This document shows, piece by piece, positions 1 through 64,000 of a stretch of 64,000 bases of DNA (positions within the stretch are counted from its first letter, which is position 1; each line of letters begins with the position of its first letter). Source of the stretch: an uncultured Nitrospiraceae bacterium (GTDB lineage: Bacteria; Nitrospirota; Thermodesulfovibrionia; Thermodesulfovibrionales; SM23-35). Location of the stretch: positions 239,428 to 303,427 of the forward strand of contig CAVSHB010000002.1 in the NCBI GenBank assembly GCA_963727775.1. Direction: 5' to 3'. The notes below the pieces were generated by a model. That model saw nothing but the letters and a program-made list of their open reading frames with translations, was not told the origin of the DNA and ran no database searches. A program made the position numbers and the translations under genes.

Positions 1-650
1 CGAGAACTTCACTTATTGTTCTTACAAACGGCACCAGACTCAAAGACTTAGAGTTGGTAAGGCAGCTGACCATGGTCGGGCATCCCGCCCTTACGTTTGC
101 TATCCCGCTTTATTCCGATGTAGACGTAATCCATGACAAGATCGTAGGTACCCCGGGGAGCTTTCATGCGGCCATCAGGGGGCTACACAATCTGGCCCTT
201 TTCCGACATTTCGTCGAAATAAGAACCGTTGTCACCGCGATGAACTACACAAGGCTTCCCAAACTGGCCGAATTTATCTATCGGAACTTACCTTTTGCTG
301 CCCATATTGCCATCATGGCACTTGAAATGACAGGAAATGCCAGAGAGAACTCCGAGGCCATATGGATAGATCCATTCGATTATACCCGTGAACTGGAGAT
401 GGCAGTGCGTATATTGAATAGGGCAGGGCTGAATGTCTCCATCTATAATCACCAACTCTGTGTTGTCCCTCAAAACATGTGGCGCTTCTGCAGACAGTCA
501 ATATCAGCCTGGAAAAACTCCTATATTGGGCAATGTGGCGAATGTCTGGTAAAACAAAAATGCGGCGGTTTTTTTACTACTGGCGGGCAATACATCAGCC
601 AGCATATCAACCCTATATCGCATCTGTATGACCAACCTTTTGCGCCTTGA
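1..650 (+). CDS. radical SAM/SPASM-type maturase of a His-Xaa-Ser system (HxsB/HxsC family), 5'-partial (continues upstream of window)
   Basis: Frame is open from position 3 (LIVLTNGTRLKDLELVRQL...). Cys-rich C-terminus (CGECLVKQKCGG) is typical of SPASM/twitch radical SAM enzymes. It sits immediately upstream of a His-Xaa-Ser repeat peptide gene. Confidence 0.55.
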   Translation, partial: RTSLIVLTNGTRLKDLELVRQLTMVGHPALTFAIPLYSDVDVIHDKIVGTPGSFHAAIRGLHNLALFRHFVEIRTVVTAMNYTRLPKLAEFIYRNLPFAAHIAIMALEMTGNARENSEAIWIDPFDYTRELEMAVRILNRAGLNVSIYNHQLCVVPQNMWRFCRQSISAWKNSYIGQCGECLVKQKCGGFFTTGGQYISQHINPISHLYDQPFAP

Positions 651-729
651 CATTGCGCCTTGCTTTTGTTGACAAACACTCGTCTGTGTGATATAAACTA
701 AATAAGAGTACGATTTAAGAGGTGTATTT

Positions 730-1005
730 ATGAAATCATGGATTAAGAAAACAGCGTTAGGTCTAGTTGCCGCCCTTTCCTTTTTTGGCGTTAATGTTGG
801 CTCGACCAATGCCTCCCTTCAGAGCGATACGGTAAAGATCAAGGAAAACACGCCGCTGTATCTCGAACACGCGTCAAACATCCTCACACATGCTCAGGAG
901 AGAAACAATTTTTTGGCAGATCACGAATCGCACTACTCTCATGACAGCCATTCTTCCCACTCCTCTCATGACTCACATTACTCACATTATAGTTCACGCG
1001 ATTAG
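730..1005 (+). CDS. hxsA: His-Xaa-Ser repeat protein (HxsA-like): signal peptide plus C-terminal HYS/HDS/HSS repeats
   Basis: N-terminal signal peptide MKSWIKKTALGLVAALSFFGVNVGSTNA. C-terminus HESHYSHDSHSSHSSHDSHYSHYSS carries 7 His-Xaa-Ser triplets. RBS-like aagagg lies upstream. Confidence 0.6.
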   Translation: MKSWIKKTALGLVAALSFFGVNVGSTNASLQSDTVKIKENTPLYLEHASNILTHAQERNNFLADHESHYSHDSHSSHSSHDSHYSHYSSRD

Positions 1006-1043
1006 TTAGGAACGGAAAAGAGCATGGGATAGACATAAGGCAG

Positions 1044-1097
1044 GTCTGGGCCTATTTATAATTTTCATGATGTCCAGCCCAGAACCGCCTTTATTTT
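1044..1097 (+). terminator. possible rho-independent terminator downstream of hxsA (stem tctgggc/gcccaga followed by a T-run)
   Basis: Inverted repeat ggtctgggc...gcccagaacc followed by ctttattttgt. The loop is long, so this is weak. Confidence 0.25.
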
Positions 1098-1290
1098 GTC
1101 AGTCCACCTGAAAGTCCGCAGTGCGGACTTCTATCGTATGGTGTCGAATACGGGTACAAACATAGATTTGCAACCATTTTGCCAGTTCACTTCTTTCTTC
1201 ATCAAAGTCGCAAAGCAGATGATTTTATTGTTATGCAAGTTTCTTCTCCAAATAAACGAATCTGCGTCACATTAATCAGGATTATATAAC

Positions 1291-1599
1291 TTAACTAAAG
1301 TCTTTCTTTTCAAACCCGGACCGAACTACGCGACCATTGCTCCCGCAGGAGCAGCCCAAACCTACAGGCCTATATGTGCGAGGGCATTGAGCAGTGAAGC
1401 ACAGGAAACCTTGATCATCCCCCAGAATCAGAAAGAGTGAACTTGAGGCCGCCAAAGCGCAGACGAACAAGACAGCAATGACCTTGTATTGCGAGTGGTG
1501 AGCAGGCCAAAGCTGGAAAAGATGGCAAGCCAGAAAACCAACAACACCAAGGGCGGCATAGGGAACGAGCGCTGCCCTAACTGCTGCGAGAGAAGCCAA
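1291..1599 (-). CDS. hypothetical small membrane protein
   Basis: ORF with two hydrophobic segments; no recognisable family. Confidence 0.25.
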   Translation of the reverse strand: MASLAAVRAALVPYAALGVVGFLACHLFQLWPAHHSQYKVIAVLFVCALAASSSLFLILGDDQGFLCFTAQCPRTYRPVGLGCSCGSNGRVVRSGFEKKDFS

Positions 1600-1935
1600 C
1601 GCATATCGTAAATTTCAGCTCTGATCTGCAGGGCTTGAGACTGAAGCCGGCGCCGGTCGTCGTTTCTTCGGTCCCGCTCTCCGCCTGGCCAACCTTCTTT
1701 GCTGCAATCGTGTTTTTCTCTTCCGGACGCACCCGTTCAATCGAGGCAATGAGAGAGCGATGCAGAATATCCCTGGCTTCTCTCGTCTCCAGCCTGTATC
1801 GTATCGCGCCATGGTGTTGTCAAGCATAACAATCTTCAAGACCGTTTGTTTGATCTCGCTGTTCATTGTAATCTGGCTCATGATTCACTTTCATTTCTTC
1901 ATGAGTCCAAATTACAGCGCCACCTGCTATGAAAC

Positions 1936-2481
1936 CTACGGCAAATAGACTCCGGAGCCTATGAAATAGTCTGTTCCCGGGATGGGCTCTACATACCCAA
2001 GCTTTTTGAACTCCTCTTTGGATCCGGGTTTGACCCAATAAAACTCAACAAACCCGCCGCCCTTCTTTGCAGCGGCGCTCAGCTCCCGGATGACAAATTT
2101 CCCCTTTACGTCTTTGTGATCGTAGAGGTTCTTTCCCTGGAGATTCTTTTGGGTCCCGTGGGCAATATTCAGACAGCTGTAATCATAGACATAAAAATAC
2201 CCTGACTTATCTGCATAAAAACGTATGGGGTCGACAAAGGAACATATCATATCAACGCGCTCATTTTCGTTCTTTACCCCCTTGAGGATCTCTCCCAGTC
2301 CGACAGCAGTCGCGTGAACCACTGTCTTTGCTGTTTCCTTGTAACACTCCATGGATGTCTTATCATTTCCATAGCCGACCCCGGCGCCCATGATAACTAC
2401 TGCCACGGCGATAATCAATATTGCCAATAGCTGCCCCGAAGTGTTTCTCACCTTTTCTTTCTTACAATAAGTCATTGCCAA
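1936..2481 (-). CDS. membrane-anchored single Cache (sCache_2-like) domain protein
   Basis: N-terminal TM anchor. YFYVYDYSCLNIAHG...GGGFVEFYWVKPG...YFIGSGVY motifs are typical of the Cache_2 sensor fold. Confidence 0.55.
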   Translation of the reverse strand: MAMTYCKKEKVRNTSGQLLAILIIAVAVVIMGAGVGYGNDKTSMECYKETAKTVVHATAVGLGEILKGVKNENERVDMICSFVDPIRFYADKSGYFYVYDYSCLNIAHGTQKNLQGKNLYDHKDVKGKFVIRELSAAAKKGGGFVEFYWVKPGSKEEFKKLGYVEPIPGTDYFIGSGVYLP

Positions 2482-2536
2482 TCCTCCTTTTATTTATTAC
2501 GAATAGGACGCTCCTGCAAAACGTCCGTAAAGACTG

Positions 2537-4012
2537 TCAAAAGTGAGGAGCCTTGACCGGCAGCTTCGCGGAATCGATGCCTTCGCACAGCGCGTTATCC
2601 ACCGTCAGGTTGCCCTTGTCGTCAAGCCTCACCGTCCAGATAGTGTCGTAGTCGCTGCTCGGCCAAGCGGGCGCCTTTGGGCCTACATAGGTCGGGAAAT
2701 GGGTCGAGATGAGCGCATCTATTATCGGCGGGAAGTGAGCGTGCTCCCACGCGAGCAGCACGGTCTGGTTGGAGAATTTGCCGCCTTTGAAGAAAAAATC
2801 GCTGGTGAGCTGGGGCAAGTTCGTATCGAATATCTCCAAACCTGCAACCAGATAATAGGGCAAGTTGTTCGCTATTGCATATGGCTGGACCGTTAACGAG
2901 GGTCTGACATACGAAAAATCGGAATTACCCAGAATGGCCTCAGCGCCCGGGGAAACCTGTGCGGGGTCGATCGAATAAACCTGCGTGGGACTGATTTTGC
3001 CTCGCAGGGCATTTGGAAGATACAGCGCGCGCCATTGCCCCGCAGCCACAAAGTTGCCGTCGTCCCATCCGCGCACCGGATGCGCCTCCGCGTGCCGGAT
3101 CATGTAAACCGTCTCGTTGGTGTTGATGGCATTGATCCCCCCCGTCGCCGAGATTTTGAAAAGCGAAGGCGTCGTATCCGGGCCCGGGCATGATGCGCCG
3201 GCTGCCGGTGAGGGCAGCACGGGGTATGTGGAAGGCGGGTCCAGATTGCTGTTGTAGGTAACCAGGCCGGCGCTTCCGGACGGCGAGATTGAGATCGCAT
3301 AGACATAGTTGGGGCCCATATAGGTCGCAGGGAGATCCAGGTTGTAATTCTTGAGATTTTTGATATTTTCCATCAGGGCGTGGATGGTCTCCCACGGCGC
3401 AGAGAAGACATAAAAACCCGGCAGGGTTGTATTGATAAGACCGGCTGCCAAGGTTTCGTTGTTGCCGTCTGTATCGTTGAAATCCAGTCCCTGGCAACCC
3501 TGGCAGACTACCAACGGCGCAGCAACTCCGCCGGGTACAGTCCCTGACGCATACGATGCATTAAGCGGGTAGCTATTGCCGGTAATTAAGGGCGAGCCCG
3601 CACCGCCCGCACCGGTTAGACTTATATGGTTGAGAAGGGCGAACTGCTGGATGGTCATCAGCGCCGCCATATCGGGATAGTTGTTTTCGGTCTGCAGATG
3701 GGTCATCGGCTCAAGCGCATAGATGCGGTTTACATTCCTTGTCCCCAATACTCGCTGCTTCAGATACCCGGCCATGAGGAGCGTCCGCTGTAAACCCTGA
3801 CTGGTGAGATTTGCGGTGCCCGGATCGACGTCACCGGACGCATGGTAAGCCAAATCATCGCTTACCACGAAGATCAGATTGATATTGTCGGCCTTCAACG
3901 GAGCTGGATGTTTATTATCGCCGGAAGATCCTCCTCCACATCCCGATAAAAGGGAAATCAGTAGCGCCGTTATAAAGACGCCTGTTCGCAGAACAGAAAT
4001 CATTTGCTTCAT
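2537..4012 (-). CDS. lipoprotein with histidine phosphatase superfamily domain
   Basis: Signal peptide plus lipobox LLSGC. RHAEAHP motif (RHG-type catalytic His) in YMIRHAEAHPVRGWDDGN. Confidence 0.55.
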   Translation of the reverse strand: MKQMISVLRTGVFITALLISLLSGCGGGSSGDNKHPAPLKADNINLIFVVSDDLAYHASGDVDPGTANLTSQGLQRTLLMAGYLKQRVLGTRNVNRIYALEPMTHLQTENNYPDMAALMTIQQFALLNHISLTGAGGAGSPLITGNSYPLNASYASGTVPGGVAAPLVVCQGCQGLDFNDTDGNNETLAAGLINTTLPGFYVFSAPWETIHALMENIKNLKNYNLDLPATYMGPNYVYAISISPSGSAGLVTYNSNLDPPSTYPVLPSPAAGASCPGPDTTPSLFKISATGGINAINTNETVYMIRHAEAHPVRGWDDGNFVAAGQWRALYLPNALRGKISPTQVYSIDPAQVSPGAEAILGNSDFSYVRPSLTVQPYAIANNLPYYLVAGLEIFDTNLPQLTSDFFFKGGKFSNQTVLLAWEHAHFPPIIDALISTHFPTYVGPKAPAWPSSDYDTIWTVRLDDKGNLTVDNALCEGIDSAKLPVKAPHF

Positions 4013-4043
4013 CTGTCATATCCTTCTGTTTTGCATATGAACA

Positions 4044-5474
4044 TCAATAGGAGTTCACACAATCGATAAGCTCTTGTTTCCCCATATATCCAATACCGCA
4101 CCAGTAAACCGGCCAGGTTGTGTCGGTAATTGGATTAAAAGTATTCGTAATGGGAATAGAGTAATTGTGCCCTGAGAAATAGTGCCCTCTGTAAAATGCC
4201 TGTTTTGCGCTATTCGTGGCAAGAACCGGAAAAAGATGTGACAGGGAATCGTTCAGAAGACCATGTACGGAATACGCTTTTGAAAAAGTATAATAGCTAT
4301 TGAACTGTTCCGGGTTAGCAGCGAGGTCATAGTTGAAGGAGGTATAGTCCGTGGCCTTCAAGGTGGCGCGGGAAAACGTAAAGACCTTGAATGCCGGGTT
4401 ATTGCCGAAATAGGGAGCAATGCTGGGCGTTGTCACAGCCGGATTGCCGGGCGACATGATGCGATACTCGTCCATATGGGTATGGGCGATAAACGTCTGG
4501 GTTATAAGACCCGGATATTTTGCAAGTATTTTCAAAAAACTTTCTTGATAGTCCTCATTCCACATCATTATGGCAGTTGAAATGTGACCGTTGGAATCAA
4601 CAGCTTGTGCGGTTGAATATTTATCCGCGCCCGGAGGCACGTGCATTAAGAGCCATACCTTCTTGCCCCCGGCCTGGGCTGAAGCAAGCGTTAAATCAAA
4701 CCAGTGAAGTTCAGCGGTTACCGCACTCGAAGTGGTGTCGCCGAAATAAGGGGAAAACTCGAATGTGTTGAGTCCTATAACCATCAAATCTGTGCCGGTC
4801 GGCTCTGCGGAATAATATCCTCCGCTCGTAAACGCATCAAGAAATGTCTGATGATCTACAGTGCCGTTCACAAAGTTTGTGTAATAGAGTTCCGCAGTAT
4901 CGGAAAGAAAACTGCTGTCGGGTCCGAGGCCTGTGTATGAATCGCTATTTCCAACGGCGAACATGACGGGAATGTTTCCCACATACGACCTCACCTGCTG
5001 CATAAAAAAGGCAATAGTCTTGTCGGTAAAGGCCTTCATGGCAGCGACGTCTGCAGGGGTTGGGTTTTGGGCGTTTGCGGGGTCGTAAAGTCCGTAGAAC
5101 GTTTGAGGAAGGTAATGCCCCAGCATGTCGCCGGTAAAGATAATCAGCGGACTGGCTCCCATATTCTGCCTTATGCTTGAGAGAGCGATCGCAAGCAAAG
5201 GGTAGTTGGTATCGCCGCCCCATACCGAAGGCGCTGATATGCCCGATGACTTAAAAATACTCTCCCACTCGCCGGCATCCGCAGCGACAAGCTTCGGAAA
5301 AAGAGACGGGTCATAGAAAGGATTGAAATGGACATCCGAGAAAACAAGCACCGGGAAGTCTTTGTTGCTGGTGTTGTTGGGCCCGCTGTCACCACCGCAC
5401 GCAGCCAGTTGCAATTGGAGTATCAGGGCCAAAATCAAACCGAAAAGTCTTATATTTCTATAGCACGTGTTCAT
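4044..5474 (-). CDS. lipoprotein, calcineurin-like metallophosphoesterase
   Basis: Lipobox LAACGG. Metallophosphoesterase motifs VFSDVHFN, FTGDMLGH, GNSD, LLMHVPPG, AHTHMDE. Confidence 0.7.
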   Translation of the reverse strand: MNTCYRNIRLFGLILALILQLQLAACGGDSGPNNTSNKDFPVLVFSDVHFNPFYDPSLFPKLVAADAGEWESIFKSSGISAPSVWGGDTNYPLLAIALSSIRQNMGASPLIIFTGDMLGHYLPQTFYGLYDPANAQNPTPADVAAMKAFTDKTIAFFMQQVRSYVGNIPVMFAVGNSDSYTGLGPDSSFLSDTAELYYTNFVNGTVDHQTFLDAFTSGGYYSAEPTGTDLMVIGLNTFEFSPYFGDTTSSAVTAELHWFDLTLASAQAGGKKVWLLMHVPPGADKYSTAQAVDSNGHISTAIMMWNEDYQESFLKILAKYPGLITQTFIAHTHMDEYRIMSPGNPAVTTPSIAPYFGNNPAFKVFTFSRATLKATDYTSFNYDLAANPEQFNSYYTFSKAYSVHGLLNDSLSHLFPVLATNSAKQAFYRGHYFSGHNYSIPITNTFNPITDTTWPVYWCGIGYMGKQELIDCVNSY

Positions 5475-6026
5475 AACTGCCTCCCATAATGTTATTGAGC
5501 GCTAAAACCCGGCTAATATTTTATGCGTCAGTTCTTTTTGTCCGGTGGCTCTTTTCCCCCATGTTTAGAACACTATCAGATTCTGCTTCAAGTAGCAACT
5601 CATCGAAAGCGCAAAGCGCACCTTGCCTTTTGGGTCTCCCGAACCTATCCGTTGTCAAAGGAATAACATCGTGCCTGAGAAGTTGCGCAAGACAGCAGGC
5701 AGTCCGCTCATTGAAGGTTATGACAGAAGACAGCACACCACTGAGCGATGTCGTTTTACGCTTCAGCCCGCATCCCGGCATGACTATACTGCCACGGGAT
5801 GCGGACTCCCGCCTGATCTTCAGCTATTGAAAAGGTTAGGGTAAAATCTTCATTGTTGATAATTGATTTTCAAAAGAAACACGCATACTTGTCGCGTTCA
5901 ATAATTGGGAGGACTTCTGTGAGCAGTTCAAACTTGCACCAGGCTCAGACATTGCTGTATCCTAAAACTCAGACATACTGCATAAGATCTGCTCACTGAA
6001 ATCCCCATTCATAGGAGAGAACGCTA

Positions 6027-6440
6027 ATGAAGAAAAAGCCTGTTTTCGGGTTTCTTTTTTTTGTTTTGATGGTTTCGGCGGCACTATGGCCCATAAGGTC
6101 TGCGCGAGCCGAGGAGGTAGTGCGGGCAAAGCTTACCAACGGCCTCAGGGTAGTGATCGTCCGGAATCCGCTTGTGCCGGTAGCCACGACAGTGGTCAAT
6201 TACCTTGTCGGTTCCGATGAGGCTCCCGCTGGATTCCCTGGTATGGCTCACGCACAGGAACATATGATGTTCCGTGGAACCCCCGGGCTCACAGCCGACC
6301 AGCTTGCGCGCATTACGGCGGAGATGGGGGGCAATTTTGACGCTGACACCCAGCAGAATGTAACACAGTATTTTTTTACCGTGCCGGTCGAAGACCTGGA
6401 TGTGGCCTTGCACATAGAAGCAATACGGATGAAAGGCGTC
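6027..6440 (+). pseudogene. M16 (pitrilysin/insulinase) family zinc peptidase, N-terminal fragment truncated by IS insertion
   Basis: Signal peptide; HxxEH zinc motif (HAQEHMMFRGT). The reading frame runs directly into the IS terminal repeat at 6441. Confidence 0.7.
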
Positions 6441-8151
6441 CTAGGAGTCTGTCGGACTTGAATTGCTGTTTTTGACAGCGGTTGGAATCCGAGAGAGTCG
6501 ATTGTAGTTATTTTTCATGATTTGATCGTCTGTCATCGGTTCTTTCCTGCCGGTGTTTTGTTGGATACATTATGCCATCGCCATTTTCAGGCGCCTACCT
6601 GGCTGTTCCTCAATGCATGCAGCCTTTTGATGTTCCATGCAATGCAGATCATATCCCACTCGCCATTGACTGCAGTAAAACCACGCAACAGGAATCGGTC
6701 AAATCCCATAGCTGCCTTGATTACCCCAAACGCCGGCTCCACAGTACTCTTGCGTATCGCATAAATTGCCTTACCGGCAACTGTCTTCAACCGATGTTTC
6801 ATTCTTGTCACTGCATCAGCATCAACCGGCAATGGAGGCGGTTCGACGAATCGCTCCCATAAAGGCTGATTATGACTCTGCCGATCTACTGCTATATATG
6901 GCTCTATTCCTTTGCTCTCACATTCTTGCACATTTGCTTCGCTGTAATACCCGCTGTCGGCTATTATAGTTTTTACTTTGCCAAGTTGTTCGGGCAGATA
7001 TGTAAGCGCTTCAAGCGCTGGTTTCATCTGCTGTTTGTCATTGGATTGTTGTGTTACATGCGTTGCGACAATAAGCATTGTTTCTGTATCCACGGCTGCT
7101 TGAGCATTATAAGCCTGCTTGAATCCTCCACCCGATGCCGGCATTATGCGAGATTCTTCATCGGTCAGATTGACCTGATCTTTGTCAGTTGGCCCGGCTG
7201 CAGGCGGCTTGGGTCCTTTGCCTCGGGGTTTCTTGCCGCTCTGCTTTTGTTTGGCTACACGCTCTGCCTGTTTCTTTTCACTGTCGGCTTGTTCCATTGC
7301 ATGCCGCTCTGCCGCACGGCGCTCTATCTCAGCTTTTGCTTCAGCTATCATTTTCAGCCGCTTCTCTCGCCGCTCCAGCTCTTCCGGGATGTTCATGCCG
7401 TCAGGAATGTCAGCTTTGTCAGCAGCCTCAGCTTTCTTCATCAGTTCCGCCACTTCCACTTTCAACTTATTCTCTATTTTGCATGCATGCCCGTAGCTCA
7501 ACGCCTTGTGCTTTGAGGCATTGGCTTTCATTTTGGTCCCATCCAAGCTGACCGTGCCTAACTTCAATACCCCGGTTTCTGCTGCTATCATTAGTATCTG
7601 CACAAACAGTTCTTTCAGCTTAGGCAAAAACCGACGTCGAAAGGTTGCTATTGTGTCATGGTCAGGGTGACTGTTGGCTGCCACATACCGGAATGCTACA
7701 GAGTCGTACGTGCTACGCTCTAATTGCCTGCTCGAAAAGACTCCCGTCGCATATCCGTAAAATAATAATGCCACCAGCATCTCAGGGCTGTATGCCTCAC
7801 TGCCTCGTCCTGCATAATCATTTTTCAACCGGTCAAGATTAAGCTGATCCACTATCTCTACGACAAATCTCGCCAAGTGACCCTCGGGCAACCATTCCTG
7901 CACCGACGGCGGAAATAAATATATCGTCTCTCTGTCACATTGTTTGAACATTATGCTGATCTCCTGTTGTTCATTCTTATGCCGCTTGTCTATTATGCCA
8001 TAAGGAACGCCCATGCAGGTCTGTCGGACTTAGATAATTACAGGCCGAAAAGATTTCTGCTGCCCAGTTTGCAATAAAGGTTCTTAAGAGACTGCCGTGT
8101 CCTTCAAGAAGTAAACTTTTCAGAAATGTTGAAAGTCCGACAGACTCCTAG
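6441..8151 (-). mobile_element. IS1182/IS5-like insertion sequence, copy 1 (1711 bp, perfect 19-bp TIR CTAGGAGTCTGTCGGACTT)
   Basis: Identical TIRs at 6441-6459 and 8133-8151. 100% identical to the copies at 42603-44313 and 59330-61040. Confidence 0.85.
6587..8014 (-). CDS. DDE transposase, IS1182 family (IS5 superfamily)
   Basis: 475 aa; DSGYYSEAN and C-terminal KRSTVEPAFGVIK...RFLLRG motifs typical of IS1182-type transposases. Confidence 0.85.
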   Translation of the reverse strand: MGVPYGIIDKRHKNEQQEISIMFKQCDRETIYLFPPSVQEWLPEGHLARFVVEIVDQLNLDRLKNDYAGRGSEAYSPEMLVALLFYGYATGVFSSRQLERSTYDSVAFRYVAANSHPDHDTIATFRRRFLPKLKELFVQILMIAAETGVLKLGTVSLDGTKMKANASKHKALSYGHACKIENKLKVEVAELMKKAEAADKADIPDGMNIPEELERREKRLKMIAEAKAEIERRAAERHAMEQADSEKKQAERVAKQKQSGKKPRGKGPKPPAAGPTDKDQVNLTDEESRIMPASGGGFKQAYNAQAAVDTETMLIVATHVTQQSNDKQQMKPALEALTYLPEQLGKVKTIIADSGYYSEANVQECESKGIEPYIAVDRQSHNQPLWERFVEPPPLPVDADAVTRMKHRLKTVAGKAIYAIRKSTVEPAFGVIKAAMGFDRFLLRGFTAVNGEWDMICIAWNIKRLHALRNSQVGA

Positions 8152-8424
8152 GTGGAATCGTATATTACTTAGAACCCCCCTGGCTATGAGGTCACTGATA
8201 GACCAAAATTCTTTACTGGCATTGCGAGCCTTACACTGCTGTGCCTGACGAACACCATTCTTTTGAATGATCCAAAGATCGACTCCTTGCTCGTCATCAC
8301 CGACGCCCTCAATGGTGACAGATTTAATTTTCTCTTCAAGAAGGGAAAGAAGTTGAGTGGCAACCCATCGGCCTTCATACCGGTTGCCAAGTTTATCCGC
8401 CAATCCTCCTGATTCAAATGGCAT
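8152..8424 (-). pseudogene. N-terminal fragment of an unknown gene whose frame runs into the right end of IS copy 1
   Basis: ORF MPFESGGLADKLGNRYEGRWVATQLL... reads through into IS sequence (..HLGVCRTFNISEKFTS). Unrelated to the M16 peptidase on the other flank. Confidence 0.4.
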
Positions 8425-8689
8425 AGTTTGTTAATGATAATATGACCGCTTTGCTGAATACAAGAAGGCAACTCTTTTGTCGGCGATTAGGTCAAAGTGC
8501 AAACGCAGTCCGTGGGATCAGGTGTTTATTCTTTTCTGACAAAGCTTGTTGAGTGTGCCCCTGTAACAATTTCCGTTTCTAACCTGCAGCGTGGTCACGG
8601 TGCTCTGAAGGTTCGATTACTGTGAGCAAGTAGCACCGCCACACCTGAAAGCCCGCATCAGTGTAAGATAAGAATCCTTTTTCTACTAT

Positions 8690-9022
8690 TCAACGGTAAT
8701 ATTCGCTGATTAGCTGATTTTGATAAGAGCGGGCTTTTCTTTCTTTTCTCCTCTCCCGTGTAATAACCCCCACAAGAATTCCCATTCTCCCTAAGAATAA
8801 TATTACGAACGCCCAGCGCATAGTGGTATTTATATCGTATGGGTCTCGTTCAGCCTGGGTAAAATCTACGTTCATGTGTTTAAAGCCTCTGTCCATCTTT
8901 TCTTCGAGCCTCACCATCTCAGTTTCGATGTCGCTATCCTTGGGACGATCCGCGGCAAATAAAAGCGAAGGGTAAAAAACTAAGTAACTCAATAATAAAA
9001 CAAATGTTGTTTTCGTAACCAT
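8690..9022 (-). CDS. hypothetical secreted/membrane protein
   Basis: Signal-peptide-like N-terminus and a second hydrophobic segment. Confidence 0.3.
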   Translation of the reverse strand: MVTKTTFVLLLSYLVFYPSLLFAADRPKDSDIETEMVRLEEKMDRGFKHMNVDFTQAERDPYDINTTMRWAFVILFLGRMGILVGVITRERRKERKARSYQNQLISEYYR

Positions 9023-9274
9023 ATCCTATATACATAAATATTCCACTCCAGCCGAAACAAACAAATAAATTTCAATTTCGGCGAAAAAGTGGGTGTAAGT
9101 AACTTGACAAATGGTCTGCCCCAATTTATATACAGCAAGGACAAAAAAAGACATAAGAAGGAGACACCATGAAGGCTCAGTTAAGAGGTGCATTTATCCA
9201 GGGATACATGTTGGGTGAAGATAAAAAGCCTTGAGCCCGCGCATAGCCCCAAAAGAGAAAGGAGACTTTTATAG

Positions 9275-9736
9275 ATGAAGAAAAAGACATATGTGATTGA
9301 CACATGCGTTTTGATCGATGATCCGGATGCCTTTTCCAAGCTCGGCAAAAACCAGATTGTTATTCCCGGCGCGGTTATGAAGGAGCTTGATGGTCTGAAG
9401 AGAAGCTGGGATCCCGATAGGGCTAAGCCCGCCAGACAGGTTACAAGGATTCTCGACAGGCTGAGCAGACGTCAGGACATTAAATTGGGGGCCACAACGT
9501 CTGCAGGATCTATTGTAAGAATATACAACAGTCACGCGGTAATAGATGACCTTGCCAGCGGCGCCGACAATAGGATTGTGGGTACGGCAATACAGCTAAC
9601 AATGGATGGAGATTATGTGATTCTCCTGACCAACGATGGGAACATGAGGAATATTGCAAGATCTTATGGCGTAACGGCAGAAGGTTACCCTCTCAGTCCA
9701 GATACTCTGATTAATAAATCAAAGAGGGCAGCTTAA
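9275..9736 (+). CDS. PIN-domain protein
   Basis: YVIDTCVLIDDP N-terminal PIN acidic motif. RBS aaggagac upstream. Confidence 0.55.
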   Translation: MKKKTYVIDTCVLIDDPDAFSKLGKNQIVIPGAVMKELDGLKRSWDPDRAKPARQVTRILDRLSRRQDIKLGATTSAGSIVRIYNSHAVIDDLASGADNRIVGTAIQLTMDGDYVILLTNDGNMRNIARSYGVTAEGYPLSPDTLINKSKRAA

Positions 9737-9875
9737 AAGAATACCATGATGGATCCTTTATGTGGCAGCGGAGGCCTTTAGTCTTATCCCTGGTTAGACT
9801 GATTGTCCGTAGCCCAAAGAAACCAGGATGGCTATCGATAAAAATAACTTATAGATCCCAAAAGGAAGGAGGGAA

Positions 9876-10868
9876 ATGAAACAGATGAAATCAGACCTTA
9901 AACCTTATGAGCAAGTTAAAACCTTCTTTGTCCTTGATTCCTCCGATATGAGGAAGACCAGAGACCAACGGTCTTTTCTTGCCCTAAACTTGTCCGACAA
10001 GAGCGGCCAAATCAAGGGATACATCTGGGATGACCCCGAAGAGAAGGCGGAAGATCTGCGGGGCGTGTCATACGTATATGTAGAAGGAAAGACGAAACCG
10101 CATAACGGTACACTGATATTGTCGATCGAAGAGATAAGGTCGGCCCGCGAAGAGGAAATTGTTACAGCAGATTTTTTGGAGGTGGTTCCGGGAGGGGTGG
10201 ATCTTTGGATGAACTCCTTACATGAGAAGATCGAGACGATCGAAGATATGAATTGCCGATTGATTCTGGATTCGCTGTTTTCGGATCAAAAGTTTCTGGA
10301 AGACTTCAGAATCGCGCCGGCCGCTATGACCGTGCATCACAATTATGTGGGCGGGCTGGTTGAACATTCAGTTAACACCATGTCACATGCAGCATACATG
10401 TCTGATAAATATCCTGCGCTGCTGGACAGGGATCTGCTTCTGACAGGGTCTCTCCTGCATGACATCGGAAAAACAAGGGAGTTGACCTCCGGAATAACAA
10501 GGTCGTATACCACGGAAGGCAAACTCCTAGGACATATTTCGCTTGGGGTCATGATCCTCGATGAGAAGCTTCGTCTCATGAAAAGATTCCCGGAGGATCT
10601 CGGGCTGCTCCTGACGCATATGATCCTATCTCACCATGGAAGTCTCGAGTTTGGCAGCCCTGTCAAGCCGGCAACTCCAGAGGCTGTTGCGCTTCATCAT
10701 ATTGAAAACACGGACGCTAAAATGAACCACCTTTTCTGCCATCTGAAGGACTCCGACCCGGAAGGCGCATGGAGTTCCTATGACAAGTACCTCGCATCAG
10801 AAATCTATCAAAGAAAACCGAAGAAGGAAATTGCTGACCGGTTAAGGGAGGTGGGCGCGTATGAGTAG
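9876..10868 (+). CDS. YhaM-like OB-fold plus HD-domain phosphohydrolase (3'-5' exonuclease family)
   Basis: N-terminal OB-fold region. HD motifs VEHSVNTM...SLLHDIGK...HMILSHHG. RBS ggaaggagg. Confidence 0.6.
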   Translation: MKQMKSDLKPYEQVKTFFVLDSSDMRKTRDQRSFLALNLSDKSGQIKGYIWDDPEEKAEDLRGVSYVYVEGKTKPHNGTLILSIEEIRSAREEEIVTADFLEVVPGGVDLWMNSLHEKIETIEDMNCRLILDSLFSDQKFLEDFRIAPAAMTVHHNYVGGLVEHSVNTMSHAAYMSDKYPALLDRDLLLTGSLLHDIGKTRELTSGITRSYTTEGKLLGHISLGVMILDEKLRLMKRFPEDLGLLLTHMILSHHGSLEFGSPVKPATPEAVALHHIENTDAKMNHLFCHLKDSDPEGAWSSYDKYLASEIYQRKPKKEIADRLREVGAYE

Positions 10869-11148
10869 TCGCGGCAGAGAGCAAAGGAAGGTAACAATGC
10901 AAAAGGTAAATGCGGAAGATACGCTGGAAAATAAACCGGAAGTGATTTGGCACCTGAATATAGATCAGATCGACGAGATCAGTGGTAATGTGAGTTTTAC
11001 CATTGCTGTTCTGGATGCTATTAGTGTAATGGGTACCGCCTGTGGGAATCTTGAGATTAAAGGGCGAACATTGCTGCGTCTCGCGTCTGAAGCAGAAAAA
11101 AGAATGGAGCGCGTCAAAGAAATCATGACTGCCAGTAAAATTTACTGA
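10861..11148 (+). CDS. hypothetical protein
   Basis: ORF overlapping the previous stop; no family recognised. Confidence 0.25.
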   Translation: MSSRGREQRKVTMQKVNAEDTLENKPEVIWHLNIDQIDEISGNVSFTIAVLDAISVMGTACGNLEIKGRTLLRLASEAEKRMERVKEIMTASKIY

Positions 11149-11296
11149 AAACACGGATGCTAAACGGAGGAACTCTCAAAAGAATTATTTTCCGGGATAG
11201 GCTGACTATTCACAGGAGTGTTGGTAATAATTGGCATCTGCTTCCCTGGGATGCATGTCAGTTTATAAGTGAAAAAGGATTGATGGAGGAGAGAAC

Positions 11297-11911
11297 TTGA
11301 AAGTTGCTATTTACGGGAGAGTCAGCACTATAGACAAGGGGCAGGACCCTGAGATGCAGATGAAACCCCTTCGGGAGTATCGTTTGGCACGAGGATGGGA
11401 ACTTGAGGGGGAGTATGTTGATTATATTACCGGCGTCAAGGATCGCAGGCCCAAGCTCGACTTGCTCATGGACGCTGCAAGGAAAAGACAGATCGATGGC
11501 GTCCTTGTGTGGAAACTGGATCGCTTCGGGAGATCTCTGAAGCATCTTATTGCCACCGTTGATGAGCTTAATAGCCTGGGAGTCGGGTTTGTGTCCTACC
11601 AGGAGAACATTGACCTTACGACTCCTGTGGGCAAGCTTATGTTTCATATTATTGGTGCGATGGCCGAGTTTGAACGCGAATTAATCAGGGAAAGAGTTCG
11701 TGCAGGCATTGCAAACGCAAGAACAAAAGGAAAGCAGATCGGCAGGAGGGTACTTTCTCCGATAAACCGGCGTAAAATCATCGAGGCCTATGAGCAGAAT
11801 CCCGGTCTATCAATTCGGCAGATTGCAAAGGAGACAAAGCAAAAGCCCAGCACTGTTCACAAAACCCTATCACTTTTGAGAGCAGGAAAGATAGACAGAG
11901 AAGGGTTTTAG
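11297..11911 (+). CDS. serine recombinase (resolvase/invertase family) with C-terminal HTH
   Basis: MKVAIYGRVST...GVLVWKLDRFGRS catalytic-domain motifs; C-terminal HTH. Confidence 0.8.
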   Translation: MKVAIYGRVSTIDKGQDPEMQMKPLREYRLARGWELEGEYVDYITGVKDRRPKLDLLMDAARKRQIDGVLVWKLDRFGRSLKHLIATVDELNSLGVGFVSYQENIDLTTPVGKLMFHIIGAMAEFERELIRERVRAGIANARTKGKQIGRRVLSPINRRKIIEAYEQNPGLSIRQIAKETKQKPSTVHKTLSLLRAGKIDREGF

Positions 11912-11996
11912 TGTGAGTGTTTCTTCTGTCCACAAAAGAAATGTTTTATAGACAAAGAATAAACACTGAGTTAACTTCATAGGATAAGGAGGACAC

Positions 11997-12323
11997 ATGA
12001 GAGAACGCTATCAAAATGAAGAATATGTCACTTGGCCTGAATTTATTGTCTTAGCGGTTTTCAATACCTTGGCCATGATTCCTAACAACCTCACCGGCAT
12101 CATCATGTTTTCAATCATCGGCAGTATAGGCGGTTGGCTTTTAGGGCTATCACCCGTAGGAACGTGGATTGCAGGCGGACTTAAATTGATTCACGTGGAG
12201 GCGCAGGCAGTCGATATCTACAAGCTTGGTGCGCTGCTTGGCTTCACAAAAGGATTTTTGCTGAGAGAGCCTGGCACAAATGTGAAGCGGTATACGGTGG
12301 CAGGAACCAGAAAGCTGTGGTAA
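11997..12323 (+). CDS. hypothetical membrane protein
   Basis: Multiple hydrophobic helices. Confidence 0.35.
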   Translation: MRERYQNEEYVTWPEFIVLAVFNTLAMIPNNLTGIIMFSIIGSIGGWLLGLSPVGTWIAGGLKLIHVEAQAVDIYKLGALLGFTKGFLLREPGTNVKRYTVAGTRKLW

Positions 12324-12623
12324 AAAGGTTATAGTGGATAATTTGTGAATCGGCATGCACCTGGTCGCCTTGAATTTTGAAGCCGTCGCTCAATATCCAG
12401 TGACTTCAAAACCCATCTGGTATGCCTCTTATGCCGTTCATTGGATCGAACGGCCATTTGTTAAATCTCTCAACCATTTTCTCATATGCCCCGGTCTTAT
12501 TTCCGGAAATAAAGATTTTTTGGCGAGATAAACCATCCCACCCGCACTTTACAAAAAATACTATATTGACTGGTTTGTTTAAATTTAATATCATATAGCT
12601 AAAATAGCCATATTAGCTGAGAG

Positions 12624-12896
12624 GTGATTATAGTGAAAGAAGCAGCAGCAACAGAAGCGAAAAACAGATTTGGGCATCTGATAGAAATGGCGATGACTGA
12701 ACCAGTAGCCATCGAAAAAAAAGGCAGACCTGTCGCAGTGCTTATGTCAGTTGCCGAATATCAAAGACTAACTGAGCTTGAAGACCGCTATTGGGGTGAA
12801 AGAGCCGCGAAGTCCCTGAAAGGTGGGTTCTTGACCCAAAAAGAAACAACTAAGTGGTTAAAAGGAAAGCTTAGTGCTGAAACTGCAGATAAGTAG
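12624..12896 (+). CDS. Phd/YefM-family antitoxin
   Basis: EAKNRFGHLIEMAMTEPVAIEKKGRPVAVLMSVAEYQRL is the Phd/YefM fold signature. Likely GTG start. Overlaps the toxin gene. Confidence 0.6.
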   Translation: MIIVKEAAATEAKNRFGHLIEMAMTEPVAIEKKGRPVAVLMSVAEYQRLTELEDRYWGERAAKSLKGGFLTQKETTKWLKGKLSAETADK

Positions 12897-13137
12897 GGAG
12901 GCACACAAGTTTCTCGATAACCTGCCCGCGAAGCAATTTCGTCAGATCGTCCACAAAATCTTTGATCTTCTCGATGACCCTCGGCCCCATGATTCAAAGG
13001 AATTGCGAGGCTATCCTTTCCTGAGGAACGACGTTGGAGAATACCGGATAGTCTATGACATCCAAGTAGATACGTTAAGACTCATTCTTGTCGGTAAACG
13101 CAACGATGCCGAAGTATACAAGAAGTTAAAAGGATAA
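12874..13137 (+). CDS. RelE/ParE-family toxin
   Basis: EYRIVYDIQVDTLRLILVGKRND motif; overlaps the upstream antitoxin. Confidence 0.65.
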   Translation: MLKLQISREAHKFLDNLPAKQFRQIVHKIFDLLDDPRPHDSKELRGYPFLRNDVGEYRIVYDIQVDTLRLILVGKRNDAEVYKKLKG

Positions 13138-13681
13138 AGCAGATAAGGAAGATTTAATCCTTTATTGAGATTTGATGAGTACCGTTCCTACTCAACACTT
13201 TCGGAAAATGAGAGCGGATGTTCATTTCTCCCTCTAATTACGTCTCACACGTCATAGTTCCGTCTGAGTTGAAGAGTTCATCCCGAAATGATTGATCCGC
13301 CGCTGACGCATACATCTCGTATTAAACAGCCTTGAGATTTTCCGAAGGGGATACTTTCAAAGCGAAATAGATGACTGTTTCTTGGATTGCCAGTATTTGT
13401 TTGTATTGAAAACAAGCGGGCTGCTGCATAAATCTATCGACAATATATTTTTCAATGCTACATCTGAAGGGTATCGAATATCGACTGCACTTGAAATTAT
13501 TGAATCCGAGGGATTGAATTAATCGGAGAACTCCTTCATCAAGTGTGCAAATTAAAAAACTGTCATGGACAACATATTTCTTTTGCAAATATATATTTTG
13601 AAGATAGGATACTTTTGATGATTTCTGATTGAACTGATCGTCGATTCCTGATTAGGCATATCTTCAATAAGGGTGGGGCTC

Positions 13682-16645
13682 TTATTCCTTCTTAAAAAAC
13701 ATTTCAATTTCCACTGCTGGCAGAGGTTTGCTCAAGTAGAAACCCTGTCCCATATCGCACCTTAAAAGGCGCAGAAAATTCCATTGCTCCTCTGTCTCTA
13801 TCCCCTCTGCAATTGTTTTTAAATTCAGGGTATGTGCCATGTTGATAATAGCCATGACGATTGAGGCAGAATCAGGATCTCGTACCACTTCCCTTATAAA
13901 GGATATATCAATCTTCAGGTTATCAACCGGAAACCTCTTCAGATATGCCAAAGATGAATACCCTGTCCCAAAATCATCAATAGATACTGAACACCCTATC
14001 TCTTTCATTGCCGTAAGCACCGATCTGGTAAATTCTATGTCCTGCATAAATGCGCTTTCTGTTATCTCCAGGGTAAGGTGTGATGGATAAAACCCAAATT
14101 CTCCCATTATCCTTTTTACCATTTCTGCCAAATTCTTTTGCCTAAACTGAACTAATGACATATTCACAGAGACGGGAACTACCGGATATCCATTGTTCTG
14201 CCATTCCTTGACCTGTCTCAGGGCTTCCCTTAATATCCATTCCCCCACCTCTATAATCATTCCCGTGTCCTCAAGCACAGGAATAAACTTCCCCGGGGGC
14301 ACTAATCCCTTGTCCTTGCTTTGCCATCTGATAAGGGCCTCCATGCCGACCATCTTTTTTGTATTGATATCCCAGTAAGGCTGATAGTGGAGGATAAATT
14401 CCTTTTTAGTAATAGCCTTGTGAAGACCTTTTTCCATCAAAATGAGTTCCGATGCTTTAATATTTAAGTCTTCAGTGAAAAACTGGTAGGGTTTCATCCT
14501 CTCTTTCTTAGCTGTCCCAAGCGCCAATCCTGCAGCCTTCAGCAGTTCAGAAGCGCTCTTTCCGTCATTAGGATATAGTGAGACGCCGGTGCTGAAGGTC
14601 AGTACCAACTCATCTCTATCGACCTTTAAAGGGTAAGATATATCCTTTATGATCTTCTCTAAAACCATAACAATATCATCGGCATGGGCAACATCGAGAA
14701 GCGCTATCCCGAATTCATCGTTTGAAAGACGGGCGATGGTATCTCCTTTTCGGACAGAGGTTGAAAGTCTTCCTGCGATCTCCTTTAAAACTCTGTCCCC
14801 GATCTCAGATCCATAGGTATCGTTTATGGACTTAAACCTGTCGATATTAGTGATTAAAACTGCGACAATCCTTGAAGTATATTCAGCTCGTGCTATGGCC
14901 TGGTTGACCCTGTCAAAAAAGAGGTTTCTGTTTGGAAGGTCTGTCAAAGAATCATAATACGCAAGATACTGGAGTTTTTCTGCCATTTTCTTGCGTTCGG
15001 TAATGTCTCTGAAATTTACAACAGCTCCAATAATTTTGCCTTCATCCATAATAGGATTACTTGAGTATGCAACAGAAAAGTTTGTGCCATCCTTTCTCCA
15101 GAAAACTTCGTCCCTTACGTTATGATTAACAGAGCCGTCTTTCAAAGTCGCATAGATAGGACACTTGTCTTCAGGATATGTGCTTCCATCGTCTATCGAA
15201 TGATGCCAGATTGCGTGACTGTGTTTCCCTATCAACTCTTTAGATTCATATCCGAGCATGCCAGCAGCTGATGGATTTATAAATGTGTGGTTTCCCTGAA
15301 AATCCAACCCAATGATTCCTTCTCCTGTAGAGTTCAGGATCAATTCGTTGTGATGACGGAGATTTTGCATCATTTCCTCTGCTTGCTTTCGCTCGGTGAT
15401 GTCCCTGCCAATACCACAAATTGCTACAGGTTTGCCTTCGAGGTTTTTGAGCAACGTACCGGAGAACTCATATGGAATGTTTCTCCCGTCCTTGGTCAAA
15501 ACTCTTGCCTCAAGACCGGCATAACCATTCCTAACCGCCATCTCAATAGCCTCCAATACTCGCCGGACATCTTCCTTTAAAAAGAAATCTACTGGCTGCA
15601 TAGAAGATATATCGGCATCACTGTATCCTAAAACTGTATTTAATTTTTTATTCCACCTCAGAAACTTACCGTTAAAATCAAAAATGAAGAAGACGTCGGA
15701 TAGAGAATTCAATGCGTTTTCTGTAAAGGTTTTCTCACTTCGAAGGTCCTCTTCTGCCCGCTTTCGCTCAGTGATGTCGCGGAAGTACCAGACTCTGCCA
15801 TAGTACCTCCCGTCAACCCCAAACATCGGAGCAGAGTAACGGTCAAAGATCCTACCGTCACGTAGAGAAATCTCATCCCGGCTGGTCTCCTGCCGGTGTT
15901 CATATAGGTAACGGACTTTCTGCAAAAAATTGTCGGGATCAACAATATTATCCAACACCGACTGCAATGTACGCTCGTCGGATCTCGTTTCCAGTATCTC
16001 AGAAGGAATGTTCCACAGCTCACGGAATCGCCGATTGAACGAAAGTATCCTGCCGCTTTCATCAACCACGAGGATTCCATCAATAGAAGCTTCCTGCTGT
16101 GTAGACAGGATAACGTTTCGAAATGTTAACTCCTCCTCAGCCCTTCGGATCGCATCACGTTCTTTTTCAAGTTCCCGCACCTTTTTGTCCAGTTTCCGGG
16201 CGTAGACTTCCATCTGCATCCTGTCAAGTTCCGTCATCTCCGCAGGAAGTTGGTCCGGCACGGGAAGATGCCCGGCCCGCTGCTCTTTAATTACTTTTCT
16301 GATGGCACGGAAAAATTTCTCCGGTTCCATCGGCTTTATAAGAAAAAGCGACGCCCCGATCGCGATCGCCAGCTTTTCATCTTTCTGATCAATATAGGTG
16401 GCAGTATAAAAAACAAAGGGGATGGTTCGAAACCGCTCATCTGTCTTTACCCTGCGGCACAGCTCAAAACCATCCATTTTCGGCATCATGATGTCCGAAA
16501 TAATCAGATCAGGAGGCGATAGAGAAGCTTTTTCCAGCGCCTGTAGACCATTGGCAGCGCTCTCAACGGTATATCCCTGGCTCAGGAGTGCGCGCTCAAG
16601 AAAAACCCTTGAATTGGCATCGTCCTCTACGATCAATACCTTCAT
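13682..16645 (-). CDS. response regulator receiver - PAS x3-4 - GGDEF (degenerate SNDEF) - EAL phosphodiesterase
   Basis: Receiver domain (DDANSR...DLIISDIMMPKMDG). Multiple PAS blocks. GGDEF site reads RLSNDEFGI. EAL motif GMEALIRWQ. Confidence 0.85.
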   Translation of the reverse strand: MKVLIVEDDANSRVFLERALLSQGYTVESAANGLQALEKASLSPPDLIISDIMMPKMDGFELCRRVKTDERFRTIPFVFYTATYIDQKDEKLAIAIGASLFLIKPMEPEKFFRAIRKVIKEQRAGHLPVPDQLPAEMTELDRMQMEVYARKLDKKVRELEKERDAIRRAEEELTFRNVILSTQQEASIDGILVVDESGRILSFNRRFRELWNIPSEILETRSDERTLQSVLDNIVDPDNFLQKVRYLYEHRQETSRDEISLRDGRIFDRYSAPMFGVDGRYYGRVWYFRDITERKRAEEDLRSEKTFTENALNSLSDVFFIFDFNGKFLRWNKKLNTVLGYSDADISSMQPVDFFLKEDVRRVLEAIEMAVRNGYAGLEARVLTKDGRNIPYEFSGTLLKNLEGKPVAICGIGRDITERKQAEEMMQNLRHHNELILNSTGEGIIGLDFQGNHTFINPSAAGMLGYESKELIGKHSHAIWHHSIDDGSTYPEDKCPIYATLKDGSVNHNVRDEVFWRKDGTNFSVAYSSNPIMDEGKIIGAVVNFRDITERKKMAEKLQYLAYYDSLTDLPNRNLFFDRVNQAIARAEYTSRIVAVLITNIDRFKSINDTYGSEIGDRVLKEIAGRLSTSVRKGDTIARLSNDEFGIALLDVAHADDIVMVLEKIIKDISYPLKVDRDELVLTFSTGVSLYPNDGKSASELLKAAGLALGTAKKERMKPYQFFTEDLNIKASELILMEKGLHKAITKKEFILHYQPYWDINTKKMVGMEALIRWQSKDKGLVPPGKFIPVLEDTGMIIEVGEWILREALRQVKEWQNNGYPVVPVSVNMSLVQFRQKNLAEMVKRIMGEFGFYPSHLTLEITESAFMQDIEFTRSVLTAMKEIGCSVSIDDFGTGYSSLAYLKRFPVDNLKIDISFIREVVRDPDSASIVMAIINMAHTLNLKTIAEGIETEEQWNFLRLLRCDMGQGFYLSKPLPAVEIEMFFKKE

Positions 16646-17013
16646 GCTGTTTCACCGGTCAGTTGCCTGATCTGGGATATGACACGTTCCGGGTCGATGG
16701 GTTTCTCGATATAACCGTCACACCCTGCGGACAAAAGCTTTTCCCGGTCACCTGACATCGCATATGAGGTCATGGCGATTACCGGAATGCTGTTGCCTAT
16801 TTCTGAACTCCGGATTTTACGCAGCACCTCCGTGCCTTCAATATCCGGCAGTTGGATATCGAGGATGATGAAATCAGGCCTTTTTTGCAGGGCCATTTCG
16901 AATCCCTCCATACCGGTTACGGCCTGAAGTGTCCGGTAACCAAACTTCTCCAGAAATCTGGTAATCAATACCATATTGTCAGGGTTATCTTCAATGATCA
17001 GAGCTGTTTTCAT
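16642..17013 (-). CDS. single-domain CheY-like response regulator
   Basis: LIIEDNPDN...DFIILDIQLPDIEG...KLLSAGCDGYIEKP. Stop/start overlap with both neighbours. Confidence 0.85.
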   Translation of the reverse strand: MKTALIIEDNPDNMVLITRFLEKFGYRTLQAVTGMEGFEMALQKRPDFIILDIQLPDIEGTEVLRKIRSSEIGNSIPVIAMTSYAMSGDREKLLSAGCDGYIEKPIDPERVISQIRQLTGETA

Positions 17014-19181
17014 CGGATATCTCCTATTTTATTTATGTCAGAAGTCTGACTTAAGTCCCTGGGAACTCTTAAAGTAAACGCACTCCCATGCCCTTCCATG
17101 CTCTGAACCGAGACACTCCCTTGAAGAATATCAGTAGCAAGTTTTTTGGTAAGATATAGCCCCAGACCTGTACCACCGGCTTTCACGCGTAAATGTGTAT
17201 CCAGCCGCTCAAATGCCTCGAAAAGCTTCGGCATATCTTTTTCTGCAATTCCTATTCCCGTGTCAATAACAGAAATTTCCACATCAGCGTTCAGTTCACG
17301 AGCTGTAATAGTAATTCCGCCTTTTTCCGTAAACTTTACTCCGTTACTCAAAAAGTTAATGAGGCACTGCAGCAGCCTCTTCCTGTCTGTATTCAGCTTC
17401 ACGTCCGCAGGTATGTCGACTGCCATAGTCAACCGTTTTTCCTTTAACTGTGGCTCTATGGTAGATAGTGCCTCATCAATAATATTTTTGAGTGAAACTT
17501 CCTCCGGAAATAAATCGAGTCTCCCGGCTTCAATTTTTGAAATGTCAATAACATCGGTGATTAAGGCAAGAAGATGTTTGGCTGACTGGTAGACCCTTGC
17601 AAGATTGTCCTTCTGCTCGTCGTTAAGTTCTCCGGATAATCCCTGCAGGGTCATGCCGGTGAACCCTATGATGGAGTTCAACGGTGTGCGAAGCTCATGG
17701 GACATTGAGGCAATGAACATTGATTTGAGCCGGTCCAGTTCCTTTAACCTTTCATTAGCCGTTTCGAGTTGCTTCTTGGCCTCATTCACATCCTCCAGCA
17801 GTAACTGGAGGGCCTTCTGCGATCGCTCCAGTTCAATTGTCTTTGCCTCAAGGTCAGCCGTGCGTTCATTCACAAGCTCTTCAAGATGAAGCCGGTACTT
17901 TTCCAACTCCGCCTCAGTCTGTTTCCGTTCTGTGATATCGGAACCAACGCTGAGGATTTCCAGTACCTTTCCCTCATTATCCTTTACTACTTTGTTAGTC
18001 CAGGAAATCCAGACTCTATCACCGTTACGTCGCATGTTTTCATTGATGTTTTTCTCAAAGTCTTCAGGGTGGGCACAAATTTCATCCATGAGAGGGCTCA
18101 GATCCCTGCCCGTGGTTTCTGATTCAGGAACAATAGTGCCGACTACATGACGGCCGAGAATTTCAGCTTCCGAGTAGCCGAAAAATTTCTGTCCAAATTC
18201 ATTCAAGAAGGTGACTTCTCCCTCCCGGTTCCAACGAAGAATTATACTGTTGGCGTTCTGAACAAGCTCCCGATACTTCCGTTCGCTTTCCTGAAGCTTT
18301 TTCCCTGCCTGCTTACGGTCGGTGATATCTATAATGGAGGCAATACTCTTTTTTGTGCCCGGAATCATGGCAATGGTCAGGGATATTTGCTTGATATTGC
18401 CATACTTATCGATCAGCCTTAACTCATAATTCCCAGGAGCAGCTTCGGGATCGTTTCTCCTCAAGCTGTGAAAGTATTGCATCTTCCCGACATCCTCTTC
18501 CATAACGAATTCTGTCCACTTCATTTTTCCTTCAATTTCTTTTCGTGAATAACCGGATATCTTCTCTGCTTCTGCATTTGCCAGTGATATGGCGGTGTCC
18601 TCTTCGATTATGATCATGGCTGTCCCGGTATTTTCAAACACAGCCCTGTACTTTATTTCTGATTCGAGCAGATTGTTCTCAACCTTTTTGTGCTTTGTGA
18701 TATCTTCATACATCACAACAATGCCCTTTTCCAACATCCCTTTACCGATCACTGATGCGCTTATCCTGCACAGTATTTCCTCACCATCCTTGCGCCTGCA
18801 GGGAAAATCCTCAGTATGGGTTCTCTGCTTCTCAAGCAATGGATAGAAGTGCCTGCCGATCTCCTCATAGTCTTTCTCGCTCCGATATAATAGCTGTGTT
18901 TTTTGCCCGATTATTTCATCGGGTTTCCAGCCGAACACTCTTTCAACCGCTTCATTTGCAAAGAATATTGTACGATCTTTTAAACCGACAATTGCGTGAG
19001 GAATCGCACTGAGTATCGAGGACTGTAATTCTTGCAGTTGTTTGAGAGATGTCTTGAAAGAACGCGTATCTGTTGATGATTTGATAGGAACACTTTCATT
19101 GATAGAAAAAAGTTTTGTTTTGGGATACTCTTCTATAATTGACTTCTGACTTTTATTTGCTGTCTTTTGTCTTTTAATCAT
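17010..19181 (-). CDS. PAS-containing sensor histidine kinase
   Basis: Several PAS domains. HisKA H-box ASMSHELRTPLNSIIGF. HATPase_c G-boxes. Confidence 0.85.
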   Translation of the reverse strand: MIKRQKTANKSQKSIIEEYPKTKLFSINESVPIKSSTDTRSFKTSLKQLQELQSSILSAIPHAIVGLKDRTIFFANEAVERVFGWKPDEIIGQKTQLLYRSEKDYEEIGRHFYPLLEKQRTHTEDFPCRRKDGEEILCRISASVIGKGMLEKGIVVMYEDITKHKKVENNLLESEIKYRAVFENTGTAMIIIEEDTAISLANAEAEKISGYSRKEIEGKMKWTEFVMEEDVGKMQYFHSLRRNDPEAAPGNYELRLIDKYGNIKQISLTIAMIPGTKKSIASIIDITDRKQAGKKLQESERKYRELVQNANSIILRWNREGEVTFLNEFGQKFFGYSEAEILGRHVVGTIVPESETTGRDLSPLMDEICAHPEDFEKNINENMRRNGDRVWISWTNKVVKDNEGKVLEILSVGSDITERKQTEAELEKYRLHLEELVNERTADLEAKTIELERSQKALQLLLEDVNEAKKQLETANERLKELDRLKSMFIASMSHELRTPLNSIIGFTGMTLQGLSGELNDEQKDNLARVYQSAKHLLALITDVIDISKIEAGRLDLFPEEVSLKNIIDEALSTIEPQLKEKRLTMAVDIPADVKLNTDRKRLLQCLINFLSNGVKFTEKGGITITARELNADVEISVIDTGIGIAEKDMPKLFEAFERLDTHLRVKAGGTGLGLYLTKKLATDILQGSVSVQSMEGHGSAFTLRVPRDLSQTSDINKIGDIR

Positions 19182-19772
19182 TTAGAATGAACTGCTTTTT
19201 GACTTAATTTGGTCTTTCATCTAACGTTCCTGAATAAATTCACATGAGGTTGTTGAAAATAAACTTTCTACAAGGCGAGATGTATGAAAACTTTTGTGCT
19301 GAAGCCATTATTGCCTCCATTTACAGCTGCAGAAGCATAGACCTGATTTTGATTATACCAGCTATAAAAAATATTGCAACATCATGCATGTAATGTTCTC
19401 AGAATGGGATACAGCGCAAGTACATTATACAATCAGATTATCCCCTTTATGGCGTATTATCGGACACCTCCCATTGTTGCCTTTTCGTGCTTTACCCATT
19501 CCCAAATTATTTTTTTAAAGTTCTGCAATAACGATCCATATTGATTCCAGGGTCTGCACAATATTCCGGGATGTTTAAAAATGAGAATTGTTGTTTGAAA
19601 TGCTCGTCATTTGCCTTACCCTGAAACGCGACGTTGATTCGGAAATCTTTATATATCTATGACGACCAAATGTACACAGTACTATGTGCTATACGTAACA
19701 AAATTGATTGATTCTTAGGACCACCAAGGGTCATGATCAAGCCTGCTTTTTCAAAAAGGAAGAGGAGGATCA

Positions 19773-20455
19773 ATGACCCAGGCAAGACCGATTGTCAGCA
19801 GACCACACAGCAGTGAAATCGAAGTAATAAGTTATCAGGATGTAGCAAGCTCTTATATTGATCGTATTCTTCAGAAGATTTCTGCAATGGAGTTTCCCGG
19901 CAAAGAGGCCTGCGAGAGCTACATGCGCCACAAGTGGAGAATGAATCACAAGCCAAGCACTCTTGAGAGCAGTCTCCACGCTGTGAGTTCCTTTCTCACT
20001 TTCTATGCCAGCATAGGGAAGAGCCAACTTCAAGATGTAGTCAGTGACGATCTTGAGAGATTTGTCGAACACGAACAGGATCGAGGGCTGAAGGTCACGA
20101 CGGTAAGGACAAGGCTTCATTGCCTCTTTGCTTTCCTGCGGTTTCTGATCGATCAGGATATCGTTGGCGAACGTATACTCAAACGTAAGATCAAACTCAA
20201 AGTGCCTGATTTCCTGCCAAGAGCTATTGCACCGGGCGATGTAAGAAAGTTTCTTGGTGCTATTAAAGAGATACGTGACCGTGCCCTGATACTCGTGCTC
20301 TTACGAACAGGCATGAGAATCGGCGAAGTTCTTCGCCTGAATGTAAGAGACTTGGATGTTAGGGAAAGAAAGATACACATTTATGAGGGGGAAAAGAACT
20401 GCCTTGGACGAGTGGTCTATCTCAGCGACGATGCTTTAATGGCCTTAAGGTGTGG
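19773..20455 (+). pseudogene. tyrosine recombinase (XerC/XerD-like integrase) int1, N-terminal part, interrupted by IS21-like element
   Basis: Catalytic box I RTGMRIGE...VVYLSDDALMALR. Frame is cut at the IS21 left TIR (20451). Confidence 0.65.
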
Positions 20456-20615
20456 GCGGCGGAGTAAAAGAACTGGTAACGGAGGAACCGAAAGCGTCGC
20501 TGATGGAGCCAGCCTGAAGATTGCAGTTAGAATTAATGAGTAGACTGAAGAACCCACCTTAGAGACCCACCTTTACATACAATGATACCTACAACAAAGT
20601 AGTTGGAGGTAATCA

Positions 20616-20984
20616 TTGGTAAAGAGATGCATGCACTGTGGGCGGTATTTCACGCCTGATAAACGGATCGGAGCGAGGCAGAAAGTCTGTCAGCGAAAGC
20701 AATGCAAGCGGGCAAGAAAGAACCAGTCCCAGCAGCGGTGGCGCCAAAATAATCCTGAGTATTTCAATAACCTGTATCTCGACTATGTCAAACCCTGGCG
20801 GCAGCGACGCAAAGAGCTACATGTGTCTCCCTTGCCGCGACAAATGATAAAAGACGAGATACCCCCTTCAAAGCCTTTACAGGAACTGGTTTTGCTGATA
20901 CCGGGTGGCATTAAAGGGATGATAAAAGACGAGATACGACTGCGAAGGCTTGATAGTCATACGTTTGCGGCCTATGGGCCATGA
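20616..20984 (+). CDS. questionable ORF inside IS21 left end (CxxC..CxxxxC zinc-ribbon-like, spans terminal repeats)
   Basis: ORF overlaps the three 19-bp direct repeats, so it is likely non-coding. The N-terminus looks protein-like. Confidence 0.2.
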   Translation: MVKRCMHCGRYFTPDKRIGARQKVCQRKQCKRARKNQSQQRWRQNNPEYFNNLYLDYVKPWRQRRKELHVSPLPRQMIKDEIPPSKPLQELVLLIPGGIKGMIKDEIRLRRLDSHTFAAYGP

Positions 20985-21059
20985 TAAAAGACGAAATGGA
21001 CTCGTAATCGGCGCTGAGGTAAACTGGATCATCACATCAGGGAAGGAGATGATCCATCA

Positions 21060-22472
21060 ATGCAAGAATCGCTTCAAAACCGGGCGCGGCACCTATATCA
21101 GGTTGAAGGGTTGAGCCTGAATCAGGTAGCGACGAAGCTGGGCATATCGAGAAAAAAGGTTACCCGCCTCATTCGGCAAGACGACACCAGGAGAAGATCC
21201 TCCGGTAACATCCTGGCGCCCTATGCGCGGTTAATTCAGCAGTGGTACACGGAATATCCGTTTCTGCAGGCCATACAGGTAATGGAGCGGCTGAAGGGCT
21301 ACGGGTATGAGGGAGGGTATACGGCGGTGAAGGATTACACGCTCCCATTAAGAAAGAAGCGGAAGGGCAACTCCTTCCATGCGCTGGAGTTTCTTCCAGG
21401 GGAAGAATCGCAGGTTGATTGGATGCAGAGGAGCATGCCTTTCGGGGTAGTCTACGGGTTCGGCTACATCCTGTCCTATTCGCGGTACCTTTACGCTCAC
21501 TTCTATCTGAGGAGCTCTATGGAGTTTTTCCTGGACGGCCATATTGAGGCCTTCAAAGAAATAGGAGGTGTCGCCAACAGACATGCTTATGACAATCTCA
21601 AGTCCGTAGTCATAAAGAGAAAACCGGAGATAACTTACAATGCTCGTTTTTTGGACTTTGCACGGCACTATAATTTCTCTATCCGTGCCTGCAATCCTGG
21701 CAAGCCTAATGAGAAAGGCAGGGTTGAGCGGGTCATCAGAGACATTGAAAGCTTCCTCGTCATCAATACCTTCGCCGATATCGACGATCTTAATAAAAGA
21801 TTCGGCCTCTGGCGCATACAGAGAAATGCCAGGATTCACCGATCCACGGGAATGCCTCCTGTTGAGGCGTTAAAGCAGGAGAGACTCATAGCTCTCCCCC
21901 AAATCCATTACCTGCCTTACAGACAGGAGCCGGCATCCATCAACAAGACGTGCTTTGTGGAGTTCGACACCAACCGCTACTCAGTGCCATCCCAGTACGG
22001 AGATATGCCCTGCGACATCTTTGGGTATCCTCAGCACATAGAAATAGCGGTGCATGGCAGAAAGATAGCGACGCACAAACGGGTATTCGACAGAAAACAA
22101 AAGATAGAACATCCTTCTCACCGCGAGAAACTTCTCAATATCACTCCCCACTATAAATACAAAAGGATGCACCAGCTTCTGAAGTCCATGGACAAAAACA
22201 TCGAACACTTCCTCAACCGCGCTGAACAAGAGGGACAGGATCCTCTTGAGGTTGCTTACGAACTGTTCAAACTTCTTAAAGGCATAGCCAGGGAGACACT
22301 GATATCGGCGGTCAAGGCCGCCATAAGCATCGATACCTATAGAGTGACCTATATCCAGGGGCTTCTGGGTCCGGCGGGCAATCAGGACAATCCCGTGCAT
22401 CCCCAGAACCCGGGGCTGTTACATATCTCATATGAAGGGAGGCAACTGAGCGATTATGATGAACTTATCTGA
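21060..22472 (+). CDS. istA: IS21-family transposase IstA
   Basis: N-terminal HTH; DDE integrase-like core; 470 aa. Confidence 0.9.
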   Translation: MQESLQNRARHLYQVEGLSLNQVATKLGISRKKVTRLIRQDDTRRRSSGNILAPYARLIQQWYTEYPFLQAIQVMERLKGYGYEGGYTAVKDYTLPLRKKRKGNSFHALEFLPGEESQVDWMQRSMPFGVVYGFGYILSYSRYLYAHFYLRSSMEFFLDGHIEAFKEIGGVANRHAYDNLKSVVIKRKPEITYNARFLDFARHYNFSIRACNPGKPNEKGRVERVIRDIESFLVINTFADIDDLNKRFGLWRIQRNARIHRSTGMPPVEALKQERLIALPQIHYLPYRQEPASINKTCFVEFDTNRYSVPSQYGDMPCDIFGYPQHIEIAVHGRKIATHKRVFDRKQKIEHPSHREKLLNITPHYKYKRMHQLLKSMDKNIEHFLNRAEQEGQDPLEVAYELFKLLKGIARETLISAVKAAISIDTYRVTYIQGLLGPAGNQDNPVHPQNPGLLHISYEGRQLSDYDELI

Positions 22473-23133
22473 GCTGTGGAGGCACTTCAGGCTCCTTGCG
22501 GATCTTGAAGCTCTTTCAAAAGAACAAAAGGAGTTTATGTTGAAGTTCCTCACCGAGGAGTATCATCGAAAGGAGTTAAAAAGGATCCAGTACCTCATGA
22601 ACATGTCCGGCATCAAGAGAACAAAGATCCTCGATGACTTCGACTGGAAATATAATCCAAAGATACCAAGGGACAAGATCATAGAATACATGAACACCCA
22701 GTGGCTTAAGAAACCCAGCAACCTTGTGCTCATAGGCCCGGCCGGTGTCGGTAAAACCCATGTCGCAACCGCACTGTGCCATGATGCCCTTACCAAAGGC
22801 TGTCAGACGGTCTTTCTTACCTTGTTTGACCTCACCGCCAAAATGGCGAAGGCCAAGAGCATCTACAGCTTCATCGAATACCACGCGCGGGCAGCCGTTT
22901 GGTGTCTGGATGAGATCGGCTATGTGATCCCGAGCAAAGAACAGGCAGACTGCATCTTCCAGATAATCTCAAAAAGGGCGGAAGTGGGCACGACCATCGT
23001 CACCACCAACCTTGTACCGTCAAACTGGGGGAAGGTGTTTGATACCGTGACTGCATCGGCGATTCTTGATCGGCTCAGCATGAACGGAAAGTTCATCACC
23101 TTCGAAGGAAGGTCCTATAGAAATAGGCAGTAA
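22456..23133 (+). CDS. istB: IS21-family ATP-binding helper IstB
   Basis: Walker A GPAGVGKTH; Walker B CLDEIGY. Overlaps the istA stop. Confidence 0.9.
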   Translation: MMNLSELWRHFRLLADLEALSKEQKEFMLKFLTEEYHRKELKRIQYLMNMSGIKRTKILDDFDWKYNPKIPRDKIIEYMNTQWLKKPSNLVLIGPAGVGKTHVATALCHDALTKGCQTVFLTLFDLTAKMAKAKSIYSFIEYHARAAVWCLDEIGYVIPSKEQADCIFQIISKRAEVGTTIVTTNLVPSNWGKVFDTVTASAILDRLSMNGKFITFEGRSYRNRQ

Positions 23134-23289
23134 GCTGGGTAGAATAATAACGAAAGTTCCGAATCAGGGTTACAACTGATTAGAGATAACTCGCCTCGGC
23201 GCAGGGCGTTCCACGCTGGATTGCGCCCTGACCAGCTACAGCAGGCATCCGCCGCCGCCATATTCGGTTCCTTTCGAGCGGCGCCCACA

Positions 23290-23630
23290 TAAGGCTCTGG
23301 CTTAGAAAAAGAAAACATCAAAGCGAGTATCTATTCCCCGGTCTACAGCATAGACATTTAGGGTACACTCAAGCCCGCAATATTTTTGTGAAGTATATAT
23401 GTGCTGCAGGGCTGCAGCATAAAGGTTACACGATCCACAGCATGAGACATACCTTTGCGAGTGAACTGCTGAACGCGGGCATGCGCCTGGAATGTCTCCA
23501 GCTCTTGTTGGGCCATCGCGATATAGAGATGACCCGGCGGTATGCTCGCCTTACCGATAAAAGCCGGGAGGAGGAGTACTTCCGTGCCATGGCGATTATC
23601 GAGCAAGGAGGCATTGATGGAGCCTACTGA
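23290..23630 (+). pseudogene. tyrosine recombinase int1, C-terminal part (HxxR and catalytic Tyr region)
   Basis: ...GYTIHSMRHTFASELL...LLGHRDIEMTRRYARL. After removing the IS21 and one TAAGG copy, it is in frame with 19773-20450 (ALMALR|LWLRKRKHQSEYLFPGLQHRHLGYTQARNIF...). Confidence 0.65.
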
Positions 23631-24549
23631 GCTGATTGCGAGATACCGGAGATTTCTGAAGCGGAGGAACTATTCGGTGCACACCGTGAAAAACTACGTC
23701 AATATCCTTGGTCATTTCAGTGCCTGGCTGCGGATTCCTATAGAGCGGGCAACGTCTAAAGAAACGGACGCCTATATGGACCATCTCTTGAGAAGGAGGA
23801 AGAAACCAAAGACCATCAATTGTCATTTCGGCTGCATCCATACCTTTTATGATTATCTTATAGAAGAGGAGAGAATGCCTATTGCCAACCCCGTCAAAAA
23901 GAAATACAGGCTTCGGTTACCGCGGCCGCTGCCCAAACATCTCAGAGACCAGCAGGTTGCAGCACTCTTCAACGAAATCAGCGATACCAGAGATCGGGCC
24001 ATGTTCATGCTAATGCTCAGATGCGGTCTGCGGGTTGAAGAGGTTGCGCGACTGACAGCAGATGCGATAGAGTATCGCAGCAGACAGCTTTATGTCTTCA
24101 ATGGGAAAGGCAGCAAGGACAGAGTTGTCTATCTCAGCGATGACGCTCTGAGTACCTTAAAAACTTATATGGATAAACGTAGATGGTCGAAGGAGAAAAG
24201 GTTGTTCTTAGTGCAAAAGGGGCCGCTTAGGGGGAAGCCGATATCAGTTCGCGGCATTCAAAAGAGGATCGAACACTATGCACAGAGAGCGGGGATAGCG
24301 GTATCCTGTCATCACTTGAGGCACACTATGGCAACACAGTTATTGAATGCAGATGCCGATCTCGTTACCATACAGGATTTACTGGGCCACAGCCGGATCA
24401 CTACAACGCAGTGCTATTGTAGAGTCTCCAATCTCAAAGTGCAGCGGGACTACTATAAAGCCATTAACGTTGTACTGCAAAGGACACAGCCAATAAGAGA
24501 TGATAGCTTTGAGTGGGACAAAAAAGGGATAATAGACAACAGCATATAA
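23617..24549 (+). CDS. tyrosine recombinase int2 (XerC/XerD-like), intact; start overlaps the int1 stop by 14 nt
   Basis: N-terminal SAM-like domain. R...K(GSKDR)...HHLRH...LLGHSRITTTQCYCRV catalytic residues. RBS aaggagg before ATG 23617. Confidence 0.8.
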   Translation: MEPTELIARYRRFLKRRNYSVHTVKNYVNILGHFSAWLRIPIERATSKETDAYMDHLLRRRKKPKTINCHFGCIHTFYDYLIEEERMPIANPVKKKYRLRLPRPLPKHLRDQQVAALFNEISDTRDRAMFMLMLRCGLRVEEVARLTADAIEYRSRQLYVFNGKGSKDRVVYLSDDALSTLKTYMDKRRWSKEKRLFLVQKGPLRGKPISVRGIQKRIEHYAQRAGIAVSCHHLRHTMATQLLNADADLVTIQDLLGHSRITTTQCYCRVSNLKVQRDYYKAINVVLQRTQPIRDDSFEWDKKGIIDNSI

Positions 24550-24614
24550 CCAACTGAAACTAAAAGAAAAAGTAGGTTTTGTTACGTATAGCAGGAAGTA
24601 ATTGAGAGAGATTA

Positions 24615-24872
24615 CTAATCCATTTTCCAGGCTACATATAGAAAGACAGCGAAACAAATTGCCGATATAATCAAGCCCGTGCATGAAAGACCTAATGACG
24701 CATTATTCCAAATAAAAGACGTTACTGAAAGAACTAAACCAGTGCCCGTACCTAATGAACAGATAAAACAAAGGATTAATTTTGAATCCTGAGCAAAACT
24801 GCGTTTTATAACCTCTAAGAACCCTTTTTTGAGAGATGAGATATATCCCAATATATAGGCTTCATCAATCAC
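24615..24872 (-). CDS. hypothetical small membrane protein
   Basis: Two hydrophobic helices; low-GC region. Confidence 0.25.
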   Translation of the reverse strand: MIDEAYILGYISSLKKGFLEVIKRSFAQDSKLILCFICSLGTGTGLVLSVTSFIWNNASLGLSCTGLIISAICFAVFLYVAWKMD

Positions 24873-25288
24873 TATTTTCTCAATTTCTTAGCAATATATA
24901 CTCGGAGTTTGCACTGACAAAAAAAGATACCGCCAAAATGGAGAGAGAATTTACATTGCAATGGGTCCGCTATTAGGCAAGCGACAAACGATTCTAACCC
25001 AACATCTCTTGCTTTACAGAGATTCTTCAGACCGGATGTATAACATGAAAATTCTTTTGGGCATTTCAGTCCGTCAATCATTTCCTCTATATGTTCTTGA
25101 ATAGCCTTTTCCATGATTTACTTTATCAAAGTGGTGACGATAAAGATGTCAGCGGTGGGCTATTTTTTGTGTAGGACTTTCAGATTTTTTTTGTGGGCAT
25201 TGTCCTACATCAAGCAATATATGAAAAAGCACTGATTCCAGAGCATATGTGGTGAACTGCCCCACACATGTTGAGCGCTAACGATTAC

Positions 25289-25356
25289 CGGTTGTACAGC
25301 ACAGAATTATTACATTTCTTAAAGGTGCGGCTTTCAGGAAGGAAGCTTGCGCATGG
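25289..25356 (+). repeat. 65-bp module-spacer repeat, copy R1 (+ orientation)
   Basis: GGTTGTACAGCACAGAATTATTACATTTC..GGCTTTCAGGAAGGAAGCTTGCGCATGG. Confidence 0.8.
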
Positions 25357-25402
25357 GCTCTCCTTGCCCCATGTCAACGGGTACCCCCTCGTCACTCTTT
25401 AT

Positions 25403-27036
25403 CCTAAAAAAAGCAGTTAGAGATCATGCCACACCAGTTTGAGGGAGCAATTTCCCTGAATTTATGTTCAAAGGGCCGATGATTTTTCTAAAAGCATGCA
25501 TTGCTACAATCCTCATCCGCTCAGCGATATTCAACTGCTCCGCAGTGGTCCTAATATCCCCGAGGAACAGTGATAGTCGTAACAATGCTCCCCGCACCTT
25601 TTCAGCCTTTGCATGAGGACTGGTAATAGTCAGAAAAGTCTGTCCCCCATGTTTTGTCTGTTTCGCAACTGCGTGTAACAGCAACGGTCTGCTCGTTATT
25701 GCCTCATGATGTTTATTTGGATTGGCCAGGCGCACAAACAGCGACCACCAGTTATATACAAGAGCTACCATGCGACTAATCATGCGGCATCGCTTCAAAT
25801 CCTTTGTCGTATATCCGCCCCAGCCCCACTGATTCTTTAACTCGTCAAAGATATTTTCACTGTCTGCACGATCCCGGTAATGCTGTGCAATACTTGATAC
25901 CTCATCAGAAAGAGAAGTCACCAGCACCGTGTACTCATACTTAGCCACTCCCCCTTGTGTCTCGATGAAACTCATCTCCATTTGATCTTTCCCTTTTTTC
26001 TGCAAAAGAATATCCCCAGGTATAGGTCGGCGCAGCACGATCACCCGGCGACTACGGCTCCACCCAAATAACTTCAGCTCTGACTCCATTCCATAGTATC
26101 CGGCACCGGCTTTTACCCATTCTTCCATCTCAAACATTCTCTCGATCAATCTTTTTACATTCTTCGTAATCCTCAGCTTTGTGACATAATGTATACTACG
26201 TTTTTCTGCCTCTGATAACACTCCCTCTACTCCAAACGCTATATCTCCACGGATGAAGGCCGGCCGATTATCCCGGGGAATACTCTCTACCAATTCCCAT
26301 AATCCAGCCGTGCTGTGACTCGATGCGGTCTCATTGCCCGCCTTCACTTCTACCTTTAACGCTAATCGTGTGTTTGCCATAAAATAACTGTGGTAACTGT
26401 GTGAGGGCCGCCCAGGTTTCTTAGGATTATATCCCACAACTGCCCCCTCTTGTTTGCCATACAGACACTTTACCGTCGTGTCCGTATCAAGTATCCAGGA
26501 GGGGCCTGATACTGCCGATAATACAGGCATCGTGCAGCGTGCAAGCTCTGATTCAAGCCATTGTATCCCAGTCCCTTCTTCTATCTGCAATAAGGCCCGA
26601 CGCGCCGCATCTTCACTGATTATCTTATCCATCCCCAATAACTCGGGATTCACTCCATCACTTCGTATCGCTGCGATATGTGCATATCGCTTATGTCCCG
26701 CAAGTATCGAAAGCATGAGAGTGCCTAACACGTTTCTCTTCTTCGGCGCATTCGGGCTGCTATAGGAGAGGGGACACTCTTTTACAAAGGAATCAAACAA
26801 CCCGCTGACTTTCAGAAATTCTATGAAAAATGGCAACTGCCCCAATGGGGTAACAGCTGCATCAGGGTCCCATTCTACGTGTATCTTCCCCGCATATGTA
26901 TCAATTCCTACTGAGTTGCTCCTTGCTATCGCACGCCGTTTTGCCTCACCCATTAGGTGAACCCTCCTGCCACTCTTTTTCCGTTTATTATTGCATGCTT
27001 CGCCCCTTATGTGTATCCCGTACCGCTTTTTTTAGG
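25403..27036 (-). mobile_element. IS1380-family insertion sequence (copy C), ~1634 bp
   Basis: IRs CCTAAAAAAAGCAGT (25403) and ACCGCTTTTTTTAGG (ends 27036) bracket the transposase. Confidence 0.65.
25424..26953 (-). CDS. IS1380/IS4-type DDE transposase
   Basis: 509 aa; GYNPKKPGRPSHSYH...YRDRADSENIFDELKNQWGWGGY motifs. Confidence 0.8.
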   Translation of the reverse strand: MGEAKRRAIARSNSVGIDTYAGKIHVEWDPDAAVTPLGQLPFFIEFLKVSGLFDSFVKECPLSYSSPNAPKKRNVLGTLMLSILAGHKRYAHIAAIRSDGVNPELLGMDKIISEDAARRALLQIEEGTGIQWLESELARCTMPVLSAVSGPSWILDTDTTVKCLYGKQEGAVVGYNPKKPGRPSHSYHSYFMANTRLALKVEVKAGNETASSHSTAGLWELVESIPRDNRPAFIRGDIAFGVEGVLSEAEKRSIHYVTKLRITKNVKRLIERMFEMEEWVKAGAGYYGMESELKLFGWSRSRRVIVLRRPIPGDILLQKKGKDQMEMSFIETQGGVAKYEYTVLVTSLSDEVSSIAQHYRDRADSENIFDELKNQWGWGGYTTKDLKRCRMISRMVALVYNWWSLFVRLANPNKHHEAITSRPLLLHAVAKQTKHGGQTFLTITSPHAKAEKVRGALLRLSLFLGDIRTTAEQLNIAERMRIVAMHAFRKIIGPLNINSGKLLPQTGVA

Positions 27037-27085
27037 TTTATAGACCTTACTCCATATTCCGGTTGGTATCACATACATACGGCAC

Positions 27086-27640
27086 TCATTGCCACCGGAT
27101 AATGCGGTCTTCGTAGTCTATCTGGAAGCGGGAGCTTTTGAGCATATCATTGCCGAGCAGTCCGTCGTAACTTCCGACCGCGCTAACCGGCACTTGGACA
27201 CTACTAACCCGCCTCGGGCCGATGCTGATCGAATCGAGAACCACCAAACCAGCCAAGCTGAACCCTCCGACCCCTTGTATCAGCGAAAGGTTGGCGTCTT
27301 TAGGGTTTATTTCCAGCTGCCTGGCAATATTCGGACTGATGAGCGATGTAGCAGCGCCAGTGTCAAACACGAACTGACCTTTGACCTCACGCCCCTTGTA
27401 GCTGACTGTGACCGGAACCACGATATGATTGTCTACAAGTTTGAAAGATGTCTCGGTCAGACTGTCACTTTCCTGAGCGTCGCGGGACACTATTTGAGCC
27501 TTATCTCCCGGATCGTCGGTAAATCTGACGTTGCCGTTATCGTCAATGTACTTATATATATCGGCGGCAGACGGTGAGTAGAAAATGAGAATAACAACCG
27601 CAACGGTAAGATAGCCTACCTGTGAATGCGCAAGTTTCAT
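27086..27640 (-). CDS. secreted retropepsin-like (clan AA) aspartic protease with DUF4124-like N-terminal region
   Basis: Signal/TM segment; YKYIDDNGNVRFTDDP; catalytic FVFDTGAATSLIS. Confidence 0.6.
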   Translation of the reverse strand: MKLAHSQVGYLTVAVVILIFYSPSAADIYKYIDDNGNVRFTDDPGDKAQIVSRDAQESDSLTETSFKLVDNHIVVPVTVSYKGREVKGQFVFDTGAATSLISPNIARQLEINPKDANLSLIQGVGGFSLAGLVVLDSISIGPRRVSSVQVPVSAVGSYDGLLGNDMLKSSRFQIDYEDRIIRWQ

Positions 27641-27700
27641 AATGTGTTCTACTCCCTATCGAGTCCTGTGTTGTCGCGAAAATCTTTCCATTGATAATTT

Positions 27701-27766
27701 CCGAGTGTACTATGCAGAATTATATCAAGTTTCAAACATGTTTGCTTCAGGAAGAAGGGTTGCACT
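27701..27766 (+). repeat. 65-bp module-spacer repeat, copy R2
   Basis: GAGTGTACTATGCAGAATTATATCAAGTTTC..GCTTCAGGAAGAAGGGTTGC. Confidence 0.8.
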
Positions 27767-27787
27767 TGTTCTTGTAATTATGCATGT

Positions 27788-28297
27788 TTAATAATTCGAA
27801 ACACCCCATCCCCAAAGTATTGCCGGTATTTCAACTGCAAGGAGACCTCCAATGAAGGAGAACGCATTTGCAACAAAGCTGTATGCCATGCTTCTCAAAA
27901 GTGATGGCGCAGCTTCAGGTTGTCGTGTAAGTCTTGGTGATCGAAGAAGGTAAAAAACCGCTATCCCCTCGGCTAAGGTGACTGCGATTTCGCCGACAAT
28001 TCCCACAATCGTCACGCCAACGAAGTTTTGCATTGCAACTATTGCAGTCATAAGAAGGATAAATGTGACGGTTGTAATCACTGTCCACACCCCTACAAAT
28101 CGCCAGAAGTAGGGATTTGTTCCCTTTCCCAATCGCGCCACAATGACCCCTTCCATCGGCAGTAGGATGGGTACAACAACAAGTGGAACCGGGTTCAAGA
28201 TTATTGGATCAGCGAAAGCGATGGACGGGCAAAGCATACTTGCCACCAGCAATATAAAAAGATCCCTAAGGTTGTTTTTTGATTCGTGATTATTCAT
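27788..28297 (-). CDS. hypothetical polytopic membrane protein
   Basis: Five to six hydrophobic helices. Confidence 0.45.
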   Translation of the reverse strand: MNNHESKNNLRDLFILLVASMLCPSIAFADPIILNPVPLVVVPILLPMEGVIVARLGKGTNPYFWRFVGVWTVITTVTFILLMTAIVAMQNFVGVTIVGIVGEIAVTLAEGIAVFYLLRSPRLTRQPEAAPSLLRSMAYSFVANAFSFIGGLLAVEIPAILWGWGVSNY

Positions 28298-28606
28298 CCT
28301 TCCATCTACGGCTACAAAGTCGTCCTTTCGGTTATAACCTGTACAATTATATCATTCTCATGTGGTCTCAGCTTCGGGAGGCAGTCTTACCCGTGGTAAC
28401 TTTCGAGAATAACCGCATGTCTGTATTCTTCTTTCGAGCGAAAAGTTTGCTGAGAGCTCATCTGGCAGCAAATTGGAAAATGCCTACAGAGTATAATAGT
28501 TTGGTAAAGACGATGACGACATTACATATTTTTTTATCCGTCCTTCTGGCTACTGACCCTTGGTCAGTCAGTTCCATTCGGGTTTCGAAAACATAAGACG
28601 AATGTA

Positions 28607-29452
28607 TTGATTATGACAAGAAGACTTAAGTTTCTACTAATCATCATGATATTGTTGGGCATATATATTGGCCGGAGCTATTGGCCATTTAAAGAGCAAA
28701 TAAAGATAGAGACGGCTCATTACACTATCTATTCTACAGCGACGCAGCAGCAAACTATTCTTATCGGAGAAGCAAGTGAAAGCTTGTACGCTGCCTATAC
28801 CGATTTTTTCAAAGATATGATAGATGCAAAAGAGCACAAGGGACGGCTAAGGATGAGGCTTTATAAGGATAGAGATGAGTTTAAGGCACACAACTGGAGT
28901 GCTCCCTGGGCAGAAGCATTCTATCACAACCCGTATTGTTATGCCTACTATCCCGAAAGTGAGGCCAATCCATATCACTGGATGATACACGAGGGAACCC
29001 ATCAATTAAACCGGGAAGTTGCCCATTTTAAGGTGCCCGAATGGATTGATGAAGGCTTAGCAACATATTTCGGTTCAAGCAAAATAAGAAATGGTAGATT
29101 GCAACCCGGTGAAATCGATGTGAACACGTATCCTATATGGATACTACAAACTATTTCCTTGACGGGCAACCTTCAGAAGGATATCAACAATAACAAGATA
29201 ATTCCTCTTCGCGCCCTAATTACAGGGACAGGAGGGCCTAATATCATCAGGCATTTTAATCTATACTACGTCCATTATTGGAGCCTGACACACTTTTTAT
29301 TTCACTATACGAACGGAAAATATTCTGATGGCTATAAAAGTTTGATCCGCGCAGGCGGCACATTGGAAGAATTTGAGAAGAGAATCGGATCGGTAGATCG
29401 GATACAGAACGAATGGTATGAGTACTTGCGACAGAGCGTGTCAGAAGTGTAG
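28607..29452 (+). CDS. putative zinc metallopeptidase (HExxH; DUF1570-like)
   Basis: N-terminal TM anchor; WMIHEGTHQLNRE (HExxH). Confidence 0.5.
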   Translation: MIMTRRLKFLLIIMILLGIYIGRSYWPFKEQIKIETAHYTIYSTATQQQTILIGEASESLYAAYTDFFKDMIDAKEHKGRLRMRLYKDRDEFKAHNWSAPWAEAFYHNPYCYAYYPESEANPYHWMIHEGTHQLNREVAHFKVPEWIDEGLATYFGSSKIRNGRLQPGEIDVNTYPIWILQTISLTGNLQKDINNNKIIPLRALITGTGGPNIIRHFNLYYVHYWSLTHFLFHYTNGKYSDGYKSLIRAGGTLEEFEKRIGSVDRIQNEWYEYLRQSVSEV

Positions 29453-29543
29453 AAAAAATGAAAGAGCCCTAACAGTTAAGTCATGCCAAATATTAACTTA
29501 AGGTTGACATCAGTATAGAAGCGCGAGAGTCTTGTCTGTTCCC

Positions 29544-29610
29544 ACTTGTACTGAACATGATTATATCAGGTTTCGGTGCCGTTGACTTCAACAAGGAAGG
29601 ATTATTGCCT
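29544..29610 (+). repeat. 65-bp module-spacer repeat, copy R3 (between convergent genes)
   Basis: CTTGTACTGAACATGATTATATCAGGTTTC..ACAAGGAAGGATTATTGCC. Confidence 0.75.
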
Positions 29611-29703
29611 ATCAGGACTCTCTGGAATACTACGTTTCTTTCACCCCGTAAGGCGCATAGCTTTTTTATCAAAGAGACCTGATAACCTTTAAAAACAGAA
29701 AGA

Positions 29704-30687
29704 TCAGAAAACATTCACTTTGAATGTCACTACTTTTGCAGGCGGCACATCCTTCTCCCAAGGTCTTATATATCTAAAGTTGATTGCTGTTTTACCCTTC
29801 CCGGTAGCCTCGAAGAGCCAAACTTCTTTACCTCCTGCACCGATAAGCCCGGTTTGCGATTTCCTATATTTGTTGCGCACTAACCTGATAATTGTGCTCT
29901 CTTTTGGGCTGATCATCTCCCAGTGATATCCTGTGGTGACGTTTGAATCAAGAACAAGCGTAAAATGTTGACCAGGGGCTACTTCAATCTCCAAGCTGGG
30001 ATTGCTGAACTCAAGTATATTCGATGCGACATTAATCACTTTTGCTCCGACAAAAGTACCGGAACTTTCGAAATCAAAGGCGATCAGTACAGTACCGAGA
30101 AGTTCACAAGCGTGACAGCCATTCTGGAGGCGGTAGGCAGCAACAAACCTCTTTCCCTTGTTTAAAAGATCTTCGCCCTTCACACAAGGGGCGTCATATC
30201 TGTCACCAGGCCAGAGATTCACTTTAGGAAAATTGTGGGCTATTTGTTCATACAGTTTGTGCTTCGTTAGGTCCACATTCTTTAAAATGTCATTATCGTC
30301 GATGTCGATGACCGACGGGTTTCCGTTTACGAGATAACATCCGTAGTTCTCATTCGCCCTAAATGGATAAAAAACTTGAGCGATATCCACCGCTCCGTCC
30401 CTTTGGAAGGCTGTTATATAGGCCGTATTTCCTATGTGTTTGGTAAAGACGATAGCCTCGCATGGGGCCCCTGAATCTTTCATCACGGTGACGAAACAAG
30501 CCCCAAAGTCCTTCACCGCTTCCATTGAACAGCGCTCAAGCACTTGTTGCCTAAAGGAACTACCGGGATTCCAGACTACTTCCGGACCTATCTGCTGATT
30601 TTCGGCTGAGGCGACACCAGTCAGGAAGCATATTATTATAAATATCTGGGCAATCAAACTCTTTATAGGCTCCCCTTTTTCTGACAT
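29704..30687 (-). CDS. hypothetical secreted protein
   Basis: Signal peptide; 327 aa; no family recognised. Confidence 0.5.
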   Translation of the reverse strand: MSEKGEPIKSLIAQIFIIICFLTGVASAENQQIGPEVVWNPGSSFRQQVLERCSMEAVKDFGACFVTVMKDSGAPCEAIVFTKHIGNTAYITAFQRDGAVDIAQVFYPFRANENYGCYLVNGNPSVIDIDDNDILKNVDLTKHKLYEQIAHNFPKVNLWPGDRYDAPCVKGEDLLNKGKRFVAAYRLQNGCHACELLGTVLIAFDFESSGTFVGAKVINVASNILEFSNPSLEIEVAPGQHFTLVLDSNVTTGYHWEMISPKESTIIRLVRNKYRKSQTGLIGAGGKEVWLFEATGKGKTAINFRYIRPWEKDVPPAKVVTFKVNVF

Positions 30688-30774
30688 CGCTTTAAGAATC
30701 TAAACCTCCCCCAAAAGACACTTCAAAACTCATTTCTCATTTTTTAAATCCAGCAAGACATTTCACCCATTCCA

Positions 30775-30840
30775 GTTGAACTGCGCACAATCATAGCACC
30801 TTTGAATGGTGTTACCTACAGGAAGGAAGCTTGCGCATAT
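30775..30840 (+). repeat. 65-bp module-spacer repeat, copy R4
   Basis: GTTGAACTGCGCACAATCATAGCACC..CCTACAGGAAGGAAGCTTGCGCATAT. Confidence 0.75.
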
Positions 30841-30989
30841 ACCTTCATCTTTTTTCACAATGCGTCTTTCGCCCCGTAATAAAAAGGGTATTTTTACGAG
30901 CGGATTCCCCGCTGGAACACCTCGGTTAGATGTAGTCATCATCGCCCAATGTCAGGGCTGACCCCATTCCCCTGTTACTTACAACAAGC

Positions 30990-33011
30990 TTATGAATCTG
31001 TTGATTTCTTGATATCAGTCTTGCCCTCAGAATCAATCTTCATACCAGTGAGTGCAATAGCCTGCGTAAGAACTGTCGCGAGCCCTTCAGATGCACCGCC
31101 ACTTCCGATCGTAAGAATATCAGGCATAATCTTAATCTTACCTGCAGAGATATGTTTTGCGAGCTCGATAGCCATAATAGCCTGTGGCCCGATGGCTGTC
31201 TTCTGCTTTTCGTAGGCTTCTGCGGTAGCCGTACCGATTGATTCGATTGCCCTGGCATCACCTTCGCCCTTCAATTTTGCGCTTTCCGCATTACCTTCGG
31301 CAAGTGTAACTGTTTCTCTTTTCTTCTGGTCGGCAACTTTGACGGCGATCTCGGCCCGAACAAGTTCCGGCTGTTGGTCGGCAGTGGCCTTTGTCTTTTC
31401 CATCTCAATTCTTGTAACTTCAGCCTTCTGCTGTTCCTTGTATTGTTCAGTCTGTTGCTGTGCAATAATTTTCTTTGTCTGTGTATCCATCAGCTCCTGG
31501 GGAAGTTTAATTTGACAAATGAGGACCGACACGCACTCAACATGATATTTTTCAAGTTCCAGCCGGGCCCTTGTTTCAGCCTTTGTCTGTTCTTCTTGTC
31601 TGTCCTGCATAAAGTTCATGGCTGAAGTGGTAGAAGCCTGATTTCTGAAGCTGGAATCAATCATTGGGTGAATAACGTGAAGAATGAGATTGTCAATCGA
31701 ACCGACTTTCGCCACCATATAGGGAGCTTGGTCCGGTCTGACTCTTACAACTACCTTAACGGATACTCCAATAGGGAACCCGTCTTTTGAAATAACACTC
31801 AATGGGTCAAACCTTGTCTCTTTTGCATCATCCCAGTCTATCGTTATGTTTGTTGTGTCGATGATATATGGCATAAAGGCTAATCTGTTAAGATAGTATT
31901 TGCCGGGGCCGGCCACTTCTTCCTGGATGCCCCGATATCCTTTGGGAACCACATATTTCTCTTTGCCTTCTTCTTCGGTCGCCCCCATTTGAGTTGAGCC
32001 GAGTCTTCTCTTCATTTCAGATGTTGGCTCTTCACCCACATTTGAAACGACAACTGCAACCTGTCCACGCTCAACAACTGCAACGTCATCAAACGCAACA
32101 TTAAACATTAACGGGTTTATATAATATGTACCGGGCTTTAGAACATCAAGCTGAGGTCCACGCTGGCCGCCGCCTTTAAGGAATGAATTGGCATCCTGAA
32201 AATCGGAGTGTCCGGCGACTGACTTGGCAACATATTCTTTGTCAGGAAGCGGATCACCATCCTTGGCGATAACCAAACCGACTTTTGCAGACTCAATCAC
32301 TGCGGCTGGCTCAGTTGCCACCTGGAATAAATGAGTGTTGATACGATAAGTCCCTGGGAGAAGGATATCGATCTGTGGGCCTTTTTGCCCGCCATTCGCA
32401 AGAAACTTTTCACCAGCTTCAAAGTTATGATGGTCAGGCACACTTACTGCCAACAGTCTACCGGCAGCTATAGGATTGCCATCCTGCGATGTAACAACTC
32501 CCACCTGACCTTTTTCGATAACAACTGCCTGAGCAATTGATACCTTAAAGAGGTATGGATTTATTCTGTATTTACCAGGCGGGAGGATGTCAATCTGCGG
32601 ACCTTTCTGCCCCCCGTTTTGTAAGAACGCCTCCCCATCCTGAAAAGAATTATGACCCTGTACCACCTTTGCAAATATTTTACCGGGAGGGATTGCGCTG
32701 CCATCGACTGATTCGATAAGACCGACCTGCCCGTCCATAATCTCTACAAACTCGCTCTTTTTTGCAGTATAAATAAACGGAATAAGAAAATGCATTCCCG
32801 GCCCCAGCGTCCTTGCCTGAATCCCGACTTCGTTGTTCATGGCAACGACCCTGCCCTGTGGCATCTTCCTGCCAAACCATCTCCGTTCAATAAGGGCAAT
32901 CTCTTTACCACCGACAATAACAACTGATTGATATGCCAGGATTAAGGCGATAAATCCTATAATTATTCCCCCTACTGAAAGCACGCCGATCAAATGCGAA
33001 AGAATTTCCAT
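30990..33011 (-). CDS. flotillin-like SPFH/band-7 domain protein (673 aa) with internally repeated N-terminal segments
   Basis: N-terminal TM. Repeated GxxxxxQNGGQKGPQIDILxPGxYRINxxLF blocks. C-terminal flotillin-type coiled-coil (EQ-rich). Confidence 0.7.
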   Translation of the reverse strand: MEILSHLIGVLSVGGIIIGFIALILAYQSVVIVGGKEIALIERRWFGRKMPQGRVVAMNNEVGIQARTLGPGMHFLIPFIYTAKKSEFVEIMDGQVGLIESVDGSAIPPGKIFAKVVQGHNSFQDGEAFLQNGGQKGPQIDILPPGKYRINPYLFKVSIAQAVVIEKGQVGVVTSQDGNPIAAGRLLAVSVPDHHNFEAGEKFLANGGQKGPQIDILLPGTYRINTHLFQVATEPAAVIESAKVGLVIAKDGDPLPDKEYVAKSVAGHSDFQDANSFLKGGGQRGPQLDVLKPGTYYINPLMFNVAFDDVAVVERGQVAVVVSNVGEEPTSEMKRRLGSTQMGATEEEGKEKYVVPKGYRGIQEEVAGPGKYYLNRLAFMPYIIDTTNITIDWDDAKETRFDPLSVISKDGFPIGVSVKVVVRVRPDQAPYMVAKVGSIDNLILHVIHPMIDSSFRNQASTTSAMNFMQDRQEEQTKAETRARLELEKYHVECVSVLICQIKLPQELMDTQTKKIIAQQQTEQYKEQQKAEVTRIEMEKTKATADQQPELVRAEIAVKVADQKKRETVTLAEGNAESAKLKGEGDARAIESIGTATAEAYEKQKTAIGPQAIMAIELAKHISAGKIKIMPDILTIGSGGASEGLATVLTQAIALTGMKIDSEGKTDIKKSTDS

Positions 33012-33085
33012 GTAACCTCCATTTTTATTGGTTTCCTTTAGCTTTGTTGCTTATCATTAATTTATCATGATTCATATTTAATTCC

Positions 33086-33146
33086 GGTTGTACTGAGCAT
33101 AATTATATCAGGTTTCCCTACAGTGGGTTTCAGGAAGAAGCAAAGA
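33086..33146 (+). repeat. 65-bp module-spacer repeat, copy R5
   Basis: GGTTGTACTGAGCATAATTATATCAGGTTTC..GGTTTCAGGAAGAAGC. Confidence 0.8.
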
Positions 33147-33151
33147 ATCTA

Positions 33152-33334
33152 TTATTTGAGCCCGATCTTTTTCCAAAACATAAGTCCAGGGCAAATTCCT
33201 GTTATCCCTGCAAGGGTAAATAAGCCAACTAGAATATAAAGGAACCAATGAACCTTATCAAAACCTGTTAACCATATCCCTATAAAAATCAAGAAAGCGA
33301 CTGTTATAAATTGTGCTCTCAGAGCTGAAGACAT
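33152..33334 (-). CDS. DUF2892-type small membrane protein (YgaP-like, GxCP motif)
   Basis: 60 aa; two TM helices; GICPG motif. Confidence 0.5.
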   Translation of the reverse strand: MSSALRAQFITVAFLIFIGIWLTGFDKVHWFLYILVGLFTLAGITGICPGLMFWKKIGLK

Positions 33335-33359
33335 AGTAAGCCTCCTTTGTTATTTTCCT

Positions 33360-33406
33360 TTTGTACTCAAAACAATTATATCAGGTCTTCGAGTAGTGGA
33401 CTACAG
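33360..33406 (+). repeat. 65-bp repeat copy R6, left half (split by IS110-family insertion)
   Basis: TTGTACTCAAAACAATTATATCAGGTCTTC..GGACTACAG ends exactly at the IS junction. Confidence 0.7.
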
Positions 33407-33971
33407 CTTGCTATATTGTAGTTAATGATGAGATCGATATATCTTCCAGGTAAGAATTGTTTATCCGGCAAAGGAAAGAAGGAGGAGATATTTATGAAAG
33501 GGTTACGGACGAAAAGAGTAAACATGATAAAGGAAGGGGCATTGATAGTAGCGATAGACATTGGTATGGCAAGTAACCATGGGTGCTGTGTGGCAGCAGA
33601 CGGGAGGAGCACCAAGACATTCAAGTTTGATAATACAAGAGAAGGACTTGATAGATTGTGGAACATGGTACTTGCGAGCAAAACCAGATTTCAATGCAAT
33701 GAGGTCATTATAGGATATGAGTCAACCGGACCTTATGGAGAGCCGTTGGTTCACTATCTCAAGCAGAAACCAGCAACGATCGTACAAGTAAACCCACTGC
33801 ACACGAAGAGGATGAGAGAGATCAATGACAACTCTCCATTAAAGACTGATCGTAAGGATCCCCGGGTAATCGCGGATGTCATACGGATAGGGCACGCCTT
33901 AAGCGTCGTGGTCCCAGAAGGTGCTGCCGCCTATTTGAGAAGAATAAATAATGCACGGGAGAGACATATTA

Positions 33972-35592
33972 ACCCGAAAAATGCGTTTGCTATAGGCATA
34001 CCTATAGAGTCAAGCCTATCAAGGCATTGGCTGATTTGTCGATATAAAAGCTAATACTGATGCTGTTTCTTGTTCCACCTCCTGAAAATTATGTTCTTTT
34101 TATCTAAATGCAGTGCAATTACCAAAACTGGGGGGAAAGTATTGTCCCACGCGGTTAAAGAGGTAGCGCAGTTTTGATCGTACTTTCTGCGTAAAGACAG
34201 AAATCCGCAATACAGGTTTCCTTCCATCCCATCCTAATTGGGCTGGAAGGACAAGATACTTGTACCGTAAGGTTTTCAAACGTTCTGTCTTTTCTTTTTG
34301 ACCGAGTATCTGATGCCTGAACAGGACAAACAGATTGTAGATGAATACCCGAATAAGCATAGCCGCCTCCGTTGAGTAGAAATACTTCATCGAGAACCCG
34401 CCGAGTGCAAAATCCTCTTTCAGTTCCTTGATGGTATTCTCATCGTTCGCCCTATGCCTGCATTGCTTCCATACCTCATATGTAGAATCATGTGAATTGG
34501 TTATCCATACGCTATAACGATAATGCCCTGTATCAAACTCATCTCCGAAAAGAGACAACTCTTTTCCCATCGCGTGCGGTCTCTTCTTGACATCCTGGCG
34601 CACTGCAATAAACCTCCTGTCGATTATCCACTCTACATGCTGGAAGAAGAACTCAGTGATCCATATCCCTTCTTCTACCTGTGCCCAGTTTTGTTGTGCG
34701 TAGATTATCCTCTGCAGCGGACGATATAGGCGAGCAGCTATGATATATACTAATTCTCTCTTCTCAAGCAGTTCGATGAACTCCCTAAGATAAAATCCAC
34801 TGTCTGCAATAATGCCCTTGATATCGATATGACCGTTGATCCTCTGCCATGTGGATTCAAAAAATCCAATAATGTTGTTCCATGACATCACGTTGCCGGG
34901 GCGGTTCCAAAGATTTATCACATACTTGTTTCTGTTAAGAAATGCCAGAAGCGGGCTGTGGCTACCACGGCCCTTCTTCTTCGGGTTATATCCCCTCTTG
35001 ACTCCCTCCTGTTTTCCGTATCGCTCAAGGACTGTAGAATCGAACGTCAACCAGTCCTCTTTGAGCTCTTTCCAGGGGATCAATCTCTTCAAGTATCCCC
35101 ATAATCCCTCCGACATCTCTTCCACTTCCTTCAGTTTTCTGATCTTCCTGAAAAGCCTGCCCAATGTCGTCGAGGCGATAGGAAGCCTCTTCACTGCAAA
35201 AAGATCGGTGAAAATCTCCTGCCAACCAAGATAAAGTAGATGAGAAAACCTGCTGCCTCCCGCATAGATCAGAAGGATGTATGCCAATACCTTGCTGTAT
35301 ATCCCCATTCCATTGGGTGAACTCTCATGGATCGGAATCACCTCTTGCAAAATTCCTCTCAATTTGATCTTTTCAAAAAATGCAGCCAATAAACTGAATC
35401 CCCCATATGCCGTCATCTTCTTCTCCGTAAATCCAATCCTTACTTTATTTATTTCGATCTTTGTGCTACATTTTGACTGCATATTTCTATTCTCCTTTCG
35501 TTTAGAGTTGATGGTCGGGTAAACCTATTGATTCTAATACGAAAGGAGAATTTCTTCGGGGATATTATTTTAGGTCAACTGCACTTTTTGGG
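33972..35592 (-). mobile_element. IS1380-family insertion sequence (copy B), 1621 bp, TSD TTAA
   Basis: TTAA at 33968-33971 and 35593-35596. IRs CCCGAAAAATGCG / CACTTTTTGGG. Confidence 0.7.
34100..35482 (-). CDS. IS1380/IS4-type DDE transposase
   Basis: 460 aa; GYNPKKKGRGSHSP...HRANDENTIKELKEDF motifs. Confidence 0.8.
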   Translation of the reverse strand: MQSKCSTKIEINKVRIGFTEKKMTAYGGFSLLAAFFEKIKLRGILQEVIPIHESSPNGMGIYSKVLAYILLIYAGGSRFSHLLYLGWQEIFTDLFAVKRLPIASTTLGRLFRKIRKLKEVEEMSEGLWGYLKRLIPWKELKEDWLTFDSTVLERYGKQEGVKRGYNPKKKGRGSHSPLLAFLNRNKYVINLWNRPGNVMSWNNIIGFFESTWQRINGHIDIKGIIADSGFYLREFIELLEKRELVYIIAARLYRPLQRIIYAQQNWAQVEEGIWITEFFFQHVEWIIDRRFIAVRQDVKKRPHAMGKELSLFGDEFDTGHYRYSVWITNSHDSTYEVWKQCRHRANDENTIKELKEDFALGGFSMKYFYSTEAAMLIRVFIYNLFVLFRHQILGQKEKTERLKTLRYKYLVLPAQLGWDGRKPVLRISVFTQKVRSKLRYLFNRVGQYFPPSFGNCTAFR

Positions 35593-36383
35593 TTAAAGAG
35601 CGGACCGCTCTTCTCAACCAATTACGGCAGTTTGTGTTTCTCATATTCCCAGAATTTGGCCGAATAATAAAGACGATATTCTGCAAAACATCCTTACATA
35701 TACTCAAGAAATATACGACACCGGCAAAGGTATGCAGCGTAAATATAGAGAAACTTGGAGGGGAAATGAGGAGATGTAGCATGGGCAAATTCGGGGTAGA
35801 ACATGCTACGGCGCTGATCAATTATGCAAAGACCACCATCGGTATTCAAGAAGGGTTGGACGGATTAGTTATGGATATACAGCACGCCCTCGTCCAGCTG
35901 GAGATGGTCGATAGTCTCATAGCGGAACTGGAGCACGAGATGGAGACAACCCTACAGCGCATACCCTACAGTCGCAAACTCCTGTCAATCAAAGGGCTCG
36001 GGATAGTAACGGTAGCAGGGCTTATTGGTGAGATAGGCGACTTTACAAAGTTTAAAACGCAGTCTGAGATAGCGAAGCTTGCCGGTCTTGACCTGTACGA
36101 AGTAAGCTCCGGGAAAAGACAAGGACAGAGGAGGATATCAAAGAGGGGCAGAAGCCTGTTACGGAAAATACTGTATTATGCCGCCATGCAGACAATCAGA
36201 AAGAACGGCATTATGCATGAGTACTACCAAAGACTGATAGGCCGGGGCATGAAAAGTATCATGGCGCTCGTTGCAGTATCCAGGAAACTATTGAGGATCA
36301 TATTTGCAATTGTAAGGGATGACACTGAATTCATAATGAATCATGAAGCTCAGAGAAAGGAGGAGATGAGAAAGGCCGCTTAG

Positions 36384-36636
36384 AGTTATAATTCACGTAG
36401 GCGGGGAGATTATCGTTTTCTTCCTTTAAGGCGCAATGCGACCTTCGACTACAGAATACATAACTCCCCGTCGACATTCTAACTCCAATTAAGCAAGGTA
36501 AAAGCGTTCAATACGACTTTCAAATTACAAGGGTTGGGTAGGATGTCACATACAAGATGGGGGATAACCGTCTACGAGAATAGATATTTCTATCTAAGTC
36601 CACATATAAAAATATATCTTGACTGGAATAAACAAG
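36384..36636 (+). ncRNA. candidate IS110-family bridge RNA / seekRNA (3' structured non-coding region of element A)
   Basis: Conserved with element B: GGCGGGGAGATTA...CGACCTTC[variable]TAACTCCCCG...TTAAGCAAGGT. The variable segment GACTACAG equals the left target flank GGACTACAG. Confidence 0.55.
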
Positions 36637-36650
36637 GAAGGAAGCTTGCC
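36637..36650 (+). repeat. 65-bp repeat copy R6, right half (GAAGGAAGCTTGCC)
   Basis: Directly follows the IS110 element A right end. Confidence 0.65.
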
Positions 36651-36661
36651 TATGATTCTGC

Positions 36662-37030
36662 TCAAAACTCATATCCTCTCTTCACCCAATAATGCCAGTC
36701 GGCAACGGCTTCTAGGGTTTGCTCATCTGCTTTCGATACTTTGAGCTGGCGCAATGGAACTGCCAAAGATCGTTTTTGCCAGCTGATCATGACAAACATA
36801 TCATGCTCACACTCCGTTTCCGGGGCCATCTTTGTTACTTCTACTTCCTCACCGATAAGAAGTGGCGATGTTTTTCTTGTAGCAATACACTTCGCTTTGA
36901 ATGGAAATCTCAGTTTGTCTTCGAGGTAATAATACCATCCCAGTGAACGCTCTTCCTCGTTGTAAGCGTCAACGACAATTTCCATGAGAATGCGGTCTTC
37001 TCTAATCTCATCTTCTTTGATTCTCGACAT
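36662..37030 (-). CDS. hypothetical protein
   Basis: 122 aa ORF between repeats R6 and R7. Confidence 0.45.
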   Translation of the reverse strand: MSRIKEDEIREDRILMEIVVDAYNEEERSLGWYYYLEDKLRFPFKAKCIATRKTSPLLIGEEVEVTKMAPETECEHDMFVMISWQKRSLAVPLRQLKVSKADEQTLEAVADWHYWVKRGYEF

Positions 37031-37111
37031 ATTTTGTATAGAATGAAACGCCTCGTTAATAATTGCTCCTTGCTTTTAAGACGCACTTTTGAGTGCCGAT
37101 GGTCTTTCCGC

Positions 37112-37172
37112 AACAATTCCATTCGTACTCAACAGGATTATAGCAAATTCCAACATGCAAGATTTCAGGAAG
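37112..37172 (+). repeat. 65-bp module-spacer repeat, copy R7
   Basis: TTCGTACTCAACAGGATTATAGCAAATTCC..GATTTCAGGAAGGATTGTTGCC. Confidence 0.75.
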
Positions 37173-37360
37173 GATTGTTGCCTCTCCGCTTTGAGTCCGG
37201 TATCATACGTCTTTCGCCACGGAAGAAAAATGGATCTTTTGGTTCTGCCACCTATAATTACGCGGAGGCGACAAAACGTAAAAAGTATTGATTAAAAGTA
37301 AACGGGTAACATGAGCGTCACCCGGAGCGGGCTTTTTTCGCGATTGGGTATACGTACTTG

Positions 37361-37732
37361 TTATGTTTCTGCCTTTGATTCCCAGCCGTAATGCCCGAAA
37401 CCATCTGTTTGATCCTCATGGGCCGGGTTGTCCTCAATACCCGCTGAATATACTGCCACTCGTCCCTCATAAACGTCCGAGACTATGTCAGACACATCAC
37501 GGTAACCGGCCTTCTGTAGTTTCATTGTCATCTCGTTGAAGACTTCGTCATCAGCCCAACCAGTTTTGTTCCGGAGATGCTTGATCTCTTTGATACACCT
37601 CCTGACATCCATGCGCCAGCCTTCCACGGACTTGTTGTGATGGATGAACGTGAGGTGGTCCGATCCTAACCGCAAATCAAATAGCCGGATACCTTGTCGT
37701 GCCAATAACTCATGCAATTTTTTATCATCCAC
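37361..37732 (-). CDS. hypothetical protein
   Basis: 123 aa ORF between R7 and R8. Confidence 0.45.
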   Translation of the reverse strand: MDDKKLHELLARQGIRLFDLRLGSDHLTFIHHNKSVEGWRMDVRRCIKEIKHLRNKTGWADDEVFNEMTMKLQKAGYRDVSDIVSDVYEGRVAVYSAGIEDNPAHEDQTDGFGHYGWESKAET

Positions 37733-37770
37733 TTGACCTTCATCTCCTGTCCATAATATTTATTGATTAC

Positions 37771-37838
37771 CGGTTATACTAAGCACAATTATATCAGGTT
37801 TCAATCTTGCCGGTTTCAGGAAGGAAGCTTGCGCATGG
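37771..37838 (+). repeat. 65-bp module-spacer repeat, copy R8 (near-consensus)
   Basis: CGGTTATACTAAGCACAATTATATCAGGTTTC..CGGTTTCAGGAAGGAAGCTTGCGCATGG. Confidence 0.85.
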
Positions 37839-37866
37839 TATAAATAAGAGCGACCAGATTTCTTTA

Positions 37867-38274
37867 TTAATGGAGACCGTTCTCATTGAAATGTTTTGAA
37901 TACTTCTTGTCAGTTCCAAGGATGTGACTTTGAAGCCAGTCTTTGAGAAAATTCAATATTTCCAACGTGAGAACGAAACCTGATTTTTCTAGCCGCTCTT
38001 TTAAGTCAAGGGCTTTCACTGCGAATTTATCGTGTTCAATCTTATGAGATGGATAACTCGCAAAGTTGAACTTCCGCATATACTTTTCTTCTGTTTCAAA
38101 ATGAGTTTTTGCATAATTAACCATCTTGTTAATTATTTCTTTCTGTGCCTCACGGCCCTTATCTGAAAGCAATGCATCATGTAAAGTATTAACCATTTCA
38201 ACCAACGTTTTATGTTGATTATCAATTTCTTTCACATTAACACTGAAACTATCCGACCACTGGAAAATAGCCAT
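37867..38274 (-). CDS. bacteriohemerythrin
   Basis: [25 protein letters not shown]...H..H..E..H iron ligands. Confidence 0.75.
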
Positions 38275-38437
38275 GTATACGTTCCTCCTTTTTTATTTTA
38301 TCTATCTAACATTATGCCAACTTGGTATTTCTCGATTTCTTGAAATAATATAGCATAGTAAGGAATTACTTGAAAAAGAAAATTACAGAGAAATTTATAA
38401 TAAACATCAAGATGTCCGATGAGAGTTCCTATTAATT

Positions 38438-38502
38438 TGCAAGAGTACTTAACAGCCTCAGCTCGATACTCCCCGCGTTTAGTACAGGAAGGATGCTTGC
38501 CT
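38438..38502 (+). repeat. 65-bp module-spacer repeat, divergent copy R9
   Basis: GAGTACTTAACAGCC...GTTTAGTACAGGAAGGATGCTTGCC. Confidence 0.55.
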
Positions 38503-38656
38503 TTCAGAAATATTCGAAATACTTTCAAAAAGTCTACGTGATGGATAAATCTCCTCGGGTAGTAAGCTTCATCCCGAAGTTTTCATGGGAGGTGCTCACA
38601 AATTTCCCACACTTTCTTTTGATATTTCGCAGCTAATCTTCAACTAGTTGGAACAA

Positions 38657-40573
38657 TTAAGACTTACCTTGGGTCACGCTTGCTATTTTGGTTTTTTTCT
38701 TGATGACGATCTTGTCGGTTGTTAATTTGGATATGTCATCAAGAAATTGCTGTACTTTTTGATATTCTCCGACAGGGATCCGCACCCGTTTATAACGGAT
38801 AATTTCTTTAGCTATGATTTTACTACCTTGAGTGCTATAGTTGCGAGTGTAGGTACCAAAGGCAGTATCTATAGATATTATGATAGGGACGCTAACAGTT
38901 TCATATCCGTCGGGGATACAGAAGTCAATCGTGTTTTCCATCCGAGATTCCTGAGAAACGATTATCGGATACCGTCTCTTGGGCGCTGTAAATAGCTTCC
39001 CTCGTTTAATCGGAGGTAATCCGAACAGCATCATGTCACCGGCCTTCTGGACTATAGTTGGGTCGTCGAATTTCATGGCAAGGGTCATCTGTGAGTATGG
39101 TACATTTTCATTTATCAAATCCGCTTTGAACACGGTTCCGCCTTCTGCTATCGATTTCCCCAATGCAGCCAAAAATTTTTCCCTATCGTCACTGCCGTGG
39201 GCCTTCAATCCCTCGCGCATTATAACAGACCAACTTCGGGGGAAAGTCACCGTCAGATCCACGGAAACGGGAACATCCTCCTTCACTAACACCTTTCCGT
39301 TAATTATCGTTGCCACTTCGCTATCATCCGTGAGTGGTATGGTCGCAAACTCCCCGCCTTGCTCGTTTACAATGAAGGCTCCTTTGCCGGCCAGGGTGGG
39401 CGGTATTTGCTGTACAGGATATCCCTTGAACAACATGTCAGTGTAATATTTCTTTCCTTCAAGATCGAAAGTTAAAATTACATGATCGAAGTAAAAGGGC
39501 ATTGGCAATAGATCTCTGCGATTAAGTTCCGATTGGGTAGACAAAAAGACCGGCCTCGCCTTGATGCCAATTTCGGACAGAATAGCAATTGCCAGTATCG
39601 TTTGGTCTTTACAATCACCATATTTGTTTGAAAAAATCTGATCTGCCGGATGAGGTTCAAAGCCGTGAAACTCTATATGCATCGCCACATACCGGACATT
39701 GTCCTGGATATATTGGATTACAGCCTGTATTTTTTCGGGTACTGTTTTTTTATCAAAAGTAAGTTCTGTAGCTTTTTTCTTCATTTCTGTCGAAACCTTG
39801 ATATTCTTATCAAACAATGGCCACACCCAGGCAGACAACTGCTTCCAATTATCCAATGTCGAAACCGTCAATCTTTTATAGCGTTCTTCCGGGGAGGGCA
39901 TGTTTTGTTCATCTTCGTCCTTATCGAAATTGTCTCCGCGCCATATATAGGTCACCTCATTTTCGGACATTAATACTGTCGGCTTGATCTCGTTATTTAG
40001 GTTCTTGAAATTCAGCTTCATGTCTTTTGGTGCGGTAATCGTATATCGCGCTTCCTTGACAGGACAGAAACACGAGAAACGGAAACTGTCATAGAAGCTG
40101 TTCTCAATAATCGGTTTCTTCGTCACGATTGTCGCCTTCCACTCGATCACGCTTCCGACGACTACATTCGGCATTGTAATTACCTTGATCCGATTATCGC
40201 TGTAAATACCAGAACTCCCGGCAGGGTTGATTTCCTGAATTTTTTCATATTGCCGCTTAGTACCATCAGGCATAATGATGTATGCTTCCAAATCTTTTAT
40301 TTCTTGGCGGCTCTGGTCATAATCTACCGTTATTTCCCCACGGTCTTTTCCAGCCTCATGCTGAATCTTCTCGATAATATGAGTACTTTCTGTAAAGGAA
40401 TAATCTGCGTTGATTTTAATCGAAACTTCCTTGAGAACCGTTATGTAGGGTTCACTCTGGTAACGCTCCTCCCATGCATGATCATCCTCTGCTGCAAAAG
40501 ATATGGAAAACATGCAGAGTGTAAATATGACAATAATCCCTGCTAATTGTATTCCCGTCTTGTGTAAAGCCAT
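38657..40573 (-). CDS. secreted DUF3857-like plus transglutaminase-like (Cys protease core) protein
   Basis: Signal peptide; YGDCKDQTILAIAILSEIG transglutaminase-like catalytic Cys motif. Confidence 0.65.
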   Translation of the reverse strand: MALHKTGIQLAGIIVIFTLCMFSISFAAEDDHAWEERYQSEPYITVLKEVSIKINADYSFTESTHIIEKIQHEAGKDRGEITVDYDQSRQEIKDLEAYIIMPDGTKRQYEKIQEINPAGSSGIYSDNRIKVITMPNVVVGSVIEWKATIVTKKPIIENSFYDSFRFSCFCPVKEARYTITAPKDMKLNFKNLNNEIKPTVLMSENEVTYIWRGDNFDKDEDEQNMPSPEERYKRLTVSTLDNWKQLSAWVWPLFDKNIKVSTEMKKKATELTFDKKTVPEKIQAVIQYIQDNVRYVAMHIEFHGFEPHPADQIFSNKYGDCKDQTILAIAILSEIGIKARPVFLSTQSELNRRDLLPMPFYFDHVILTFDLEGKKYYTDMLFKGYPVQQIPPTLAGKGAFIVNEQGGEFATIPLTDDSEVATIINGKVLVKEDVPVSVDLTVTFPRSWSVIMREGLKAHGSDDREKFLAALGKSIAEGGTVFKADLINENVPYSQMTLAMKFDDPTIVQKAGDMMLFGLPPIKRGKLFTAPKRRYPIIVSQESRMENTIDFCIPDGYETVSVPIIISIDTAFGTYTRNYSTQGSKIIAKEIIRYKRVRIPVGEYQKVQQFLDDISKLTTDKIVIKKKTKIASVTQGKS

Positions 40574-40648
40574 ATACCATTCCTCCTTGGTATTTGATAA
40601 TTAACGGCTCCGCTCCATTATAGCAGATTCTTTTCCGCTAAAGATTTA

Positions 40649-40712
40649 CGGTTGTACTAAACATCATTATGTTAGAGTTCCATGGTGTTTAGAAGAGGAA
40701 GAATGGTTGCCT
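40649..40712 (+). repeat. 65-bp module-spacer repeat, copy R10
   Basis: CGGTTGTACTAAACATCATTATGTTAGAGTTCC..GTTTAGAAGAGGAAGAATGGTTGCC. Confidence 0.7.
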
Positions 40713-40773
40713 CACGCGCCTATGCATCCTTTGTCCTGGAATAAGCGTACCGTTCTATAAATGTCCTGTGAAC

Positions 40774-41226
40774 CTACTTGTTTGCATCTATGTTCTTATT
40801 CTTTAAGACCAATCGGATTGCAACAAGCGTTTTCTTGTTCTCCTCTGTAGGGAAGAGATCGTATGCTTTGGCATAGTTTGCCTCCGCCTCCTTGGTATTG
40901 CCAAGTTCCTGATTCAGGGAGCCAAGCAGTGTATATCCGTAATAGAAGTCCGCATGTGCCTTAATTAGTCTCTGTAACATACCCTGCGCTTTATGGAACT
41001 CCCCTTTATCCAAAAGGCTTCTTGCCTCTTGCCAGGAATCCGTAGATTGCGGCACAACGCTGAGACGGCTCGACATGCGATGTATGAATGGAGTCACCGC
41101 CACAACAGACACAACTAAGATACAAAAGACAATAGTGACTATTATGTACACCTTGTTAACTTTCTTAAATAAAGCCGTCTGATTCTTTAACTCTTCAAGA
41201 ATTTGCCGTTGTATATCTTCATCCAT
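40774..41226 (-). CDS. TPR-repeat membrane-anchored protein
   Basis: TM helix, then TPR-like AYxxLGxxxxxLGN motifs. Confidence 0.55.
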   Translation of the reverse strand: MDEDIQRQILEELKNQTALFKKVNKVYIIVTIVFCILVVSVVAVTPFIHRMSSRLSVVPQSTDSWQEARSLLDKGEFHKAQGMLQRLIKAHADFYYGYTLLGSLNQELGNTKEAEANYAKAYDLFPTEENKKTLVAIRLVLKNKNIDANK

Positions 41227-41248
41227 TGCTCTCTCCTTTACTCCTTTC

Positions 41249-41304
41249 CGATTGTACTACGCACAATTATATCAGGTTTGAATGTTGCGGGTTTCAGGAA
41301 GCAA
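41249..41304 (+). repeat. 65-bp module-spacer repeat, copy R11
   Basis: GATTGTACTACGCACAATTATATCAGGTTTG..GGGTTTCAGGAAGCAATGG. Confidence 0.8.
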
Positions 41305-41330
41305 TGGGGAATTTAGAAAATCAGCGGACC

Positions 41331-41699
41331 TCAAATTCTATCTCTCAATAGAAAAATACTTCCAACGATTAACATGGGAGCACTTATCCTCAAAAAAAAT
41401 TGGAATAATGATTGCAAATCTACAGACGTATAGAATGAAAAAGCAATCAGGGATACAATACTACCTGTGACGAGCCATGATCCACCAATTTTATTTCGGA
41501 AGATTGACAGAATCACCGCAGGCAATGTTGAAATAGGCCCACTTAATATAATAAGCCATGATATCCGGGGTTCGTCTTGCCTGAAAACAAAAATTGCTCT
41601 TGTTCCTAAGAAGAAATGCATAACACCAATGCCGATGCCTACTATAATAATGCCTACATATAATCCTTTTCTCTTAATATCCTTATGATGATTATCCAT
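41331..41699 (-). CDS. hypothetical polytopic membrane protein (start 5 bp from repeat R12)
   Basis: The longest ORF extends into the repeat. The internal Met at 41699 (MDNHHKD...) is the likely start. Confidence 0.45.
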   Translation of the reverse strand: MDNHHKDIKRKGLYVGIIIVGIGIGVMHFFLGTRAIFVFRQDEPRISWLIILSGPISTLPAVILSIFRNKIGGSWLVTGSIVSLIAFSFYTSVDLQSLFQFFLRISAPMLIVGSIFLLRDRI

Positions 41700-41703
41700 A
41701 ATA

Positions 41704-41756
41704 GTCAACACAATTATATCAGGTCTCAAATACGTTTAGTTCAGGAAGGATTAAGC
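41704..41756 (+). repeat. 65-bp module-spacer repeat, copy R12
   Basis: TCAACACAATTATATCAGGTCTC..GTTTAGTTCAGGAAGGATTAAGC. Confidence 0.75.
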
Positions 41757-41826
41757 GGAGATCTTACCGATATTCAGACTCATTTTATACCACACAAAAA
41801 TATGAGGTGAAGGGGATGATTCTTAA

Positions 41827-42186
41827 TTAATTTAATCTCACAATCAAGACATCAGCAACAAGCTCCTTGCCGTTGTTTGCTGACTTCGTTACTTTCTTGA
41901 GAGTGAAATCTTTTCCGCAAACGATTTTTGCAACATCTTCTGTTTTTAGGTTGGAGAACTGTTCTTGAGTTGCCGCCCACGTTACCGGTCCAACAGTTAC
42001 TGCTTTTCCCTCGCAATATCCTGCCACCATTGCGGTAACATTCCCAGCTTTGTTGTCATATGTTGCTCCCAGTCTTCCCGAAACTGTAGAGACAGATGAA
42101 GCTGCATAAGCCAGAGTTGCTCCGATGGAAACCGCTACTAATAACAAAACCATGAATAATAATCTCACGTTGGTCTTTTTACGCAT
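41827..42186 (-). CDS. hypothetical secreted protein
   Basis: Signal peptide MRKKTNVRLLFMVLLLVAVSIGATLAYA. Confidence 0.45.
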   Translation of the reverse strand: MRKKTNVRLLFMVLLLVAVSIGATLAYAASSVSTVSGRLGATYDNKAGNVTAMVAGYCEGKAVTVGPVTWAATQEQFSNLKTEDVAKIVCGKDFTLKKVTKSANNGKELVADVLIVRLN

Positions 42187-42395
42187 TTCGCCCCTCGCTT
42201 TTATTCCTCGAAAAAGTTTGTAAGAGAAAATCCGATCCCCCTGAGACATTCTTCCCTTCACCTCTCATCCAGACCCATACTGAGAGTTAAAGATTGTGTG
42301 GTTAGCTGTATGCTACTCTCTGTCTGGATTCTTGTCAAGATATCGTATATTTGGGTGGGATAATCTTTTACACATATTTGCTTATCGAATAGCAG

Positions 42396-42452
42396 TTAAA
42401 GTCCGCACAATTATAGCCGGTCTTGAAGTTGCGTGGTACAGGAAGGAGCTGA
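42396..42452 (+). repeat. 65-bp module-spacer repeat, copy R13
   Basis: GTCCGCACAATTATAGCCGGTCTTG..GTGGTACAGGAAGGAGCTG. Confidence 0.75.
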
Positions 42453-42602
42453 GATTTTAAAAACATCATTTTTCGCGACCTTCACCCCATACTAAGCATA
42501 GCCTTTTTGTTCCCTGCAGTAGTCCATGATGAATAATAATGAATATCTTCGAAACAATCAGTGATTACTTGAGTCTTTGAAGATGCGTCTTTCATTGTTC
42601 TT

Positions 42603-44313
42603 CTAGGAGTCTGTCGGACTTGAATTGCTGTTTTTGACAGCGGTTGGAATCCGAGAGAGTCGATTGTAGTTATTTTTCATGATTTGATCGTCTGTCATCG
42701 GTTCTTTCCTGCCGGTGTTTTGTTGGATACATTATGCCATCGCCATTTTCAGGCGCCTACCTGGCTGTTCCTCAATGCATGCAGCCTTTTGATGTTCCAT
42801 GCAATGCAGATCATATCCCACTCGCCATTGACTGCAGTAAAACCACGCAACAGGAATCGGTCAAATCCCATAGCTGCCTTGATTACCCCAAACGCCGGCT
42901 CCACAGTACTCTTGCGTATCGCATAAATTGCCTTACCGGCAACTGTCTTCAACCGATGTTTCATTCTTGTCACTGCATCAGCATCAACCGGCAATGGAGG
43001 CGGTTCGACGAATCGCTCCCATAAAGGCTGATTATGACTCTGCCGATCTACTGCTATATATGGCTCTATTCCTTTGCTCTCACATTCTTGCACATTTGCT
43101 TCGCTGTAATACCCGCTGTCGGCTATTATAGTTTTTACTTTGCCAAGTTGTTCGGGCAGATATGTAAGCGCTTCAAGCGCTGGTTTCATCTGCTGTTTGT
43201 CATTGGATTGTTGTGTTACATGCGTTGCGACAATAAGCATTGTTTCTGTATCCACGGCTGCTTGAGCATTATAAGCCTGCTTGAATCCTCCACCCGATGC
43301 CGGCATTATGCGAGATTCTTCATCGGTCAGATTGACCTGATCTTTGTCAGTTGGCCCGGCTGCAGGCGGCTTGGGTCCTTTGCCTCGGGGTTTCTTGCCG
43401 CTCTGCTTTTGTTTGGCTACACGCTCTGCCTGTTTCTTTTCACTGTCGGCTTGTTCCATTGCATGCCGCTCTGCCGCACGGCGCTCTATCTCAGCTTTTG
43501 CTTCAGCTATCATTTTCAGCCGCTTCTCTCGCCGCTCCAGCTCTTCCGGGATGTTCATGCCGTCAGGAATGTCAGCTTTGTCAGCAGCCTCAGCTTTCTT
43601 CATCAGTTCCGCCACTTCCACTTTCAACTTATTCTCTATTTTGCATGCATGCCCGTAGCTCAACGCCTTGTGCTTTGAGGCATTGGCTTTCATTTTGGTC
43701 CCATCCAAGCTGACCGTGCCTAACTTCAATACCCCGGTTTCTGCTGCTATCATTAGTATCTGCACAAACAGTTCTTTCAGCTTAGGCAAAAACCGACGTC
43801 GAAAGGTTGCTATTGTGTCATGGTCAGGGTGACTGTTGGCTGCCACATACCGGAATGCTACAGAGTCGTACGTGCTACGCTCTAATTGCCTGCTCGAAAA
43901 GACTCCCGTCGCATATCCGTAAAATAATAATGCCACCAGCATCTCAGGGCTGTATGCCTCACTGCCTCGTCCTGCATAATCATTTTTCAACCGGTCAAGA
44001 TTAAGCTGATCCACTATCTCTACGACAAATCTCGCCAAGTGACCCTCGGGCAACCATTCCTGCACCGACGGCGGAAATAAATATATCGTCTCTCTGTCAC
44101 ATTGTTTGAACATTATGCTGATCTCCTGTTGTTCATTCTTATGCCGCTTGTCTATTATGCCATAAGGAACGCCCATGCAGGTCTGTCGGACTTAGATAAT
44201 TACAGGCCGAAAAGATTTCTGCTGCCCAGTTTGCAATAAAGGTTCTTAAGAGACTGCCGTGTCCTTCAAGAAGTAAACTTTTCAGAAATGTTGAAAGTCC
44301 GACAGACTCCTAG
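42603..44313 (-). mobile_element. IS1182/IS5-like insertion sequence, copy 2 (identical to copy 1)
   Basis: Same 1711 bp including the 19-bp TIRs. Confidence 0.85.
42749..44176 (-). CDS. DDE transposase, IS1182 family
   Basis: Identical 475-aa product. Confidence 0.85.
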   Translation of the reverse strand: MGVPYGIIDKRHKNEQQEISIMFKQCDRETIYLFPPSVQEWLPEGHLARFVVEIVDQLNLDRLKNDYAGRGSEAYSPEMLVALLFYGYATGVFSSRQLERSTYDSVAFRYVAANSHPDHDTIATFRRRFLPKLKELFVQILMIAAETGVLKLGTVSLDGTKMKANASKHKALSYGHACKIENKLKVEVAELMKKAEAADKADIPDGMNIPEELERREKRLKMIAEAKAEIERRAAERHAMEQADSEKKQAERVAKQKQSGKKPRGKGPKPPAAGPTDKDQVNLTDEESRIMPASGGGFKQAYNAQAAVDTETMLIVATHVTQQSNDKQQMKPALEALTYLPEQLGKVKTIIADSGYYSEANVQECESKGIEPYIAVDRQSHNQPLWERFVEPPPLPVDADAVTRMKHRLKTVAGKAIYAIRKSTVEPAFGVIKAAMGFDRFLLRGFTAVNGEWDMICIAWNIKRLHALRNSQVGA

Positions 44314-44429
44314 TGTAAATGGCAGAGATTATTTATGGTCAATTTGTCCTATGTCAAGGGCTGACCCCATGGATGTCCTTTTTGCGCCTTTACTCTTTCA
44401 GCACCTCTACAAACGGGCGTCATTAATCA

Positions 44430-45326
44430 TTAATAGGAAGATATCAGGGGGCAATTTTGGGGTAGCACCAGCTTAATTGTACCCGGCAGCACCTCAAAGC
44501 GAATTTTGTTTGTTTTAATAGGCTCACCATCCAGATTGATCGGCATCGCAACATCAGACTCCCATTCAGCCCAAGGCACCCTATAACGCTTGATATAATC
44601 TCCGCTGACTTCAGACTCCGTCAACTCCCTTATCACTTGCCCCAGATCTTTTGGTGGAAAGCGGAGTAATCCTACAATATCCAGCAACCCGTCATCAATA
44701 AAAGCGCTGGGAGCTAACTGCTGGCCACCACCGGCCTGCTTACCATTACACACAGCGCCGACGATAACATCATTTTGCAAAGACCCCTGGGGCATACGCA
44801 GTTCGCCCTTATAAGGCACAAATTTCAGCGCTTGTACCATAGCGGAAAGAGTATAAGCGCCTCCACCGAGAAAATTCTTTAACGCCACTGGCGTGTTTGC
44901 TGTCACCTGAGCTCCAAAGCCGCCACTGGCCACGTTGATAAAGTGGAATTCGTTGGCCCTTACACCATCAACGGCACATGACTGACCGGATTGAGCCAGT
45001 TCCAGCGCAGCCAATGGATCCGAAGGGATGGAACATGCTGTGGCAAAATCGTTGGCAGTACCAAGCGGCAGTATTGCCAATTCCGGTCGCTCAGCGGCTG
45101 GCAGTTGTAACATGGCATCAACAACCTCATTTACAGTGCCATCTCCACCGCCTGCCACCAGGCGAAGACATCCATCAGCGCAAGCTTCTCGAACCAGCCG
45201 TTTAACATCACCTGCTTCCCAGGTGACCCTGACTTCAACGCCGCCGTTTTCTCTTGCGCTGTAAATCGCTGTCCGAACAGGTTTAAGTGCTGCTTTTTTA
45301 CCGTTTAAAATGATTCGAATATCCAT
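44430..45326 (-). CDS. diacylglycerol kinase catalytic-domain family lipid kinase (YegS/DgkA-like)
   Basis: GGDGT motif; DAGK_cat fold signature. Confidence 0.7.
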   Translation of the reverse strand: MDIRIILNGKKAALKPVRTAIYSARENGGVEVRVTWEAGDVKRLVREACADGCLRLVAGGGDGTVNEVVDAMLQLPAAERPELAILPLGTANDFATACSIPSDPLAALELAQSGQSCAVDGVRANEFHFINVASGGFGAQVTANTPVALKNFLGGGAYTLSAMVQALKFVPYKGELRMPQGSLQNDVIVGAVCNGKQAGGGQQLAPSAFIDDGLLDIVGLLRFPPKDLGQVIRELTESEVSGDYIKRYRVPWAEWESDVAMPINLDGEPIKTNKIRFEVLPGTIKLVLPQNCPLISSY

Positions 45327-45404
45327 TCAGAACCAATGGAATTAGCAATATAATTAAAACTATTTTCTTCATTGTTTATTCAATAAAAAAAGTTAACGAT
45401 TTAT

Positions 45405-45462
45405 GGTTCTACTCAACACAATTATATCAAGGTCGGAAAGTGTTGCCTACAGGAAGAAACGA
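45405..45462 (+). repeat. 65-bp module-spacer repeat, copy R14
   Basis: GTTCTACTCAACACAATTATATCAAGGTCGG..GCCTACAGGAAGAAACG. Confidence 0.75.
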
Positions 45463-45469
45463 TGTTCCT

Positions 45470-45955
45470 TTATGCTCTGTTATCAAGGACTTCTATCTCG
45501 GTCTTAAAAAGTAGGAAAAGCGAACCAATATCGTCTTCGGTCAGACCAATACCGTCTTCTTCGGCGTCTTCCATTAGAGCTTCAAGGACATATTTCATTA
45601 CATATGGCTGCTTAGAAACTTGGACGCCCGCAATTCTATCGATGAATTTGTCATGGGTTCCTTCAATGCTTTCTATTAAACGTATATTTTCATCATACCT
45701 TGCCATAATCTCCTTGGAAGAGATTTTTGGGAGCTTACCGCTTGAGTCAAGAAACATCTTATAAACAACAAAGGCGACATATATGGCAAGCTCTTTCACT
45801 TCCTGCTGAAGATCATCTGTGTATGCCATCAGAAAAGCTAAGAGAGCTGGCTGGTTCTTACCCATGGCAATCATCTCTTTATTTGCCCTGTCTGCAGTGA
45901 AGGCGGCAACTTGTTGCCAGGTTTTCTCTACGAATACCTCAGATAAGGGGTCCAT
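45470..45955 (-). CDS. hypothetical protein
   Basis: 161 aa acidic ORF. Confidence 0.45.
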   Translation of the reverse strand: MDPLSEVFVEKTWQQVAAFTADRANKEMIAMGKNQPALLAFLMAYTDDLQQEVKELAIYVAFVVYKMFLDSSGKLPKISSKEIMARYDENIRLIESIEGTHDKFIDRIAGVQVSKQPYVMKYVLEALMEDAEEDGIGLTEDDIGSLFLLFKTEIEVLDNRA

Positions 45956-46009
45956 TTAAATAACTGTCTCCTTTCTAAATCCTTTACTAGAATCGTACAT
46001 CATGTCTGA

Positions 46010-46237
46010 TTATCCACCCGTAATATTTCTTATAAGCAATATTAAGCCTCCGATGATGAAGGCCAGAGCAAACGGAATGAGCAGACACCCTGGAGTTGGT
46101 TTGTCGATATATTTGCCACGACCGACATAATAACCAGTAAATGATCCGATTTCGTTTCTGAAGACGAGCATGAGTATCCCAACAACAATGATCAACAGAT
46201 CGATAAAAAAAGAATTGCGCGGCACAGTTGTCATCAT
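46010..46237 (-). CDS. hypothetical small membrane protein
   Basis: Two TM helices. Confidence 0.4.
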   Translation of the reverse strand: MMTTVPRNSFFIDLLIIVVGILMLVFRNEIGSFTGYYVGRGKYIDKPTPGCLLIPFALAFIIGGLILLIRNITGG

Positions 46238-46270
46238 AGGAGTAAAAAGATAGAAACTATATTAAATGAA

Positions 46271-46543
46271 TTATTTTACCGCGCCCTTTAAAGCTTTCCC
46301 GGCTGTAAATTTCGGTGCTTTCCGGGCTGCAATCTTAATTATTGCGCCTGTTTGAGGATTACGCCCCTTCCGTGCCTTCCTCTTTGAAATCGAGAAAGTC
46401 CCGAAACCTACAAGAGCTACTTTGTTCCCTTTCTTCAGTGTCTTGGTAACTGCATCAACAAATGAGTTAAGAGACTTTTCCGCTACTGCCTTTGAAGCAC
46501 CTGAGTCTTTTGCCATTTTTTCTACAAGTTCTGCTTTTGTCAT
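46271..46543 (-). CDS. hup: HU-family DNA-binding protein
   Basis: [11 protein letters not shown]...[21 protein letters not shown]...[12 protein letters not shown]. Confidence 0.85.
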
Positions 46544-46643
46544 AGATACCCTCCATTAATATTAATTGTAAAAAAGTATACCATGCCTATATTGAAAAAT
46601 AGCTATCATGCCATCTGGAAAATTATACATTAATCTTTTTTGT

Positions 46644-47225
46644 TTACTTCGGTATCGCTGAGTATGGCTGAGCTCGGCGCGCCCATTCACTCTGAGGATA
46701 TTTTTCCGAAAGTGTGTCGTATGCCCGGCGAAGCGCACTTGCTTCGTGAGTCTTTTTATATTCAGCTACGCCAAGGAAGAAGATTGATTCGGGAGCCACG
46801 CCTGCATTGGGATGCTCTTCAATAACCTTTTTAAACCACTTTGACGCCTCCTCATGTCGTTCCTTCTCGAAAAAGACCATGCCTTTACTGAATTTGAGCT
46901 GTGCGAGAAAATCATCTGTAGGAATGTATCCGACAAGCTTTCTATGTACCCTGCCCCCAGCGTCCTGAATGAGGAACGTAGGGGTCCAGGCGATATTGAA
47001 TTGTTTCATAAGTTCCGTTCGTTCCTTCCAGAAACATTGGCTCTTTAGTGGGACGTACTCCTCCTTAATGAATGTTTGGACCTTTTCATCTGAATACGGA
47101 CCCGCATTCATTGCAGCGCAGCCAGCTCACCCGTCGAACCAGAAGTCATGGAAAACCGGCTTGCCTTCTTTCTTTGCCTTTTCTAAGGCAGTCTCAAAAT
47201 CCCTTTCCCATTTTATCTCGGCCAT
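46644..47225 (-). CDS. thioredoxin-fold (DUF255-like) protein with in-frame UGA: candidate selenoprotein (UxxC redox motif)
   Basis: ATG at 47225 (RBS gaggagg). ...[21 protein letters not shown]... aligns to the GKPVFLxIGYSxCHWCHVM thioredoxin-like motif, with Sec in place of the first Cys. A hairpin lies about 10 nt downstream of the UGA. Confidence 0.5.
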
Positions 47226-47391
47226 GTCAATCCTCCTATATTAATTCACCAAAACCTGTTTAAATTGTATCATGGGAAAAGAGCGAAATCATCTTTTGTG
47301 TTCAAGCACATCGAAAAGATATTAAGTGCCACCGGTCAAATTCAGCAGCCGCCAATAAGCGCGCTGACCTATTAACTGTACGGCGACAATG

Positions 47392-47447
47392 ATCCTTCCT
47401 GAACTAAACATTTCTGAAACCTGATATAGTGGTGCGTAGTTCAACTA
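47392..47447 (-). repeat. 65-bp module-spacer repeat, copy R15 (inverted orientation, right boundary of array)
   Basis: Reverse complement reads GTTGAACTACGCACCACTATATCAGGTTTCAGAAATGTTTAGTTCAGGAAGGATC. Confidence 0.75.
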
Positions 47448-47673
47448 GTATTCAATAGGCAAATAGAGGAAAAGGGCCTTGGTAATAGTTGATCTCTCAC
47501 TGTGTAAAGGATTCTTAAATCTTGAGCCGGACAACTTCTCATGCATTATTTAATTTGTAAAACTTCCTCTACAAGAAATATCAAACATCCCCGACATACT
47601 TTTGTAGAAAATAGGAGTAAAATAGCACTTAATATTTAATAAATTTATCTAAATTAACAAAGGGGAATGTCCC

Positions 47674-48210
47674 ATGAAAAAAGAAATAAAAAGGTTATCA
47701 ATTTTTCTATTCTTGTTGTTTCTGCTTTTTGCGATGGCAGGCATATCGGAGGCGGATATTGAAGGCACTATCGGAACTGTGTTTACCATAACAGACTCCG
47801 GCTTTGGTACCAAAAAACCTCAGGTGTATATTCAATATGAGAAGAAACCCGGAGTTATCAAAAAGGTTTACGCCACAGTAAAAAAATGGAGCAACACCTC
47901 GATTACCTGTCTTTGGACGGAAACCCTCTCTGCTGGGACGTACAATTTGTGGGTGAAACCTAACATAGCAAAAACGAATCCTATAGCAGAAGGTACATTC
48001 ACCATCATGCCACCTTCTATTGATGAAGTTACTCCTGACACTCTTACTGCCGGTGCAAAAATAACAATAAACGGACAGTTCTTTACAAACAGAAAACCGA
48101 CGGTCTATCTCAAAGACCTTGTGTCTTTAAAAAAAGAGGAGTTGCAGCGTTATAAAATCCACCATGGACTCGGCAACAGGAGCAAGCTCATTAAATTTTT
48201 TTGTGACTAA
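47674..48210 (+). CDS. hypothetical secreted protein
   Basis: Signal peptide; low-GC. Confidence 0.45.
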   Translation: MKKEIKRLSIFLFLLFLLFAMAGISEADIEGTIGTVFTITDSGFGTKKPQVYIQYEKKPGVIKKVYATVKKWSNTSITCLWTETLSAGTYNLWVKPNIAKTNPIAEGTFTIMPPSIDEVTPDTLTAGAKITINGQFFTNRKPTVYLKDLVSLKKEELQRYKIHHGLGNRSKLIKFFCD

Positions 48211-48412
48211 ATGGGGATCGGGCAAGTTTGAGATCATCTTACAAACGTTGGTTAGCGAGGCCTCAATTAATCCTTTAGCATCAATATCAGGAAAGATCAC
48301 TGACTCAGGAACAGGGGCTGTGGCATCCGGGGTCATAAACAAAGGTTCCTCTTCAGGCGTTAGCTGATAAGAACTTTGCATATTCTAAAGACGCTATAGG
48401 AGTTTAAACTCT

Positions 48413-48715
48413 ATGGAACAAAAAATAAAAATCAAAGAATCTGATCTTCACCAGCATATAAGCGCAAGAATGTTACAGCGGGGAATTTCCCTAATAGAAA
48501 TAGAAGAAACGTTAACCAGAGGCTGGGATGCTGGTGATGCGGTTGAAGGGACTGCCGGTAAAGTAGCCGTGTTCACTTATAATGCGGAATGGGAAGGCAA
48601 ATTCTTTGAAGAAAAAGAGATTACAGTATATTATAAGTACAAAGGGGAACAGTTTATTTTATTGACTGCTAAGGCAAGGTATGGAAAGGATTTTAAGAAA
48701 GGAGAAAAAAGATGA
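48413..48715 (+). CDS. DUF4258-family small protein (putative toxin-like partner)
   Basis: Overlaps the downstream DUF2283-like gene, a known paired arrangement. Confidence 0.4.
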   Translation: MEQKIKIKESDLHQHISARMLQRGISLIEIEETLTRGWDAGDAVEGTAGKVAVFTYNAEWEGKFFEEKEITVYYKYKGEQFILLTAKARYGKDFKKGEKR

Positions 48716-48921
48716 AAATTGAATACGACCTTGACCGGGACTTACTTTATATATATTTTGCAGAGCTTGAAACAAAGGCGGCTCAGACCATTACCATTAC
48801 TCCCGGTGTACATGCTGATTTTGATAGGGACGGTAAGCTCATGGGGATCGAGGTTATAGAGGCATCCAAGGTTATGGGCAAGAAGATCGAGATTAAATTG
48901 CCTGAACTTACAGCGGCATAA
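48712..48921 (+). CDS. DUF2283-family small protein
   Basis: YDLDRDLLYIYF...DFDRDGKLMGIEV motif. Confidence 0.45.
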   Translation: MKIEYDLDRDLLYIYFAELETKAAQTITITPGVHADFDRDGKLMGIEVIEASKVMGKKIEIKLPELTAA

Positions 48922-48989
48922 TATGTATTGCGTTCCAGAGTCTCGTTCTCTTGCGGAATATGTTGCGGTTTAAGGGAGCAAATTTTTAA

Positions 48990-50006
48990 ATGTTGAATGA
49001 TAAAGAGTTTGATTTCTTAAGGGATGACCATGGGAAGATGGTAGGCAATTTAAATAAAATTAGTGATGATTTGTTAAAAGCAAAATGGTATTTTTTAACG
49101 ACAATTTCAGCGATCGGATCGGCTTACTATTATGTTTTGAGTCAAGACAATAAATCAAACGAGTACTTTTATTTCGCGATATGTCTATTTGGCAATATTG
49201 TCTTTTGGGTGTTAAGCGAATATATCGTATCACATGGTTTTCTTTTTAGATCTATACAGGCTAAAGTGGCAAGAATGGAAAAAGAAATGTATACGCCGGG
49301 ATATCCTATGTTAGTGAGACTTATCAAAGATCCTACTGACAAAAGTAATTTTATTGAGACTGAGAATGGGGCTGAGTTGTTAAAATTCCATTACCTACTT
49401 CCGGATCAGTTTATCCCTCTATACTGGGCTTCATTGTGGAGTATTCTTATCAATACAGTAGTTGGTTTATATTTCTCTTCTTTAGCAAAGAACAGCGATT
49501 ATGACCGCTTAGAGTTTCTATTTTTGCTTATAAGCATTCCGCTTGTCTGGAAGATTTGGATGTATCATCGCCATAAGTTGGAGGAATTTGTTAGTAAGAA
49601 GACATGTTGCTTCGAAATAGTCGTCTGTAAGGATCTAAACAATAAAGATAAAATTTTTTATGAGTTTCCTCAATGGTGGATTCGACAGTACGCGCCATTA
49701 TTTATAATTATGCTCATGATAGCACTTGCATTCTTTTTCGTGTGCTTTCCAGTTTTATATGGTGAGGTTCCCTTTTATCTTTGGTCTGTATCTTCGGCGT
49801 CATTACTTTTTTTCTTCTGGCCGGTTATAGTTGGAATTGCAATTCATATACTTCATTGTATTTTTGGATTTGGTGAGGAATTCAAGAAATGTAAATATTT
49901 TCGGCCTCCTATTTCTCATAACTGTGAAACAATATTTGTTGATTTTCAGAGTGGTAGTCTTGCTAATTTACGCTGGACTCTTTGTTTGCTCTATCATATA
50001 GTTTGA
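48990..50006 (+). CDS. hypothetical polytopic membrane protein in AT-rich islet
   Basis: 338 aa; about 8 TM helices; very low GC. Confidence 0.45.
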   Translation: MLNDKEFDFLRDDHGKMVGNLNKISDDLLKAKWYFLTTISAIGSAYYYVLSQDNKSNEYFYFAICLFGNIVFWVLSEYIVSHGFLFRSIQAKVARMEKEMYTPGYPMLVRLIKDPTDKSNFIETENGAELLKFHYLLPDQFIPLYWASLWSILINTVVGLYFSSLAKNSDYDRLEFLFLLISIPLVWKIWMYHRHKLEEFVSKKTCCFEIVVCKDLNNKDKIFYEFPQWWIRQYAPLFIIMLMIALAFFFVCFPVLYGEVPFYLWSVSSASLLFFFWPVIVGIAIHILHCIFGFGEEFKKCKYFRPPISHNCETIFVDFQSGSLANLRWTLCLLYHIV

Positions 50007-50156
50007 ATATGAAAATTCTTCAACTATTAGGATTACAACTGTTGATTTTTAGGTCTTTTTTTGGGGGGGATAGCTAATAAATAAATCGGTGTCCATTTAT
50101 TAAAAAAAATGTTATGAGACATAGTCTTATTTTAATACTGAATAGTCCATTCGTAA

Positions 50157-50194
50157 TCAGCAGGTCGTCGGTTCAACTCCGACCACCGGCTCCA
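50157..50194 (+). tRNA. tRNA 3'-terminal fragment only (variable region, T-arm, acceptor 3' strand, CCA); no 5' half
   Basis: GTCGG-TTCAACT-CCGAC T-arm, then CACCGGC-T-CCA. The upstream sequence cannot form D or anticodon arms or the complementary GCCGGTG. Confidence 0.45.
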
Positions 50195-50257
50195 GAATTC
50201 ACATAATCTTAAAATATTGGTCATAACCATGACATTAAATGACAGTCCGGTTAGTGT

Positions 50258-53257
50258 TCATAGCGGCACATGGAATTCTATCTCTTTCTCGCCCGCAAGG
50301 AATCTTTTCCTCATCACTTGTACTCGTACGGATTCATAGGGCTTCTTATGGCAAAGTGCAATTCTGACATCCTCAACCGTCTGAATTTTCCATCCATCCA
50401 CTAATATAACTGCATCTCCCTTCTTCATCCCGGCTTTCAGCGCGGGGCTGTCAGGAGAAAAATCTTCAATGATCACTCTGCCGTCTTTCCCCCGGAGTAT
50501 GGCTCCCAGCTTTGCGCTGAAAGGCGGTTTAATGCTGTCCGCGAAGATTACGTAGTTCCCAATGCCTTCATCGAAGGCCCCGTTAATGAGAGTGGCATAT
50601 TCCCTGCCGGTCAGCCTGTGAAGTCGGGCGGGTATCCCCGAACCATACATGATATGCTCCACTCCGGCCAGCACCACGAGTTGATAGGCCGGCTTTTCTC
50701 TGAGAAAAGCAGCCGCCGAATGGGCCATCGTTTCGTCCCATAGTATCTGCGACTGGTAAAAATTGTCGAATTTTGTTCCGGCGGGATGGCTTTCAAAAAC
50801 ATTCTTCAGTCTCTCCCTGTAAGCATAATCGGACATATCCATGTCTTGCGGTATCTCCTTTTTCTCTTCCACGGAAAGGGAGTCGAGTCCGCCTGAGGCG
50901 ACTTTGTGGACAACTTCCGACTTGAGGTTAAGCGCTACGATTGGGATTCCCTTGTCCCTAGCAAATTCGATGATTTCCCTGTACTGGCTGTAATCAAGCC
51001 CCCACCTCTTGAAGTATTCCGATTTTTTCAGAAACTCCTTCTCATCGGTCTTCCCGGATATGTAATTGTCTATCGCCTCCTGAAAGGGCTTCTGGAACAT
51101 CTCCATGCCGATGGCGAATTTCTTTCCTTTTTTGTATAGCTCCATGATTACGCTGAGTTCCACTTTATGGTCCTCGTAATTCGCGTGCCTTTCACCAATG
51201 AATATGAGCGGCTTTTCAGCGACGTTGTCTATAATCTGTTCGAGTGCCGGTAATTTTTTCGGTACAACGCCTACCATCGGTTCGCCGATGGCGAATATCA
51301 TGCCCCGGTTCGCCTTTGCGATATCTTTTTCCACATTCTCCCCTTTTTCGAAACGGACACTCGTATATTTCCCGTAGTGGAATATTTTCTTCACAACAGA
51401 AACTACCTCTTCAGGGGAGTCAGCGTTTGCGCATGCAATTACTTTCCCGTTATTCAGCGGGTTGTCCCTCACCGTTAGAGTGAACCCTCGTCCGGGTTTT
51501 TTCGATCCTGCGAAAAGCCTTCCAATCACAGGGCTTTCATAACCCAAAATAAGTAAGGATGAAGTCCGGATATCTTCATCCTTCAAGTCCTTAGTTTCTT
51601 TGAGCATAAAACCGTTATCCCTGAAGGTTTCGATCAGGCTGCCGTATATACTTTTTTCGCTTTCTGAATACACTATCAATCTCTTTTCGTCTCCGAGGAG
51701 TCTCGATATGACAGGCGGGAATTCGTCTTCTCTGAGCCTCCTCATGATGTCATAGCCTTCATCGATTACGAGTGTCCGGGGGGTTTCATCGGTGGTGATT
51801 TCGATATACTGCCTTTGTGTCCCGAATTCCAATGTCTTTTTTGTATCTCCCTTTCCGGTGATAATGGATGCTGAAAGGCTTAATTTATAAGGCTCTCCCT
51901 CCTGTTCAAGCCTGAATGAAGCGGAATGGACTCCGTTCAGGACGAGGTCCCGCTGATCTTTCACAGCGATGGAGGGGACCCCTTTCCGGTCCAGCCACTG
52001 GCTGAAAAACCAGCCCAGGTCTTTCCCATATTCTTTTTCGAAAGATTTTTTTATGTTTTCCCATGTGGCGTTCCTGAAATGGTTGCTTTCTATAAGCAGT
52101 CTCAACGACCGATAGAAAGTTTCCTCCCCGACAAGGCTCCGGAGCATATGAAAGAGCATTGTCCCCTTCCCGTATCCTATGGCCATCGATGCAAAACCGG
52201 TCCTCTCGGAAAAAGCTCTCAGGGGAAAGTCCTTCTCCGGCGTTACATAACTCTGGTAATCCGCGAGGATTTTTTTCCTGTATTCCCAGCCTTTCCCTTT
52301 CTGTTCTTCATAGCGATAGTCCGAAAGGAAGGTGGTTATAGCCTCAAGCCAATTGCCTTTCTGAAAATCTGCGAATACATAATTGCCGAACCACTGATGT
52401 GTAATCTCATGCCCCAGTGATGTCCGCACGATGAAGGGAAGGCGAACGACTTCCTGTCCCAGCAGCGTAAAAGTCGGCATCGAGTATCCTGTCGGCAGGA
52501 TATTCTCGACAACGGAAAAGCGTTTGTAAGGGTAGGGGACCAGCAGCGCGCTGTACATCTCCAGATAAGTCTTAGTGTGTTCAAGATAAGTATCGGCAAG
52601 TGACAAGTCTTCGGGGAAAAAGTATGCATAAATATCTATGCCGCCTACGCTGCGTTTAATCTCTTTGTAATTGCCCGCGGCGAAGTGTATCCCATTAACG
52701 GGATGAGGGAAGGAGAACGAATATTCCTTGCCGGAGGGCGTTTCTCTTGATGTTATTTCTTCAGCTTCCGATATCGCTGTGAATCCGGAGGGGACAAGAG
52801 CGGAAAGCCTGTAGTAGGCGAGCCCTTTCAGAGACGGGTACCAATTGCCGGTGAGGGAGATGCCGTCAGTGCTTACAATATCTCCGGAAACCGCACTGCC
52901 ATCTTCAAGTTTTTTGACTTTTCCCTGCACTCCTCTGAATGTGCCTTCATATTTTATTTCGAGCGTGCCTTTTCCTGACACCTCTATAATGCCGTCCCTT
53001 TTTTTGTATTCAACAGGGTTTCCGTTCAGACCGGCGGACAGAATCCTTAGATTGCCTGTAAAGACTACGATGTCCTGCGACTCCGGGAAGGTGATCTGCG
53101 CGGAGCCTTTAAGGGAATTTTCCTTCAGATCGAAAGAGACGAAAAGATTGAAGGTAGGCATAGATTTTTGTATGTCCTCTGCAAAACACGGTCTAGCGAA
53201 AATGGCCATGATCGCGGACATTAAGAGAAGGGACAGTTTTATTCTATTTATTGACAT
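50258..53257 (-). CDS. secreted M1-family aminopeptidase - ChaN/Tiki-like domain - PDZ fusion protein
   Basis: Signal peptide; GHEITHQWFGN (HExxHx18E-type M1 motif); ChaN-like IFIGERHANYEDH...; C-terminal PDZ (GDAVILVDG). Confidence 0.6.
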   Translation of the reverse strand: MSINRIKLSLLLMSAIMAIFARPCFAEDIQKSMPTFNLFVSFDLKENSLKGSAQITFPESQDIVVFTGNLRILSAGLNGNPVEYKKRDGIIEVSGKGTLEIKYEGTFRGVQGKVKKLEDGSAVSGDIVSTDGISLTGNWYPSLKGLAYYRLSALVPSGFTAISEAEEITSRETPSGKEYSFSFPHPVNGIHFAAGNYKEIKRSVGGIDIYAYFFPEDLSLADTYLEHTKTYLEMYSALLVPYPYKRFSVVENILPTGYSMPTFTLLGQEVVRLPFIVRTSLGHEITHQWFGNYVFADFQKGNWLEAITTFLSDYRYEEQKGKGWEYRKKILADYQSYVTPEKDFPLRAFSERTGFASMAIGYGKGTMLFHMLRSLVGEETFYRSLRLLIESNHFRNATWENIKKSFEKEYGKDLGWFFSQWLDRKGVPSIAVKDQRDLVLNGVHSASFRLEQEGEPYKLSLSASIITGKGDTKKTLEFGTQRQYIEITTDETPRTLVIDEGYDIMRRLREDEFPPVISRLLGDEKRLIVYSESEKSIYGSLIETFRDNGFMLKETKDLKDEDIRTSSLLILGYESPVIGRLFAGSKKPGRGFTLTVRDNPLNNGKVIACANADSPEEVVSVVKKIFHYGKYTSVRFEKGENVEKDIAKANRGMIFAIGEPMVGVVPKKLPALEQIIDNVAEKPLIFIGERHANYEDHKVELSVIMELYKKGKKFAIGMEMFQKPFQEAIDNYISGKTDEKEFLKKSEYFKRWGLDYSQYREIIEFARDKGIPIVALNLKSEVVHKVASGGLDSLSVEEKKEIPQDMDMSDYAYRERLKNVFESHPAGTKFDNFYQSQILWDETMAHSAAAFLREKPAYQLVVLAGVEHIMYGSGIPARLHRLTGREYATLINGAFDEGIGNYVIFADSIKPPFSAKLGAILRGKDGRVIIEDFSPDSPALKAGMKKGDAVILVDGWKIQTVEDVRIALCHKKPYESVRVQVMRKRFLAGEKEIEFHVPL

Positions 53258-53394
53258 AATATTCCTTTCCAAAGAAACGGCTTCTTTCGGGTATCCCAAA
53301 TATTATATCAGTTCGGCCTGCTGGCTTGCCTTTCCAATCTCAAAGGTCTTAGCCTGCATAATTCATAAGATCGCTGACAGATATAGTATTTGCA

Positions 53395-53484
53395 CGGTTT
53401 TAAATTCTTTCGAAGAAAGAATTTACCTCGGAGGCCCGATTTGTACCGGGCCGAGAATGAGCGCAAATACTGTATTTGTCGGCC
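53395..53484 (+). repeat. REP-like palindromic element, copy A
   Basis: CTCGGAGGCCCGATTTGTACCGGGCCGAG hairpin core. Reverse-complement copy at 56118-56228. Confidence 0.7.
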
Positions 53485-53541
53485 CATTCAAATTCTATGA
53501 ATCACATGAGTCAGGCCACTTTATGCATACAATGGGGTTAT

Positions 53542-53648
53542 CAATAATGGCGGGCACGGTATTTTCGCTCATTCTCGGCCGTGCCGGCCTCCGAGGTTTT
53601 CGCTTATCAGCGAAAAAAACCGCTCAAATGCCGTGCCCGCCATTATTG
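53542..53648 (-). repeat. REP-like palindromic element, copy A' (opposite orientation; long hairpin AATGGCGGGCACGG / CCGTGCCCGCCATT)
   Basis: Shares GCTCATTCTCGGCC..GGCCTCCGAGG with copies A and B. Confidence 0.6.
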
Positions 53649-53728
53649 ACAATACTTCATGAATAATAAGTATCGGACATGCCTTATGCTATAATTTGGC
53701 CTAAGAATTATCGAGAGTTTTTCAGAAA

Positions 53729-54919
53729 ATGGCGCAGGAGAATAATCATCTATCAAAAAAAGATGTCGTGATCATAGGCGCCGGAGCTGCAGGCCTTATG
53801 TGTGCGATAGAGGCCGGGAAACGGCACCGCTCGGTCCTTGTCCTTGAACACAAGAATAAGATAGGGAATAAAATCAGGGTTTCAGGAGGCGGCCGCTGCA
53901 ATTTCACCAATATAAATCTGCTGTCTGAAAATTACCTTTCTGCCAACCCACACTTCTGTAAATCCGCGCTTGCACGTTTTACGCCCCATGATTTCATCGC
54001 TATGGTAGAAAGGCACGGGATTGCATATTACGAAAAGGAAAAAGGCCGGCTCTTTTGCCACGGGACCTCGGGGGATATCGTCAGGATGCTCCATGAGGAA
54101 TGCCGCAGCGCGGGTGTTGAAATGCGCTTGAATTGCAGAGTCGGAAGCATAATGAGAACCGACCACTTCTCTATCTCAACGAACTTCGGCAATATAGAAG
54201 CGGACTCTTTGGTTATTGCAACAGGCGGATTGTCTTATCCGCAACTCGGCGCAACGGACATGGGGTTCCGAATAGCCCGGAGGTTCGGGATTAAGGCCAC
54301 TCAACTGAAACCGGCATTGGTGCCTCTTGTTTTCGGTCACCAGGATTTGAAAAAGTACGCTGAATTGAGCGGAGTTTCATTTGATGCGATGGTTGAATGC
54401 AGAGGCAGGCAATTCCGGGAAGAAATCCTTTTTACTCACACGGGCCTAAGTGGGCCTGCTATCCTTCAGGTCTCATCCTATTGGGAACGCGGGGATACGA
54501 TCATTATAGATCTGATGCCCGACACGGAAGCATATGAACTTTTTATGTCGAAACGCGGCAGCAGAATGGAGTTGAGCAACCTTCTCGCGGAACATCTTCC
54601 CAGGAGATTCAGCCACAGGTGGTGCGATATAAATACACCTTCAAGGCCATTATGCCGATTTACGGAAAAGGAGCTTAAGGAAATAGCGCATCTGATACAC
54701 CACTGGACAATAAAGCCCGAAGGGACCGGGGGCTATAAAAATGCGGAGATTACAGCAGGCGGAATAGACACTGATGAACTGTCATCCAGGACCATGGAAA
54801 CAAAAAAAGTGCCCGGCCTCTATTTCGCCGGAGAGGTCATTGATGTCGCCGGACAGCTCGGAGGCTATAACCTTCAATGGGCCTGGTCCTCAGGATTTGT
54901 TGCAGGCCAGTATGCGTAA
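53729..54919 (+). CDS. NAD(P)/FAD-dependent oxidoreductase, HI0933/BaiN family flavoprotein
   Basis: VVIIGAGAAGLMCA (Rossmann dinucleotide-binding motif); GGGRCNFTN. Confidence 0.75.
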   Translation: MAQENNHLSKKDVVIIGAGAAGLMCAIEAGKRHRSVLVLEHKNKIGNKIRVSGGGRCNFTNINLLSENYLSANPHFCKSALARFTPHDFIAMVERHGIAYYEKEKGRLFCHGTSGDIVRMLHEECRSAGVEMRLNCRVGSIMRTDHFSISTNFGNIEADSLVIATGGLSYPQLGATDMGFRIARRFGIKATQLKPALVPLVFGHQDLKKYAELSGVSFDAMVECRGRQFREEILFTHTGLSGPAILQVSSYWERGDTIIIDLMPDTEAYELFMSKRGSRMELSNLLAEHLPRRFSHRWCDINTPSRPLCRFTEKELKEIAHLIHHWTIKPEGTGGYKNAEITAGGIDTDELSSRTMETKKVPGLYFAGEVIDVAGQLGGYNLQWAWSSGFVAGQYA

Positions 54920-55499
54920 TATGAAAACCATCATACTCGCGTCAGCTTCTCCGAGAAGAAAAGAGATACTCGAAAAAACGGGCCTGAAATTTAGAACCGA
55001 TGAAAGCGATTACGAAGAGAAGATGGTATCCGGGCTGAAACCCCATGAGCTTGCCGTATTGCTTTCACGCAAAAAGGCAAGGGTCGTTGCCCGCAGATAC
55101 AGGGACGCTATCATAATTGCTGCTGATACGGTCGTCGTATTAAGGGGCAGGCTTTTCGGAAAACCCCGCGACGCGGAAGAGGCAAGGAAGATGCTTAAGG
55201 CCCTGAGCGGAAAGTCTCATTACGTAATCACCGGTTTTACGATAATAGATACGGAAATCAAAAAAGAGCTGTCCCGGTCAATAGAAACAAAGGTCTTTTT
55301 TAAAAGGCTGAGCGCTGTTGAGATAGAGGCTTACATAAGGTCCGGCGAGCCCCTGGATAAGGCCGGGGCTTATGGTATTCAGGGACTTGGCGCCGTGATT
55401 GTAAAAAAAATGGAAGGGGACTTCTTTAATGTGATGGGCCTTCCTTTGAACGCTGTGGTCGAGAGCCTGAAGAAGTTCGGAATAAATGTATTAGCTTAG
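54912..55499 (+). CDS. maf: Maf-family nucleoside triphosphate pyrophosphatase
   Basis: ILASASPRRKEIL...ADTVV...GKP...G..GI. Overlaps the upstream stop. Confidence 0.8.
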   Translation: MRNMKTIILASASPRRKEILEKTGLKFRTDESDYEEKMVSGLKPHELAVLLSRKKARVVARRYRDAIIIAADTVVVLRGRLFGKPRDAEEARKMLKALSGKSHYVITGFTIIDTEIKKELSRSIETKVFFKRLSAVEIEAYIRSGEPLDKAGAYGIQGLGAVIVKKMEGDFFNVMGLPLNAVVESLKKFGINVLA

Positions 55500-55641
55500 G
55501 CCCTCAAATAAAATTGACTGCACATATTTCTGCCTTATTTAGATTGCGCGAAATATTAGTATGGATTTTGATGCTGTAAAGCAATATAATTAATAAAATT
55601 GTTATATAAAATAATTGTGAAACGAATTTGGGAGGAGAGCC

Positions 55642-56001
55642 ATGATATCAACACTCGAAGAATTAAAAACGGAAAGAAAGATTATTAATGACATCGATTG
55701 GGAAATGACGCCTGAAATGGCTGTCCGGATGTATTTGGAATGGGGGAACATCTGGTCCCATGGGGAGGACCGAAGACATATAGTCCGTTCCAAAAGCGAT
55801 TATTCGGTCTATTTTGTAGTATACTGCTGGGAAAAACCTTATTATATTTACCTCATGAGAAGAAATTCCGAAGACGCGGTGGAGCTTGCAAAAATAGAAT
55901 TGCCTGAAAGGTTTGAAAAAACAGTATGCAAGCTTAAAGGGGTATATGCGCTTGAAGGTGAACTCAAAGAATGGATGAGAAAAGAATTAAACGCCGCTTG
56001 A
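55642..56001 (+). CDS. hypothetical protein (AT-rich)
   Basis: 119 aa ORF with RBS ggaggag. Confidence 0.4.
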   Translation: MISTLEELKTERKIINDIDWEMTPEMAVRMYLEWGNIWSHGEDRRHIVRSKSDYSVYFVVYCWEKPYYIYLMRRNSEDAVELAKIELPERFEKTVCKLKGVYALEGELKEWMRKELNAA

Positions 56002-56117
56002 AAGATGACCGAACGCATTACTATTTGACTAAATAATAATGCGTTCAACTGAAAATATCTGCCGAACAATATTGTGATTTCATATTTAACCCACTTAATT
56101 CATGAAATTTGCGGCTG

Positions 56118-56228
56118 CCGACAAATACAATATTTGCGCTCATTCTCGGCCCGGTACAGATCGGGCCTCCGAGGTAAATTCTTTCTTCGAAAGAATTTAA
56201 AACCGCTTAAATACTGTATCTGTCGGCA
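56118..56228 (-). repeat. REP-like palindromic element, copy B (inverted relative to copy A)
   Basis: Reverse complement matches 53395-53484 at about 95%. Confidence 0.7.
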
Positions 56229-56305
56229 ATCTTATGAATAGTGTAAGTTTAGATTGATTATCAGTTATGTCCGGGTATCGAACTTCGACGGACAAGGAGA
56301 GATGA

Positions 56306-58586
56306 ATGGAGATAAAGGAAGCACATTTTTCAATTATTTCTGAAGAGCTTGAGATAAAGACGGCACAGGTTAAGGCAACGGCCCTGCTTCTCGGAGAAGG
56401 GGCGACCGTGCCGTTTATAGCGAGATACAGAAAAGAGGCTACCGGAAGCCTTGACGAGGTTGCCGTCACAGCTATCAGGGACAGGCTGGAGCAGTTAGCT
56501 GAATTGGACCAAAGGCGTGAAGCAGTCTTGAAGTCTCTCGATGAACGGGGGCTCATTACGGACGAGTTAAGGGGGAAGGTCGCAGGCGCCTCCTCTTTAA
56601 CAGAACTCGAAGATATCTATCTGCCCTTCAGACCGAAACGCCGCACAAGGGCCACTGCGGCAAAAGAGAAGGGTCTCGAACCTTTGGCAGCAATGATTTT
56701 TGAACAGGGCGAAATCGACCCCGAGACTGAAGCCACTTCTTTTGTCGATCTGGAAAAAGGGGTCGAAACTGTTGAGGAAGCCCTTTCCGGCGCACGCGAT
56801 ATCATTGCTGAATGGGTAACCGAGGACCAGAAGGCCAGGGAAAAGATGCGTGAACTCTATTCCCGCAAAGGAGTGATGAAGTCAAAAGTCATCTCCGCGA
56901 AGGAAGAAGAAGGGATAAAGTACCGCGACTATTACGGATGGGAAGAGCCGGCTTCGAAGTCTCCTTCGCACAGGGTCCTTGCCATACGCCGGGGCGAAGA
57001 AGGAGGGCTTTCTCAGTTTGCGGATTGTCCCGCCTGAAGATGAGGCTATTACACTCCTTGAAGCTCTTTTCATAAAAGGCGCATCTCCGGCATCCGAACA
57101 GGTAAAGACTGCTGTAATCGACAGTTTTAAAAGACTTCTCTCACTCTCGATTGAGACAGAGATACGCCTTGCGCTGAAAAAACGGGCAGATGAAGAGGCG
57201 ATCAGGGTATTTGCAGAGAATCTGAGACAGCTTCTTCTTGCTCCACCGCTCGGAGGGAAAAACGTTCTGGCGATCGATCCCGGCTTTAGGACCGGCTGCA
57301 AGGTTGTCTGCCTCGATAGACAGGGAAAGTTATTGGAGAATGATACAATTTATCCCCTTTTTTCGGATAAGGGCACATCGGAGGCAGCGGCGAAGATCAG
57401 GCAACTCTGTGAAAGGTTCGGGATAGAAGCTATCGCGATAGGAAACGGTACCGCCGGTAGGGAAACCGAGACCTTTGTTATGGGCATCGGTTTGCCGGAG
57501 AATATTGCGGTTGTAATGGTGAACGAAAGCGGCGCGTCAATCTATTCGGCTTCCGAGGTGGCGCGTGAAGAATTCCCGGACCGGGATGTAACGGTGCGTG
57601 GCGCTGTTTCGATCGGGAGAAGGCTGATAGACCCTTTGGCGGAGCTGGTTAAGATCGATCCTAAATCGATCGGGGTCGGACAATACCAGCACGATGTCGA
57701 CCAGCCAGCCCTAAAAAAGAGCCTCGATGACGTTGTTATCAGCTGCGTGAACGGCGTAGGGGTTGAGGTGAATACCGCGAGCAAAGAACTTCTTACTTAC
57801 GTCTCCGGGTTGGGTCCGCAGCTTGCGAGAAACATCGTAGCATTCAGAAATGATAACGGACCGCTTAGGTCGAGGAAAGACCTCATGAAAGTCCCACGCC
57901 TGGGGCCGAAGGCCTTTGAACAGGCAGCGGGTTTCCTCCGTATCAGGGATGGGGAGAACCCTCTCGACAGAAGCGCAGTGCATCCCGAAAGTTATCACAT
58001 CGTTGATACGATGGCGAAGGATATGGGATGTCCCATAGTCGAACTTATGGAAGACGAGTCTCTCAGAAAGACGATTGATATTACCCGCTATGTGACCGAT
58101 ACGGTCGGAATTCCCACCTTAAGCGACATCATGGCCGAGCTTTCCCGGCCCGGCCGCGACCCGAGAGATAAATATGAATCTTTCCGGTTCACAGAAGGCA
58201 TCGAGAAGCTGGAAGACGTGAAGCCCGGGATGAAGCTCCCTGGGATCGTTACGAATATAACCGCTTTCGGGGTCTTTGTGGACATCGGCGTTCATCAGGA
58301 CGGCCTTATTCATATCAGTGAACTTTCCGACAGGTATGTGAAAAATCCTGCAGAGGTGGTGAAGGTCCATCAGAAGGTCTTTGTGACCGTCTTTGATGTG
58401 GACCTCCAGAGGAAGCGAATCTCCCTATCGATGAAAAGCAAGCCGGTTAAAACCGATGGACAGCCCGAGGCAAAGGAAAAAATAAAAGTAAACAGCGAGG
58501 CCATGAAGGAAAAGAAAGAAAAAAAAGGTAGTAGGCCGAAGCGGTTTGTGAATAACCCTTTTTACGAGGCACTCAGGAAGAAGTGA
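56306..58586 (+). pseudogene. tex: transcription accessory protein Tex with +1 frameshift in a G-run near 57003-57007 (or sequencing error)
   Basis: Two overlapping ORFs (56306-57037, 56979-58586). The second frame continues ...AIRRGEE|GFLSLRIVPPED. YqgF/HhH/S1 domains follow. Confidence 0.65.
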
Positions 58587-58618
58587 GCTCAGCAGGCGAG
58601 CTGGAATTGTCTATTACC

Positions 58619-58885
58619 TTACCTGAATCGATCTATGAGTTTATGCGTACCGACAAAATAAAGCTTATAAATGTTGCCTTCCTGCTGGAAAATACACCTA
58701 TAGAAGTCGTCTACATAAAACTCCCAGAAATCAGAACCTTCAAGCTTGTGTATTTTTAAGGAAGGAAGTTTTGGATTATCGTTGAGAAGGGATATTTGTT
58801 TTTTAAATTTTTTCTTTATACCTTTGGGTAATTCATCGTACTGCGCAAAGAAATCCGGCTCTATGGATATGAGATAGTTGCTCAA
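58619..58885 (-). CDS. RelE/ParE-superfamily toxin-like protein
   Basis: 88 aa; overlaps the upstream antitoxin by 4 nt. Confidence 0.5.
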   Translation of the reverse strand: MSNYLISIEPDFFAQYDELPKGIKKKFKKQISLLNDNPKLPSLKIHKLEGSDFWEFYVDDFYRCIFQQEGNIYKLYFVGTHKLIDRFR

Positions 58886-59157
58886 TCTCTCTTTCCCAGT
58901 TCCTTTAGAAGCTCATCAACTTTATATGTCTTAGACCTGCCTTCTCTGAATGTCTTTTCAGCCTTCCTTATCTTTTCCTGTACCTCCTCAGACCAGAACC
59001 ACGCCTGTGAGCGGGGAATGTGGATGGAGGGCTCAAGAACGAGCTTTCCTTCCCGTACCTCCAGAATAAGCTGATCACCTTCCTTTATGTGAAGTATTTC
59101 ACACACATCTTTCGGTATGGCTATCTGCCGTTTCGGCGAAACTGTCAGTGTCTTCAT
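58882..59157 (-). CDS. AbrB/MazE-type antitoxin (swapped-hairpin DNA-binding domain)
   Basis: VSPKRQIAIPKDVCEILHIKEGDQLIL motif. Confidence 0.6.
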   Translation of the reverse strand: MKTLTVSPKRQIAIPKDVCEILHIKEGDQLILEVREGKLVLEPSIHIPRSQAWFWSEEVQEKIRKAEKTFREGRSKTYKVDELLKELGKRD

Positions 59158-59329
59158 AACTCAATCTCCTTACAAAATTTTACTGCTTAGTAAAATAGTA
59201 AAATAATTTTACTATTTTGTCAACGCTTATTGAAGTCCGTCAGATTCGGGATCAACTTCTGTAACTAATGACGTACAAAGAACGATAGATATGCATATTT
59301 GAAGTAACCGAAAAATTATTTTACGCCCA

Positions 59330-61040
59330 CTAGGAGTCTGTCGGACTTGAATTGCTGTTTTTGACAGCGGTTGGAATCCGAGAGAGTCGATTGTAGTTAT
59401 TTTTCATGATTTGATCGTCTGTCATCGGTTCTTTCCTGCCGGTGTTTTGTTGGATACATTATGCCATCGCCATTTTCAGGCGCCTACCTGGCTGTTCCTC
59501 AATGCATGCAGCCTTTTGATGTTCCATGCAATGCAGATCATATCCCACTCGCCATTGACTGCAGTAAAACCACGCAACAGGAATCGGTCAAATCCCATAG
59601 CTGCCTTGATTACCCCAAACGCCGGCTCCACAGTACTCTTGCGTATCGCATAAATTGCCTTACCGGCAACTGTCTTCAACCGATGTTTCATTCTTGTCAC
59701 TGCATCAGCATCAACCGGCAATGGAGGCGGTTCGACGAATCGCTCCCATAAAGGCTGATTATGACTCTGCCGATCTACTGCTATATATGGCTCTATTCCT
59801 TTGCTCTCACATTCTTGCACATTTGCTTCGCTGTAATACCCGCTGTCGGCTATTATAGTTTTTACTTTGCCAAGTTGTTCGGGCAGATATGTAAGCGCTT
59901 CAAGCGCTGGTTTCATCTGCTGTTTGTCATTGGATTGTTGTGTTACATGCGTTGCGACAATAAGCATTGTTTCTGTATCCACGGCTGCTTGAGCATTATA
60001 AGCCTGCTTGAATCCTCCACCCGATGCCGGCATTATGCGAGATTCTTCATCGGTCAGATTGACCTGATCTTTGTCAGTTGGCCCGGCTGCAGGCGGCTTG
60101 GGTCCTTTGCCTCGGGGTTTCTTGCCGCTCTGCTTTTGTTTGGCTACACGCTCTGCCTGTTTCTTTTCACTGTCGGCTTGTTCCATTGCATGCCGCTCTG
60201 CCGCACGGCGCTCTATCTCAGCTTTTGCTTCAGCTATCATTTTCAGCCGCTTCTCTCGCCGCTCCAGCTCTTCCGGGATGTTCATGCCGTCAGGAATGTC
60301 AGCTTTGTCAGCAGCCTCAGCTTTCTTCATCAGTTCCGCCACTTCCACTTTCAACTTATTCTCTATTTTGCATGCATGCCCGTAGCTCAACGCCTTGTGC
60401 TTTGAGGCATTGGCTTTCATTTTGGTCCCATCCAAGCTGACCGTGCCTAACTTCAATACCCCGGTTTCTGCTGCTATCATTAGTATCTGCACAAACAGTT
60501 CTTTCAGCTTAGGCAAAAACCGACGTCGAAAGGTTGCTATTGTGTCATGGTCAGGGTGACTGTTGGCTGCCACATACCGGAATGCTACAGAGTCGTACGT
60601 GCTACGCTCTAATTGCCTGCTCGAAAAGACTCCCGTCGCATATCCGTAAAATAATAATGCCACCAGCATCTCAGGGCTGTATGCCTCACTGCCTCGTCCT
60701 GCATAATCATTTTTCAACCGGTCAAGATTAAGCTGATCCACTATCTCTACGACAAATCTCGCCAAGTGACCCTCGGGCAACCATTCCTGCACCGACGGCG
60801 GAAATAAATATATCGTCTCTCTGTCACATTGTTTGAACATTATGCTGATCTCCTGTTGTTCATTCTTATGCCGCTTGTCTATTATGCCATAAGGAACGCC
60901 CATGCAGGTCTGTCGGACTTAGATAATTACAGGCCGAAAAGATTTCTGCTGCCCAGTTTGCAATAAAGGTTCTTAAGAGACTGCCGTGTCCTTCAAGAAG
61001 TAAACTTTTCAGAAATGTTGAAAGTCCGACAGACTCCTAG
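59330..61040 (-). mobile_element. IS1182/IS5-like insertion sequence, copy 3 (identical)
   Basis: Same 1711 bp and TIRs. Confidence 0.85.
59476..60903 (-). CDS. DDE transposase, IS1182 family
   Basis: Identical 475-aa product. Confidence 0.85.
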   Translation of the reverse strand: MGVPYGIIDKRHKNEQQEISIMFKQCDRETIYLFPPSVQEWLPEGHLARFVVEIVDQLNLDRLKNDYAGRGSEAYSPEMLVALLFYGYATGVFSSRQLERSTYDSVAFRYVAANSHPDHDTIATFRRRFLPKLKELFVQILMIAAETGVLKLGTVSLDGTKMKANASKHKALSYGHACKIENKLKVEVAELMKKAEAADKADIPDGMNIPEELERREKRLKMIAEAKAEIERRAAERHAMEQADSEKKQAERVAKQKQSGKKPRGKGPKPPAAGPTDKDQVNLTDEESRIMPASGGGFKQAYNAQAAVDTETMLIVATHVTQQSNDKQQMKPALEALTYLPEQLGKVKTIIADSGYYSEANVQECESKGIEPYIAVDRQSHNQPLWERFVEPPPLPVDADAVTRMKHRLKTVAGKAIYAIRKSTVEPAFGVIKAAMGFDRFLLRGFTAVNGEWDMICIAWNIKRLHALRNSQVGA

Positions 61041-61379
61041 AAAACAAAAACGTTTCTAACACCTTCTACTGGTTTATTATTGTCAAGAACTTTTTACGGA
61101 GTAACTCCCCTCTGATAGAGACAAGCCACTACTAAGGTTTCCTGGCTTCAATGGTTTCTGCTTCGTTCTTTGCCCCCAGATCCCTTGTCTCATTACGTAA
61201 TCCATTCTGCATGTTTGAGAGCCAATTCTGAAAAAGCGGCTTCGTAGAAAGCTATAGGATCGATTATCTCAGCATGACCCATATTACGGTATCCCCTGGA
61301 TTCGGCGTTTCTCTTTTTTATGCCTCCTCTTGGCTCCTTTCACTTAACCTTATATCAACCTTCTCACTTCCATCTCCAT

Positions 61380-61573
61380 TAGGAGGAAGTCACTTTAGTC
61401 TTTGGTGTAGCACCTTGCCTGACACTGGTAATTCGAGGGTCTCAACAGAGCCCTGACCTTGCTTAATCGAGACTAAGGTGCAAGCGGGGAGTTACAAGCT
61501 CCGCATGAAGGTCGGCTCAGCCGCCTTAGGTATCAGGTCGGTAATCTCCCCGCTTACACGCCAATACTATAAG
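61380..61573 (-). ncRNA. candidate IS110-family bridge RNA / seekRNA of element B (conserved core; the 3' non-coding region extends to 61069)
   Basis: Revcomp GCGGGGAGATTACCG...GGCGGCTGAGCCGACCTTC[ATGCGGAGCTTG]TAACTCCCCGC...TTAAGCAAGGT. The variable segment matches the element's own left target flank plus donor end (..TGCGGAG|CTTG..). Confidence 0.5.
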
Positions 61574-62836
61574 TTATGCAGCCTCCTGGTATTGAAGTGA
61601 GACTATAGAGAAATCTTTTTTGTATACACTTTGGTCACGCACAACAGCAAATATGATTCCAAGAAGTTTTCTTGCTACGGCGATCAGCGCCTTGGTCTTA
61701 GGCATGCCCCGCTCAAGGTACTTTTGATATTGATCGTGCATTATTCCACCTCTGCGGACTGTGTTGAGCGAGGCAAAGTACAAAAGTTTACGCAGCAGGT
61801 GACGGCCTCGCTTAGATATGCGTCGCTTCCCCTTGTATTGGCCAGAACTGATCTCATAAAGGTCCAGCCCTGCGAGCTTTAGGATCTCGGAGAGGGTTTG
61901 AAACTTCCGAAAATCACCCACTTCACCGATAAGACCGGCAGTGGTAACCTCTTTAATCCCCTTTATCGAGAGGATCGAGCCACTGTAGGGAATCTGCTTC
62001 AGATAATACCCCATTTCCTTTTCCAGATCCCCGGTAAAGGACTCAGCAGCGTCCATGGCGATAAGAAGTTCTCTTATCTCACGTATAATGCTCGTCATGC
62101 CTTCGGTTACACCTATAGAAGCTGTTGCAGCCTCATAGAGGGCCTTGGCGCGATCTTCCTTCAGCTTTCCGCGGCTGACCTTATTGATCGTTGCACTCAA
62201 ATTATCAAGACCGTACGCGACAATATCCTTGGGTGCTGGGCACTGCGCAAGGAGATATCGGGCAGTCAACGTCTTTACATCCTTCATTACCTGCAAAAAC
62301 TCAGGAAAGATAATCGCAAGCAAGCTCTGGAGCTGGTTCACCAGGGATACATAACGCTCGTTGCTCCTTTCCCTGGCCTGAGTGAGCCTCCTGAGTTTGG
62401 CCGCTGGACCTTCCGGGATCACTACAGTCAGGGCGTGGCCAAGTGCCATAATATCAGCGATAACCTTTGGGTCTTTCTGGTCGGTCTTGTTCGGCGAATT
62501 ACCCTGAAGCTCCTTAAGCCTCTTAGTGTGCATAGGGCTTACTTGTACCATGTGTACGCCTCTCGCACGCATGAAATGAACAAGAGGTTCGGCATACGGC
62601 CCGGTGGACTCGTATCCAAAAACAATATCTTCGATGTTATGGAGCTTTTTGGCATAAGATACACGATCCCAGAACTCTTGGAAACCCCTGCCGTTGTTCC
62701 AGAAGGCAAAGGGCTTCACATCGCTTCCGTCCGGACAGCGCCAGTATCCAAAATGTCTATCCTTTCCCATATCAGCTGTCACAATCATCGTTCTACCATT
62801 GACTACTTTAAACTTTTTTGTTTTACTCTTCTTCAT
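61574..62836 (-). CDS. IS110-family (DEDD) transposase, intact
   Basis: 420 aa; N-terminal RuvC-like DEDD domain; C-terminal conserved KRRISKRGRHLLRKLLY. Confidence 0.85.
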   Translation of the reverse strand: MKKSKTKKFKVVNGRTMIVTADMGKDRHFGYWRCPDGSDVKPFAFWNNGRGFQEFWDRVSYAKKLHNIEDIVFGYESTGPYAEPLVHFMRARGVHMVQVSPMHTKRLKELQGNSPNKTDQKDPKVIADIMALGHALTVVIPEGPAAKLRRLTQARERSNERYVSLVNQLQSLLAIIFPEFLQVMKDVKTLTARYLLAQCPAPKDIVAYGLDNLSATINKVSRGKLKEDRAKALYEAATASIGVTEGMTSIIREIRELLIAMDAAESFTGDLEKEMGYYLKQIPYSGSILSIKGIKEVTTAGLIGEVGDFRKFQTLSEILKLAGLDLYEISSGQYKGKRRISKRGRHLLRKLLYFASLNTVRRGGIMHDQYQKYLERGMPKTKALIAVARKLLGIIFAVVRDQSVYKKDFSIVSLQYQEAA

Positions 62837-63182
62837 GGCTATACTCCTTTCTTTGGTTTGGATTTAACCAACTCGCACATTGGTCTGAATCAAGAAAGAG
62901 TATAGCCTTCTTTAACAAGGCCTAACTCTACAACAATATAGCAAGCTCCGCAGCCGAAATGTATTGAAATTATTGCTGTATACTGGTACAAATATTGAGA
63001 TCTTAAAAGAACAGTTTTTATAAAAAGGTTTCAGGTGTTGTTTGTCTTACGGAATTGGGGTAAAGATGAGTAGCATAATATTATTAACCCATTAGGTTAA
63101 TAATATATTGAAATTAATTTAATACACGGTTATACTATTTAAAACGACAAAGCTCGAAAGAGAGTGCAATAATAAAAATCTT

Positions 63183-63413
63183 ATGTTGAAAAGATTTGGT
63201 GCACTGAGATCAAAATTTTTGAAAAGAAGACTAAATGAACTGCAAGCGGCTGCTTCACTTGATGTTTTACGATTTCTACCTCAGGCGCGGTCTCACGAAC
63301 TGAAGGGAAATAGAAAAGGACAGCTCTCTGTCGATCTTGACCATCCGTACCGGTTGATTTTCGAGCCTGCAAATAATCCGGTCGCTAAAAAGCCGGACGG
63401 TGGACTTGACTAG
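63183..63413 (+). CDS. higB: HigB-family toxin (plasmid maintenance killer protein)
   Basis: LKGNRKGQLSVDLDHPYRLIFE signature. Confidence 0.65.
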   Translation: MLKRFGALRSKFLKRRLNELQAAASLDVLRFLPQARSHELKGNRKGQLSVDLDHPYRLIFEPANNPVAKKPDGGLD

Positions 63414-63456
63414 AATAAAGTAACAAGTGTGAGGATTATTGGCGTGGAGGACACAC

Positions 63457-64000
63457 ATGAGTAAAGAAATAAAAAGTGAATTTGTACCTGATTATGCGGT
63501 GCCTCCGGGAGAGACGCTTCTTGAGACGTTGGAGACAATAGGCATGTCCCAGGCCGAGCTTGCAGAACGCACCGGTAGGCCCAAGAAGACAATTAATGAA
63601 ATCGTCAAGGGGAAGGCTGCGATTACTCCTGAAACCGCCTTGCAATTGGAAAGGGTACTCGGAGTGCCCGCAAGCTTTTGGAATAATCTGGAACGTAATT
63701 ATCAGGAAACCCTTGCGCGCATTAACGAGCAAAAGAGGCTGCAAAAACAAATTAACTGGCTTGAGAAATTTCCCATTGCTTTATTTGTCAGGAATGGATG
63801 GGTTAAGGGTTATAAAGACAAAATTCAGCAACTTAAGGCAGTCCTGAATTTTTTTGGTGTAGCTTCTCCTGGGCAATGGACACTGAGATGGCTTGACGCT
63901 CAGGTTTCATATCGAAAATCAGCAGTATTCACGAGTGATCCTTATGCCGTGGCCCCATGGCTGCGGATAGGAGAGCTCATTGCTCAAAAGACTGAATGCA
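63457..64000 (+). CDS. higA: HigA-family antitoxin with XRE-type HTH, 3'-partial (runs off window end)
   Basis: LETIGMSQAELAERTGRPKKTINEIVKGKAAITPETALQLERVLGVPASFW HTH. ATG at 63457. No stop before 64000. Confidence 0.6.
   Translation, partial: MSKEIKSEFVPDYAVPPGETLLETLETIGMSQAELAERTGRPKKTINEIVKGKAAITPETALQLERVLGVPASFWNNLERNYQETLARINEQKRLQKQINWLEKFPIALFVRNGWVKGYKDKIQQLKAVLNFFGVASPGQWTLRWLDAQVSYRKSAVFTSDPYAVAPWLRIGELIAQKTEC

What the first reader, a model, noticed from the sequence alone, without database searches (positions are those of the whole stretch)
1..1005. His-Xaa-Ser system: secreted peptide with 7 tandem His-Xaa-Ser triplets next to a radical-SAM/SPASM enzyme
The 91-aa product has a signal peptide and a C-terminus consisting almost entirely of HxS triplets (HYSHDSHSSHSSHDSHYSHYS). 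The upstream partial gene has radical SAM/SPASM character (Cys-rich CGECLVKQKCGG tail). This matches the rarely studied Hxs arrangement of an HxsA substrate with paired rSAM maturases. Its chemistry and function are unknown. It resembles a RiPP or metal-binding peptide maturation system. Only the 3' end of the locus is inside the window.
Basis: partly seen in the sequence, partly recalled or inferred. Interest (0 to 1): 0.55.

Follow-up and report, generated by a model that had tools for sequence, protein, structure and literature searches.

The report
Hxs system with short Tyr-rich HxsA
The window holds the last part of a known four-gene His-Xaa-Ser (Hxs) cassette, a system recently shown in E. 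coli to block phage DNA entry, but its secreted repeat peptide is a short, tyrosine-rich, non-basic form with no cell-wall anchor, and no curated model recognises it.

Summary
Window 3-650 (+) is the C-terminal 215 aa of HxsC. An overlapping public contig, identical over 2,585 nt, supplies the rest: hxsD-hxsB-hxsC-hxsA. HxsB and HxsC pass the curated NCBIfam cut-offs. HxsD misses its cut-off by 2 bits.

The claim that function is unknown is out of date. Li et al. 2026 showed that the E. coli HXS system is an antiphage system. There HxsB/C/D mature HxsA, adding +8 Da on the last SHxSS repeat. HxsA then acts in the periplasm against phage DNA entry.

This HxsA differs from the E. coli one. It has no peptidoglycan-binding domain, its repeats have no Arg, and it is below the cut-off of all four curated HxsA models. 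It belongs to an unannotated family of about 276 clusters. Members are about 76-108 aa, with a TPLYLEH motif and a ...SHYSHYSSR end. In every relative with enough flanking DNA the gene sits beside hxsDBC, mostly in anaerobic non-Pseudomonadota MAGs.

This is a known system with a divergent effector lineage. Interest is modest.

The parts
1..650 (+). 3' part of hxsC. It reads in frame from nt 3 and covers the C-terminal 215 codons (aa 151-365 of the 365-aa protein) plus the stop codon. It includes the C-terminal Cys cluster C-x9-C-x14-CGEC-x5-C; CGEC lies at nt 534-545.
   Evidence: TIGR03977 HxsC scores 242.3 bits over model 100-291/292 for the fragment. The full-length protein from the identical contig L001 scores 358.3 bits against a cut-off of 267.9.
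669..697 (+). Promoter-like element in the hxsC-hxsA spacer: TTGACA (669-674), a 17-nt spacer, then TATAAA (692-697), with TG at 689-690 (extended -10).
   Evidence: Read from the sequence. The consensus scan did not list it because that scan requires T at the last -10 position. Function was not tested.
717..722 (+). Shine-Dalgarno-like AAGAGG, 7 nt before the hxsA ATG.
730..1005 (+). hxsA-like gene for a 91-aa precursor. Parts: signal peptide aa 1-28 (nt 730-813); conserved TPLYLEH motif aa 41-47 (nt 850-870); predicted short helix aa 48-57; 8 HxS triplets aa 65-88 (nt 922-993); tail SRD.
   Evidence: ORF. Weak, sub-cut-off hits to HxsA4 (29 bits, cut-off 55), HxsA (22.8, cut-off 121.65) and HxsA2 (20.8, cut-off 48). 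106 homologues and 276 cluster representatives at E<=1e-10. Conserved motifs in alignment A1. The AF2 model is disordered apart from helices 2-18 and 48-57.
982..996 (+). Terminal S-H-Y-S-S (aa 85-89). This is the last HxS repeat followed by Ser, and it corresponds to the SHRSS motif that carries the +8 Da modification in E. coli HxsA.
   Evidence: The last repeat reads S-H-x-S-[SG] in 106 of 106 short-family proteins and 119 of 120 canonical HxsA proteins. The modification site is described in PMC13128918. The correspondence is an inference.
1039..1097 (+). Terminator-like hairpin: GGCAGGTCTGGGC (1039-1051) pairs with GCCCAGAACCGCC (1077-1089), followed by TTTATTTT (1090-1097).
   Evidence: RNA fold of 1003-1105 gives -26.3 kcal/mol, but the z-score is only -1.4. 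The long loop kept it out of the terminator scan. Plausible, not shown.

Best explanation
This is the 3' end of an intact hxsD-hxsB-hxsC-hxsA cassette, a His-Xaa-Ser system.

Proposed mechanism:
1. The 91-aa HxsA precursor is made, possibly from its own promoter in the 79-nt hxsC-hxsA spacer.
2. In the cytoplasm the two radical-SAM enzymes modify it covalently. These are HxsB (494 aa, SPASM-like) and HxsC (365 aa), with the small partner HxsD.
3. The most likely site is the invariant last repeat S-H-Y-S-S. In E. coli the matching SHRSS motif gains +8 Da.
4. The conserved TPLYLEH segment upstream of the repeats probably serves as the recognition (leader-like) element.
5. The peptide is then exported through its Sec-type signal peptide to the periplasm.

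By analogy with the E. coli HXS system, its role is most likely antiphage defence at the cell envelope. However, this HxsA lacks the peptidoglycan-binding domain and the Arg-rich repeats that the E. coli model relies on. The effector step therefore cannot be the same peptidoglycan-anchored, electrostatic DNA trap. It probably acts as a free His/Tyr-rich periplasmic peptide.

What is shown: gene identities, cassette order, co-occurrence and conserved motifs.
What is inferred: the modification site, the leader role of TPLYLEH, export, and the defence function.

My confidence by part: Hxs identity about 0.97; modification at the last repeat about 0.6; antiphage role about 0.5.
For: - Contig L001 is 100% identical to window 1-2585. 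It carries HxsD (48.2 bits, cut-off 50), HxsB (581.2, cut-off 370), HxsC (358.3, cut-off 267.9) and the peptide gene, in D-B-C-A order.
- Both rSAM enzymes keep CxxxCxxC (HxsB C108/112/115; HxsC C87/91/94). Both also have C-terminal Cys clusters.
- HxsD keeps the invariant D81/R85 pair, which matches E. coli D61/R65.
- Ten distinct relatives of the peptide lie next to hxsC, nine of them also showing hxsD and hxsB.
- The last repeat S-H-x-S-[SG] is universal in both the short and the canonical families, and it is the modified site in E. coli.
- E. coli HXS restricted 110 of 113 phages and needs all four genes.
- Relatives sit in mobile-element contexts: an integrase plus an S24 repressor (L002), IS21 and a group II intron (L004), an integrase (L006), HNH and UvrD genes (L007), type I restriction-modification and TnsA genes (L015), and a Leptospira phage record.
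Against: - The peptide is below the cut-off of all four curated HxsA models.
- It has no PG_binding_1 domain. The canonical Aeromonas HxsA has one, and mutating that domain abolished defence in E. coli.
- The X residues here are E, Y, D, S, S, D, Y, Y. The mature peptide has pI 6.0 and charge -4.7 at pH 7. Canonical HxsA has 43% Arg and no Asp or Glu at X, and the published model invokes basic repeats binding DNA.
- No recognisable defence genes flank the cassette in this window, and PADLOC 2.0 has no HXS model.
- Some cassettes of this family are binned to Fusicatenibacter, a monoderm with no periplasm.
- No experiment exists for any short HxsA.
Confidence: 0.6

Rival explanations
1. The cassette is a true Hxs cassette but does not act in phage defence. 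The matured His/Tyr/Asp-rich peptide would be a secreted or periplasmic metal-binding peptide, or another RiPP-like product (a chalkophore- or metallochaperone-like molecule, a redox-active peptide or a signal). The rSAM cross-links would pre-organise the His and Tyr side chains.
For: - There are 11 His and 4 Tyr in a 63-aa mature peptide, with Asp and Glu at X positions. The peptide has no DNA-friendly charge and no peptidoglycan anchor.
- Across the family X is 40% Tyr.
- HxsB's next-best matches are RiPP maturases: PapB 146.9 bits and the SCIFF maturase 117.7 bits.
- The window shows no defence-gene neighbours.
Against: - The cassette and its conserved neighbourhood hold no transporter, peptidase or metal-uptake gene.
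- The orthologous enzymes and the same terminal motif serve defence in the only tested system.
- Relatives lie in mobile-element contexts.
Confidence: 0.25
2. The locus is a broken remnant. The genome that the window comes from carries only a truncated hxsC and an orphan peptide gene, for example after IS activity, so nothing functional is present.
For: - The window starts inside hxsC.
- The region is IS-rich, with three identical IS1182 copies plus IS1380 and IS21.
- The exact HxsC protein is on record only from the 8.8-kb contig, whereas HxsA is also on record from an 891-kb contig.
Against: - L001 overlaps the window without a single mismatch over 2,585 nt and shows intact hxsD, hxsB and hxsC.
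- The in-window hxsC reading frame is open up to its normal stop, and it matches the model to its last position.
- A contig or window edge explains the truncation more simply.
Confidence: 0.04
3. The HxS run is a chance low-complexity ORF or a slippage-generated DNA repeat with no coding significance.
For: TRF reports a weak 9-nt repeat at 963-989.
Against: - A run of 8 triplets compares with a maximum of 2 in 200 shuffles, and six different Ser codons are used.
- More than 100 homologues share the same architecture and conserved non-repeat motifs.
- The gene is strictly adjacent to hxsDBC.
Confidence: 0.01

Closest known systems
E. coli HXS antiphage system (HxsD-HxsB-HxsC-HxsA; Li et al., Nat Commun 2026, PMC13128918)
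   Same: Four genes in the same D-B-C-A order. HxsB and HxsC are orthologous, both above the equivalog cut-offs. HxsD keeps the D/R pair. HxsA has a signal peptide and tandem HxS repeats that end in S-H-x-S-S, the site of the +8 Da modification.
   Different: - HxsA here is 91 aa, against 214 aa in E. coli.
- It has no peptidoglycan-binding domain.
- It has 8 repeats, against 5.
- X is Tyr, Ser, Asp or Glu rather than Arg or Ser, so the peptide is acidic rather than basic.
- Hosts are uncultured anaerobes such as Nitrospirota and Thermodesulfobacteriota, rather than Pseudomonadota (99.7% of systems in the paper's survey).
- No experiment exists for this form.
NCBIfam short HxsA variants HxsA2 (NF038296), HxsA3 (NF038309) and HxsA4 (NF038313)
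   Same: Short (about 80-96 aa) signal-peptide proteins that end in HxS repeats and have no peptidoglycan-binding domain. They are encoded next to hxsD/B/C. Examples seen here are Nostoc and Paraburkholderia HxsA2.
   Different: - The window peptide scores 20.8, 13.2 and 29 bits against cut-offs of 48, 65 and 55.
- The best E-values of 31 family members against the HxsA models are 1e-8 to 1e-9, far short of those cut-offs.
- The HxsA2 examples have Ser/Arg at X and are basic (pI 10.2 for the Nostoc one). This family is Tyr-rich and has its own TPLYLEH motif.
- The HxsC here is not HxsC4 (46.7 bits against a cut-off of 500).
- The partner HxsB and HxsC group apart from those of HxsA/HxsA2 systems in NJ trees.
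Radical SAM/SPASM RiPP maturases (PapB ranthipeptide, SCIFF thioether, QhpD, cyclophane-forming enzymes)
   Same: HxsB aligns over its rSAM and C-terminal Cys-rich region with these enzymes at 100-147 bits. The logic is the same: a precursor peptide with a repeated short motif is modified by an rSAM enzyme.
   Different: All these matches are far below their family cut-offs. The substrate carries a Sec signal peptide instead of a cleaved leader plus a transporter. Two rSAM enzymes and HxsD are required. The chemistry (+C -4H in E. coli) is unresolved.
Prokaryotic viperins (pVip), rSAM enzymes in antiphage defence
   Same: They belong to the radical-SAM superfamily and act in defence. HxsB and HxsC give weak PADLOC pVip hits of 37-44 bits.
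   Different: The similarity is at superfamily level only. pVips make ddh-nucleotides, whereas Hxs enzymes modify a protein.

Membership tests
His-Xaa-Ser (Hxs) system | HxsC radical-SAM enzyme (NCBIfam TIGR03977, cut-off 267.9 bits) | tested here: met
   The window fragment scores 242.3 bits over model 100-291/292. The full-length protein from the identical contig L001 scores 358.3 bits. CxxxCxxC lies at C87/91/94 and the C-terminal CxxC at C328/331.
His-Xaa-Ser (Hxs) system | HxsB radical-SAM/SPASM-like enzyme (TIGR03978, cut-off 370 bits) adjacent to HxsC | tested here: met
   L001 4224-5708 scores 581.2 bits. CxxxCxxC lies at C108/112/115. The gene lies outside the window.
His-Xaa-Ser (Hxs) system | HxsD small protein (TIGR03976, cut-off 50 bits; LYW and LLNDYxLRE motifs) | tested here: inconclusive
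   The score is 48.2 bits, just under the cut-off. A precomputed Pfam PF27806 HxsD hit is on record. D81 and R85 are invariant across 8 HxsD proteins and match E. coli D61/R65, and the aromatic residue of LYW is conserved as Y/F. The motif itself reads FCNDILDEQVR.
His-Xaa-Ser (Hxs) system | Gene order hxsD-hxsB-hxsC-hxsA (99.6% of systems in Li et al.) | tested here: met
   L001 coordinates: 3852-4217, 4224-5708, 5786-6883, 6963-7238.
His-Xaa-Ser (Hxs) system | Substrate with a signal peptide and tandem His-Xaa-Ser repeats | tested here: met
   8 contiguous triplets and a classical n/h/c signal region. hhalign of the family against canonical HxsA gives probability 98.3% over the repeat region only.
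HxsA proper (TIGR03979) and HxsA2/A3/A4 (curated HMM membership) | Score at or above the curated cut-off of one of the four models | tested here: not met
   Scores are 22.8 (cut-off 121.65), 20.8 (48), 13.2 (65) and 29 (55). Among 31 family members the best E-values are only 1e-8 to 1e-9.
E. coli-type HXS effector (Li et al. 2026) | C-terminal peptidoglycan-binding domain, essential for defence in E. coli | tested here: not met
   Pfam gives no domain on the 91-aa protein, and only 3 residues follow the repeats. The Aeromonas HxsA control gives PG_binding_1 at E 4e-10.
E. coli-type HXS effector (Li et al. 2026) | Basic (Arg-rich) HxS repeats proposed to bind DNA | tested here: not met
   X here is E, Y, D, S, S, D, Y, Y, and the mature peptide has charge -4.7. 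Canonical HxsA has 43% Arg and 0% Asp/Glu at X. The short family has 40% Tyr and 7% Arg/Lys.
E. coli-type HXS effector (Li et al. 2026) | Last repeat S-H-x-S-S, the site of the +8 Da modification | tested here: met
   The sequence motif SHYSS is present at aa 85-89, and S-H-x-S-[SG] is universal. The modification itself cannot be tested here.
E. coli-type HXS effector (Li et al. 2026) | Confers phage resistance by blocking DNA entry; rSAM-dependent +8 Da modification and N-terminal processing | not testable with these tools
   This needs expression, phage challenge and LC-HRMS.

The most novel reading that the evidence does not exclude
The short, Tyr-rich, anchor-less HxsA lineage has about 276 clusters, mostly in anaerobic non-Pseudomonadota, and its own HxsB/HxsC clade. 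It would use the same rSAM maturation chemistry as E. coli HxsA but a different effector mechanism. For example, it could be a cross-linked His/Tyr peptide that binds metal or targets an envelope or phage component, rather than a peptidoglycan-anchored polycationic DNA trap. If so, the HxS repeat plus its modification would be the functional core of Hxs systems, and charge-based DNA binding would be a feature of the enterobacterial branch only.
Probability: 0.35. Interest if true: 0.55.

Novelty: new variant of a known kind. Interest (0 to 1): 0.33.

Why it matters
The Hxs system went from a 15-year-old bioinformatic curiosity to a proven antiphage system only in 2026. Its proposed mechanism rests on one E. 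coli effector with basic repeats and a peptidoglycan anchor.

This locus represents a sizeable, unannotated lineage that keeps the enzymes and the modified S-H-x-S-S motif but drops both of those effector features. That gives two practical uses:
- It is a natural test of which parts of HxsA are essential.
- It is a small 63-aa soluble substrate that may be easier to reconstitute in vitro than E. coli HxsA, which formed inclusion bodies.

It also shows that the reported 99.7% restriction to Pseudomonadota probably reflects searching with the long HxsA only. Public annotation labels these peptides 'hypothetical protein'.

Tried and rejected
- Rfam scans found nothing. The scan of 1-3000 (E-value mode) and of the whole window (gathering mode) gave no RNA element; the only hits were two chance-level ones, one of which reflects the terminator-like hairpin.
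- The consensus promoter/terminator scan gave nothing above shuffle expectation near the genes. The promoter-like site at 669-697 was read by eye and is untested.
- AlphaFold2 of HxsA with the family alignment gave pTM 0.24, disordered apart from the signal helix and one short helix. No fold search was therefore made.
- tblastn of the peptide against 72,556 plasmids found no match. The low-complexity filter may contribute to this.
- PADLOC 2.0 has no HXS model, only weak pVip superfamily hits, and found no defence genes next to the cassette in the window.
- I first concluded that the whole short family has acidic repeats. The exhaustive profile search showed this was a bias of word-seeded hits. 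Family-wide, the X positions are Tyr-rich and near neutral (34 proteins net positive, 29 net negative, 61 neutral). Only the window's close relatives are acidic.
- Small ORFs in the 930-nt gap after hxsA (1006-1935) have no Pfam match above its gathering score; the one weak hit (GPI2, 19.6 bits against a cut-off of 24.4) is noise.
- The host organism could not be named. The window has no rRNA or tRNA, and the best genome-collection relative of the cassette is a Nitrospirota MAG at 49% (HxsA) and 68% (HxsB) identity.

Full report
**1. What is in the sequence**

Window 730-1005 (+) is an ATG-initiated ORF of 91 codons. An AAGAGG Shine-Dalgarno sequence lies at 717-722.

The product is MKSWIKKTALGLVAALSFFGVNVGSTNA|SLQSDTVKIKENTPLYLEHASNILTHAQERNNFLAD-HES-HYS-HDS-HSS-HSS-HDS-HYS-HYS-SRD.
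- The N-terminus has the classical signal-peptide layout: a basic n-region, a 15-residue hydrophobic core with mean hydropathy 1.67, and small residues at -3 and -1 (T-N-A).
- This run is the only HxS run of length 2 or more in all six frames of the 64-kb window. In 200 shuffles the longest run was 2.
- The eight Ser codons come from both codon families (TCG, TCT, AGC, TCC, TCT, TCA, TCA, AGT). The periodicity is therefore kept at the protein level and is not a product of DNA slippage.

Upstream, the frame from nt 3 to the stop at 648-650 encodes 215 residues. They match NCBIfam TIGR03977 (HxsC) from model position 100 to 291 of 292 at 242 bits.

**2. The rest of the locus**

An exact-protein look-up of the peptide returned an 8.8-kb public contig, L001, from Logan run ERR11594402. 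It is identical to window 1-2585 without a mismatch and extends 6.2 kb upstream. It carries, in order:
- an ECF sigma factor;
- a TPR/trypsin-like protease;
- HxsD, 121 aa (TIGR03976, 48.2 bits against a cut-off of 50);
- HxsB, 494 aa (TIGR03978, 581 bits against 370);
- HxsC, 365 aa (TIGR03977, 358 bits against 268);
- the peptide gene.

Both rSAM proteins keep the CxxxCxxC triad and have C-terminal Cys clusters. HxsD keeps an invariant Asp/Arg pair (D81/R85) that aligns with the D61/R65 pair mutated in E. coli. The window therefore holds the last 1.0 kb of a complete canonical hxsDBCA cassette.

The 79-nt hxsC-hxsA spacer contains TTGACA-17 nt-TATAAA with an upstream TG (669-697). A hairpin plus T-tract follows the stop codon (1039-1097). 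Both are plausible expression signals for the peptide gene, and neither was tested.

**3. Relatives and co-occurrence**

The peptide has 106 homologues in the 90%-clustered collection. A word-index-free profile search of 1.84 billion cluster representatives found 276 at E<=1e-10. Nearly all are 76-108 aa, and none of the 106 homologues, where source names are available, carries an Hxs annotation.

The family alignment shows this layout: a signal peptide; a conserved I-x-E-x-T-P-L-Y-L-E-H motif; about 15 variable residues; L-A-[DW]; 5-10 HxS triplets; and an almost invariant end...S-H-Y-S-H-Y-S-S-R(Y).

Every relative with enough flanking DNA lies next to hxsC, and wherever the DNA held reaches far enough, next to hxsD and hxsB too.
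- Order D-B-C-A: MAGs of Nitrospirota, Cloacimonadota, Syntrophaceae, Thermodesulfobacteriota and Desulfuromonadaceae.
- Order A-D-B-C: Campylobacterota, Dialister and Fusicatenibacter.

**4. What is known**

Full-text search found one functional study, Li et al., Nat Commun 2026 (PMC13128918). Its main findings are:
- E. coli hxsD-B-C-A restricted 110 of 113 coliphages, without abortive infection and without blocking adsorption.
- All four genes are needed.
- HxsA (214 aa) has a signal peptide, five HxS repeats rich in basic residues, and a peptidoglycan-binding domain.
- HxsB, HxsC and HxsD are needed for N-terminal processing and for a +8 Da (+C -4H type) modification located on SHRSS, the last repeat.
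- Mutating the peptidoglycan-binding domain, any single repeat, or the S/H/S residues of SHRSS abolishes defence.
- Periplasmic HxsA binds DNA, and the authors propose electrostatic interception of entering DNA.

So 'function unknown' is no longer true for the kind.

**5. How this one differs**

*Architecture and composition*
- The window peptide has no Pfam domain. Only three residues follow its repeats.
- The canonical Aeromonas HxsA has PG_binding_1. In 120 canonical HxsA proteins a median of 115 residues follow the repeats.
- At the X positions canonical HxsA has 43% Arg, 39% Ser and no Asp or Glu.
- The window peptide has E, Y, D, S, S, D, Y, Y. Its mature form has pI 6.0 and charge -4.7 at pH 7.

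*A correction to my own first reading*
- I first read the whole short family as acidic. The exhaustive search corrected this.
- Family-wide, X is 40% Tyr, 15% Ser and 7% each for Arg/Lys and Asp/Glu, which is near neutral.
- The window's subclade sits at the acidic end.

*Relation to curated models and to canonical HxsA*
- The peptide and its relatives fall below the cut-offs of all four curated HxsA models.
- Profile-profile comparison with canonical HxsA aligns only the repeat region.

*What is shared*
- In both families the last repeat reads S-H-x-S-[SG]: 106 of 106 short-family proteins and 119 of 120 canonical ones. This is the E. coli modification site.

*Partner enzymes*
- In NJ trees of HxsB and of HxsC from 16-17 loci, the partners of the Tyr-rich short peptides form one group. 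It is separate from the partners of long or short Arg/Ser-type HxsA.
- The sample is small and there are no bootstraps, so this is only suggestive.

*The picture is a continuum, not a dichotomy*
- Short HxS peptides also occur unannotated in RefSeq plasmids. The Methylobacter one has ...PFVLEH... and an ...SSRY end; another is in Sphingobium pTK1.
- Others are annotated as HxsA2, in Nostoc and Paraburkholderia.

**6. Mechanism**

- Best supported: cytoplasmic maturation of the 91-aa precursor by HxsB, HxsC and HxsD at the terminal SHYSS. TPLYLEH would act as the recognition element. The peptide would then be exported to the periplasm.
- AlphaFold2 predicts only the signal helix and one short helix (aa 48-57). 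The repeats are disordered, as expected for an rSAM substrate.
- A defence role is the default by orthology and by the mobile-element contexts of relatives: integrases, an S24 repressor, IS21, HNH, UvrD, type I restriction-modification genes, and a Leptospira phage record.
- The effector step cannot be copied from E. coli, because the anchor and the positive charge are missing.
- The main rival is a non-defence metal-binding or RiPP-like peptide. It is not excluded.

**7. Verdict**

The system is a known kind that is now experimentally characterised. This locus belongs to a divergent, unannotated effector lineage of it. The surprise for a specialist is modest. Its value is as a natural variant for testing which HxsA features matter.

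Noticed in passing
window 6441-8151, 42603-44313, 59330-61040: Three 100% identical 1,711-bp copies of an IS1182-family element, each with a 475-aa transposase on the minus strand (380 bits against a cut-off of 270). This points to recent transposition, or to an assembly that is rich in repeats.
   Followed up: partly
window 21060-23133, 25424-26953, 34100-35482: More mobile elements. There is an IS21-family transposase (217.7 bits) followed by a 225-aa ORF that I did not identify. There are also two different IS1380-family transposases (138.9 and 201.8 bits). The 64-kb window is unusually IS-dense.
   Followed up: partly
window 1006-1935: About 930 nt after hxsA have no convincing gene. The small ORFs there have no Pfam match above its gathering score (one weak sub-cut-off hit), and the public gene calls on L001 also leave the region empty. 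Its content is unexplained.
   Followed up: partly
window 1936-5474 (minus strand): Three exported proteins lie downstream: a 181-aa sCache_2/dCache_2 protein, a 491-aa lipoprotein-like protein with no family hit, and a 476-aa calcineurin-like metallophosphoesterase. This set of neighbours is not seen next to the cassettes of the four relatives whose called genes were listed.
   Followed up: partly
L001 1568-3673 (upstream of hxsD, outside the window): An ECF sigma factor and a 492-aa trypsin-like (HtrA-type) protease with TPR repeats lie directly upstream of hxsD on the same strand. They are absent from the other relatives' cassettes for which called genes were listed, so they are probably unrelated. 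However, E. coli HxsA undergoes an unexplained N-terminal cleavage.
   Followed up: no
L014 3760-3963 and 4018-4248: The Desulfuromonadaceae MAG cassette carries two tandem short HxsA paralogues after hxsC. Their repeat runs are HNSHNSHYSHYS and HYSHSSHASHHSHYS.
   Followed up: no
L012 (Dialister MAG) and L013 (Fusicatenibacter MAG), 6001-9150: Nearly identical A-D-B-C cassettes sit in two human-gut MAGs binned to different Firmicutes. One of them, Fusicatenibacter, is a monoderm without a periplasm. This suggests either horizontal transfer or mis-binning, and it is awkward for a strictly periplasmic mechanism.
   Followed up: no
L018 2382-2975 (Sphingobium pTK1); L019 2352-2624 (Methylobacter plasmid): RefSeq annotates short HxS-repeat peptides next to hxsB/hxsC as 'hypothetical protein'. 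In Sphingobium an HxsD-like protein gets the same label. The Methylobacter peptide shares the P-F-V-L-E-H motif and the SSRY end of the window's family.
   Followed up: partly
P0424, P0440: Two family members have degenerate repeats in which Ser is replaced, for example HYQHYSHWAHRSHWAHYSHYNYYR, while keeping the TPLYL leader motif. The Ser position is therefore not always required.
   Followed up: no
L016 6515-7051, L019 5606-6322, L007 1-50: Thermonuclease (SNase) family genes lie next to or near Hxs cassettes in three unrelated loci: a Nostoc plasmid, a Methylobacter plasmid and a Thermodesulfobacteriota MAG. This could be an accessory nuclease, but no statistics were done.
   Followed up: no
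window 9876-11911: A 330-aa OB-fold plus HD-domain protein gives only weak Cas3-HD-like PADLOC hits. Beside it lies a 204-aa serine resolvase, next to the first IS1182 copy.
   Followed up: no
window position 1: The exact HxsC protein is on record only from the 8.8-kb Logan contig. The exact HxsA is also on record from an 891-kb NCBI/ENA contig. The long contig probably starts inside hxsC, so the truncation may be a contig end rather than only a window edge.
   Followed up: no

What the first reader, a model, noticed from the sequence alone, without database searches (positions are those of the whole stretch)
6441..8151. Three 100%-identical IS1182/IS5-like copies in direct orientation; copy 1 joins two unrelated truncated genes, indicating IS-mediated rearrangement
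Copies at 6441, 42603 and 59330 are identical over 1711 bp, including the 19-bp perfect TIR. All three are immediately flanked by c/TAG, suggesting CTAG-type target preference. At copy 1 the left flank is an M16 peptidase N-terminus on the + strand. The right flank is the N-terminus of a different gene on the - strand that reads into the IS. Neither gene continues on the other side of the element. This is inconsistent with a simple insertion. It implies deletion or inversion by recombination between IS copies. Direct repeats 34 kb and 15 kb apart could also mobilise or delete the intervening segments.
Basis: seen in the sequence. Interest (0 to 1): 0.5.

Follow-up and report, generated by a model that had tools for sequence, protein, structure and literature searches.

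The report
IS1182 insertion sequence marking a rearrangement
Three identical copies of an ordinary jumping gene (an IS1182-family insertion sequence that lands on the rare sequence CTAG) lie in this window, and one sits between the stumps of two unrelated genes, which is the usual scar of an IS-driven deletion or inversion and not a new kind of element.

Summary
Copies at 6441-8151, 42603-44313 and 59330-61040 are 100% identical over 1711 bp and lie in direct orientation. Each unit is CTAG, a 1703-bp core with 15-bp perfect terminal inverted repeats, then CTAG. The single ORF scores 380 bits on NCBIfam's IS1182 model (cut-off 270).

Copy 1 is flanked on the left by the first 138 codons of an M16 peptidase. 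On the right, on the opposite strand, it is flanked by the first 91 codons of a ~1540-aa nuclease-like/STAND-NTPase/HEAT-repeat protein. Neither gene continues anywhere in the window. Homologues of both genes have Leu-Asp (CTA GAy) at the break, so each IS end sits on a native CTAG of a different gene. That fits transposase-made junctions, not a random break.

The most likely history is an IS-mediated deletion that removed the 3' parts of two convergent genes (at least ~5 kb). An inversion, or a misjoin through the identical repeat during metagenome assembly, cannot be excluded. A k-mer assembly of the reads confirms each junction separately but not their linkage.

Copies 2 and 3 are plain intergenic insertions. 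This is a new, unnamed member of a known IS family doing a textbook thing, so interest is low.

The parts
6441..8151 (-). IS copy 1 (1711-bp repeat unit: CTAG + 1703-bp core + CTAG), with hybrid flanks. The strand given is that of the transposase.
   Evidence: It is 100% identical to the other two copies. Logan k-mer contigs of run ERR11594402 reach 29 nt into it from the left (L001, to 6469) and from the right (L091, to 8123).
6445..6459 (+). Left terminal inverted repeat core, GAGTCTGTCGGACTT
   Evidence: The same core, or GAGCC/CAGCC variants of it, ends relatives with 52-93% aa identity.
8133..8147 (-). Right terminal inverted repeat core
6587..8014 (-). Transposase ORF, 475 aa. Public gene calls use the Met at 7951, giving 454 aa.
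   Evidence: NCBIfam IS1182 NF033551 scores 380 bits against a cut-off of 270. Pfam finds DUF772, DDE_Tnp_1 and DDE_Tnp_1_6. D158, D353 and E426 are invariant in 17 relatives. The 454-aa form is on record on 5 other contigs.
8017..8031 (+). Internal third copy of the terminal motif (AGGTCTGTCGGACTT), just upstream of the 475-aa ORF start. Possibly a subterminal transposase-binding or autoregulatory site (inferred).
   Evidence: It is conserved in the 88%-identical relative L002.
6027..6443 (+). 5' stump of an M16 (pitrilysin-type) peptidase gene: 138 codons plus the Leu codon CTA of the target CTAG. It keeps the HxxEH motif and lacks everything after ...IRMKGV-L.
   Evidence: Pfam PF00675. Homologues continue with LD-SEKLW..ERGAIEQEV, and there is no such sequence elsewhere in the window.
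8149..8424 (-). 5' stump (91 codons plus Leu CTA) of a ~1540-aa nuclease-like N-terminus / STAND-AAA NTPase / HEAT-repeat protein gene
   Evidence: 965 homologues at E<=1e-3. The best full-length ones are 1500-1555 aa and match query residues 1-92 to their own residues 1-92. Weak nSTAND3/AAA/HEAT Pfam hits appear in full-length homologues. No other part of the gene is in the window.
42603..44313 (-). IS copy 2, an intergenic insertion between genes 41827-42261(-) and 44430-45326(-)
   Evidence: Logan contig L092 confirms the right junction.
59330..61040 (-). IS copy 3, an intergenic insertion between a MazE-type antitoxin gene (58882-59157, -) and an IS110-type element (transposase 61574-62836, -)
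   Evidence: Logan contig L093 confirms the left junction.

Best explanation
The repeat is an active IS1182-family insertion sequence. It has a single DDE transposase and 15-bp terminal inverted repeats, and it integrates at the palindrome CTAG. It leaves CTAG on both sides, either as a 4-bp duplication or as a TA duplication inside CTAG. It has recently multiplied in this genome, which is an uncultured, probably Nitrospirota/Thermodesulfovibrionales-like MAG.

Copies 2 and 3 are simple intergenic insertions. Copy 1 is a rearrangement junction. Its left end is joined to a native CTAG inside an M16 peptidase gene, and its right end to a native CTAG inside an unrelated large STAND-NTPase gene.

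The most likely history is a deletion between two convergent genes. One route is that the IS inserted in one gene and one of its ends then attacked the CTAG in the other gene (intramolecular transposition, 'adjacent deletion'). The other route is that two same-orientation copies, one in each gene, recombined homologously. Either route leaves one IS between the two 5' stumps and removes the 3' parts. That is roughly 0.9 kb or more of the peptidase, about 4.3 kb of the STAND gene, and anything in between.

Shown: the identity of the copies, the family, both truncations, CTAG at both breaks, and each junction present in reads. Inferred: deletion as opposed to inversion, the size of the loss, and which route was taken.
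For: Copies and family:
- The three copies are identical.
- The IS1182 profile scores above its cut-off, the domain architecture fits, and the D/D/E residues are invariant.
- The identical element is found at 3 further sites in another assembly. In a k-mer contig from an unrelated run it appears as exactly 1711 bp (CTAG...CTAG), which is the maximal sequence shared by several copies there.

Target site:
- CTAG flanks about 29 of 30 relatives whose ends could be found.
- The captured IS1182-family member ISPse1 makes 4-bp direct repeats (PMC3281130).

Truncations at copy 1:
- The peptidase homologues stop aligning at 6440-6443 and match nothing else in the window.
- The STAND homologues match only 8.1-8.4 kb.
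- Both homologue families have Leu-Asp at the break, which is CTA GAy, so CTAG was native in both genes.
- CTAG is rare here: 17 in 64 kb against 245 expected from base composition. Two breaks on CTAG are therefore not a coincidence.

Geometry and reads:
- Both stumps are 5' parts converging on the IS, which is the geometry a single deletion produces.
- Both junctions are present in the independent k-mer assembly of ERR11594402.
- The window is IS-rich, with two DDE_Tnp_1_4 elements and two IS110-type elements, one of them nested.
Against: Linkage of the two junctions across one and the same IS copy rests only on the deposited assembly. The rest of the 891-kb contig and of the genome could not be read, so the missing 3' parts may exist elsewhere, which would mean an inversion or a misjoin. 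No close relative with the ancestral gene order was found. Synteny around the left neighbour is not conserved at 77-83% identity, so it is unproven that the two genes were ever neighbours or convergent. No empty site was available to fix the duplication length.
Confidence: 0.5

Rival explanations
1. Inversion. Two inverted copies of the IS, one in each gene (or a replicative intramolecular transposition that created the second, inverted copy), recombined and flipped the segment between them. Copy 1 then carries the two 5' stumps. A partner copy outside the window carries the two 3' parts, diverging from it.
For: An inversion produces exactly the observed geometry of two N-terminal stumps converging on the IS, with both breaks at CTAG. 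Nothing is lost, so no essential gene needs to be deleted.
Against: The partner must be in inverted orientation, but the only other copies within reach (42603 and 59330) are direct. The inverted segment would therefore have to exceed 56 kb to the right or 6.4 kb to the left. A search with a full-length STAND homologue returned no C-terminal fragment from the 891-kb contig among the best 120 hits, but that test is weak.
Confidence: 0.2
2. Assembly misjoin. The genome really has two simple insertions, one in the peptidase gene and one in the STAND gene. The metagenome assembler crossed from one to the other through the 1.7 kb of identical sequence, producing a chimeric path.
For: The copies are 100% identical and 1.7 kb long. 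The source is a metagenome-assembled contig. The k-mer contigs stop 27-29 nt inside the IS at every junction, so they say nothing about linkage. A Tex-like gene is split by a frameshift at a G-run (56979-57037), which shows residual assembly error. Another contig from a related assembly ends in an odd partial tandem of this IS (L088).
Against: The contig names and lengths (contig_NNNNN, 891 kb) and the homopolymer frameshift suggest a long-read assembly, in which a 1.7-kb repeat is normally spanned. This is an inference, not a check. A misjoin would also require the other two half-genes to be placed elsewhere, and none is next to copies 2 or 3 or to the three further sites seen.
Confidence: 0.2
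3. The IS was captured at a double-strand break during a large deletion, without transposase target choice or target duplication. This has been reported for an IS5/IS1182-type element in E. coli C.
For: bioRxiv 10.1101/2024.06.02.596822 describes a 62-kb deletion with a new IS copy at the deletion site and no TSD.
Against: Both breakpoints here lie exactly on native CTAG sites, a tetranucleotide roughly 14-fold depleted in this window. Random breaks would not do that.
Confidence: 0.03
4. Composite transposon. The segment bounded by copy 1 and copy 2 (or copy 3) inserted as one unit into the peptidase gene.
For: Two or three direct copies bracket 34-kb and 15-kb segments.
Against: The sequence to the right of copy 2 (44314 onward) and of copy 3 (61041 onward) does not continue the peptidase. 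No match to the conserved LDSEKLW..ERGAIEQEV region exists anywhere in the window. The segment also begins with a truncated gene.
Confidence: 0.02

Closest known systems
ISPse1 and other IS1182-family insertion sequences (ISfinder family IS1182)
   Same: It has a single DDE transposase matching NF033551 above the cut-off, with the DUF772 + DDE_Tnp_1 architecture. It is about 1.7 kb long with short perfect terminal inverted repeats. ISPse1 is 1653 bp with 16/16 IRs and 4-bp direct repeats (PMC3281130).
   Different: It is an unnamed element. The closest transposases found are 93% identical, in Nitrospirota MAGs, and the plasmid-borne IS1182 elements share only 62-65% nucleotide identity over part of the length. 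Whether the duplication is 4 bp (CTAG) or 2 bp (TA) could not be settled.
IS5 (IS5 family, IS5 group)
   Same: IS5 has a DDE transposase of the same superfamily and a known preference for CTAG (YTAR) targets with a 4-bp duplication (PMC5493358 is listed; the target rule itself is from my own knowledge).
   Different: The IS5 NCBIfam models score far below their cut-offs (best 66.8 against 140). The element here is also longer, with a roughly 130-residue charged insertion between the first and second catalytic Asp.
IS-mediated adjacent deletions and IS-by-IS recombination deletions (e.g. IS1, IS903, IS26; textbook)
   Same: One IS is left between two sequences that were not originally adjacent, and the flanking genes are truncated exactly at the IS ends.
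   Different: Because every insertion carries the same CTAG, the usual diagnostic of non-matching target duplications is uninformative here. The hybrid nature shows only in the gene content of the flanks.
IS insertion at a deletion site without TSD (bioRxiv 10.1101/2024.06.02.596822)
   Same: An IS5/IS1182-type element sits at a large deletion.
   Different: There, no target duplication or target preference was seen. Here both breaks are at the element's preferred CTAG.

Membership tests
IS1182 family | Transposase matches the curated IS1182 family profile above its cut-off | tested here: met
   NF033551 scores 380 bits, E=1.8e-113, against a cut-off of 270.
IS1182 family | DDE transposase with an N-terminal DUF772 domain and a C-terminal DDE_Tnp_1 domain, and a conserved D, D, E triad | tested here: met
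   Pfam finds PF05598, PF01609 and PF13751. D158 (LDGT), D353 (ADSGY) and E426 (followed by K433) are invariant in 17 relatives of 52-93% identity. Their catalytic role is inferred, not assayed.
IS1182 family | Element of about 1.3-2 kb with one ORF and terminal inverted repeats | tested here: met
   The core is 1703 bp (1711 bp with both CTAGs), with one long ORF and 15/15 perfect TIRs. The family size range is from my own knowledge of ISfinder.
IS1182 family | Short target-site duplication (4 bp in the captured member ISPse1) | tested here: inconclusive
   CTAG lies on both sides of all 3 copies here, of 2 further sites, and of about 29 of 30 relatives. CTAG was native in both disrupted genes. 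No empty site was available. The exceptions L004 (ATAG) and L023 (CTAG/CTAT) would also fit a TA duplication with GG...CC ends.
IS1182 family | Evidence of mobility | tested here: met
   There are at least 6 distinct insertion sites of the identical sequence (3 in the window, 3 in ERZ25039480 contigs), plus a multi-copy signature in SRR27973298. This is indirect evidence with no transposition assay.
IS5 family | Transposase matches an IS5 family profile above its cut-off | tested here: not met
   The best model, NF033581, scores 66.8 bits against a cut-off of 140, and the others score lower.
Composite transposon | Outer flanks of the two bounding IS copies are contiguous in the uninterrupted target | tested here: not met
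   The peptidase does not resume after copy 2 or copy 3, and the STAND gene does not resume before them.

The most novel reading that the evidence does not exclude
The element may be in an ongoing burst in which intramolecular attacks on the few available CTAG sites, and not recombination between copies, are the main source of deletions in this lineage. Only 11 non-IS CTAGs lie in 64 kb. On this reading the copy-1 junction and the partial tandem IS seen in L088 would be two products of the same process. CTAG scarcity would channel where the genome can break, and here it happens to have destroyed a STAND-type (defence-like) gene.
Probability: 0.2. Interest if true: 0.3.

Novelty: new member of a known kind. 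Interest (0 to 1): 0.12.

Why it matters
It matters mainly for annotation and assembly quality control. The peptidase and STAND ORFs at 6027-6461 and 8104-8424 are gene stumps fused to IS sequence, not genes. The contig should be checked with spanning long reads at all three copies.

Biologically it documents a recently expanded, CTAG-targeting IS1182 element in an uncultured lineage, and one probable IS-driven loss of at least 5 kb. That is useful as a data point on IS-driven genome erosion, but it is not surprising to a specialist.

Tried and rejected
1. Exact look-up of the 475-aa transposase found nothing. The 454-aa form starting at Met22 worked, but it did not return the source contig, so the rest of the genome could not be read.

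2. The GTDB genome scan with the transposase did not contain the source genome.

3. I tried to reconstruct the ancestral gene order from homologues of the left neighbour (476-aa metallophosphoesterase). Synteny is not conserved and no M16 gene lies next to it in relatives.

4. I searched for the missing STAND C-terminus with a full-length homologue, P0128. Only full-length proteins were listed and none came from the 891-kb contig. This is inconclusive, because only 120 of 818 hits are shown and family identity is about 41-50%.

5. The search for homologous proteins with the 138-aa peptidase stump returned only proteins of 242 aa or fewer. No full-length peptidase was obtained, so the amount of peptidase lost is an estimate.

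6. Look-ups of genes next to copies 2 and 3 returned only the same sample. No empty site was found to define the duplication.

7. The 106-aa fused ORF is not on record.

8. PADLOC on the STAND stump gave only a sub-threshold HamA-like hit (E=0.016), so I do not call it a known defence system.

9. Rfam found nothing in the window.

10. A TIR-like 15-mer with 2 mismatches at 59233-59247 has no further IS similarity around it, and I do not count it as a remnant.

Full report
**Observation**

The repeat search and a base-by-base extension show three copies, at 6441-8151, 42603-44313 and 59330-61040. They are identical over exactly 1711 bp and diverge immediately outside. All are in the same orientation, with 34,451 and 15,016 bp between them. 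Each unit reads CTAG, then GAGTCTGTCGGACTT ... AAGTCCGACAGACTC, then CTAG.

**What the element is**

The only long ORF (6587-8014, minus strand, 475 aa) scores 380 bits on NCBIfam's IS1182 model against a cut-off of 270. All IS5 models fall well below their cut-offs. Pfam finds DUF772, DDE_Tnp_1 and DDE_Tnp_1_6.

In an alignment with 16 relatives of 52-93% identity, D158 (LDGT), D353 (ADSGY) and E426 (with K433 seven residues on) are invariant. These are the expected DDE signature of this superfamily. That assignment is from established knowledge, not assayed.

Public gene calls start the protein at Met22. That 454-aa form is recorded on five other contigs:
- Three contigs of ENA assembly ERZ25039480 have different flanks, giving three more insertion sites. 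Two have CTAG on both sides.
- Two k-mer (Logan) contigs also carry it. The one from an unrelated run, SRR27973298, is exactly the 1711-bp unit from CTAG to CTAG. A de Bruijn contig takes that form when several copies share everything up to and including the CTAGs and nothing beyond.

The nearest relatives in species-representative genomes are 93% identical transposases in Nitrospirota MAGs. Plasmid-borne elements annotated 'IS1182 family transposase' share 62-65% nucleotide identity over part of the length. The element is a new, unnamed member of IS1182.

**Target site**

Among relatives whose ends I could locate, about 29 of 30 have CTAG immediately outside GAG(C/T)CTGTCGGACTT or CAGCCTGTCGGACTT. 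The exceptions are ATAG in L004 and CTAG/CTAT in L023.

The two disrupted genes show whether CTAG belongs to the element or to the target:
- Peptidase homologues read ...IRMRGV-L-D-SEKLW at the break.
- STAND homologues read ...(Q/H)-L-D-RDP.

In both, Leu-Asp is CTA GAy, so CTAG was already present in each gene. CTAG is very rare here: 17 occurrences in 64 kb against 245 expected from base composition and 78 from a second-order Markov model. Six of the 17 are the IS ends and none lies inside the IS.

The element therefore integrates at CTAG and leaves it on both sides. The captured family member ISPse1 makes 4-bp direct repeats (PMC3281130). Without an empty site I cannot exclude a TA duplication with GG...CC ends, which would also explain the two exceptions.

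**Flanks of copy 1**

The left flank (6027-6440, plus strand) is the signal peptide and first 138 residues of an M16 peptidase (PF00675, profile positions 1-90 of 149). It includes the HxxEH motif. Thirty-eight homologues of 220 aa or more align up to 6440-6488 and to nothing else in the window, although the next ~100 residues are highly conserved in the family.

The right flank, on the minus strand (8424 down to 8152), is the first 91 residues of a protein family whose full-length members are 1500-1555 aa. These carry weak nSTAND/AAA and HEAT-repeat signatures. Seventy-five homologues of 900 aa or more match only 8.1-8.4 kb.

Both ORFs run into the IS and end after the same IS-encoded residues, LGVCRT.... 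Neither gene resumes on the other side of copy 1, nor next to copies 2 or 3. As assembled, copy 1 is not a simple insertion, and the simple composite-transposon reading is ruled out.

**Copies 2 and 3**

Copy 2 lies between the 3' end of a DAGK/YegS-type gene (44430-45326) and the upstream region of 41827-42261. Copy 3 lies between a MazE-type antitoxin gene and an IS110-type element. No truncated genes abut either copy, so they look like plain insertions.

**Support from reads**

The stump ORF and its neighbours are on record from a single 891,376-bp contig and from Logan contigs of run ERR11594402. The Logan contigs reach:
- from the left flank to 6469 (L001);
- from the right flank to 8123 (L091);
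- from the right of copy 2 to 44287 (L092);
- from the left of copy 3 to 59357 (L093).

That is 27-29 nt into the IS, where a k=31 graph must branch. Four of the six junctions, including both junctions of copy 1, are therefore real in the reads. Their linkage across one IS copy is not tested by this.

The IS itself assembles without a branch for 1617 bp in that run (L090). This argues that the copies are truly identical and not merely homogenised by polishing.

**Mechanism**

Both stumps are 5' parts that converge on the IS. A single deletion between two convergent genes gives exactly this product. It can arise in two ways:
- Intramolecular transposition of one IS end to the second CTAG (adjacent deletion).
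- Homologous recombination between two same-orientation copies, one in each gene.

The products of these two routes are indistinguishable, especially since every site carries the same CTAG. The loss would be roughly 4.3 kb of the STAND gene, the rest of the peptidase (0.9 kb or more if it is of the ~430-aa type; this is an estimate, since no full-length homologue was retrieved) and anything between.

An inversion between inverted copies gives the same local picture, with the two 3' parts at a partner copy. That partner would have to lie outside the window, because the copies within reach are direct.

A break-capture model (bioRxiv 10.1101/2024.06.02.596822) fits poorly, because both breaks are on the preferred, rare target.

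A misjoin through the identical repeat remains the main non-biological rival. The contig does carry at least one probable indel error: a Tex-like gene is split at a G-run (56979-57037), and Logan contig L093 ends there.

I put deletion at about 0.5, inversion at 0.2 and misjoin at 0.2.

**What could not be done**

The rest of the source contig was not retrievable. Relatives close enough to show the ancestral order were not found. A search for the missing STAND C-terminus was inconclusive.

**Verdict**

This is a new member of a known IS family producing a textbook rearrangement scar. Interest is low (0.12). Its practical value is in flagging two pseudogene stumps and three repeat-spanning positions that need long-read validation.

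**Other things seen in the window**

These are listed separately. The most notable is a 14-copy, ~65-nt promoter-like module confined to 25.3-47.5 kb.

Noticed in passing
window 25282-47454 (14 sites: 25282, 27695, 29536, 30766, 33078, 33351, 37113, 37764, 40642, 41242, 41689, 42386, 45397 on the - strand; 47390 on the + strand): A ~65-nt conserved module occurs 14 times. Its consensus on the reading strand is TTCCTTCCTGAA-N~20-TGATATAATTGTGTTnAGTACAACCGGAAATC. It contains an extended -10-like box, and most copies (about 11 of 14) sit 30-90 nt upstream of start codons, mostly of small secreted or membrane protein genes. A PWM built from the copies finds nothing else above 18 bits in the window. 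Weaker copies occur in L088. There is no Rfam match. It looks like a lineage-specific shared promoter or operator for a co-regulated 22-kb cluster. IS copy 2 sits inside that cluster, 158 bp upstream of one module.
   Followed up: partly
window 33425-36383, 25424-26953 and 61574-62836: There are further insertion sequences. A DDE_Tnp_1_4 transposase gene (34100-35482, -) splits an IS110-type transposase gene into 33425-34054 (DEDD domain) and 35634-36383 (Transposase_20 domain). A second DDE_Tnp_1_4 gene lies at 25424-26953 (-). An intact IS110-type gene at 61574-62836 (-) lies 533 bp from IS copy 3. The window is unusually IS-rich.
   Followed up: partly
window 8017-8031 (and the same position in copies 2 and 3): There is a third, internal copy of the terminal repeat motif (AGGTCTGTCGGACTT, 13 of 15 bases), just upstream of the long ORF's ATG and 116 bp inside the right end. 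It is conserved in the 88%-identical relative L002. It could be a subterminal transposase-binding or autoregulatory site.
   Followed up: partly
L088 5801-8559 (ENA ERZ25039480 contig_60352, contig end): A full IS copy is directly abutted by a partial copy (IS positions 5-1058), with the junction at ...CCCGTAGCT|GTCTGTCGG. This is either a second rearrangement product of this IS or an artefact at a contig end.
   Followed up: no
window 56306-58586: A Tex-like transcription accessory protein gene is split into two overlapping ORFs (56306-57037 and 56979-58586) by a frameshift at a G-run around 56990-57010. Logan contig L093 ends at 56998. This is probably a homopolymer assembly error or a polymorphic site.
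   Followed up: partly
window 53347-53511 and 56089-56253: A 165-nt inverted repeat, 85% complementary, lies in two intergenic regions bracketing a HI0933-like flavoprotein gene (53729-54919) and a 119-aa ORF. Its nature is unknown. It could be a MITE-like element or a duplicated regulatory region.
   Followed up: no
whole window: CTAG is strongly depleted: 17 occurrences against 245 expected from base composition and 78 from a second-order Markov model. Six of the 17 are the IS ends and the IS has none internally.
   Followed up: yes
window 8149-8424, and proteins P0126, P0128 and P0129: The truncated right-flank gene belongs to a widespread family of ~1540-aa proteins that is unnamed in Pfam. 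The family has a conserved nuclease-like N-terminal ~90 residues (D...QxK motif), a STAND/AAA NTPase and C-terminal HEAT repeats. There are 965 representatives at E<=1e-3, across many phyla and on a Bacillus plasmid. No PADLOC model matches above noise.
   Followed up: partly

Follow-up and report, generated by a model that had tools for sequence, protein, structure and literature searches.

Two overlapping tyrosine recombinase genes, referred to here as int1 and int2, adjoin a repeat array (25279-47457) in the 64-kb stretch of DNA analysed here (hereafter the window), with about 0.7 kb separating them from the first repeat. The initial annotation considered the pair to be the natural candidate for the recombinase of that array. 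The locus thus raises the question of whether the two genes serve the array or constitute a mobile element of their own.

The recombinase genes and the IS21-family insertion

The following features make up the gene pair and the insertion sequence found within int1.

19773-20450, + strand: N-terminal part of int1, residues 1-226 of 337, containing catalytic R182 and K208
20446-20450, strand not applicable: TAAGG target-site duplication, left copy
20451-23289, + strand: IS21-family insertion sequence, 2,839 bp, with ends TGTGGGCG... and ...CGCCCACA
20616-20984, + strand: Cys-rich ORF of 122 aa inside the insertion sequence, upstream of istA, without family match
21060-22472, + strand: istA, IS21 family transposase, 470 aa (NF033546; rve and Mu-transpos_C_2 domains)
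22456-23133, + strand: istB, IS21 helper ATPase, 225 aa (PF01695, NF038214)
23290-23294, strand not applicable: TAAGG target-site duplication, right copy
23295-23630, + strand: C-terminal part of int1, containing H274, R277, H300 and Y309
23617-24549, + strand: int2, intact, 310 aa, its start overlapping the int1 stop by 14 nt

The insertion sequence has the organisation that defines the IS21 family: an IstA DDE transposase gene followed by that of an IstB AAA+ helper, TGT...ACA inverted-repeat termini, and a short (4-8 bp) target duplication, here TAAGG. IstA scored 217.7 bits against NF033546 (cut-off 160), while IstB matched PF01695 (E=1.6e-44) and NF038214, the latter with 182 bits, slightly below the cut-off of 200. 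With slashes marking the junctions, the left one reads ...GCCTTAAGG/TGTGGGCGGCGGAG and the right one ...CGAGCGGCGCCCACA/TAAGGCTCTGG. In-silico removal of the insertion sequence and of one TAAGG joins 19773-20450 to 23295-23630 in a single frame of 337 aa, which reads ...VVYLSDDALMALR/LWLRKRK...HSMRHTFA...LGH...RRYARL.... Uninterrupted int1 homologues are colinear over this junction and contain one TAAGG or TAAAG there, as exemplified by locus L002, in which the insertion point reads GCCTTAAGG/CTCTGGCTTAGAAAAAG. The coordinates, the TGT..ACA ends and the homologues with a single copy of the 5-bp target agree with the initial annotation, according to which int1 had been cleanly split and could be reconstructed. 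The insertion point separates the K208 region from the HxxR motif. Since int1 is broken by an IS21-family element, the recombinase element in the window is dead in cis, and the suspicion that the pair had been crippled is confirmed for this copy.

Restored Int1 is a tyrosine recombinase in which every catalytic residue is present (R182/K208/H274/R277/H300/Y309), and the corresponding residues of Int2 are R139/K164/H232/R235/H258/Y267. Across 26 pairs, the R, K, H, R, H and Y positions are conserved at 97% or more in both proteins. Both matched PF00589 (Phage_integrase; E=1.5e-35 for Int1 and 5.4e-39 for Int2) as well as PF02899/PF13495, and both combine the catalytic residues and Phage_integrase fold of the tyrosine recombinase superfamily with its N-terminal SAM-like core-binding domain. 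The tandem, overlapping arrangement of the two genes was found as annotated. int2 begins with the ATG at 23617 rather than with the upstream ATG at 23542, and its 14-nt overlap with int1 (ATGGAGCCTACTGA) is retained in 22 of 25 orthologous pairs; the two genes are probably translationally coupled. The similarity that had been noticed between the restored Int1 and Int2 amounts to 28% identity over 278 residues (E=4e-37). Homologues of Int2 are 310 aa long and 81-93% identical to it.

The proteins had been described as XerC/D-like or RIT-like. The first half of this description stands in part: the best family matches of the pair were the XerA, XerC and XerD models and the best structure matches PDB 4a8e and 1a0p, but the scores fall below the XerC and XerD equivalog cut-offs, with 195 bits for Int2 against TIGR02224 (cut-off 335) and 175 against TIGR02225 (cut-off 330), and 133 and 123 bits, respectively, for Int1. 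The second half does not stand. BLASTP matches of Int1 and Int2 to RitA, RitB and RitC of plasmid pHG1 (25-32% identity, E 1e-7 to 4e-21) fell short of those to the Xer models and reflect generic family-level similarity. Integron integrase models also missed their cut-offs, with 114.5 for Int2 against TIGR02249 (cut-off 265) and 62.7 against NF011946 (cut-off 435), and 81.3 and 57.2 for Int1. Both proteins align with these models in two stretches, the best matches listed leaving approximately positions 183-256 unaligned; we take this unaligned stretch to be the IntI-specific insertion, an additional domain. Tyrosine invertase models gave weak matches to the pair (E about 1e-11 to 1e-13). No named relative of Int2 was found in an annotated plasmid collection, where the best matches, including XerD of Acinetobacter, reached about 33% identity.

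Ends and distribution of the element

Outside the two genes, the following features define the ends of the element.

19682-19688, + strand: left 7-nt core CTATGTG, directly outside the left terminal repeat, positioned as in relatives
19689-19703, + strand: left terminal inverted repeat CTATACGTAACAAAA, 15 bp, inside inverted repeat I4
24577-24591, + strand: right terminal inverted repeat TTTTGTTACGTATAG, 15 bp
24592-24598, + strand: right 7-nt core CAGGAAG

Similarity between the window and locus L001, which lies in an unrelated context (89% identity), covers exactly 19686-24595 minus the insertion sequence and stops at the inverted repeats. Identical boundaries were found in about 15 full-length copies. 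In the window, the 14-nt arm pattern TTGTTACGTATAGC has exact matches solely at 19688-19701 and 24579-24592; with up to 3 mismatches allowed, matches in the window were at chance level and none fell in the array repeats.

Eighty related loci with unrelated flanks were collected from species-representative genomes, mostly MAGs and metagenome contigs, in which misassembly around repeats is possible. They belong to Thermodesulfovibrionales, Nitrospiraceae, "delta proteobacteria", Syntrophales, Desulfobacterales and Aminicenantes, and the element is widespread among bacteria of sediment and soil. Int1 is encoded directly upstream of Int2 in 76 of the 81 loci, and some relatives are longer by about 1.2-1.5 kb, which includes a third ORF that does not encode a recombinase. 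A single MAG, CAVTNL01, harbours seven loci of two subfamilies whose similarity is limited to about 2.06 kb, copies L007, L013 and L015 being 99.5-99.95% identical and copies L008-L011 95-99.9% identical. An independent short-read contig from the same organism as the window, L092, is 99.985% identical to 13197-19715 and ends 30 nt inside the element, as is typical of a repeat. Discrete ends, near-identical copies at unrelated loci of one genome and presence in several taxa are what is expected of a transposable element. The contigs of about 2.07 kb that carry many of the Int2 homologues were considered as circles; this idea was dropped, two of them, L082 and L083, being ordinary linear fragments with flanking DNA.

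The 7-nt cores outside the two arms are identical in 28 of the 38 elements for which both ends were found. Moreover, independent insertions with unrelated flanks have cores in common (CACCTAC in 13, CTTCCTG in 8 and CATGTCG in 4), which speaks for a specific crossover core rather than for duplication of the target by random staggered cuts. The left and right cores of the window copy match at 2 of 7 positions (CTATGTG and CAGGAAG) and those of the subfamily nearest to it at 4-6 of 7, so strict core identity is not universal. The cores are asymmetric and directly oriented with respect to each other. A head-to-tail junction (right arm-7 nt-left arm) was detected in metagenome contig L090, and its 7 nt are those found at the chromosomal junction of the same element; this junction could represent a tandem dimer or an assembly path instead of a circle. 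Exact-protein look-ups with the flanking genes and the window Int2 returned L092 alone, which has the same insertion; as no empty target site was recovered by these look-ups, the origin of one core copy from the target stays a proposal.

We consider it likely, judging from sequence comparisons, that 19682-24598 minus the IS21-family insertion constitutes an IS-like mobile element of about 2.07 kb whose only genes encode two Xer-like tyrosine recombinases, dead at this locus, and that its proximity to the array is coincidental.

The repeat array and alternative explanations

The array consists of 15 copies of a 75-80-nt repeat between unrelated, mostly single genes. Each repeat is oriented as the gene downstream, including the sole inverted copy at 47383-47457, and the repeats carry a near-invariant TGATATAAT, which suggests a promoter. 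A sigma-70 consensus scan called no two-hexamer promoter on the conserved TATAAT of the repeats, because these lack a canonical -35. RNAalifold found 0 consensus pairs among 14 copies, and the repeats thus lack the consensus hairpin of attC-type sites. An Rfam search gave no matches and a tandem repeat search revealed no tandem array. The right core of the element, CAGGAAG, is the reverse complement of a CTTCCTG block in the array repeats. Insertion of the element into an array repeat was considered and rejected, as the repeat profile has no partial copy in either flank, and we regard the core match as a coincidence.

It is very unlikely that the array depends on the pair as its dedicated recombinase, the whole forming an integron-like cassette system with attC-like sites. 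The short distance between the two and the resemblance of repeats separating mostly single genes to a cassette array speak for such a system. However, a search with the array-repeat profile over 777 kb, covering up to about 6 kb of flank per side for most loci, detected no array at any of the 81 pair loci and gave one strong and four weak single matches. The pair also possesses end sites of its own, at which similarity to other copies stops, while no repeat contains an arm-like sequence or a consensus hairpin. The orientation and suggested promoter character of the repeats, scores far below the IntI cut-offs and the absence from both proteins of the middle stretch of the integron integrase models point in the same direction. 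The initial annotation itself had named the occurrence of the same pair without an array in related genomes as evidence against its proposal, and this is what the related genomes contain. Equally improbable is the idea that the pair marks the edge of a larger genomic island, serving as its integration module, with the array region as cargo. The pair does lie at the border between housekeeping-type signalling genes and a gene-diverse, IS-rich region, and the extra DNA with a third ORF in some relatives could be read in the same way, but the two terminal repeats immediately enclose the gene pair within 2.07 kb, no other copy has either flank in common with it and there is no further arm sequence in the window.

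Two other explanations leave the array aside. Inverted repeats flanking genes, together with the weak tyrosine invertase matches, might suggest a phase-variation switch in which the repeats are inversion sites and the recombinases invert the segment that encodes them. With tyrosine recombinases, a direct orientation of the cores predicts excision and integration rather than inversion, and direct is the orientation of the asymmetric cores here; moreover, the unit is present at many unrelated loci and in several copies, and its flanks contain no conserved outward promoter or switchable gene, which makes this switch extremely unlikely. That the pair represents the host chromosomal XerC/XerD, acting in chromosome-dimer resolution, is scarcely credible in spite of its best matches to Xer models and structures. 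The scores are well below the equivalog cut-offs, several near-identical copies (up to seven in one MAG) occupy unrelated loci of a genome, inverted repeats bound the pair and one of the two genes is disrupted in the window. xerC and xerD are normally unlinked, and the arms are not dif-like. The proximity of the two-recombinase element to the array is best read as a coincidence in an IS-rich region. Consequently, the array loses its proposed recombinase and still needs an explanation of its own.

Proposed mechanism and comparison with known systems

For the two-recombinase mobile element, we propose that Int1 and Int2 would excise it by conservative recombination between the directly repeated cores. 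Excision would generate a circle with a palindromic 15-7-15 junction built like lox or dif, and this circle would re-integrate at chromosomal sites having the same 7-bp core and at most weak arm similarity. Both arms have the same sequence, and the site itself leaves the need for two different recombinases unexplained. More speculatively, one recombinase may bind the conserved arms of the element while the other acts on the poorly conserved arms of the target side, in which case each integrated junction would resemble a dif site bound by XerC/XerD.

A 2023 survey (PMC10214605) divided the prokaryotic transposons that move by means of tyrosine recombinases into five groups, namely ICE/IMEs, SEs, GInts, RITs and Tn554. 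Our full-text literature searches revealed no account of a two-recombinase element of this kind and size, and a search with the arm sequence returned mouse-genetics papers alone, which are unrelated. We tentatively suggest that the element may belong to an undescribed class of minimal transposons (a "recombinase duo") of 2 kb, mobilised solely by a heteromeric pair of Xer-like tyrosine recombinases, in which the circle junction would be a lox-like 15-7-15 site, the 7-bp core rather than the arms would select the target, and the recombinases would divide the element arms and the arm-less target DNA between them. Elements of this kind abound in bacteria of anoxic sediment and soil (Nitrospirota, Desulfobacterota), and chromosomes also contain stand-alone copies of the site, which might serve as landing pads. 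A very compact and abundant element with two genes, a simple palindromic site and a target that the core apparently defines would be easier to reconstitute than any other of these systems and could shed light on their need for more than one recombinase. It might also be turned into a small tool for site-specific integration, with a 7-bp core specifying the target. In addition, thousands of metagenomic "XerC/XerD" annotations of this type probably designate transposon genes, not chromosome-dimer resolvases.

The sole resemblance to integrons (IntI with attC cassettes) is a tyrosine recombinase beside an array of repeat-separated gene units, whereas the pair appears to move independently of any array and the repeats here do not fold. 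The site of the element resembles that of Cre/loxP in that its arms are perfectly palindromic and flank an asymmetric spacer, which confers directionality; loxP presumably also has the same inner arm bases, CGTATA / TATACG. Unlike the element, Cre is a single recombinase for plasmid maintenance and not part of a transposing unit, the spacer differs in length and the proteins have no close similarity. XerC/XerD-dif and the elements exploiting it (IMEX) are comparable in relying on a pair of paralogous simple tyrosine recombinases, each of them catalytically competent, and on a short core site with two arms around a central region; the Xer proteins are also the closest relatives. The element differs in carrying its own recombinases, in its several copies and in its overlapping genes, and its arms are identical inverted repeats around a central region of 7 nt. 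The central region of dif is 6 nt long.

In the Tn554 family and SEs, two side-by-side tyrosine recombinases likewise drive transposition, a 6-7-bp junction core can travel with the element and the terminal inverted repeats are imperfect (PMC10214605). These elements combine one ordinary and one large recombinase (about 630 aa or more), depend on TnpC or Srap as a third protein, contain cargo and use one or a few target sites, whereas both recombinases are small and Xer-like here, most copies have neither third gene nor cargo, and many sites are occupied. Protein sizes (337 and 310 aa) and gene content accordingly place the element outside this group. RITs are similarly compact, with adjacent overlapping tyrosine recombinases as their only genes, and they too have terminal inverted repeats, several copies per genome and a mobility inferred from distribution (PMC3414803; PMC10214605 Table 1). 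They nevertheless contain three recombinase genes, ritA-ritB-ritC, instead of the two that lie between the terminal repeats here (76 of 81 loci), and their reported terminal repeats are 34 bp long, compared with 15 bp. The RitA proteins compared are 410-412 aa, longer than both Int1 and Int2, and RitA has been described with a doubled core-binding domain (PMC8138268). The element is not a RIT, as its third ORF, where present, is not a recombinase gene and its proteins are not orthologous to RitA/B/C. RITs predominate in alpha- and beta-proteobacteria, whereas the element described here is found in Nitrospirota and Desulfobacterota-type MAGs.

The int1/int2 pair and its insertion

The initial annotation described tandem overlapping tyrosine recombinase genes, the first cleanly split by an IS21-family element with a TAAGG duplication, and the sequence agrees with this description. 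In-silico excision of the insertion and of one TAAGG restores a single int1 frame of 337 aa. Homologues lacking the insertion are colinear across the junction, where they carry a single TAAGG or TAAAG; the proposed reconstruction of int1 holds.

Features of the int1/int2 locus (window coordinates)
19773-20450 and 23295-23630: the two parts of int1
20446-20450 and 23290-23294: TAAGG on both sides of the insertion
20451-23289: IS21-family element, 2,839 bp, with ends TGTGGGCG... and ...CGCCCACA
20616-20984: Cys-rich, basic ORF of 122 aa (CxxC...C...C), inside the IS21 element and upstream of istA
21060-22472: IstA transposase, IS21 family (NF033546, 218 bits against a cut-off of 160)
22456-23133: IstB helper ATPase (PF01695, E=1.6e-44)
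23617: ATG of int2, intact, 310 aa
23628-23630: int1 stop, overlapping the int2 ATG by 14 nt

The 122-aa ORF matched nothing in Pfam and NCBIfam and is perhaps an accessory gene carried by this IS21 subgroup. The insertion is by itself routine, and it inactivates the copy of the recombinase pair present in the window. Restored Int1 resembles Int2, as previously suggested: both contain a SAM-like N-terminal domain and a Phage_integrase catalytic domain, and they are 28% identical. In 76 of 81 loci Int1 directly precedes Int2, and 22 of the 25 pairs extracted cleanly keep the 14-nt overlap; the catalytic residues R-K-H-R-H-Y show at least 97% conservation in Int1 and Int2 alike.

A probable mobile unit of two recombinase genes

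A repeat search of the window revealed an inverted repeat bracketing int1 and int2 (19680-19716 and 24564-24600). A 56-kb metagenome contig encodes a close Int2 homologue (P0001, 93% identical) in a wholly different neighbourhood of sugar-nucleotide biosynthesis genes; there, 89% nucleotide similarity to the window extends over 19686-24595, the IS skipped, and stops abruptly at both ends. Scanning one genome per species recovered 80 loci with unrelated flanks, many of them at contig ends, in hosts including Thermodesulfovibrionales, Nitrospiraceae, Manganitrophaceae, many "delta proteobacteria", Syntrophales, Desulfobacterales and Aminicenantes. In about 15 loci the alignment covers all 2.07 kb and shares these boundaries. 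A single MAG, CAVTNL01, holds seven loci of two subfamilies (three copies 99.5-99.95% identical, four 95-99.9%) whose similarity is confined to ~2.06 kb. L092, an independent short-read contig of the organism from which the window comes (99.985% identical), ends 30 nt inside the left end of the element, the usual signature of a repeat. Together, the sharp shared boundaries, unrelated flanks, multi-copy MAG and conserved Int1-Int2 order indicate that the pair is a self-contained mobile unit of two genes.

One MAG copy has ~1.2 kb of additional DNA in its 3' end (L013, 6827-8049), indicating that other element copies also receive insertions, as the window copy did. Some subfamilies are 3.3-3.6 kb long and contain, after int2 and overlapping its stop, a third conserved ORF of ~400 aa (L027 7050-8240; L037 6885-8087); it is not a recombinase, and its only matches are weak ones to TPR at the C-terminus. 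Within the same MAG each length is represented by two copies, so this ORF seems to travel with the element.

The left end of every copy reads CTATACGTAAC(AAAA) and the right end is its reverse complement. Directly outside these arms, 7 nt are identical at both ends in 28 of 38 elements. The same cores recur at independent insertions with unrelated flanks (CACCTAC 13 times, CTTCCTG 8 times, CATGTCG 4 times), at times across different MAGs; such recurrence fits conservative site-specific recombination in a shared overlap region, whereas a staggered-cut duplication would vary by site. With directly repeated cores, tyrosine recombinases are expected to excise rather than invert; as the cores at the two element ends are direct repeats, excision is predicted here. 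In the window's closest subfamily the cores match at 4-6 of 7 positions, and the window copy matches at 2 of 7 (CTATGTG versus CAGGAAG) and may be decayed or rearranged.

Exact-protein look-ups with the flanking genes and the window's Int2 recovered no empty site. Searching metagenome contigs for a right arm and a left arm separated by 5-9 nt returned seven contigs. One (L090) contains an entire element; after its right arm come 7 nt, then the element's first 38 nt once more, arm included, and the same 7 nt are present at its chromosomal junction. The arrangement is a head-to-tail junction, derived from a circle or else from a tandem dimer. Another holds an element with one additional arm facing outward (L089). 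The other five carry palindromic sites standing alone with no recombinase gene; four sites are distinct, L085 and L086 being identical in sequence around theirs.

Stand-alone palindromic sites, GTTACGTATAG-N5-7-CTATACGTAAC
L085: 1091-1119
L087: 1462-1488
L088: 101-129
L091: 4424-4451

These sites are identical to the element arms in the circle-junction arrangement. They may represent landing pads or relics, or they may be acted upon in trans. The two examined, in L085 and L091, are intergenic, the latter between recQ-like and selA-like genes.

We propose that the two recombinases, both probably required, would excise the element by conservative site-specific recombination at the 7-nt cores. 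The putative circular intermediate would have a palindromic, lox- or dif-like junction, TTTTGTTACGTATAG-N7-CTATACGTAACAAAA. Since both arms have the same sequence, binding of the element arms might, speculatively, fall to one protein and that of weakly conserved target-side arms to the other.

The downstream repeat array and other features of the window

The pair had been put forward as the recombinase of the dispersed repeats downstream, of which a profile finds 15 copies in the window (75-80 nt, with 65-80% identity over ~80 nt).

Copies of the array repeat
25279-45473, + strand: 14 copies, including a weak one (38433-38507, E=1.7e-4)
47383-47457: inverted copy, upstream of a + strand gene, on the strand opposite to the other repeats' genes

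This role is not borne out. Across 777 kb of pair-carrying loci the repeat profile gave one strong and four weak single matches and an array in none, so that related loci carry the pair without the array. Exact matches to a 14-nt arm pattern are confined, within the window, to the two ends of the element; allowing up to 3 mismatches, the window yields chance-level matches, none in any array repeat. A search for a consensus secondary structure found none, so the repeats are not attC-like. In gene sense the repeat reads GCAAGC-TTCCTTCCTGAA-N~20-CCTGATATAATTGTG-N3-AGTACAA-N2-GGAAAT; TGnTATAAT is the extended -10 promoter consensus. Nearly every copy is followed, 13-217 nt downstream, by the start codon of one of a set of unrelated genes (protease, SPFH protein, hemerythrin-like, transglutaminase-like and others, one of which we take to be a YegS-like lipid kinase). 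From these sequence features we infer, with moderate confidence, that the repeat is a shared promoter and regulatory module of the extended -10 type and not a recombination site. Its identity over ~80 nt, however, exceeds what a regulon motif requires. A two-hexamer promoter scan did not call the repeat because a canonical -35 is absent.

The array region is also a hotspot for insertion sequences. An insertion sequence of ~1.7 kb, with perfect terminal inverted repeats of 20-21 bp and a 475-aa DDE transposase (DUF772, DDE_Tnp_1), occurs three times, once inside the array; its copies do not differ over the stretches that were compared. Elsewhere in the window, 2.6 kb containing an HI0933-like flavoprotein gene and maf lie between the two arms of a 165-nt inverted repeat (85% complementary); this segment could be invertible or duplicated. 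A serine recombinase unrelated to the tyrosine recombinase pair adjoins PIN-domain and HD-domain genes.

Other features of the window
6440-8152, 42601-44315 and 59328-61042: copies of the ~1.7-kb insertion sequence
10700 and 11143: 22-nt direct repeat near the serine recombinase
11297-11911: serine recombinase (Resolvase + HTH, 204 aa)
25403-27036: 509-aa DDE_Tnp_1_4 transposase within the array, with 22-nt inverted repeats at 25403-25424 and 27015-27036
33425-36383: apparent IS110-like gene within the array, interrupted by a transposase-like gene of 460 aa (34100-35482)
53347-53511 and 56089-56253: 165-nt inverted repeat
53449-53652: shorter nested inverted repeats

Comparison with known tyrosine recombinase systems

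Profile scores against Xer models (all below the curated cut-offs)
XerA: Int2 200 bits, Int1 155 bits
XerC: Int2 195 bits, Int1 133 bits
XerD: Int2 175 bits, Int1 123 bits

Judged by these scores, Int1 and Int2 are simple Xer-type recombinases, and their nearest solved structures are XerA (4a8e) and XerD (1a0p). Integron-integrase models match the pair in two pieces, skipping a stretch that is presumably the IntI-specific insertion. The genuine RIT trio of plasmid pHG1 (L084, 36086-39260) is 25-32% identical to Int1 and Int2, no better than generic similarity.

In a 2023 survey, the tyrosine-recombinase transposons listed are ICE/IMEs, SEs, GInts, RITs and Tn554 (PMC10214605). RITs encode three recombinases and have 34-bp inverted repeats (PMC10214605; PMC3414803), and Tn554 encodes TnpC alongside two recombinases, one ordinary and the other large (PMC10214605). 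Full-text searches, which reached few subscription journals, turned up no account of a two-recombinase element like this one, though it may have been described before. The window holds one copy of a widespread and apparently undescribed two-recombinase mobile element. It shares the logic of both RITs and Tn554 but falls outside the definition of either, and its family is of moderate interest because no simpler multi-recombinase transposon architecture has been seen to date.

Follow-up and report, generated by a model that had tools for sequence, protein, structure and literature searches.

A promoter-like repeat bounds co-oriented gene modules in Thermodesulfovibrionales and may be the head of an integron-like cassette

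The array and its neighbors

The window (the whole 64,000-nucleotide stretch of DNA that was analyzed, from an uncultured Nitrospiraceae bacterium) contains a repeat in 15 co-oriented copies (24.6-45.5 kb), one inverted copy (47.4 kb), and one diverged copy (62.9 kb). A profile that was built from the window copies and searched against the whole window matched the + strand 14 times (at 25267, 27682, 29523, 30750, 33064, 33335, 37115, 37749, 38430 [weak], 40630, 41232, 41676, 42370, and 45386) and the - strand once (47382-47466); there were no further matches in the window with E < 0.1. A listing of heptamers added a bare core at 24592-24598, which the profile had missed, and identified copy 33335 as the right half of a site that is split by an IS110-family element. 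The profile copies and the bare core therefore give 15 direct copies and one inverted copy, as an earlier note on this DNA had counted. The two halves of the note's consensus matched the window 7 and 2 times with up to 3 mismatches (chance expectation 0.01 and 0.00). As the note also stated, every copy is intergenic, and the divergent copy outside of the array does lie at an IS110 element (the second one, at ~62946). The note's reading strand needs correction: because nearly all of the array genes are on the minus strand, the element should be read as the reverse complement. In the list below, the promoter arm is the conserved sequence that follows the core CTTCCTG, named for its predicted activity.

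19687..24592, +: mobile element with two Xer-like tyrosine recombinase genes; inverted repeats TGCTATACGTAACAAAA/TTTTGTTACGTATAGCA at its ends
24592..24598, -: terminal bare core CTTCCTG; closes the final cassette's tail, with the right inverted repeat of the Xer-like pair element immediately next to it
25285..25341, -: site copy (core 25335-25341) and promoter arm; heads a Cys-rich 80-aa ORF (24872-25114)
25424-26953: IS with a DDE_Tnp_1_4 transposase, inserted downstream of the aspartyl protease gene
27698..27754, -: site copy; heads an aspartyl protease cassette (27086-27640)
29543..29599, -: site copy, core variant CTTCCTT; module with an antisense DUF1570 gene (28607-29452, +)
30769..30825, -: site copy; heads a chagasin-type peptidase inhibitor I42 protein (29704-30687)
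33081..33137, -: site copy; heads an SPFH/Band 7 (flotillin-like) protein (30990-33011)
33354..33406, -: promoter arm and ..CTG half-site, split by IS110; heads a YgaP-like 60-aa cassette (33152-33334)
33407..36634, +: IS110-family element in the central CT of the site core; left half-core CTTCCT at 36635-36640
37116..37172, -: site copy; heads a CcbP-like calcium-binding protein (36662-37030)
37767..37823, -: site copy, best match to the consensus; heads a 123-aa ORF cassette (37361-37732)
38435..38491, -: site copy, core intact, promoter arm degenerate (profile E=2.8e-4); heads hemerythrin (37867-38274)
40645..40701, -: site copy, core variant CTTCCTC; heads a transglutaminase-like DUF3857 protein (38657-40573)
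41245..41301, -: site copy; heads a TPR protein cassette (40774-41226)
41692..41748, -: site copy; heads a small membrane-protein cassette (41331-41699)
42389..42445, -: site copy; heads a 144-aa ORF cassette (41827-42261)
~42603-44300: IS, one of three identical copies, inserted downstream of the DAG-kinase/YegS-like gene
45400..45456, -: upstream-most direct site copy; heads a DAG-kinase/YegS-like gene (44430-45326)
45470..47280, -: four-gene unit upstream of the array, without internal site copies
47395..47451, +: inverted site copy; faces a + strand gene (47674-48210); diverges from the four-gene unit
62929..63000, +: end of a second IS110 (transposase 61574-62836, minus); a diverged promoter arm adjoins

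The element bounds single-gene modules in one orientation, as the note had proposed, except that three modules hold IS elements and the DUF1570 gene is antisense to the array. The module with DUF1570 also contains a core-less remnant of a promoter arm (28326-28354) and a 169-aa ORF (27788-28297). Parts of the array have counterparts elsewhere: the Cys-rich ORF has a homolog in another locus (L022), the YgaP-like module is 82% identical to one in L036, and the junction at 33081..33137 is common to L147, L036, and others (tail family 15). The four-gene unit consists of a Trx-like/TPR candidate selenoprotein (46644-47225), HU (46271-46543), and ORFs of 75 and 161 aa, and it has its own promoter-like sequence (TGATACAAT, ~47262-47270).

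The note's claim that IS110 elements target the repeat also holds, as they enter the core at its central CT. The transposase of the first IS110 (33425-34054 and 35634-36383) is in turn interrupted by a DDE_Tnp_1_4 IS (34100-35482) nested within it. The end of the second reads ..ATATAGCAAG and then CT, followed by the diverged promoter arm (TGTATACTGGTACAAAT).

At the other edge of the array, the note had placed the start of the array 700 bp from the pair of recombinase genes. In fact, there is no gap: the last core adjoins the terminal inverted repeat of the pair at 24592, where the minus strand reads ..CTCTCAATTACTTCCT up to the junction and GCTATACGTAACAAAACC after it. The first recombinase gene, int1 (19773-20543 and 23388-23630), is split by an IS21 (21060-23133, with istA at 21060-22472 and istB at 22456-23133); the second, int2 (23542-24549), has XerA/XerC-like proteins as its best matches. 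The pair forms a self-contained, multi-copy element that is ~2 kb long and ends in inverted repeats. Its close relatives number in the thousands, most of them on ~2-kb contigs, and it occurs in unrelated contexts without arrays. Against the integron-integrase model TIGR02249, int2 scores 114 bits (the cutoff is 265). The match is in two stretches, and the IntI-specific segment appears to be missing because profile positions between 182 and ~257 are not covered. The functional link between array and pair that the note proposed is not supported: the pair is an element of its own, is found without arrays, and appears to be without the IntI-specific domain. More broadly, we found no recombinase genes that consistently adjoin element sites, and both of the tyrosine recombinases that are seen near sites are independent small mobile elements. 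On the present evidence, the Xer-like pair is not part of the putative cassette system.

Anatomy and spread of the element

On the gene strand, the element reads T.CTTCCTG, ~20 nt, TGATATAAT-TGTGC..AGTACAACCGGAAAT, and is ~60 bp long. CTTCCTG forms its first seven bases (~-42 to -36), and the promoter arm comprises a ~20-nt spacer, an extended -10 (TGATATAAT), a discriminator (TGTGC), and a conserved putative transcript start (AGTACAACCGGAAAT). In the consensus from 187 unique sites, the information content is 1.6-2.4 bits per position over CTTCCTG and ~0 to its left, so conservation has a sharp 5' edge at the core, and it extends to +50. The window sites, which were not chosen by the scan pattern, have exact cores in 13/15 cases (counting the IS110-split core as originally intact) and exact -10 hexamers in 10/15.

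The extended -10, TGnTATAAT, is near-invariant among sites, its median distance to the start codon is 75 nt, and the next ORF is on the element's strand in 141 cases versus 9. The element thus combines TGnTATAAT, a suitable distance, and a co-oriented gene, as an extended -10 promoter does. There is no -35 hexamer, and the scan on this point misses these sites. Judged by its sequence, the conserved part is an extended -10 promoter, with predicted activity, that goes along with the downstream gene; the earlier note missed this.

The element does not resemble a folded recombination site. For 60 sampled sites, folding in three sequence intervals on both strands was no better than for shuffles (mean z -0.38 to +0.38), and the covariance models of Rfam 15 gave nothing at the gathering threshold or at E <= 1. 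Inspection of the consensus on both strands found no attC cores (RYYYAAC/GTTRRRY) at the site ends; the nearest lookalikes, GTTGTAC/GTACAAC, have one mismatch and are at the wrong end for either orientation. These results agree with the note, which had reported no imperfect palindrome and no R''/R' cores. We also found no terminal inverted repeats or palindrome in the element, and no dyad symmetry beyond T(-8)/A(+2) and, in some copies, CTTC-CT-GAAG. Because there is no dyad and the sequence left of the core is not conserved, a classical two-arm recombinase site is not evident.

Across genomes and metagenomes, 36 genome stretches, almost all of them from MAGs of uncultured Thermodesulfovibrionales/Nitrospirota, and at least 120 metagenome contigs carry the element (less than 1 match is expected by chance). 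Viral contigs and phage and plasmid collections gave zero matches. The element is specific to the Thermodesulfovibrionales, the lineage to which the genome of the window belongs. It is not confined to one locus, a point that the note had put forward for testing, but is conserved across the order and lies at several loci in each genome, in many cases as one copy before an ordinary gene. The scan found 1-3 exact-pattern matches per genome, and copies are solitary or in small tandem clusters, with pairwise identities of 65-85%. Neighboring copies are arranged in 82 tandem, 7 divergent, and 0 convergent pairs (n = 89). Solitary copies head genes such as csp, HU, and PilZ; the element also heads methylglyoxal synthase and many unrelated genes, and 38 proteins downstream of it include 41 Pfam families.

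Junctions between modules

We compared modules across ~150 related contigs. One chromosome carries a duplicated module whose copies are 99.7% identical. The duplicated segment begins at CTTCCTG, and its tail block is 100% identical as far as the next CTTCCTG, beyond which the arms differ. Among 23 families of tails with at least 2 members, 16 have more than one right side. In the 14 clear cases, two to three unrelated right sides follow the same tail, starting immediately after the G, and one of these families includes the window site at 33131. The tail of an FmdB-type module has five different continuations, that of a YgaP-type module has seven, and the tail of a csp module is also joined to differing continuations. 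Solitary modules in two loci (L036 and L034) keep their 3' CTTCCTG even though no promoter arm follows.

Profiles of identity between pairs of sites place both edges at the heptamer. Where two sites share a tail, identity stays at 0.8-1.0 through the G of CTTCCTG and then falls close to the background for unrelated pairs. Where they share the downstream module instead, identity left of -7 is no higher than background and rises from the first C of CTTCCTG, so the conserved arm comes with the downstream gene and not with the upstream cassette. In these latter pairs, identity in the spacer (+1 to +15) is intermediate: some exchanges may occur in the -10 block, in the manner of homologous recombination, or the spacer may drift. 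Chimeras from de Bruijn assembly are excluded because the junction is only 7 bp, and one example of a junction is located in a closed chromosome. The edges at both ends of CTTCCTG are the signature of a putative site-specific exchange in the 7-bp core. The note's proposal that modules recombine at the element is thus supported, in the comparison across genomes, by junctions in 14 independent tail families. Simple insertion polymorphisms of a single cassette (A-X-B versus A-B) were found in none of 157 loci.

A candidate cassette system and its rivals

The conservation of the element, its orientation, where it lies relative to genes, and its nucleotide-exact junctions are all observed. On this basis, we propose that the repeat heads a gene cassette that is exchanged inside CTTCCTG by a trans-acting site-specific recombinase. 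We consider this somewhat probable. A module would consist of a promoter arm, a short leader, one gene, an unconserved tail of 20-45 nt, and CTTCCTG, so that each gene would carry its own promoter. Modules would be cut and joined within the heptamer by the putative recombinase acting in trans; we infer a circular intermediate and the class of the enzyme. Tyrosine recombinases use a 7-bp identical crossover region. Insertions would be directional because the core is asymmetric, and repeated insertion beside an existing core would yield co-oriented arrays such as the 15-unit array in the window. As the promoter arm travels with the downstream gene, the cassettes would have both site and promoter at their 5' end.

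The most serious alternative, which we consider rather unlikely, is that the repeat is only a promoter: a strong, lineage-specific extended -10 promoter of dispersed accessory or stress genes, with no dedicated recombination system. CTTCCTG would perhaps be an activator site, with an operator or leader at +1 to +20; the array would be an island of independently transcribed genes; and the shuffling would reflect intergenic rearrangement, or homologous recombination between promoter copies, with selection for intact promoters. The TGnTATAAT motif, the co-orientation with downstream genes at typical distances from start codons, the many solitary copies before csp, HU, and similar genes, and the divergent promoter pairs all fit, as do the lack of a linked recombinase and of single-cassette indels at the 157 loci. 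Repeated promoters before unrelated genes have also been described: putative mobile promoters are homologous promoters that precede non-homologous genes in the same or in different genomes (Matus-Garcia et al., 2012, PMC3488235), and the element is likewise a homologous 5' sequence before non-homologous genes. However, the element's putative promoter moves as a unit with gene and tail, these units form directional arrays with heptamer-exact junctions, and the family is conserved across the order. Also, the breakpoints lie at a 7-bp sequence on both sides instead of being scattered through the 20-45-nt tails, and they do not center on AAACCTGATATAATTGTGC, the longest block of identity and the expected place of RecA-type exchange. 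Nor would a promoter explain the 3' CTTCCTG of the solitary modules without an arm, and with 0/89 convergent pairs, co-orientation is stronger than we would expect for independently promoted neighbors.

It seems improbable that only the 60-bp element is mobile, as a non-autonomous selfish repeat in the manner of MITE, REP, or Correia elements that a trans-acting transposase copies into intergenic regions; CTTCCTG would then be its favored target, or a target duplication, and the element would supply promoters incidentally. Like REP/BIME, REPIN, and Correia repeats, the element is short and intergenic in all of its many copies; it carries a putative promoter, as Correia elements carry promoters, REP sequences are targeted by the IS110 family, solitary modules have a core on both sides, and the host genomes are rich in IS. 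But repeats of those kinds are palindromes or have inverted repeats at their ends, are species-specific, are found in either orientation, and move alone, whereas this element is neither palindromic nor bounded by terminal inverted repeats, its orientation is tied to the gene, and it is conserved across the order with few (1-3) exact-pattern matches per genome. Its copies are 65-85% identical rather than near-identical, and the unit that is shared between contexts is arm, gene, and tail. No Y1 transposase (RAYT) was found among the window ORFs that were scanned with Pfam; one PF01797 (Y1_Tnp) gene is present in an unrelated locus (L168). A chromosomal integron or CALIN with very divergent attC sites, served by the neighboring integrases, is highly improbable, even though co-oriented single-gene units of diverse function, IS110-family insertions in sites (compare IS1111-attC), and adjoining tyrosine recombinase genes would suggest one. 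The defining features that we examined refute it: there is no IntI (the best integron-integrase score is 114 bits versus a cutoff of 265), there are no RYYYAAC/GTTRRRY cores, and neither strand folds better than shuffled sequence. Moreover, the integrase pair is an unrelated multi-copy element, and the conserved arm is the 5' end of the downstream cassette and not the 3' end of the upstream one. The note's view that this is not a classical IntI/attC system therefore stands.

Gene modules that are bounded by short sites and found in different contexts are also known from the pdif (XerC/XerD) modules of Acinetobacter plasmids, whose recombinase (the host Xer) is encoded elsewhere. The pdif sites are 28-bp XerC-6-XerD dyads (two inverted 11-bp arms and a 6-bp spacer) in alternating orientation. 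In contrast, the element has no dyad and no conservation left of the core, is directly oriented, has a 50-bp promoter arm, and is chromosomal and in Nitrospirota.

For the cassette reading, integrons remain the closest comparison. In both, co-oriented, mostly single-gene modules of unrelated function recur in differing orders and contexts, and the exchange point is within a conserved 7-bp core (in integrons, between G and TTRRRY). Unlike integron arrays, ours has no adjoining IntI gene or attI/Pc platform, its sites are not folded imperfect palindromes and are unrelated to attC in sequence, and they are spread over several loci in each genome, some of them as lone copies. Integron cassettes are typically promoterless with attC at the 3' end, whereas these would be self-expressing because the conserved 5' part contains a putative promoter. 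The evidence points to an integron-like cassette system without any of the molecular parts of an integron. Of the note's proposal of a cassette array with non-canonical sites, the modules, the exchange at the element, and its non-IntI/attC nature survive; the link to the recombinase pair and the single locus do not.

More tentatively, as a possibility that we would not yet call probable, the Thermodesulfovibrionales may hold an undescribed class of cassette, with a promoter and half-site at the 5' end, exchange at CTTCCTG, an unlinked non-IntI enzyme, and directional arrays at multiple loci. If so, genes would move between the genomes of Thermodesulfovibrionales as self-expressed cassettes.

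Distribution and anatomy of the repeat

The repeat occurs far above chance in the window. A profile built from its copies finds 14 on the plus strand (25.27–45.48 kb) and one on the minus strand (47.38–47.47 kb), with no further match at E < 0.1 anywhere in the 64 kb, and a listing of the heptamer CTTCCTG adds a bare core at 24592–24598. This agrees with the earlier note's count of 15 direct copies and one inverted copy. An IS110 element has split one site, leaving its right half as the copy at 33335 and its left half at 36635–40, and a diverged copy adjoins the window's second IS110 at ~62.95 kb. The genes between copies are nearly all on the minus strand, and those behind the sites encode, among others, a protease, a chagasin-like inhibitor, a flotillin, CcbP, a hemerythrin, a transglutaminase-like protein, a TPR protein, and a lipid kinase. 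The lone inverted copy is directed toward the sole nearby plus-strand gene.

We scanned one genome per species for CTTCCTG-N16-19-ACCTGATATAATTRT, for which less than one match is expected by chance, and found 36 stretches, distributed over about 25 MAGs of which nearly all belong to Thermodesulfovibrionales or other Nitrospirota. Each genome had one to three exact matches, on separate contigs or loci. A scan of metagenomes yielded at least 120 additional contigs, and there were no copies in viral contigs or in phage or plasmid collections. The window shares stretches at 82–83% identity with two of the element-carrying MAGs, which places it in this order. Across the window and the 157 related loci that we compared with it (L-numbers below), there are 246 profile copies, and neighbouring copies are arranged in tandem in 82 cases, divergently in 7, and convergently in 0. 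Some other genomes have clusters of 3–4 copies in 1–3 kb (L021, L022, L033, L037). Given this distribution and these orientations, the element is not confined to the window's locus, nor is it spread in both orientations like REP elements, the pattern that had been set against a cassette reading.

On the minus strand, the element reads ..T.CTTCCTG-(A/T)A.....C..(about 20 nt)..AAACCTGATATAATTGTGC..AGTACAACCGGAAAT. Conservation starts abruptly at the heptamer and continues to about +50, and the 20–45 nt that separate the heptamer from the stop codon before it are not conserved. Within the element, TGATATAAT matches an extended −10 perfectly. A −35 hexamer is absent, and a standard −35/−10 scan misses the sites, which is consistent with −35-independent promoters. 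In 141 cases the first ORF past the element shares its strand, versus 9 on the opposite strand, and the −10 lies a median of 75 nt ahead of the start codon. The genes behind the element have unrelated functions (PilZ in four cases, HU, cold-shock protein, zinc peptidase, FIST, MFS, pentapeptide, methylglyoxal synthase-like, a restriction enzyme, and others). The strand bias, the −10 distance, the diversity of downstream genes, and the direction of the inverted copy all fit a promoter as judged from sequence, and the site is first of all a predicted promoter that travels with its downstream gene.

Some cores carry variant arms that escape the profile, so the family is broader than the profile. 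In one type, ..GTGTATATTT lies about 30 nt past the core; a second type reads TTTAAAT..TGC..AATAC.ACATTACAAATAGAAATCA. Variant arms are found in L147 (about 700), L041 (about 2000), L033 (about 6140), and L082 (about 640), and also in L121 and L069. Conversely, the window has an arm that lacks the CTTCCTG core (TGATATAATTGTAC.., 28326–28354), upstream of a 169-aa ORF (27788–28297) and adjoining the array's only antisense gene, DUF1570 (28607–29452). This arm may be what an inversion or deletion left behind.

The presumed transcript start is also conserved (AGUACAAccGGAAAU, consensus +36 to +50 of every copy, e.g., window 37767–37785, minus strand). Given a 2-nt insertion, it resembles the CsrA SELEX consensus, which is RUACARGGAUGU. 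It is conceivable that all of the cassettes are under common post-transcriptional control.

Junctions at the heptamer

What a plain promoter leaves unexplained is where the shared sequence ends. On chromosome OY970295.1, a unit of an arm and a 69-aa ORF is present twice at 99.7% identity. The homology begins exactly at CTTCCTG, with unrelated DNA upstream, and a 42-nt tail block that is 100% identical reaches exactly to the next CTTCCTG; beyond it, the two copies have different arms. The same junction pattern is seen between genomes for one zinc-ribbon (FmdB-type) unit, one cold-shock unit, and the window's YgaP-like unit. When all loci are considered, the 3′ ends of the blocks they share accumulate at the G of the heptamer, and solitary units retain their 3′ heptamer even where no arm follows (L036, L034).

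A sliding-window profile of "break hazard" was uninformative at the core because the motif's own conservation masks divergence. In its place, we used a profile of anchored pairs and a grouping of every exact CTTCCTG by the preceding 40 nt. The grouping produced 23 tail families of two or more members, 16 of which had more than one right side. In 14 of those 16 (one of which includes the window's site at 33131), the tail clearly continues, from the first base past the G, into two or three right sides that are unrelated to each other; of the other two, one is merely an indel variant and one is ambiguous. Pairs with the same tail and different downstream modules have identities of 0.8–1.0 up to the G and drop to near background from +1 onwards. 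Where the downstream module is shared and the tails differ, identity is at background level left of −7, intermediate in the spacer, and about 0.9 from +16. So, the tail goes with the upstream gene and the arm with the downstream gene, and the two have only the heptamer in common.

No clean single-cassette indel (A-X-B versus A-B) was found in the 157 loci. A search for collinear indels returned only an unrelated intragenic deletion, an IS21 insertion, and a 614-nt ACT-flanked insertion in L033. The 614-nt insertion (L033 5451–6064 versus L013 6462) contains a 141-aa ORF, has ACT on both flanks, and separates the stop codon from the tail in a cassette that is otherwise identical.

Recombinases and insertion sequences near the sites

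The array adjoins two Xer-like tyrosine recombinase genes (int1 and int2), the first of which an IS21 has interrupted. Both fall short of the integron-integrase model; the match of Int2 consists of two separate stretches, with the middle of the profile uncovered. The genes overlap and form an element of ~2.06 kb that is bounded by inverted repeats (TGCTATACGTAACAAAA) and is found uninterrupted in unrelated flanks in L018, L062, L073, and L103. Its flanks elsewhere are ..GT(A/C)GGT on the left and (A/G)(T/G)GGTG on the right.

Copies of the element with the recombinase pair
Window 19687–24592
L018 5562–7585
L073 843–2902
L158–L163

Close relatives of Int2 number in the thousands (the best 120 listed are >80% identical), and most of them lie on ~2-kb contigs; the pair element is highly abundant in metagenomes. 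Six loci that were retrieved by integrase protein have no arrays. Thus, the pair is an independent multi-copy mobile element, and neither a role as the cassette recombinase nor a functional link to the array is supported. Two observations are odd: the pair element is over-represented in the DNA that we selected by motif (five copies in 0.74 Mb), and in the window a cassette tail meets the element's right end exactly between CTTCCT and G.

Another candidate was IntX, a 279-aa tyrosine recombinase. In L089 and L129, a divergent IntX gene is followed by a ~100-bp conserved stretch that ends in CTTCCTG and then by variable content, which looked like intI/attI.

Copies of IntX
L089 4156–4776
L129 1–708
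L092 2–109
L164–L168

In loci chosen by IntX itself, there is a ~1-kb gene between inverted TTCTGGGGTCTGC-like repeats, which lie about 25–40 nt from each end of the gene, and no arrays are nearby. IntX looks like a minimal mobile element with a single gene rather than an intI-like cassette recombinase. It has over 3000 relatives at E ≤ 1e-30; the few whose source is named are from Nitrospirota/Thermodesulfovibrionales, plus one Syntrophus MAG. As clustering of ORFs across the 157 loci found no recombinase family that recurs near the sites, the putative cassette recombinase would have to act in trans.

The IS110 at 33404–36640 sits between CTTCCT and CTG, that is, at the core's central CT, which supports the proposed targeting of the repeat by IS110. 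The same IS110 end, followed by CTG and a different arm, is found in metagenome contig L127 (75–140), and the window's second IS110 (62929–63000) ends like the first. One IS end is thus seen in three places with different arms. The first IS110 is itself interrupted by a DDE_Tnp_1_4 IS (34100–35482). Three other IS copies in the window are 100% identical to each other and encode a 475-aa DDE_Tnp_1/DUF772 transposase (about 6441–8140, 42603–44300, and 59330–61030); one of these is inside the array, downstream of the lipid-kinase gene. The window also encodes, at 46644–47225 (minus strand), a thioredoxin-fold/TPR protein with an in-frame TGA in FWFDG-U-AGC (a UxxC redox motif). This is a candidate selenoprotein, as the earlier note suggested.

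A proposed cassette system unlike integrons

The proposal of a cassette array with non-canonical sites holds insofar as the array is cassette-like and not an integron, and fails in its link to the adjacent recombinases. An attC reading is ruled out because the element lacks attC cores and shows no tendency to fold (on either strand, the mean z is about 0); nor does it match any Rfam family at the gathering threshold or at E ≤ 1. We lean towards site-specific exchange, within the asymmetric heptamer and by an unlinked recombinase, as the most likely mechanism. Directional insertion of this kind would account for the co-oriented arrays. The main rival, which we consider possible but rather unlikely, is that this is a family of promoters whose copies merely mark where rearrangements survive. 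The same-strand ORFs and the typical distance from the −10 to the start codon agree with it, but it does not explain junctions at a 7-bp heptamer. Those junctions also argue against three other explanations: homologous recombination should cross over in the 17–19-nt identical −10 block, random intergenic breaks would scatter through the tails, and chimeras from de Bruijn assembly require repeats longer than k.

To our knowledge, integrons are the only well-characterised system that captures, stockpiles, and reshuffles single genes at short specific sites. Integrons are defined by IntI and folded attC sites. In contrast, this system would have linear sequence-specific sites, a promoter for each cassette, and no adjacent integrase. 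The IS110 insertions in CTTCCTG cores do parallel the IS1111-attC elements of integrons. If our reading is correct, then this is a second solution to gene-cassette capture, with a different architecture and possibly a new pair of recombinase and site, and cassette-based genome plasticity arose more than once. Even a conservative reading yields a strong predicted promoter that is specific to the order. The Thermodesulfovibrionales include environmentally abundant, uncultured, sulfate-reducing and magnetotactic-related organisms. Cassette exchange would account for their small variable gene clusters, and the tag CTTCCTG-N20-TGATATAAT would recover the group's flexible gene pool from metagenomes.
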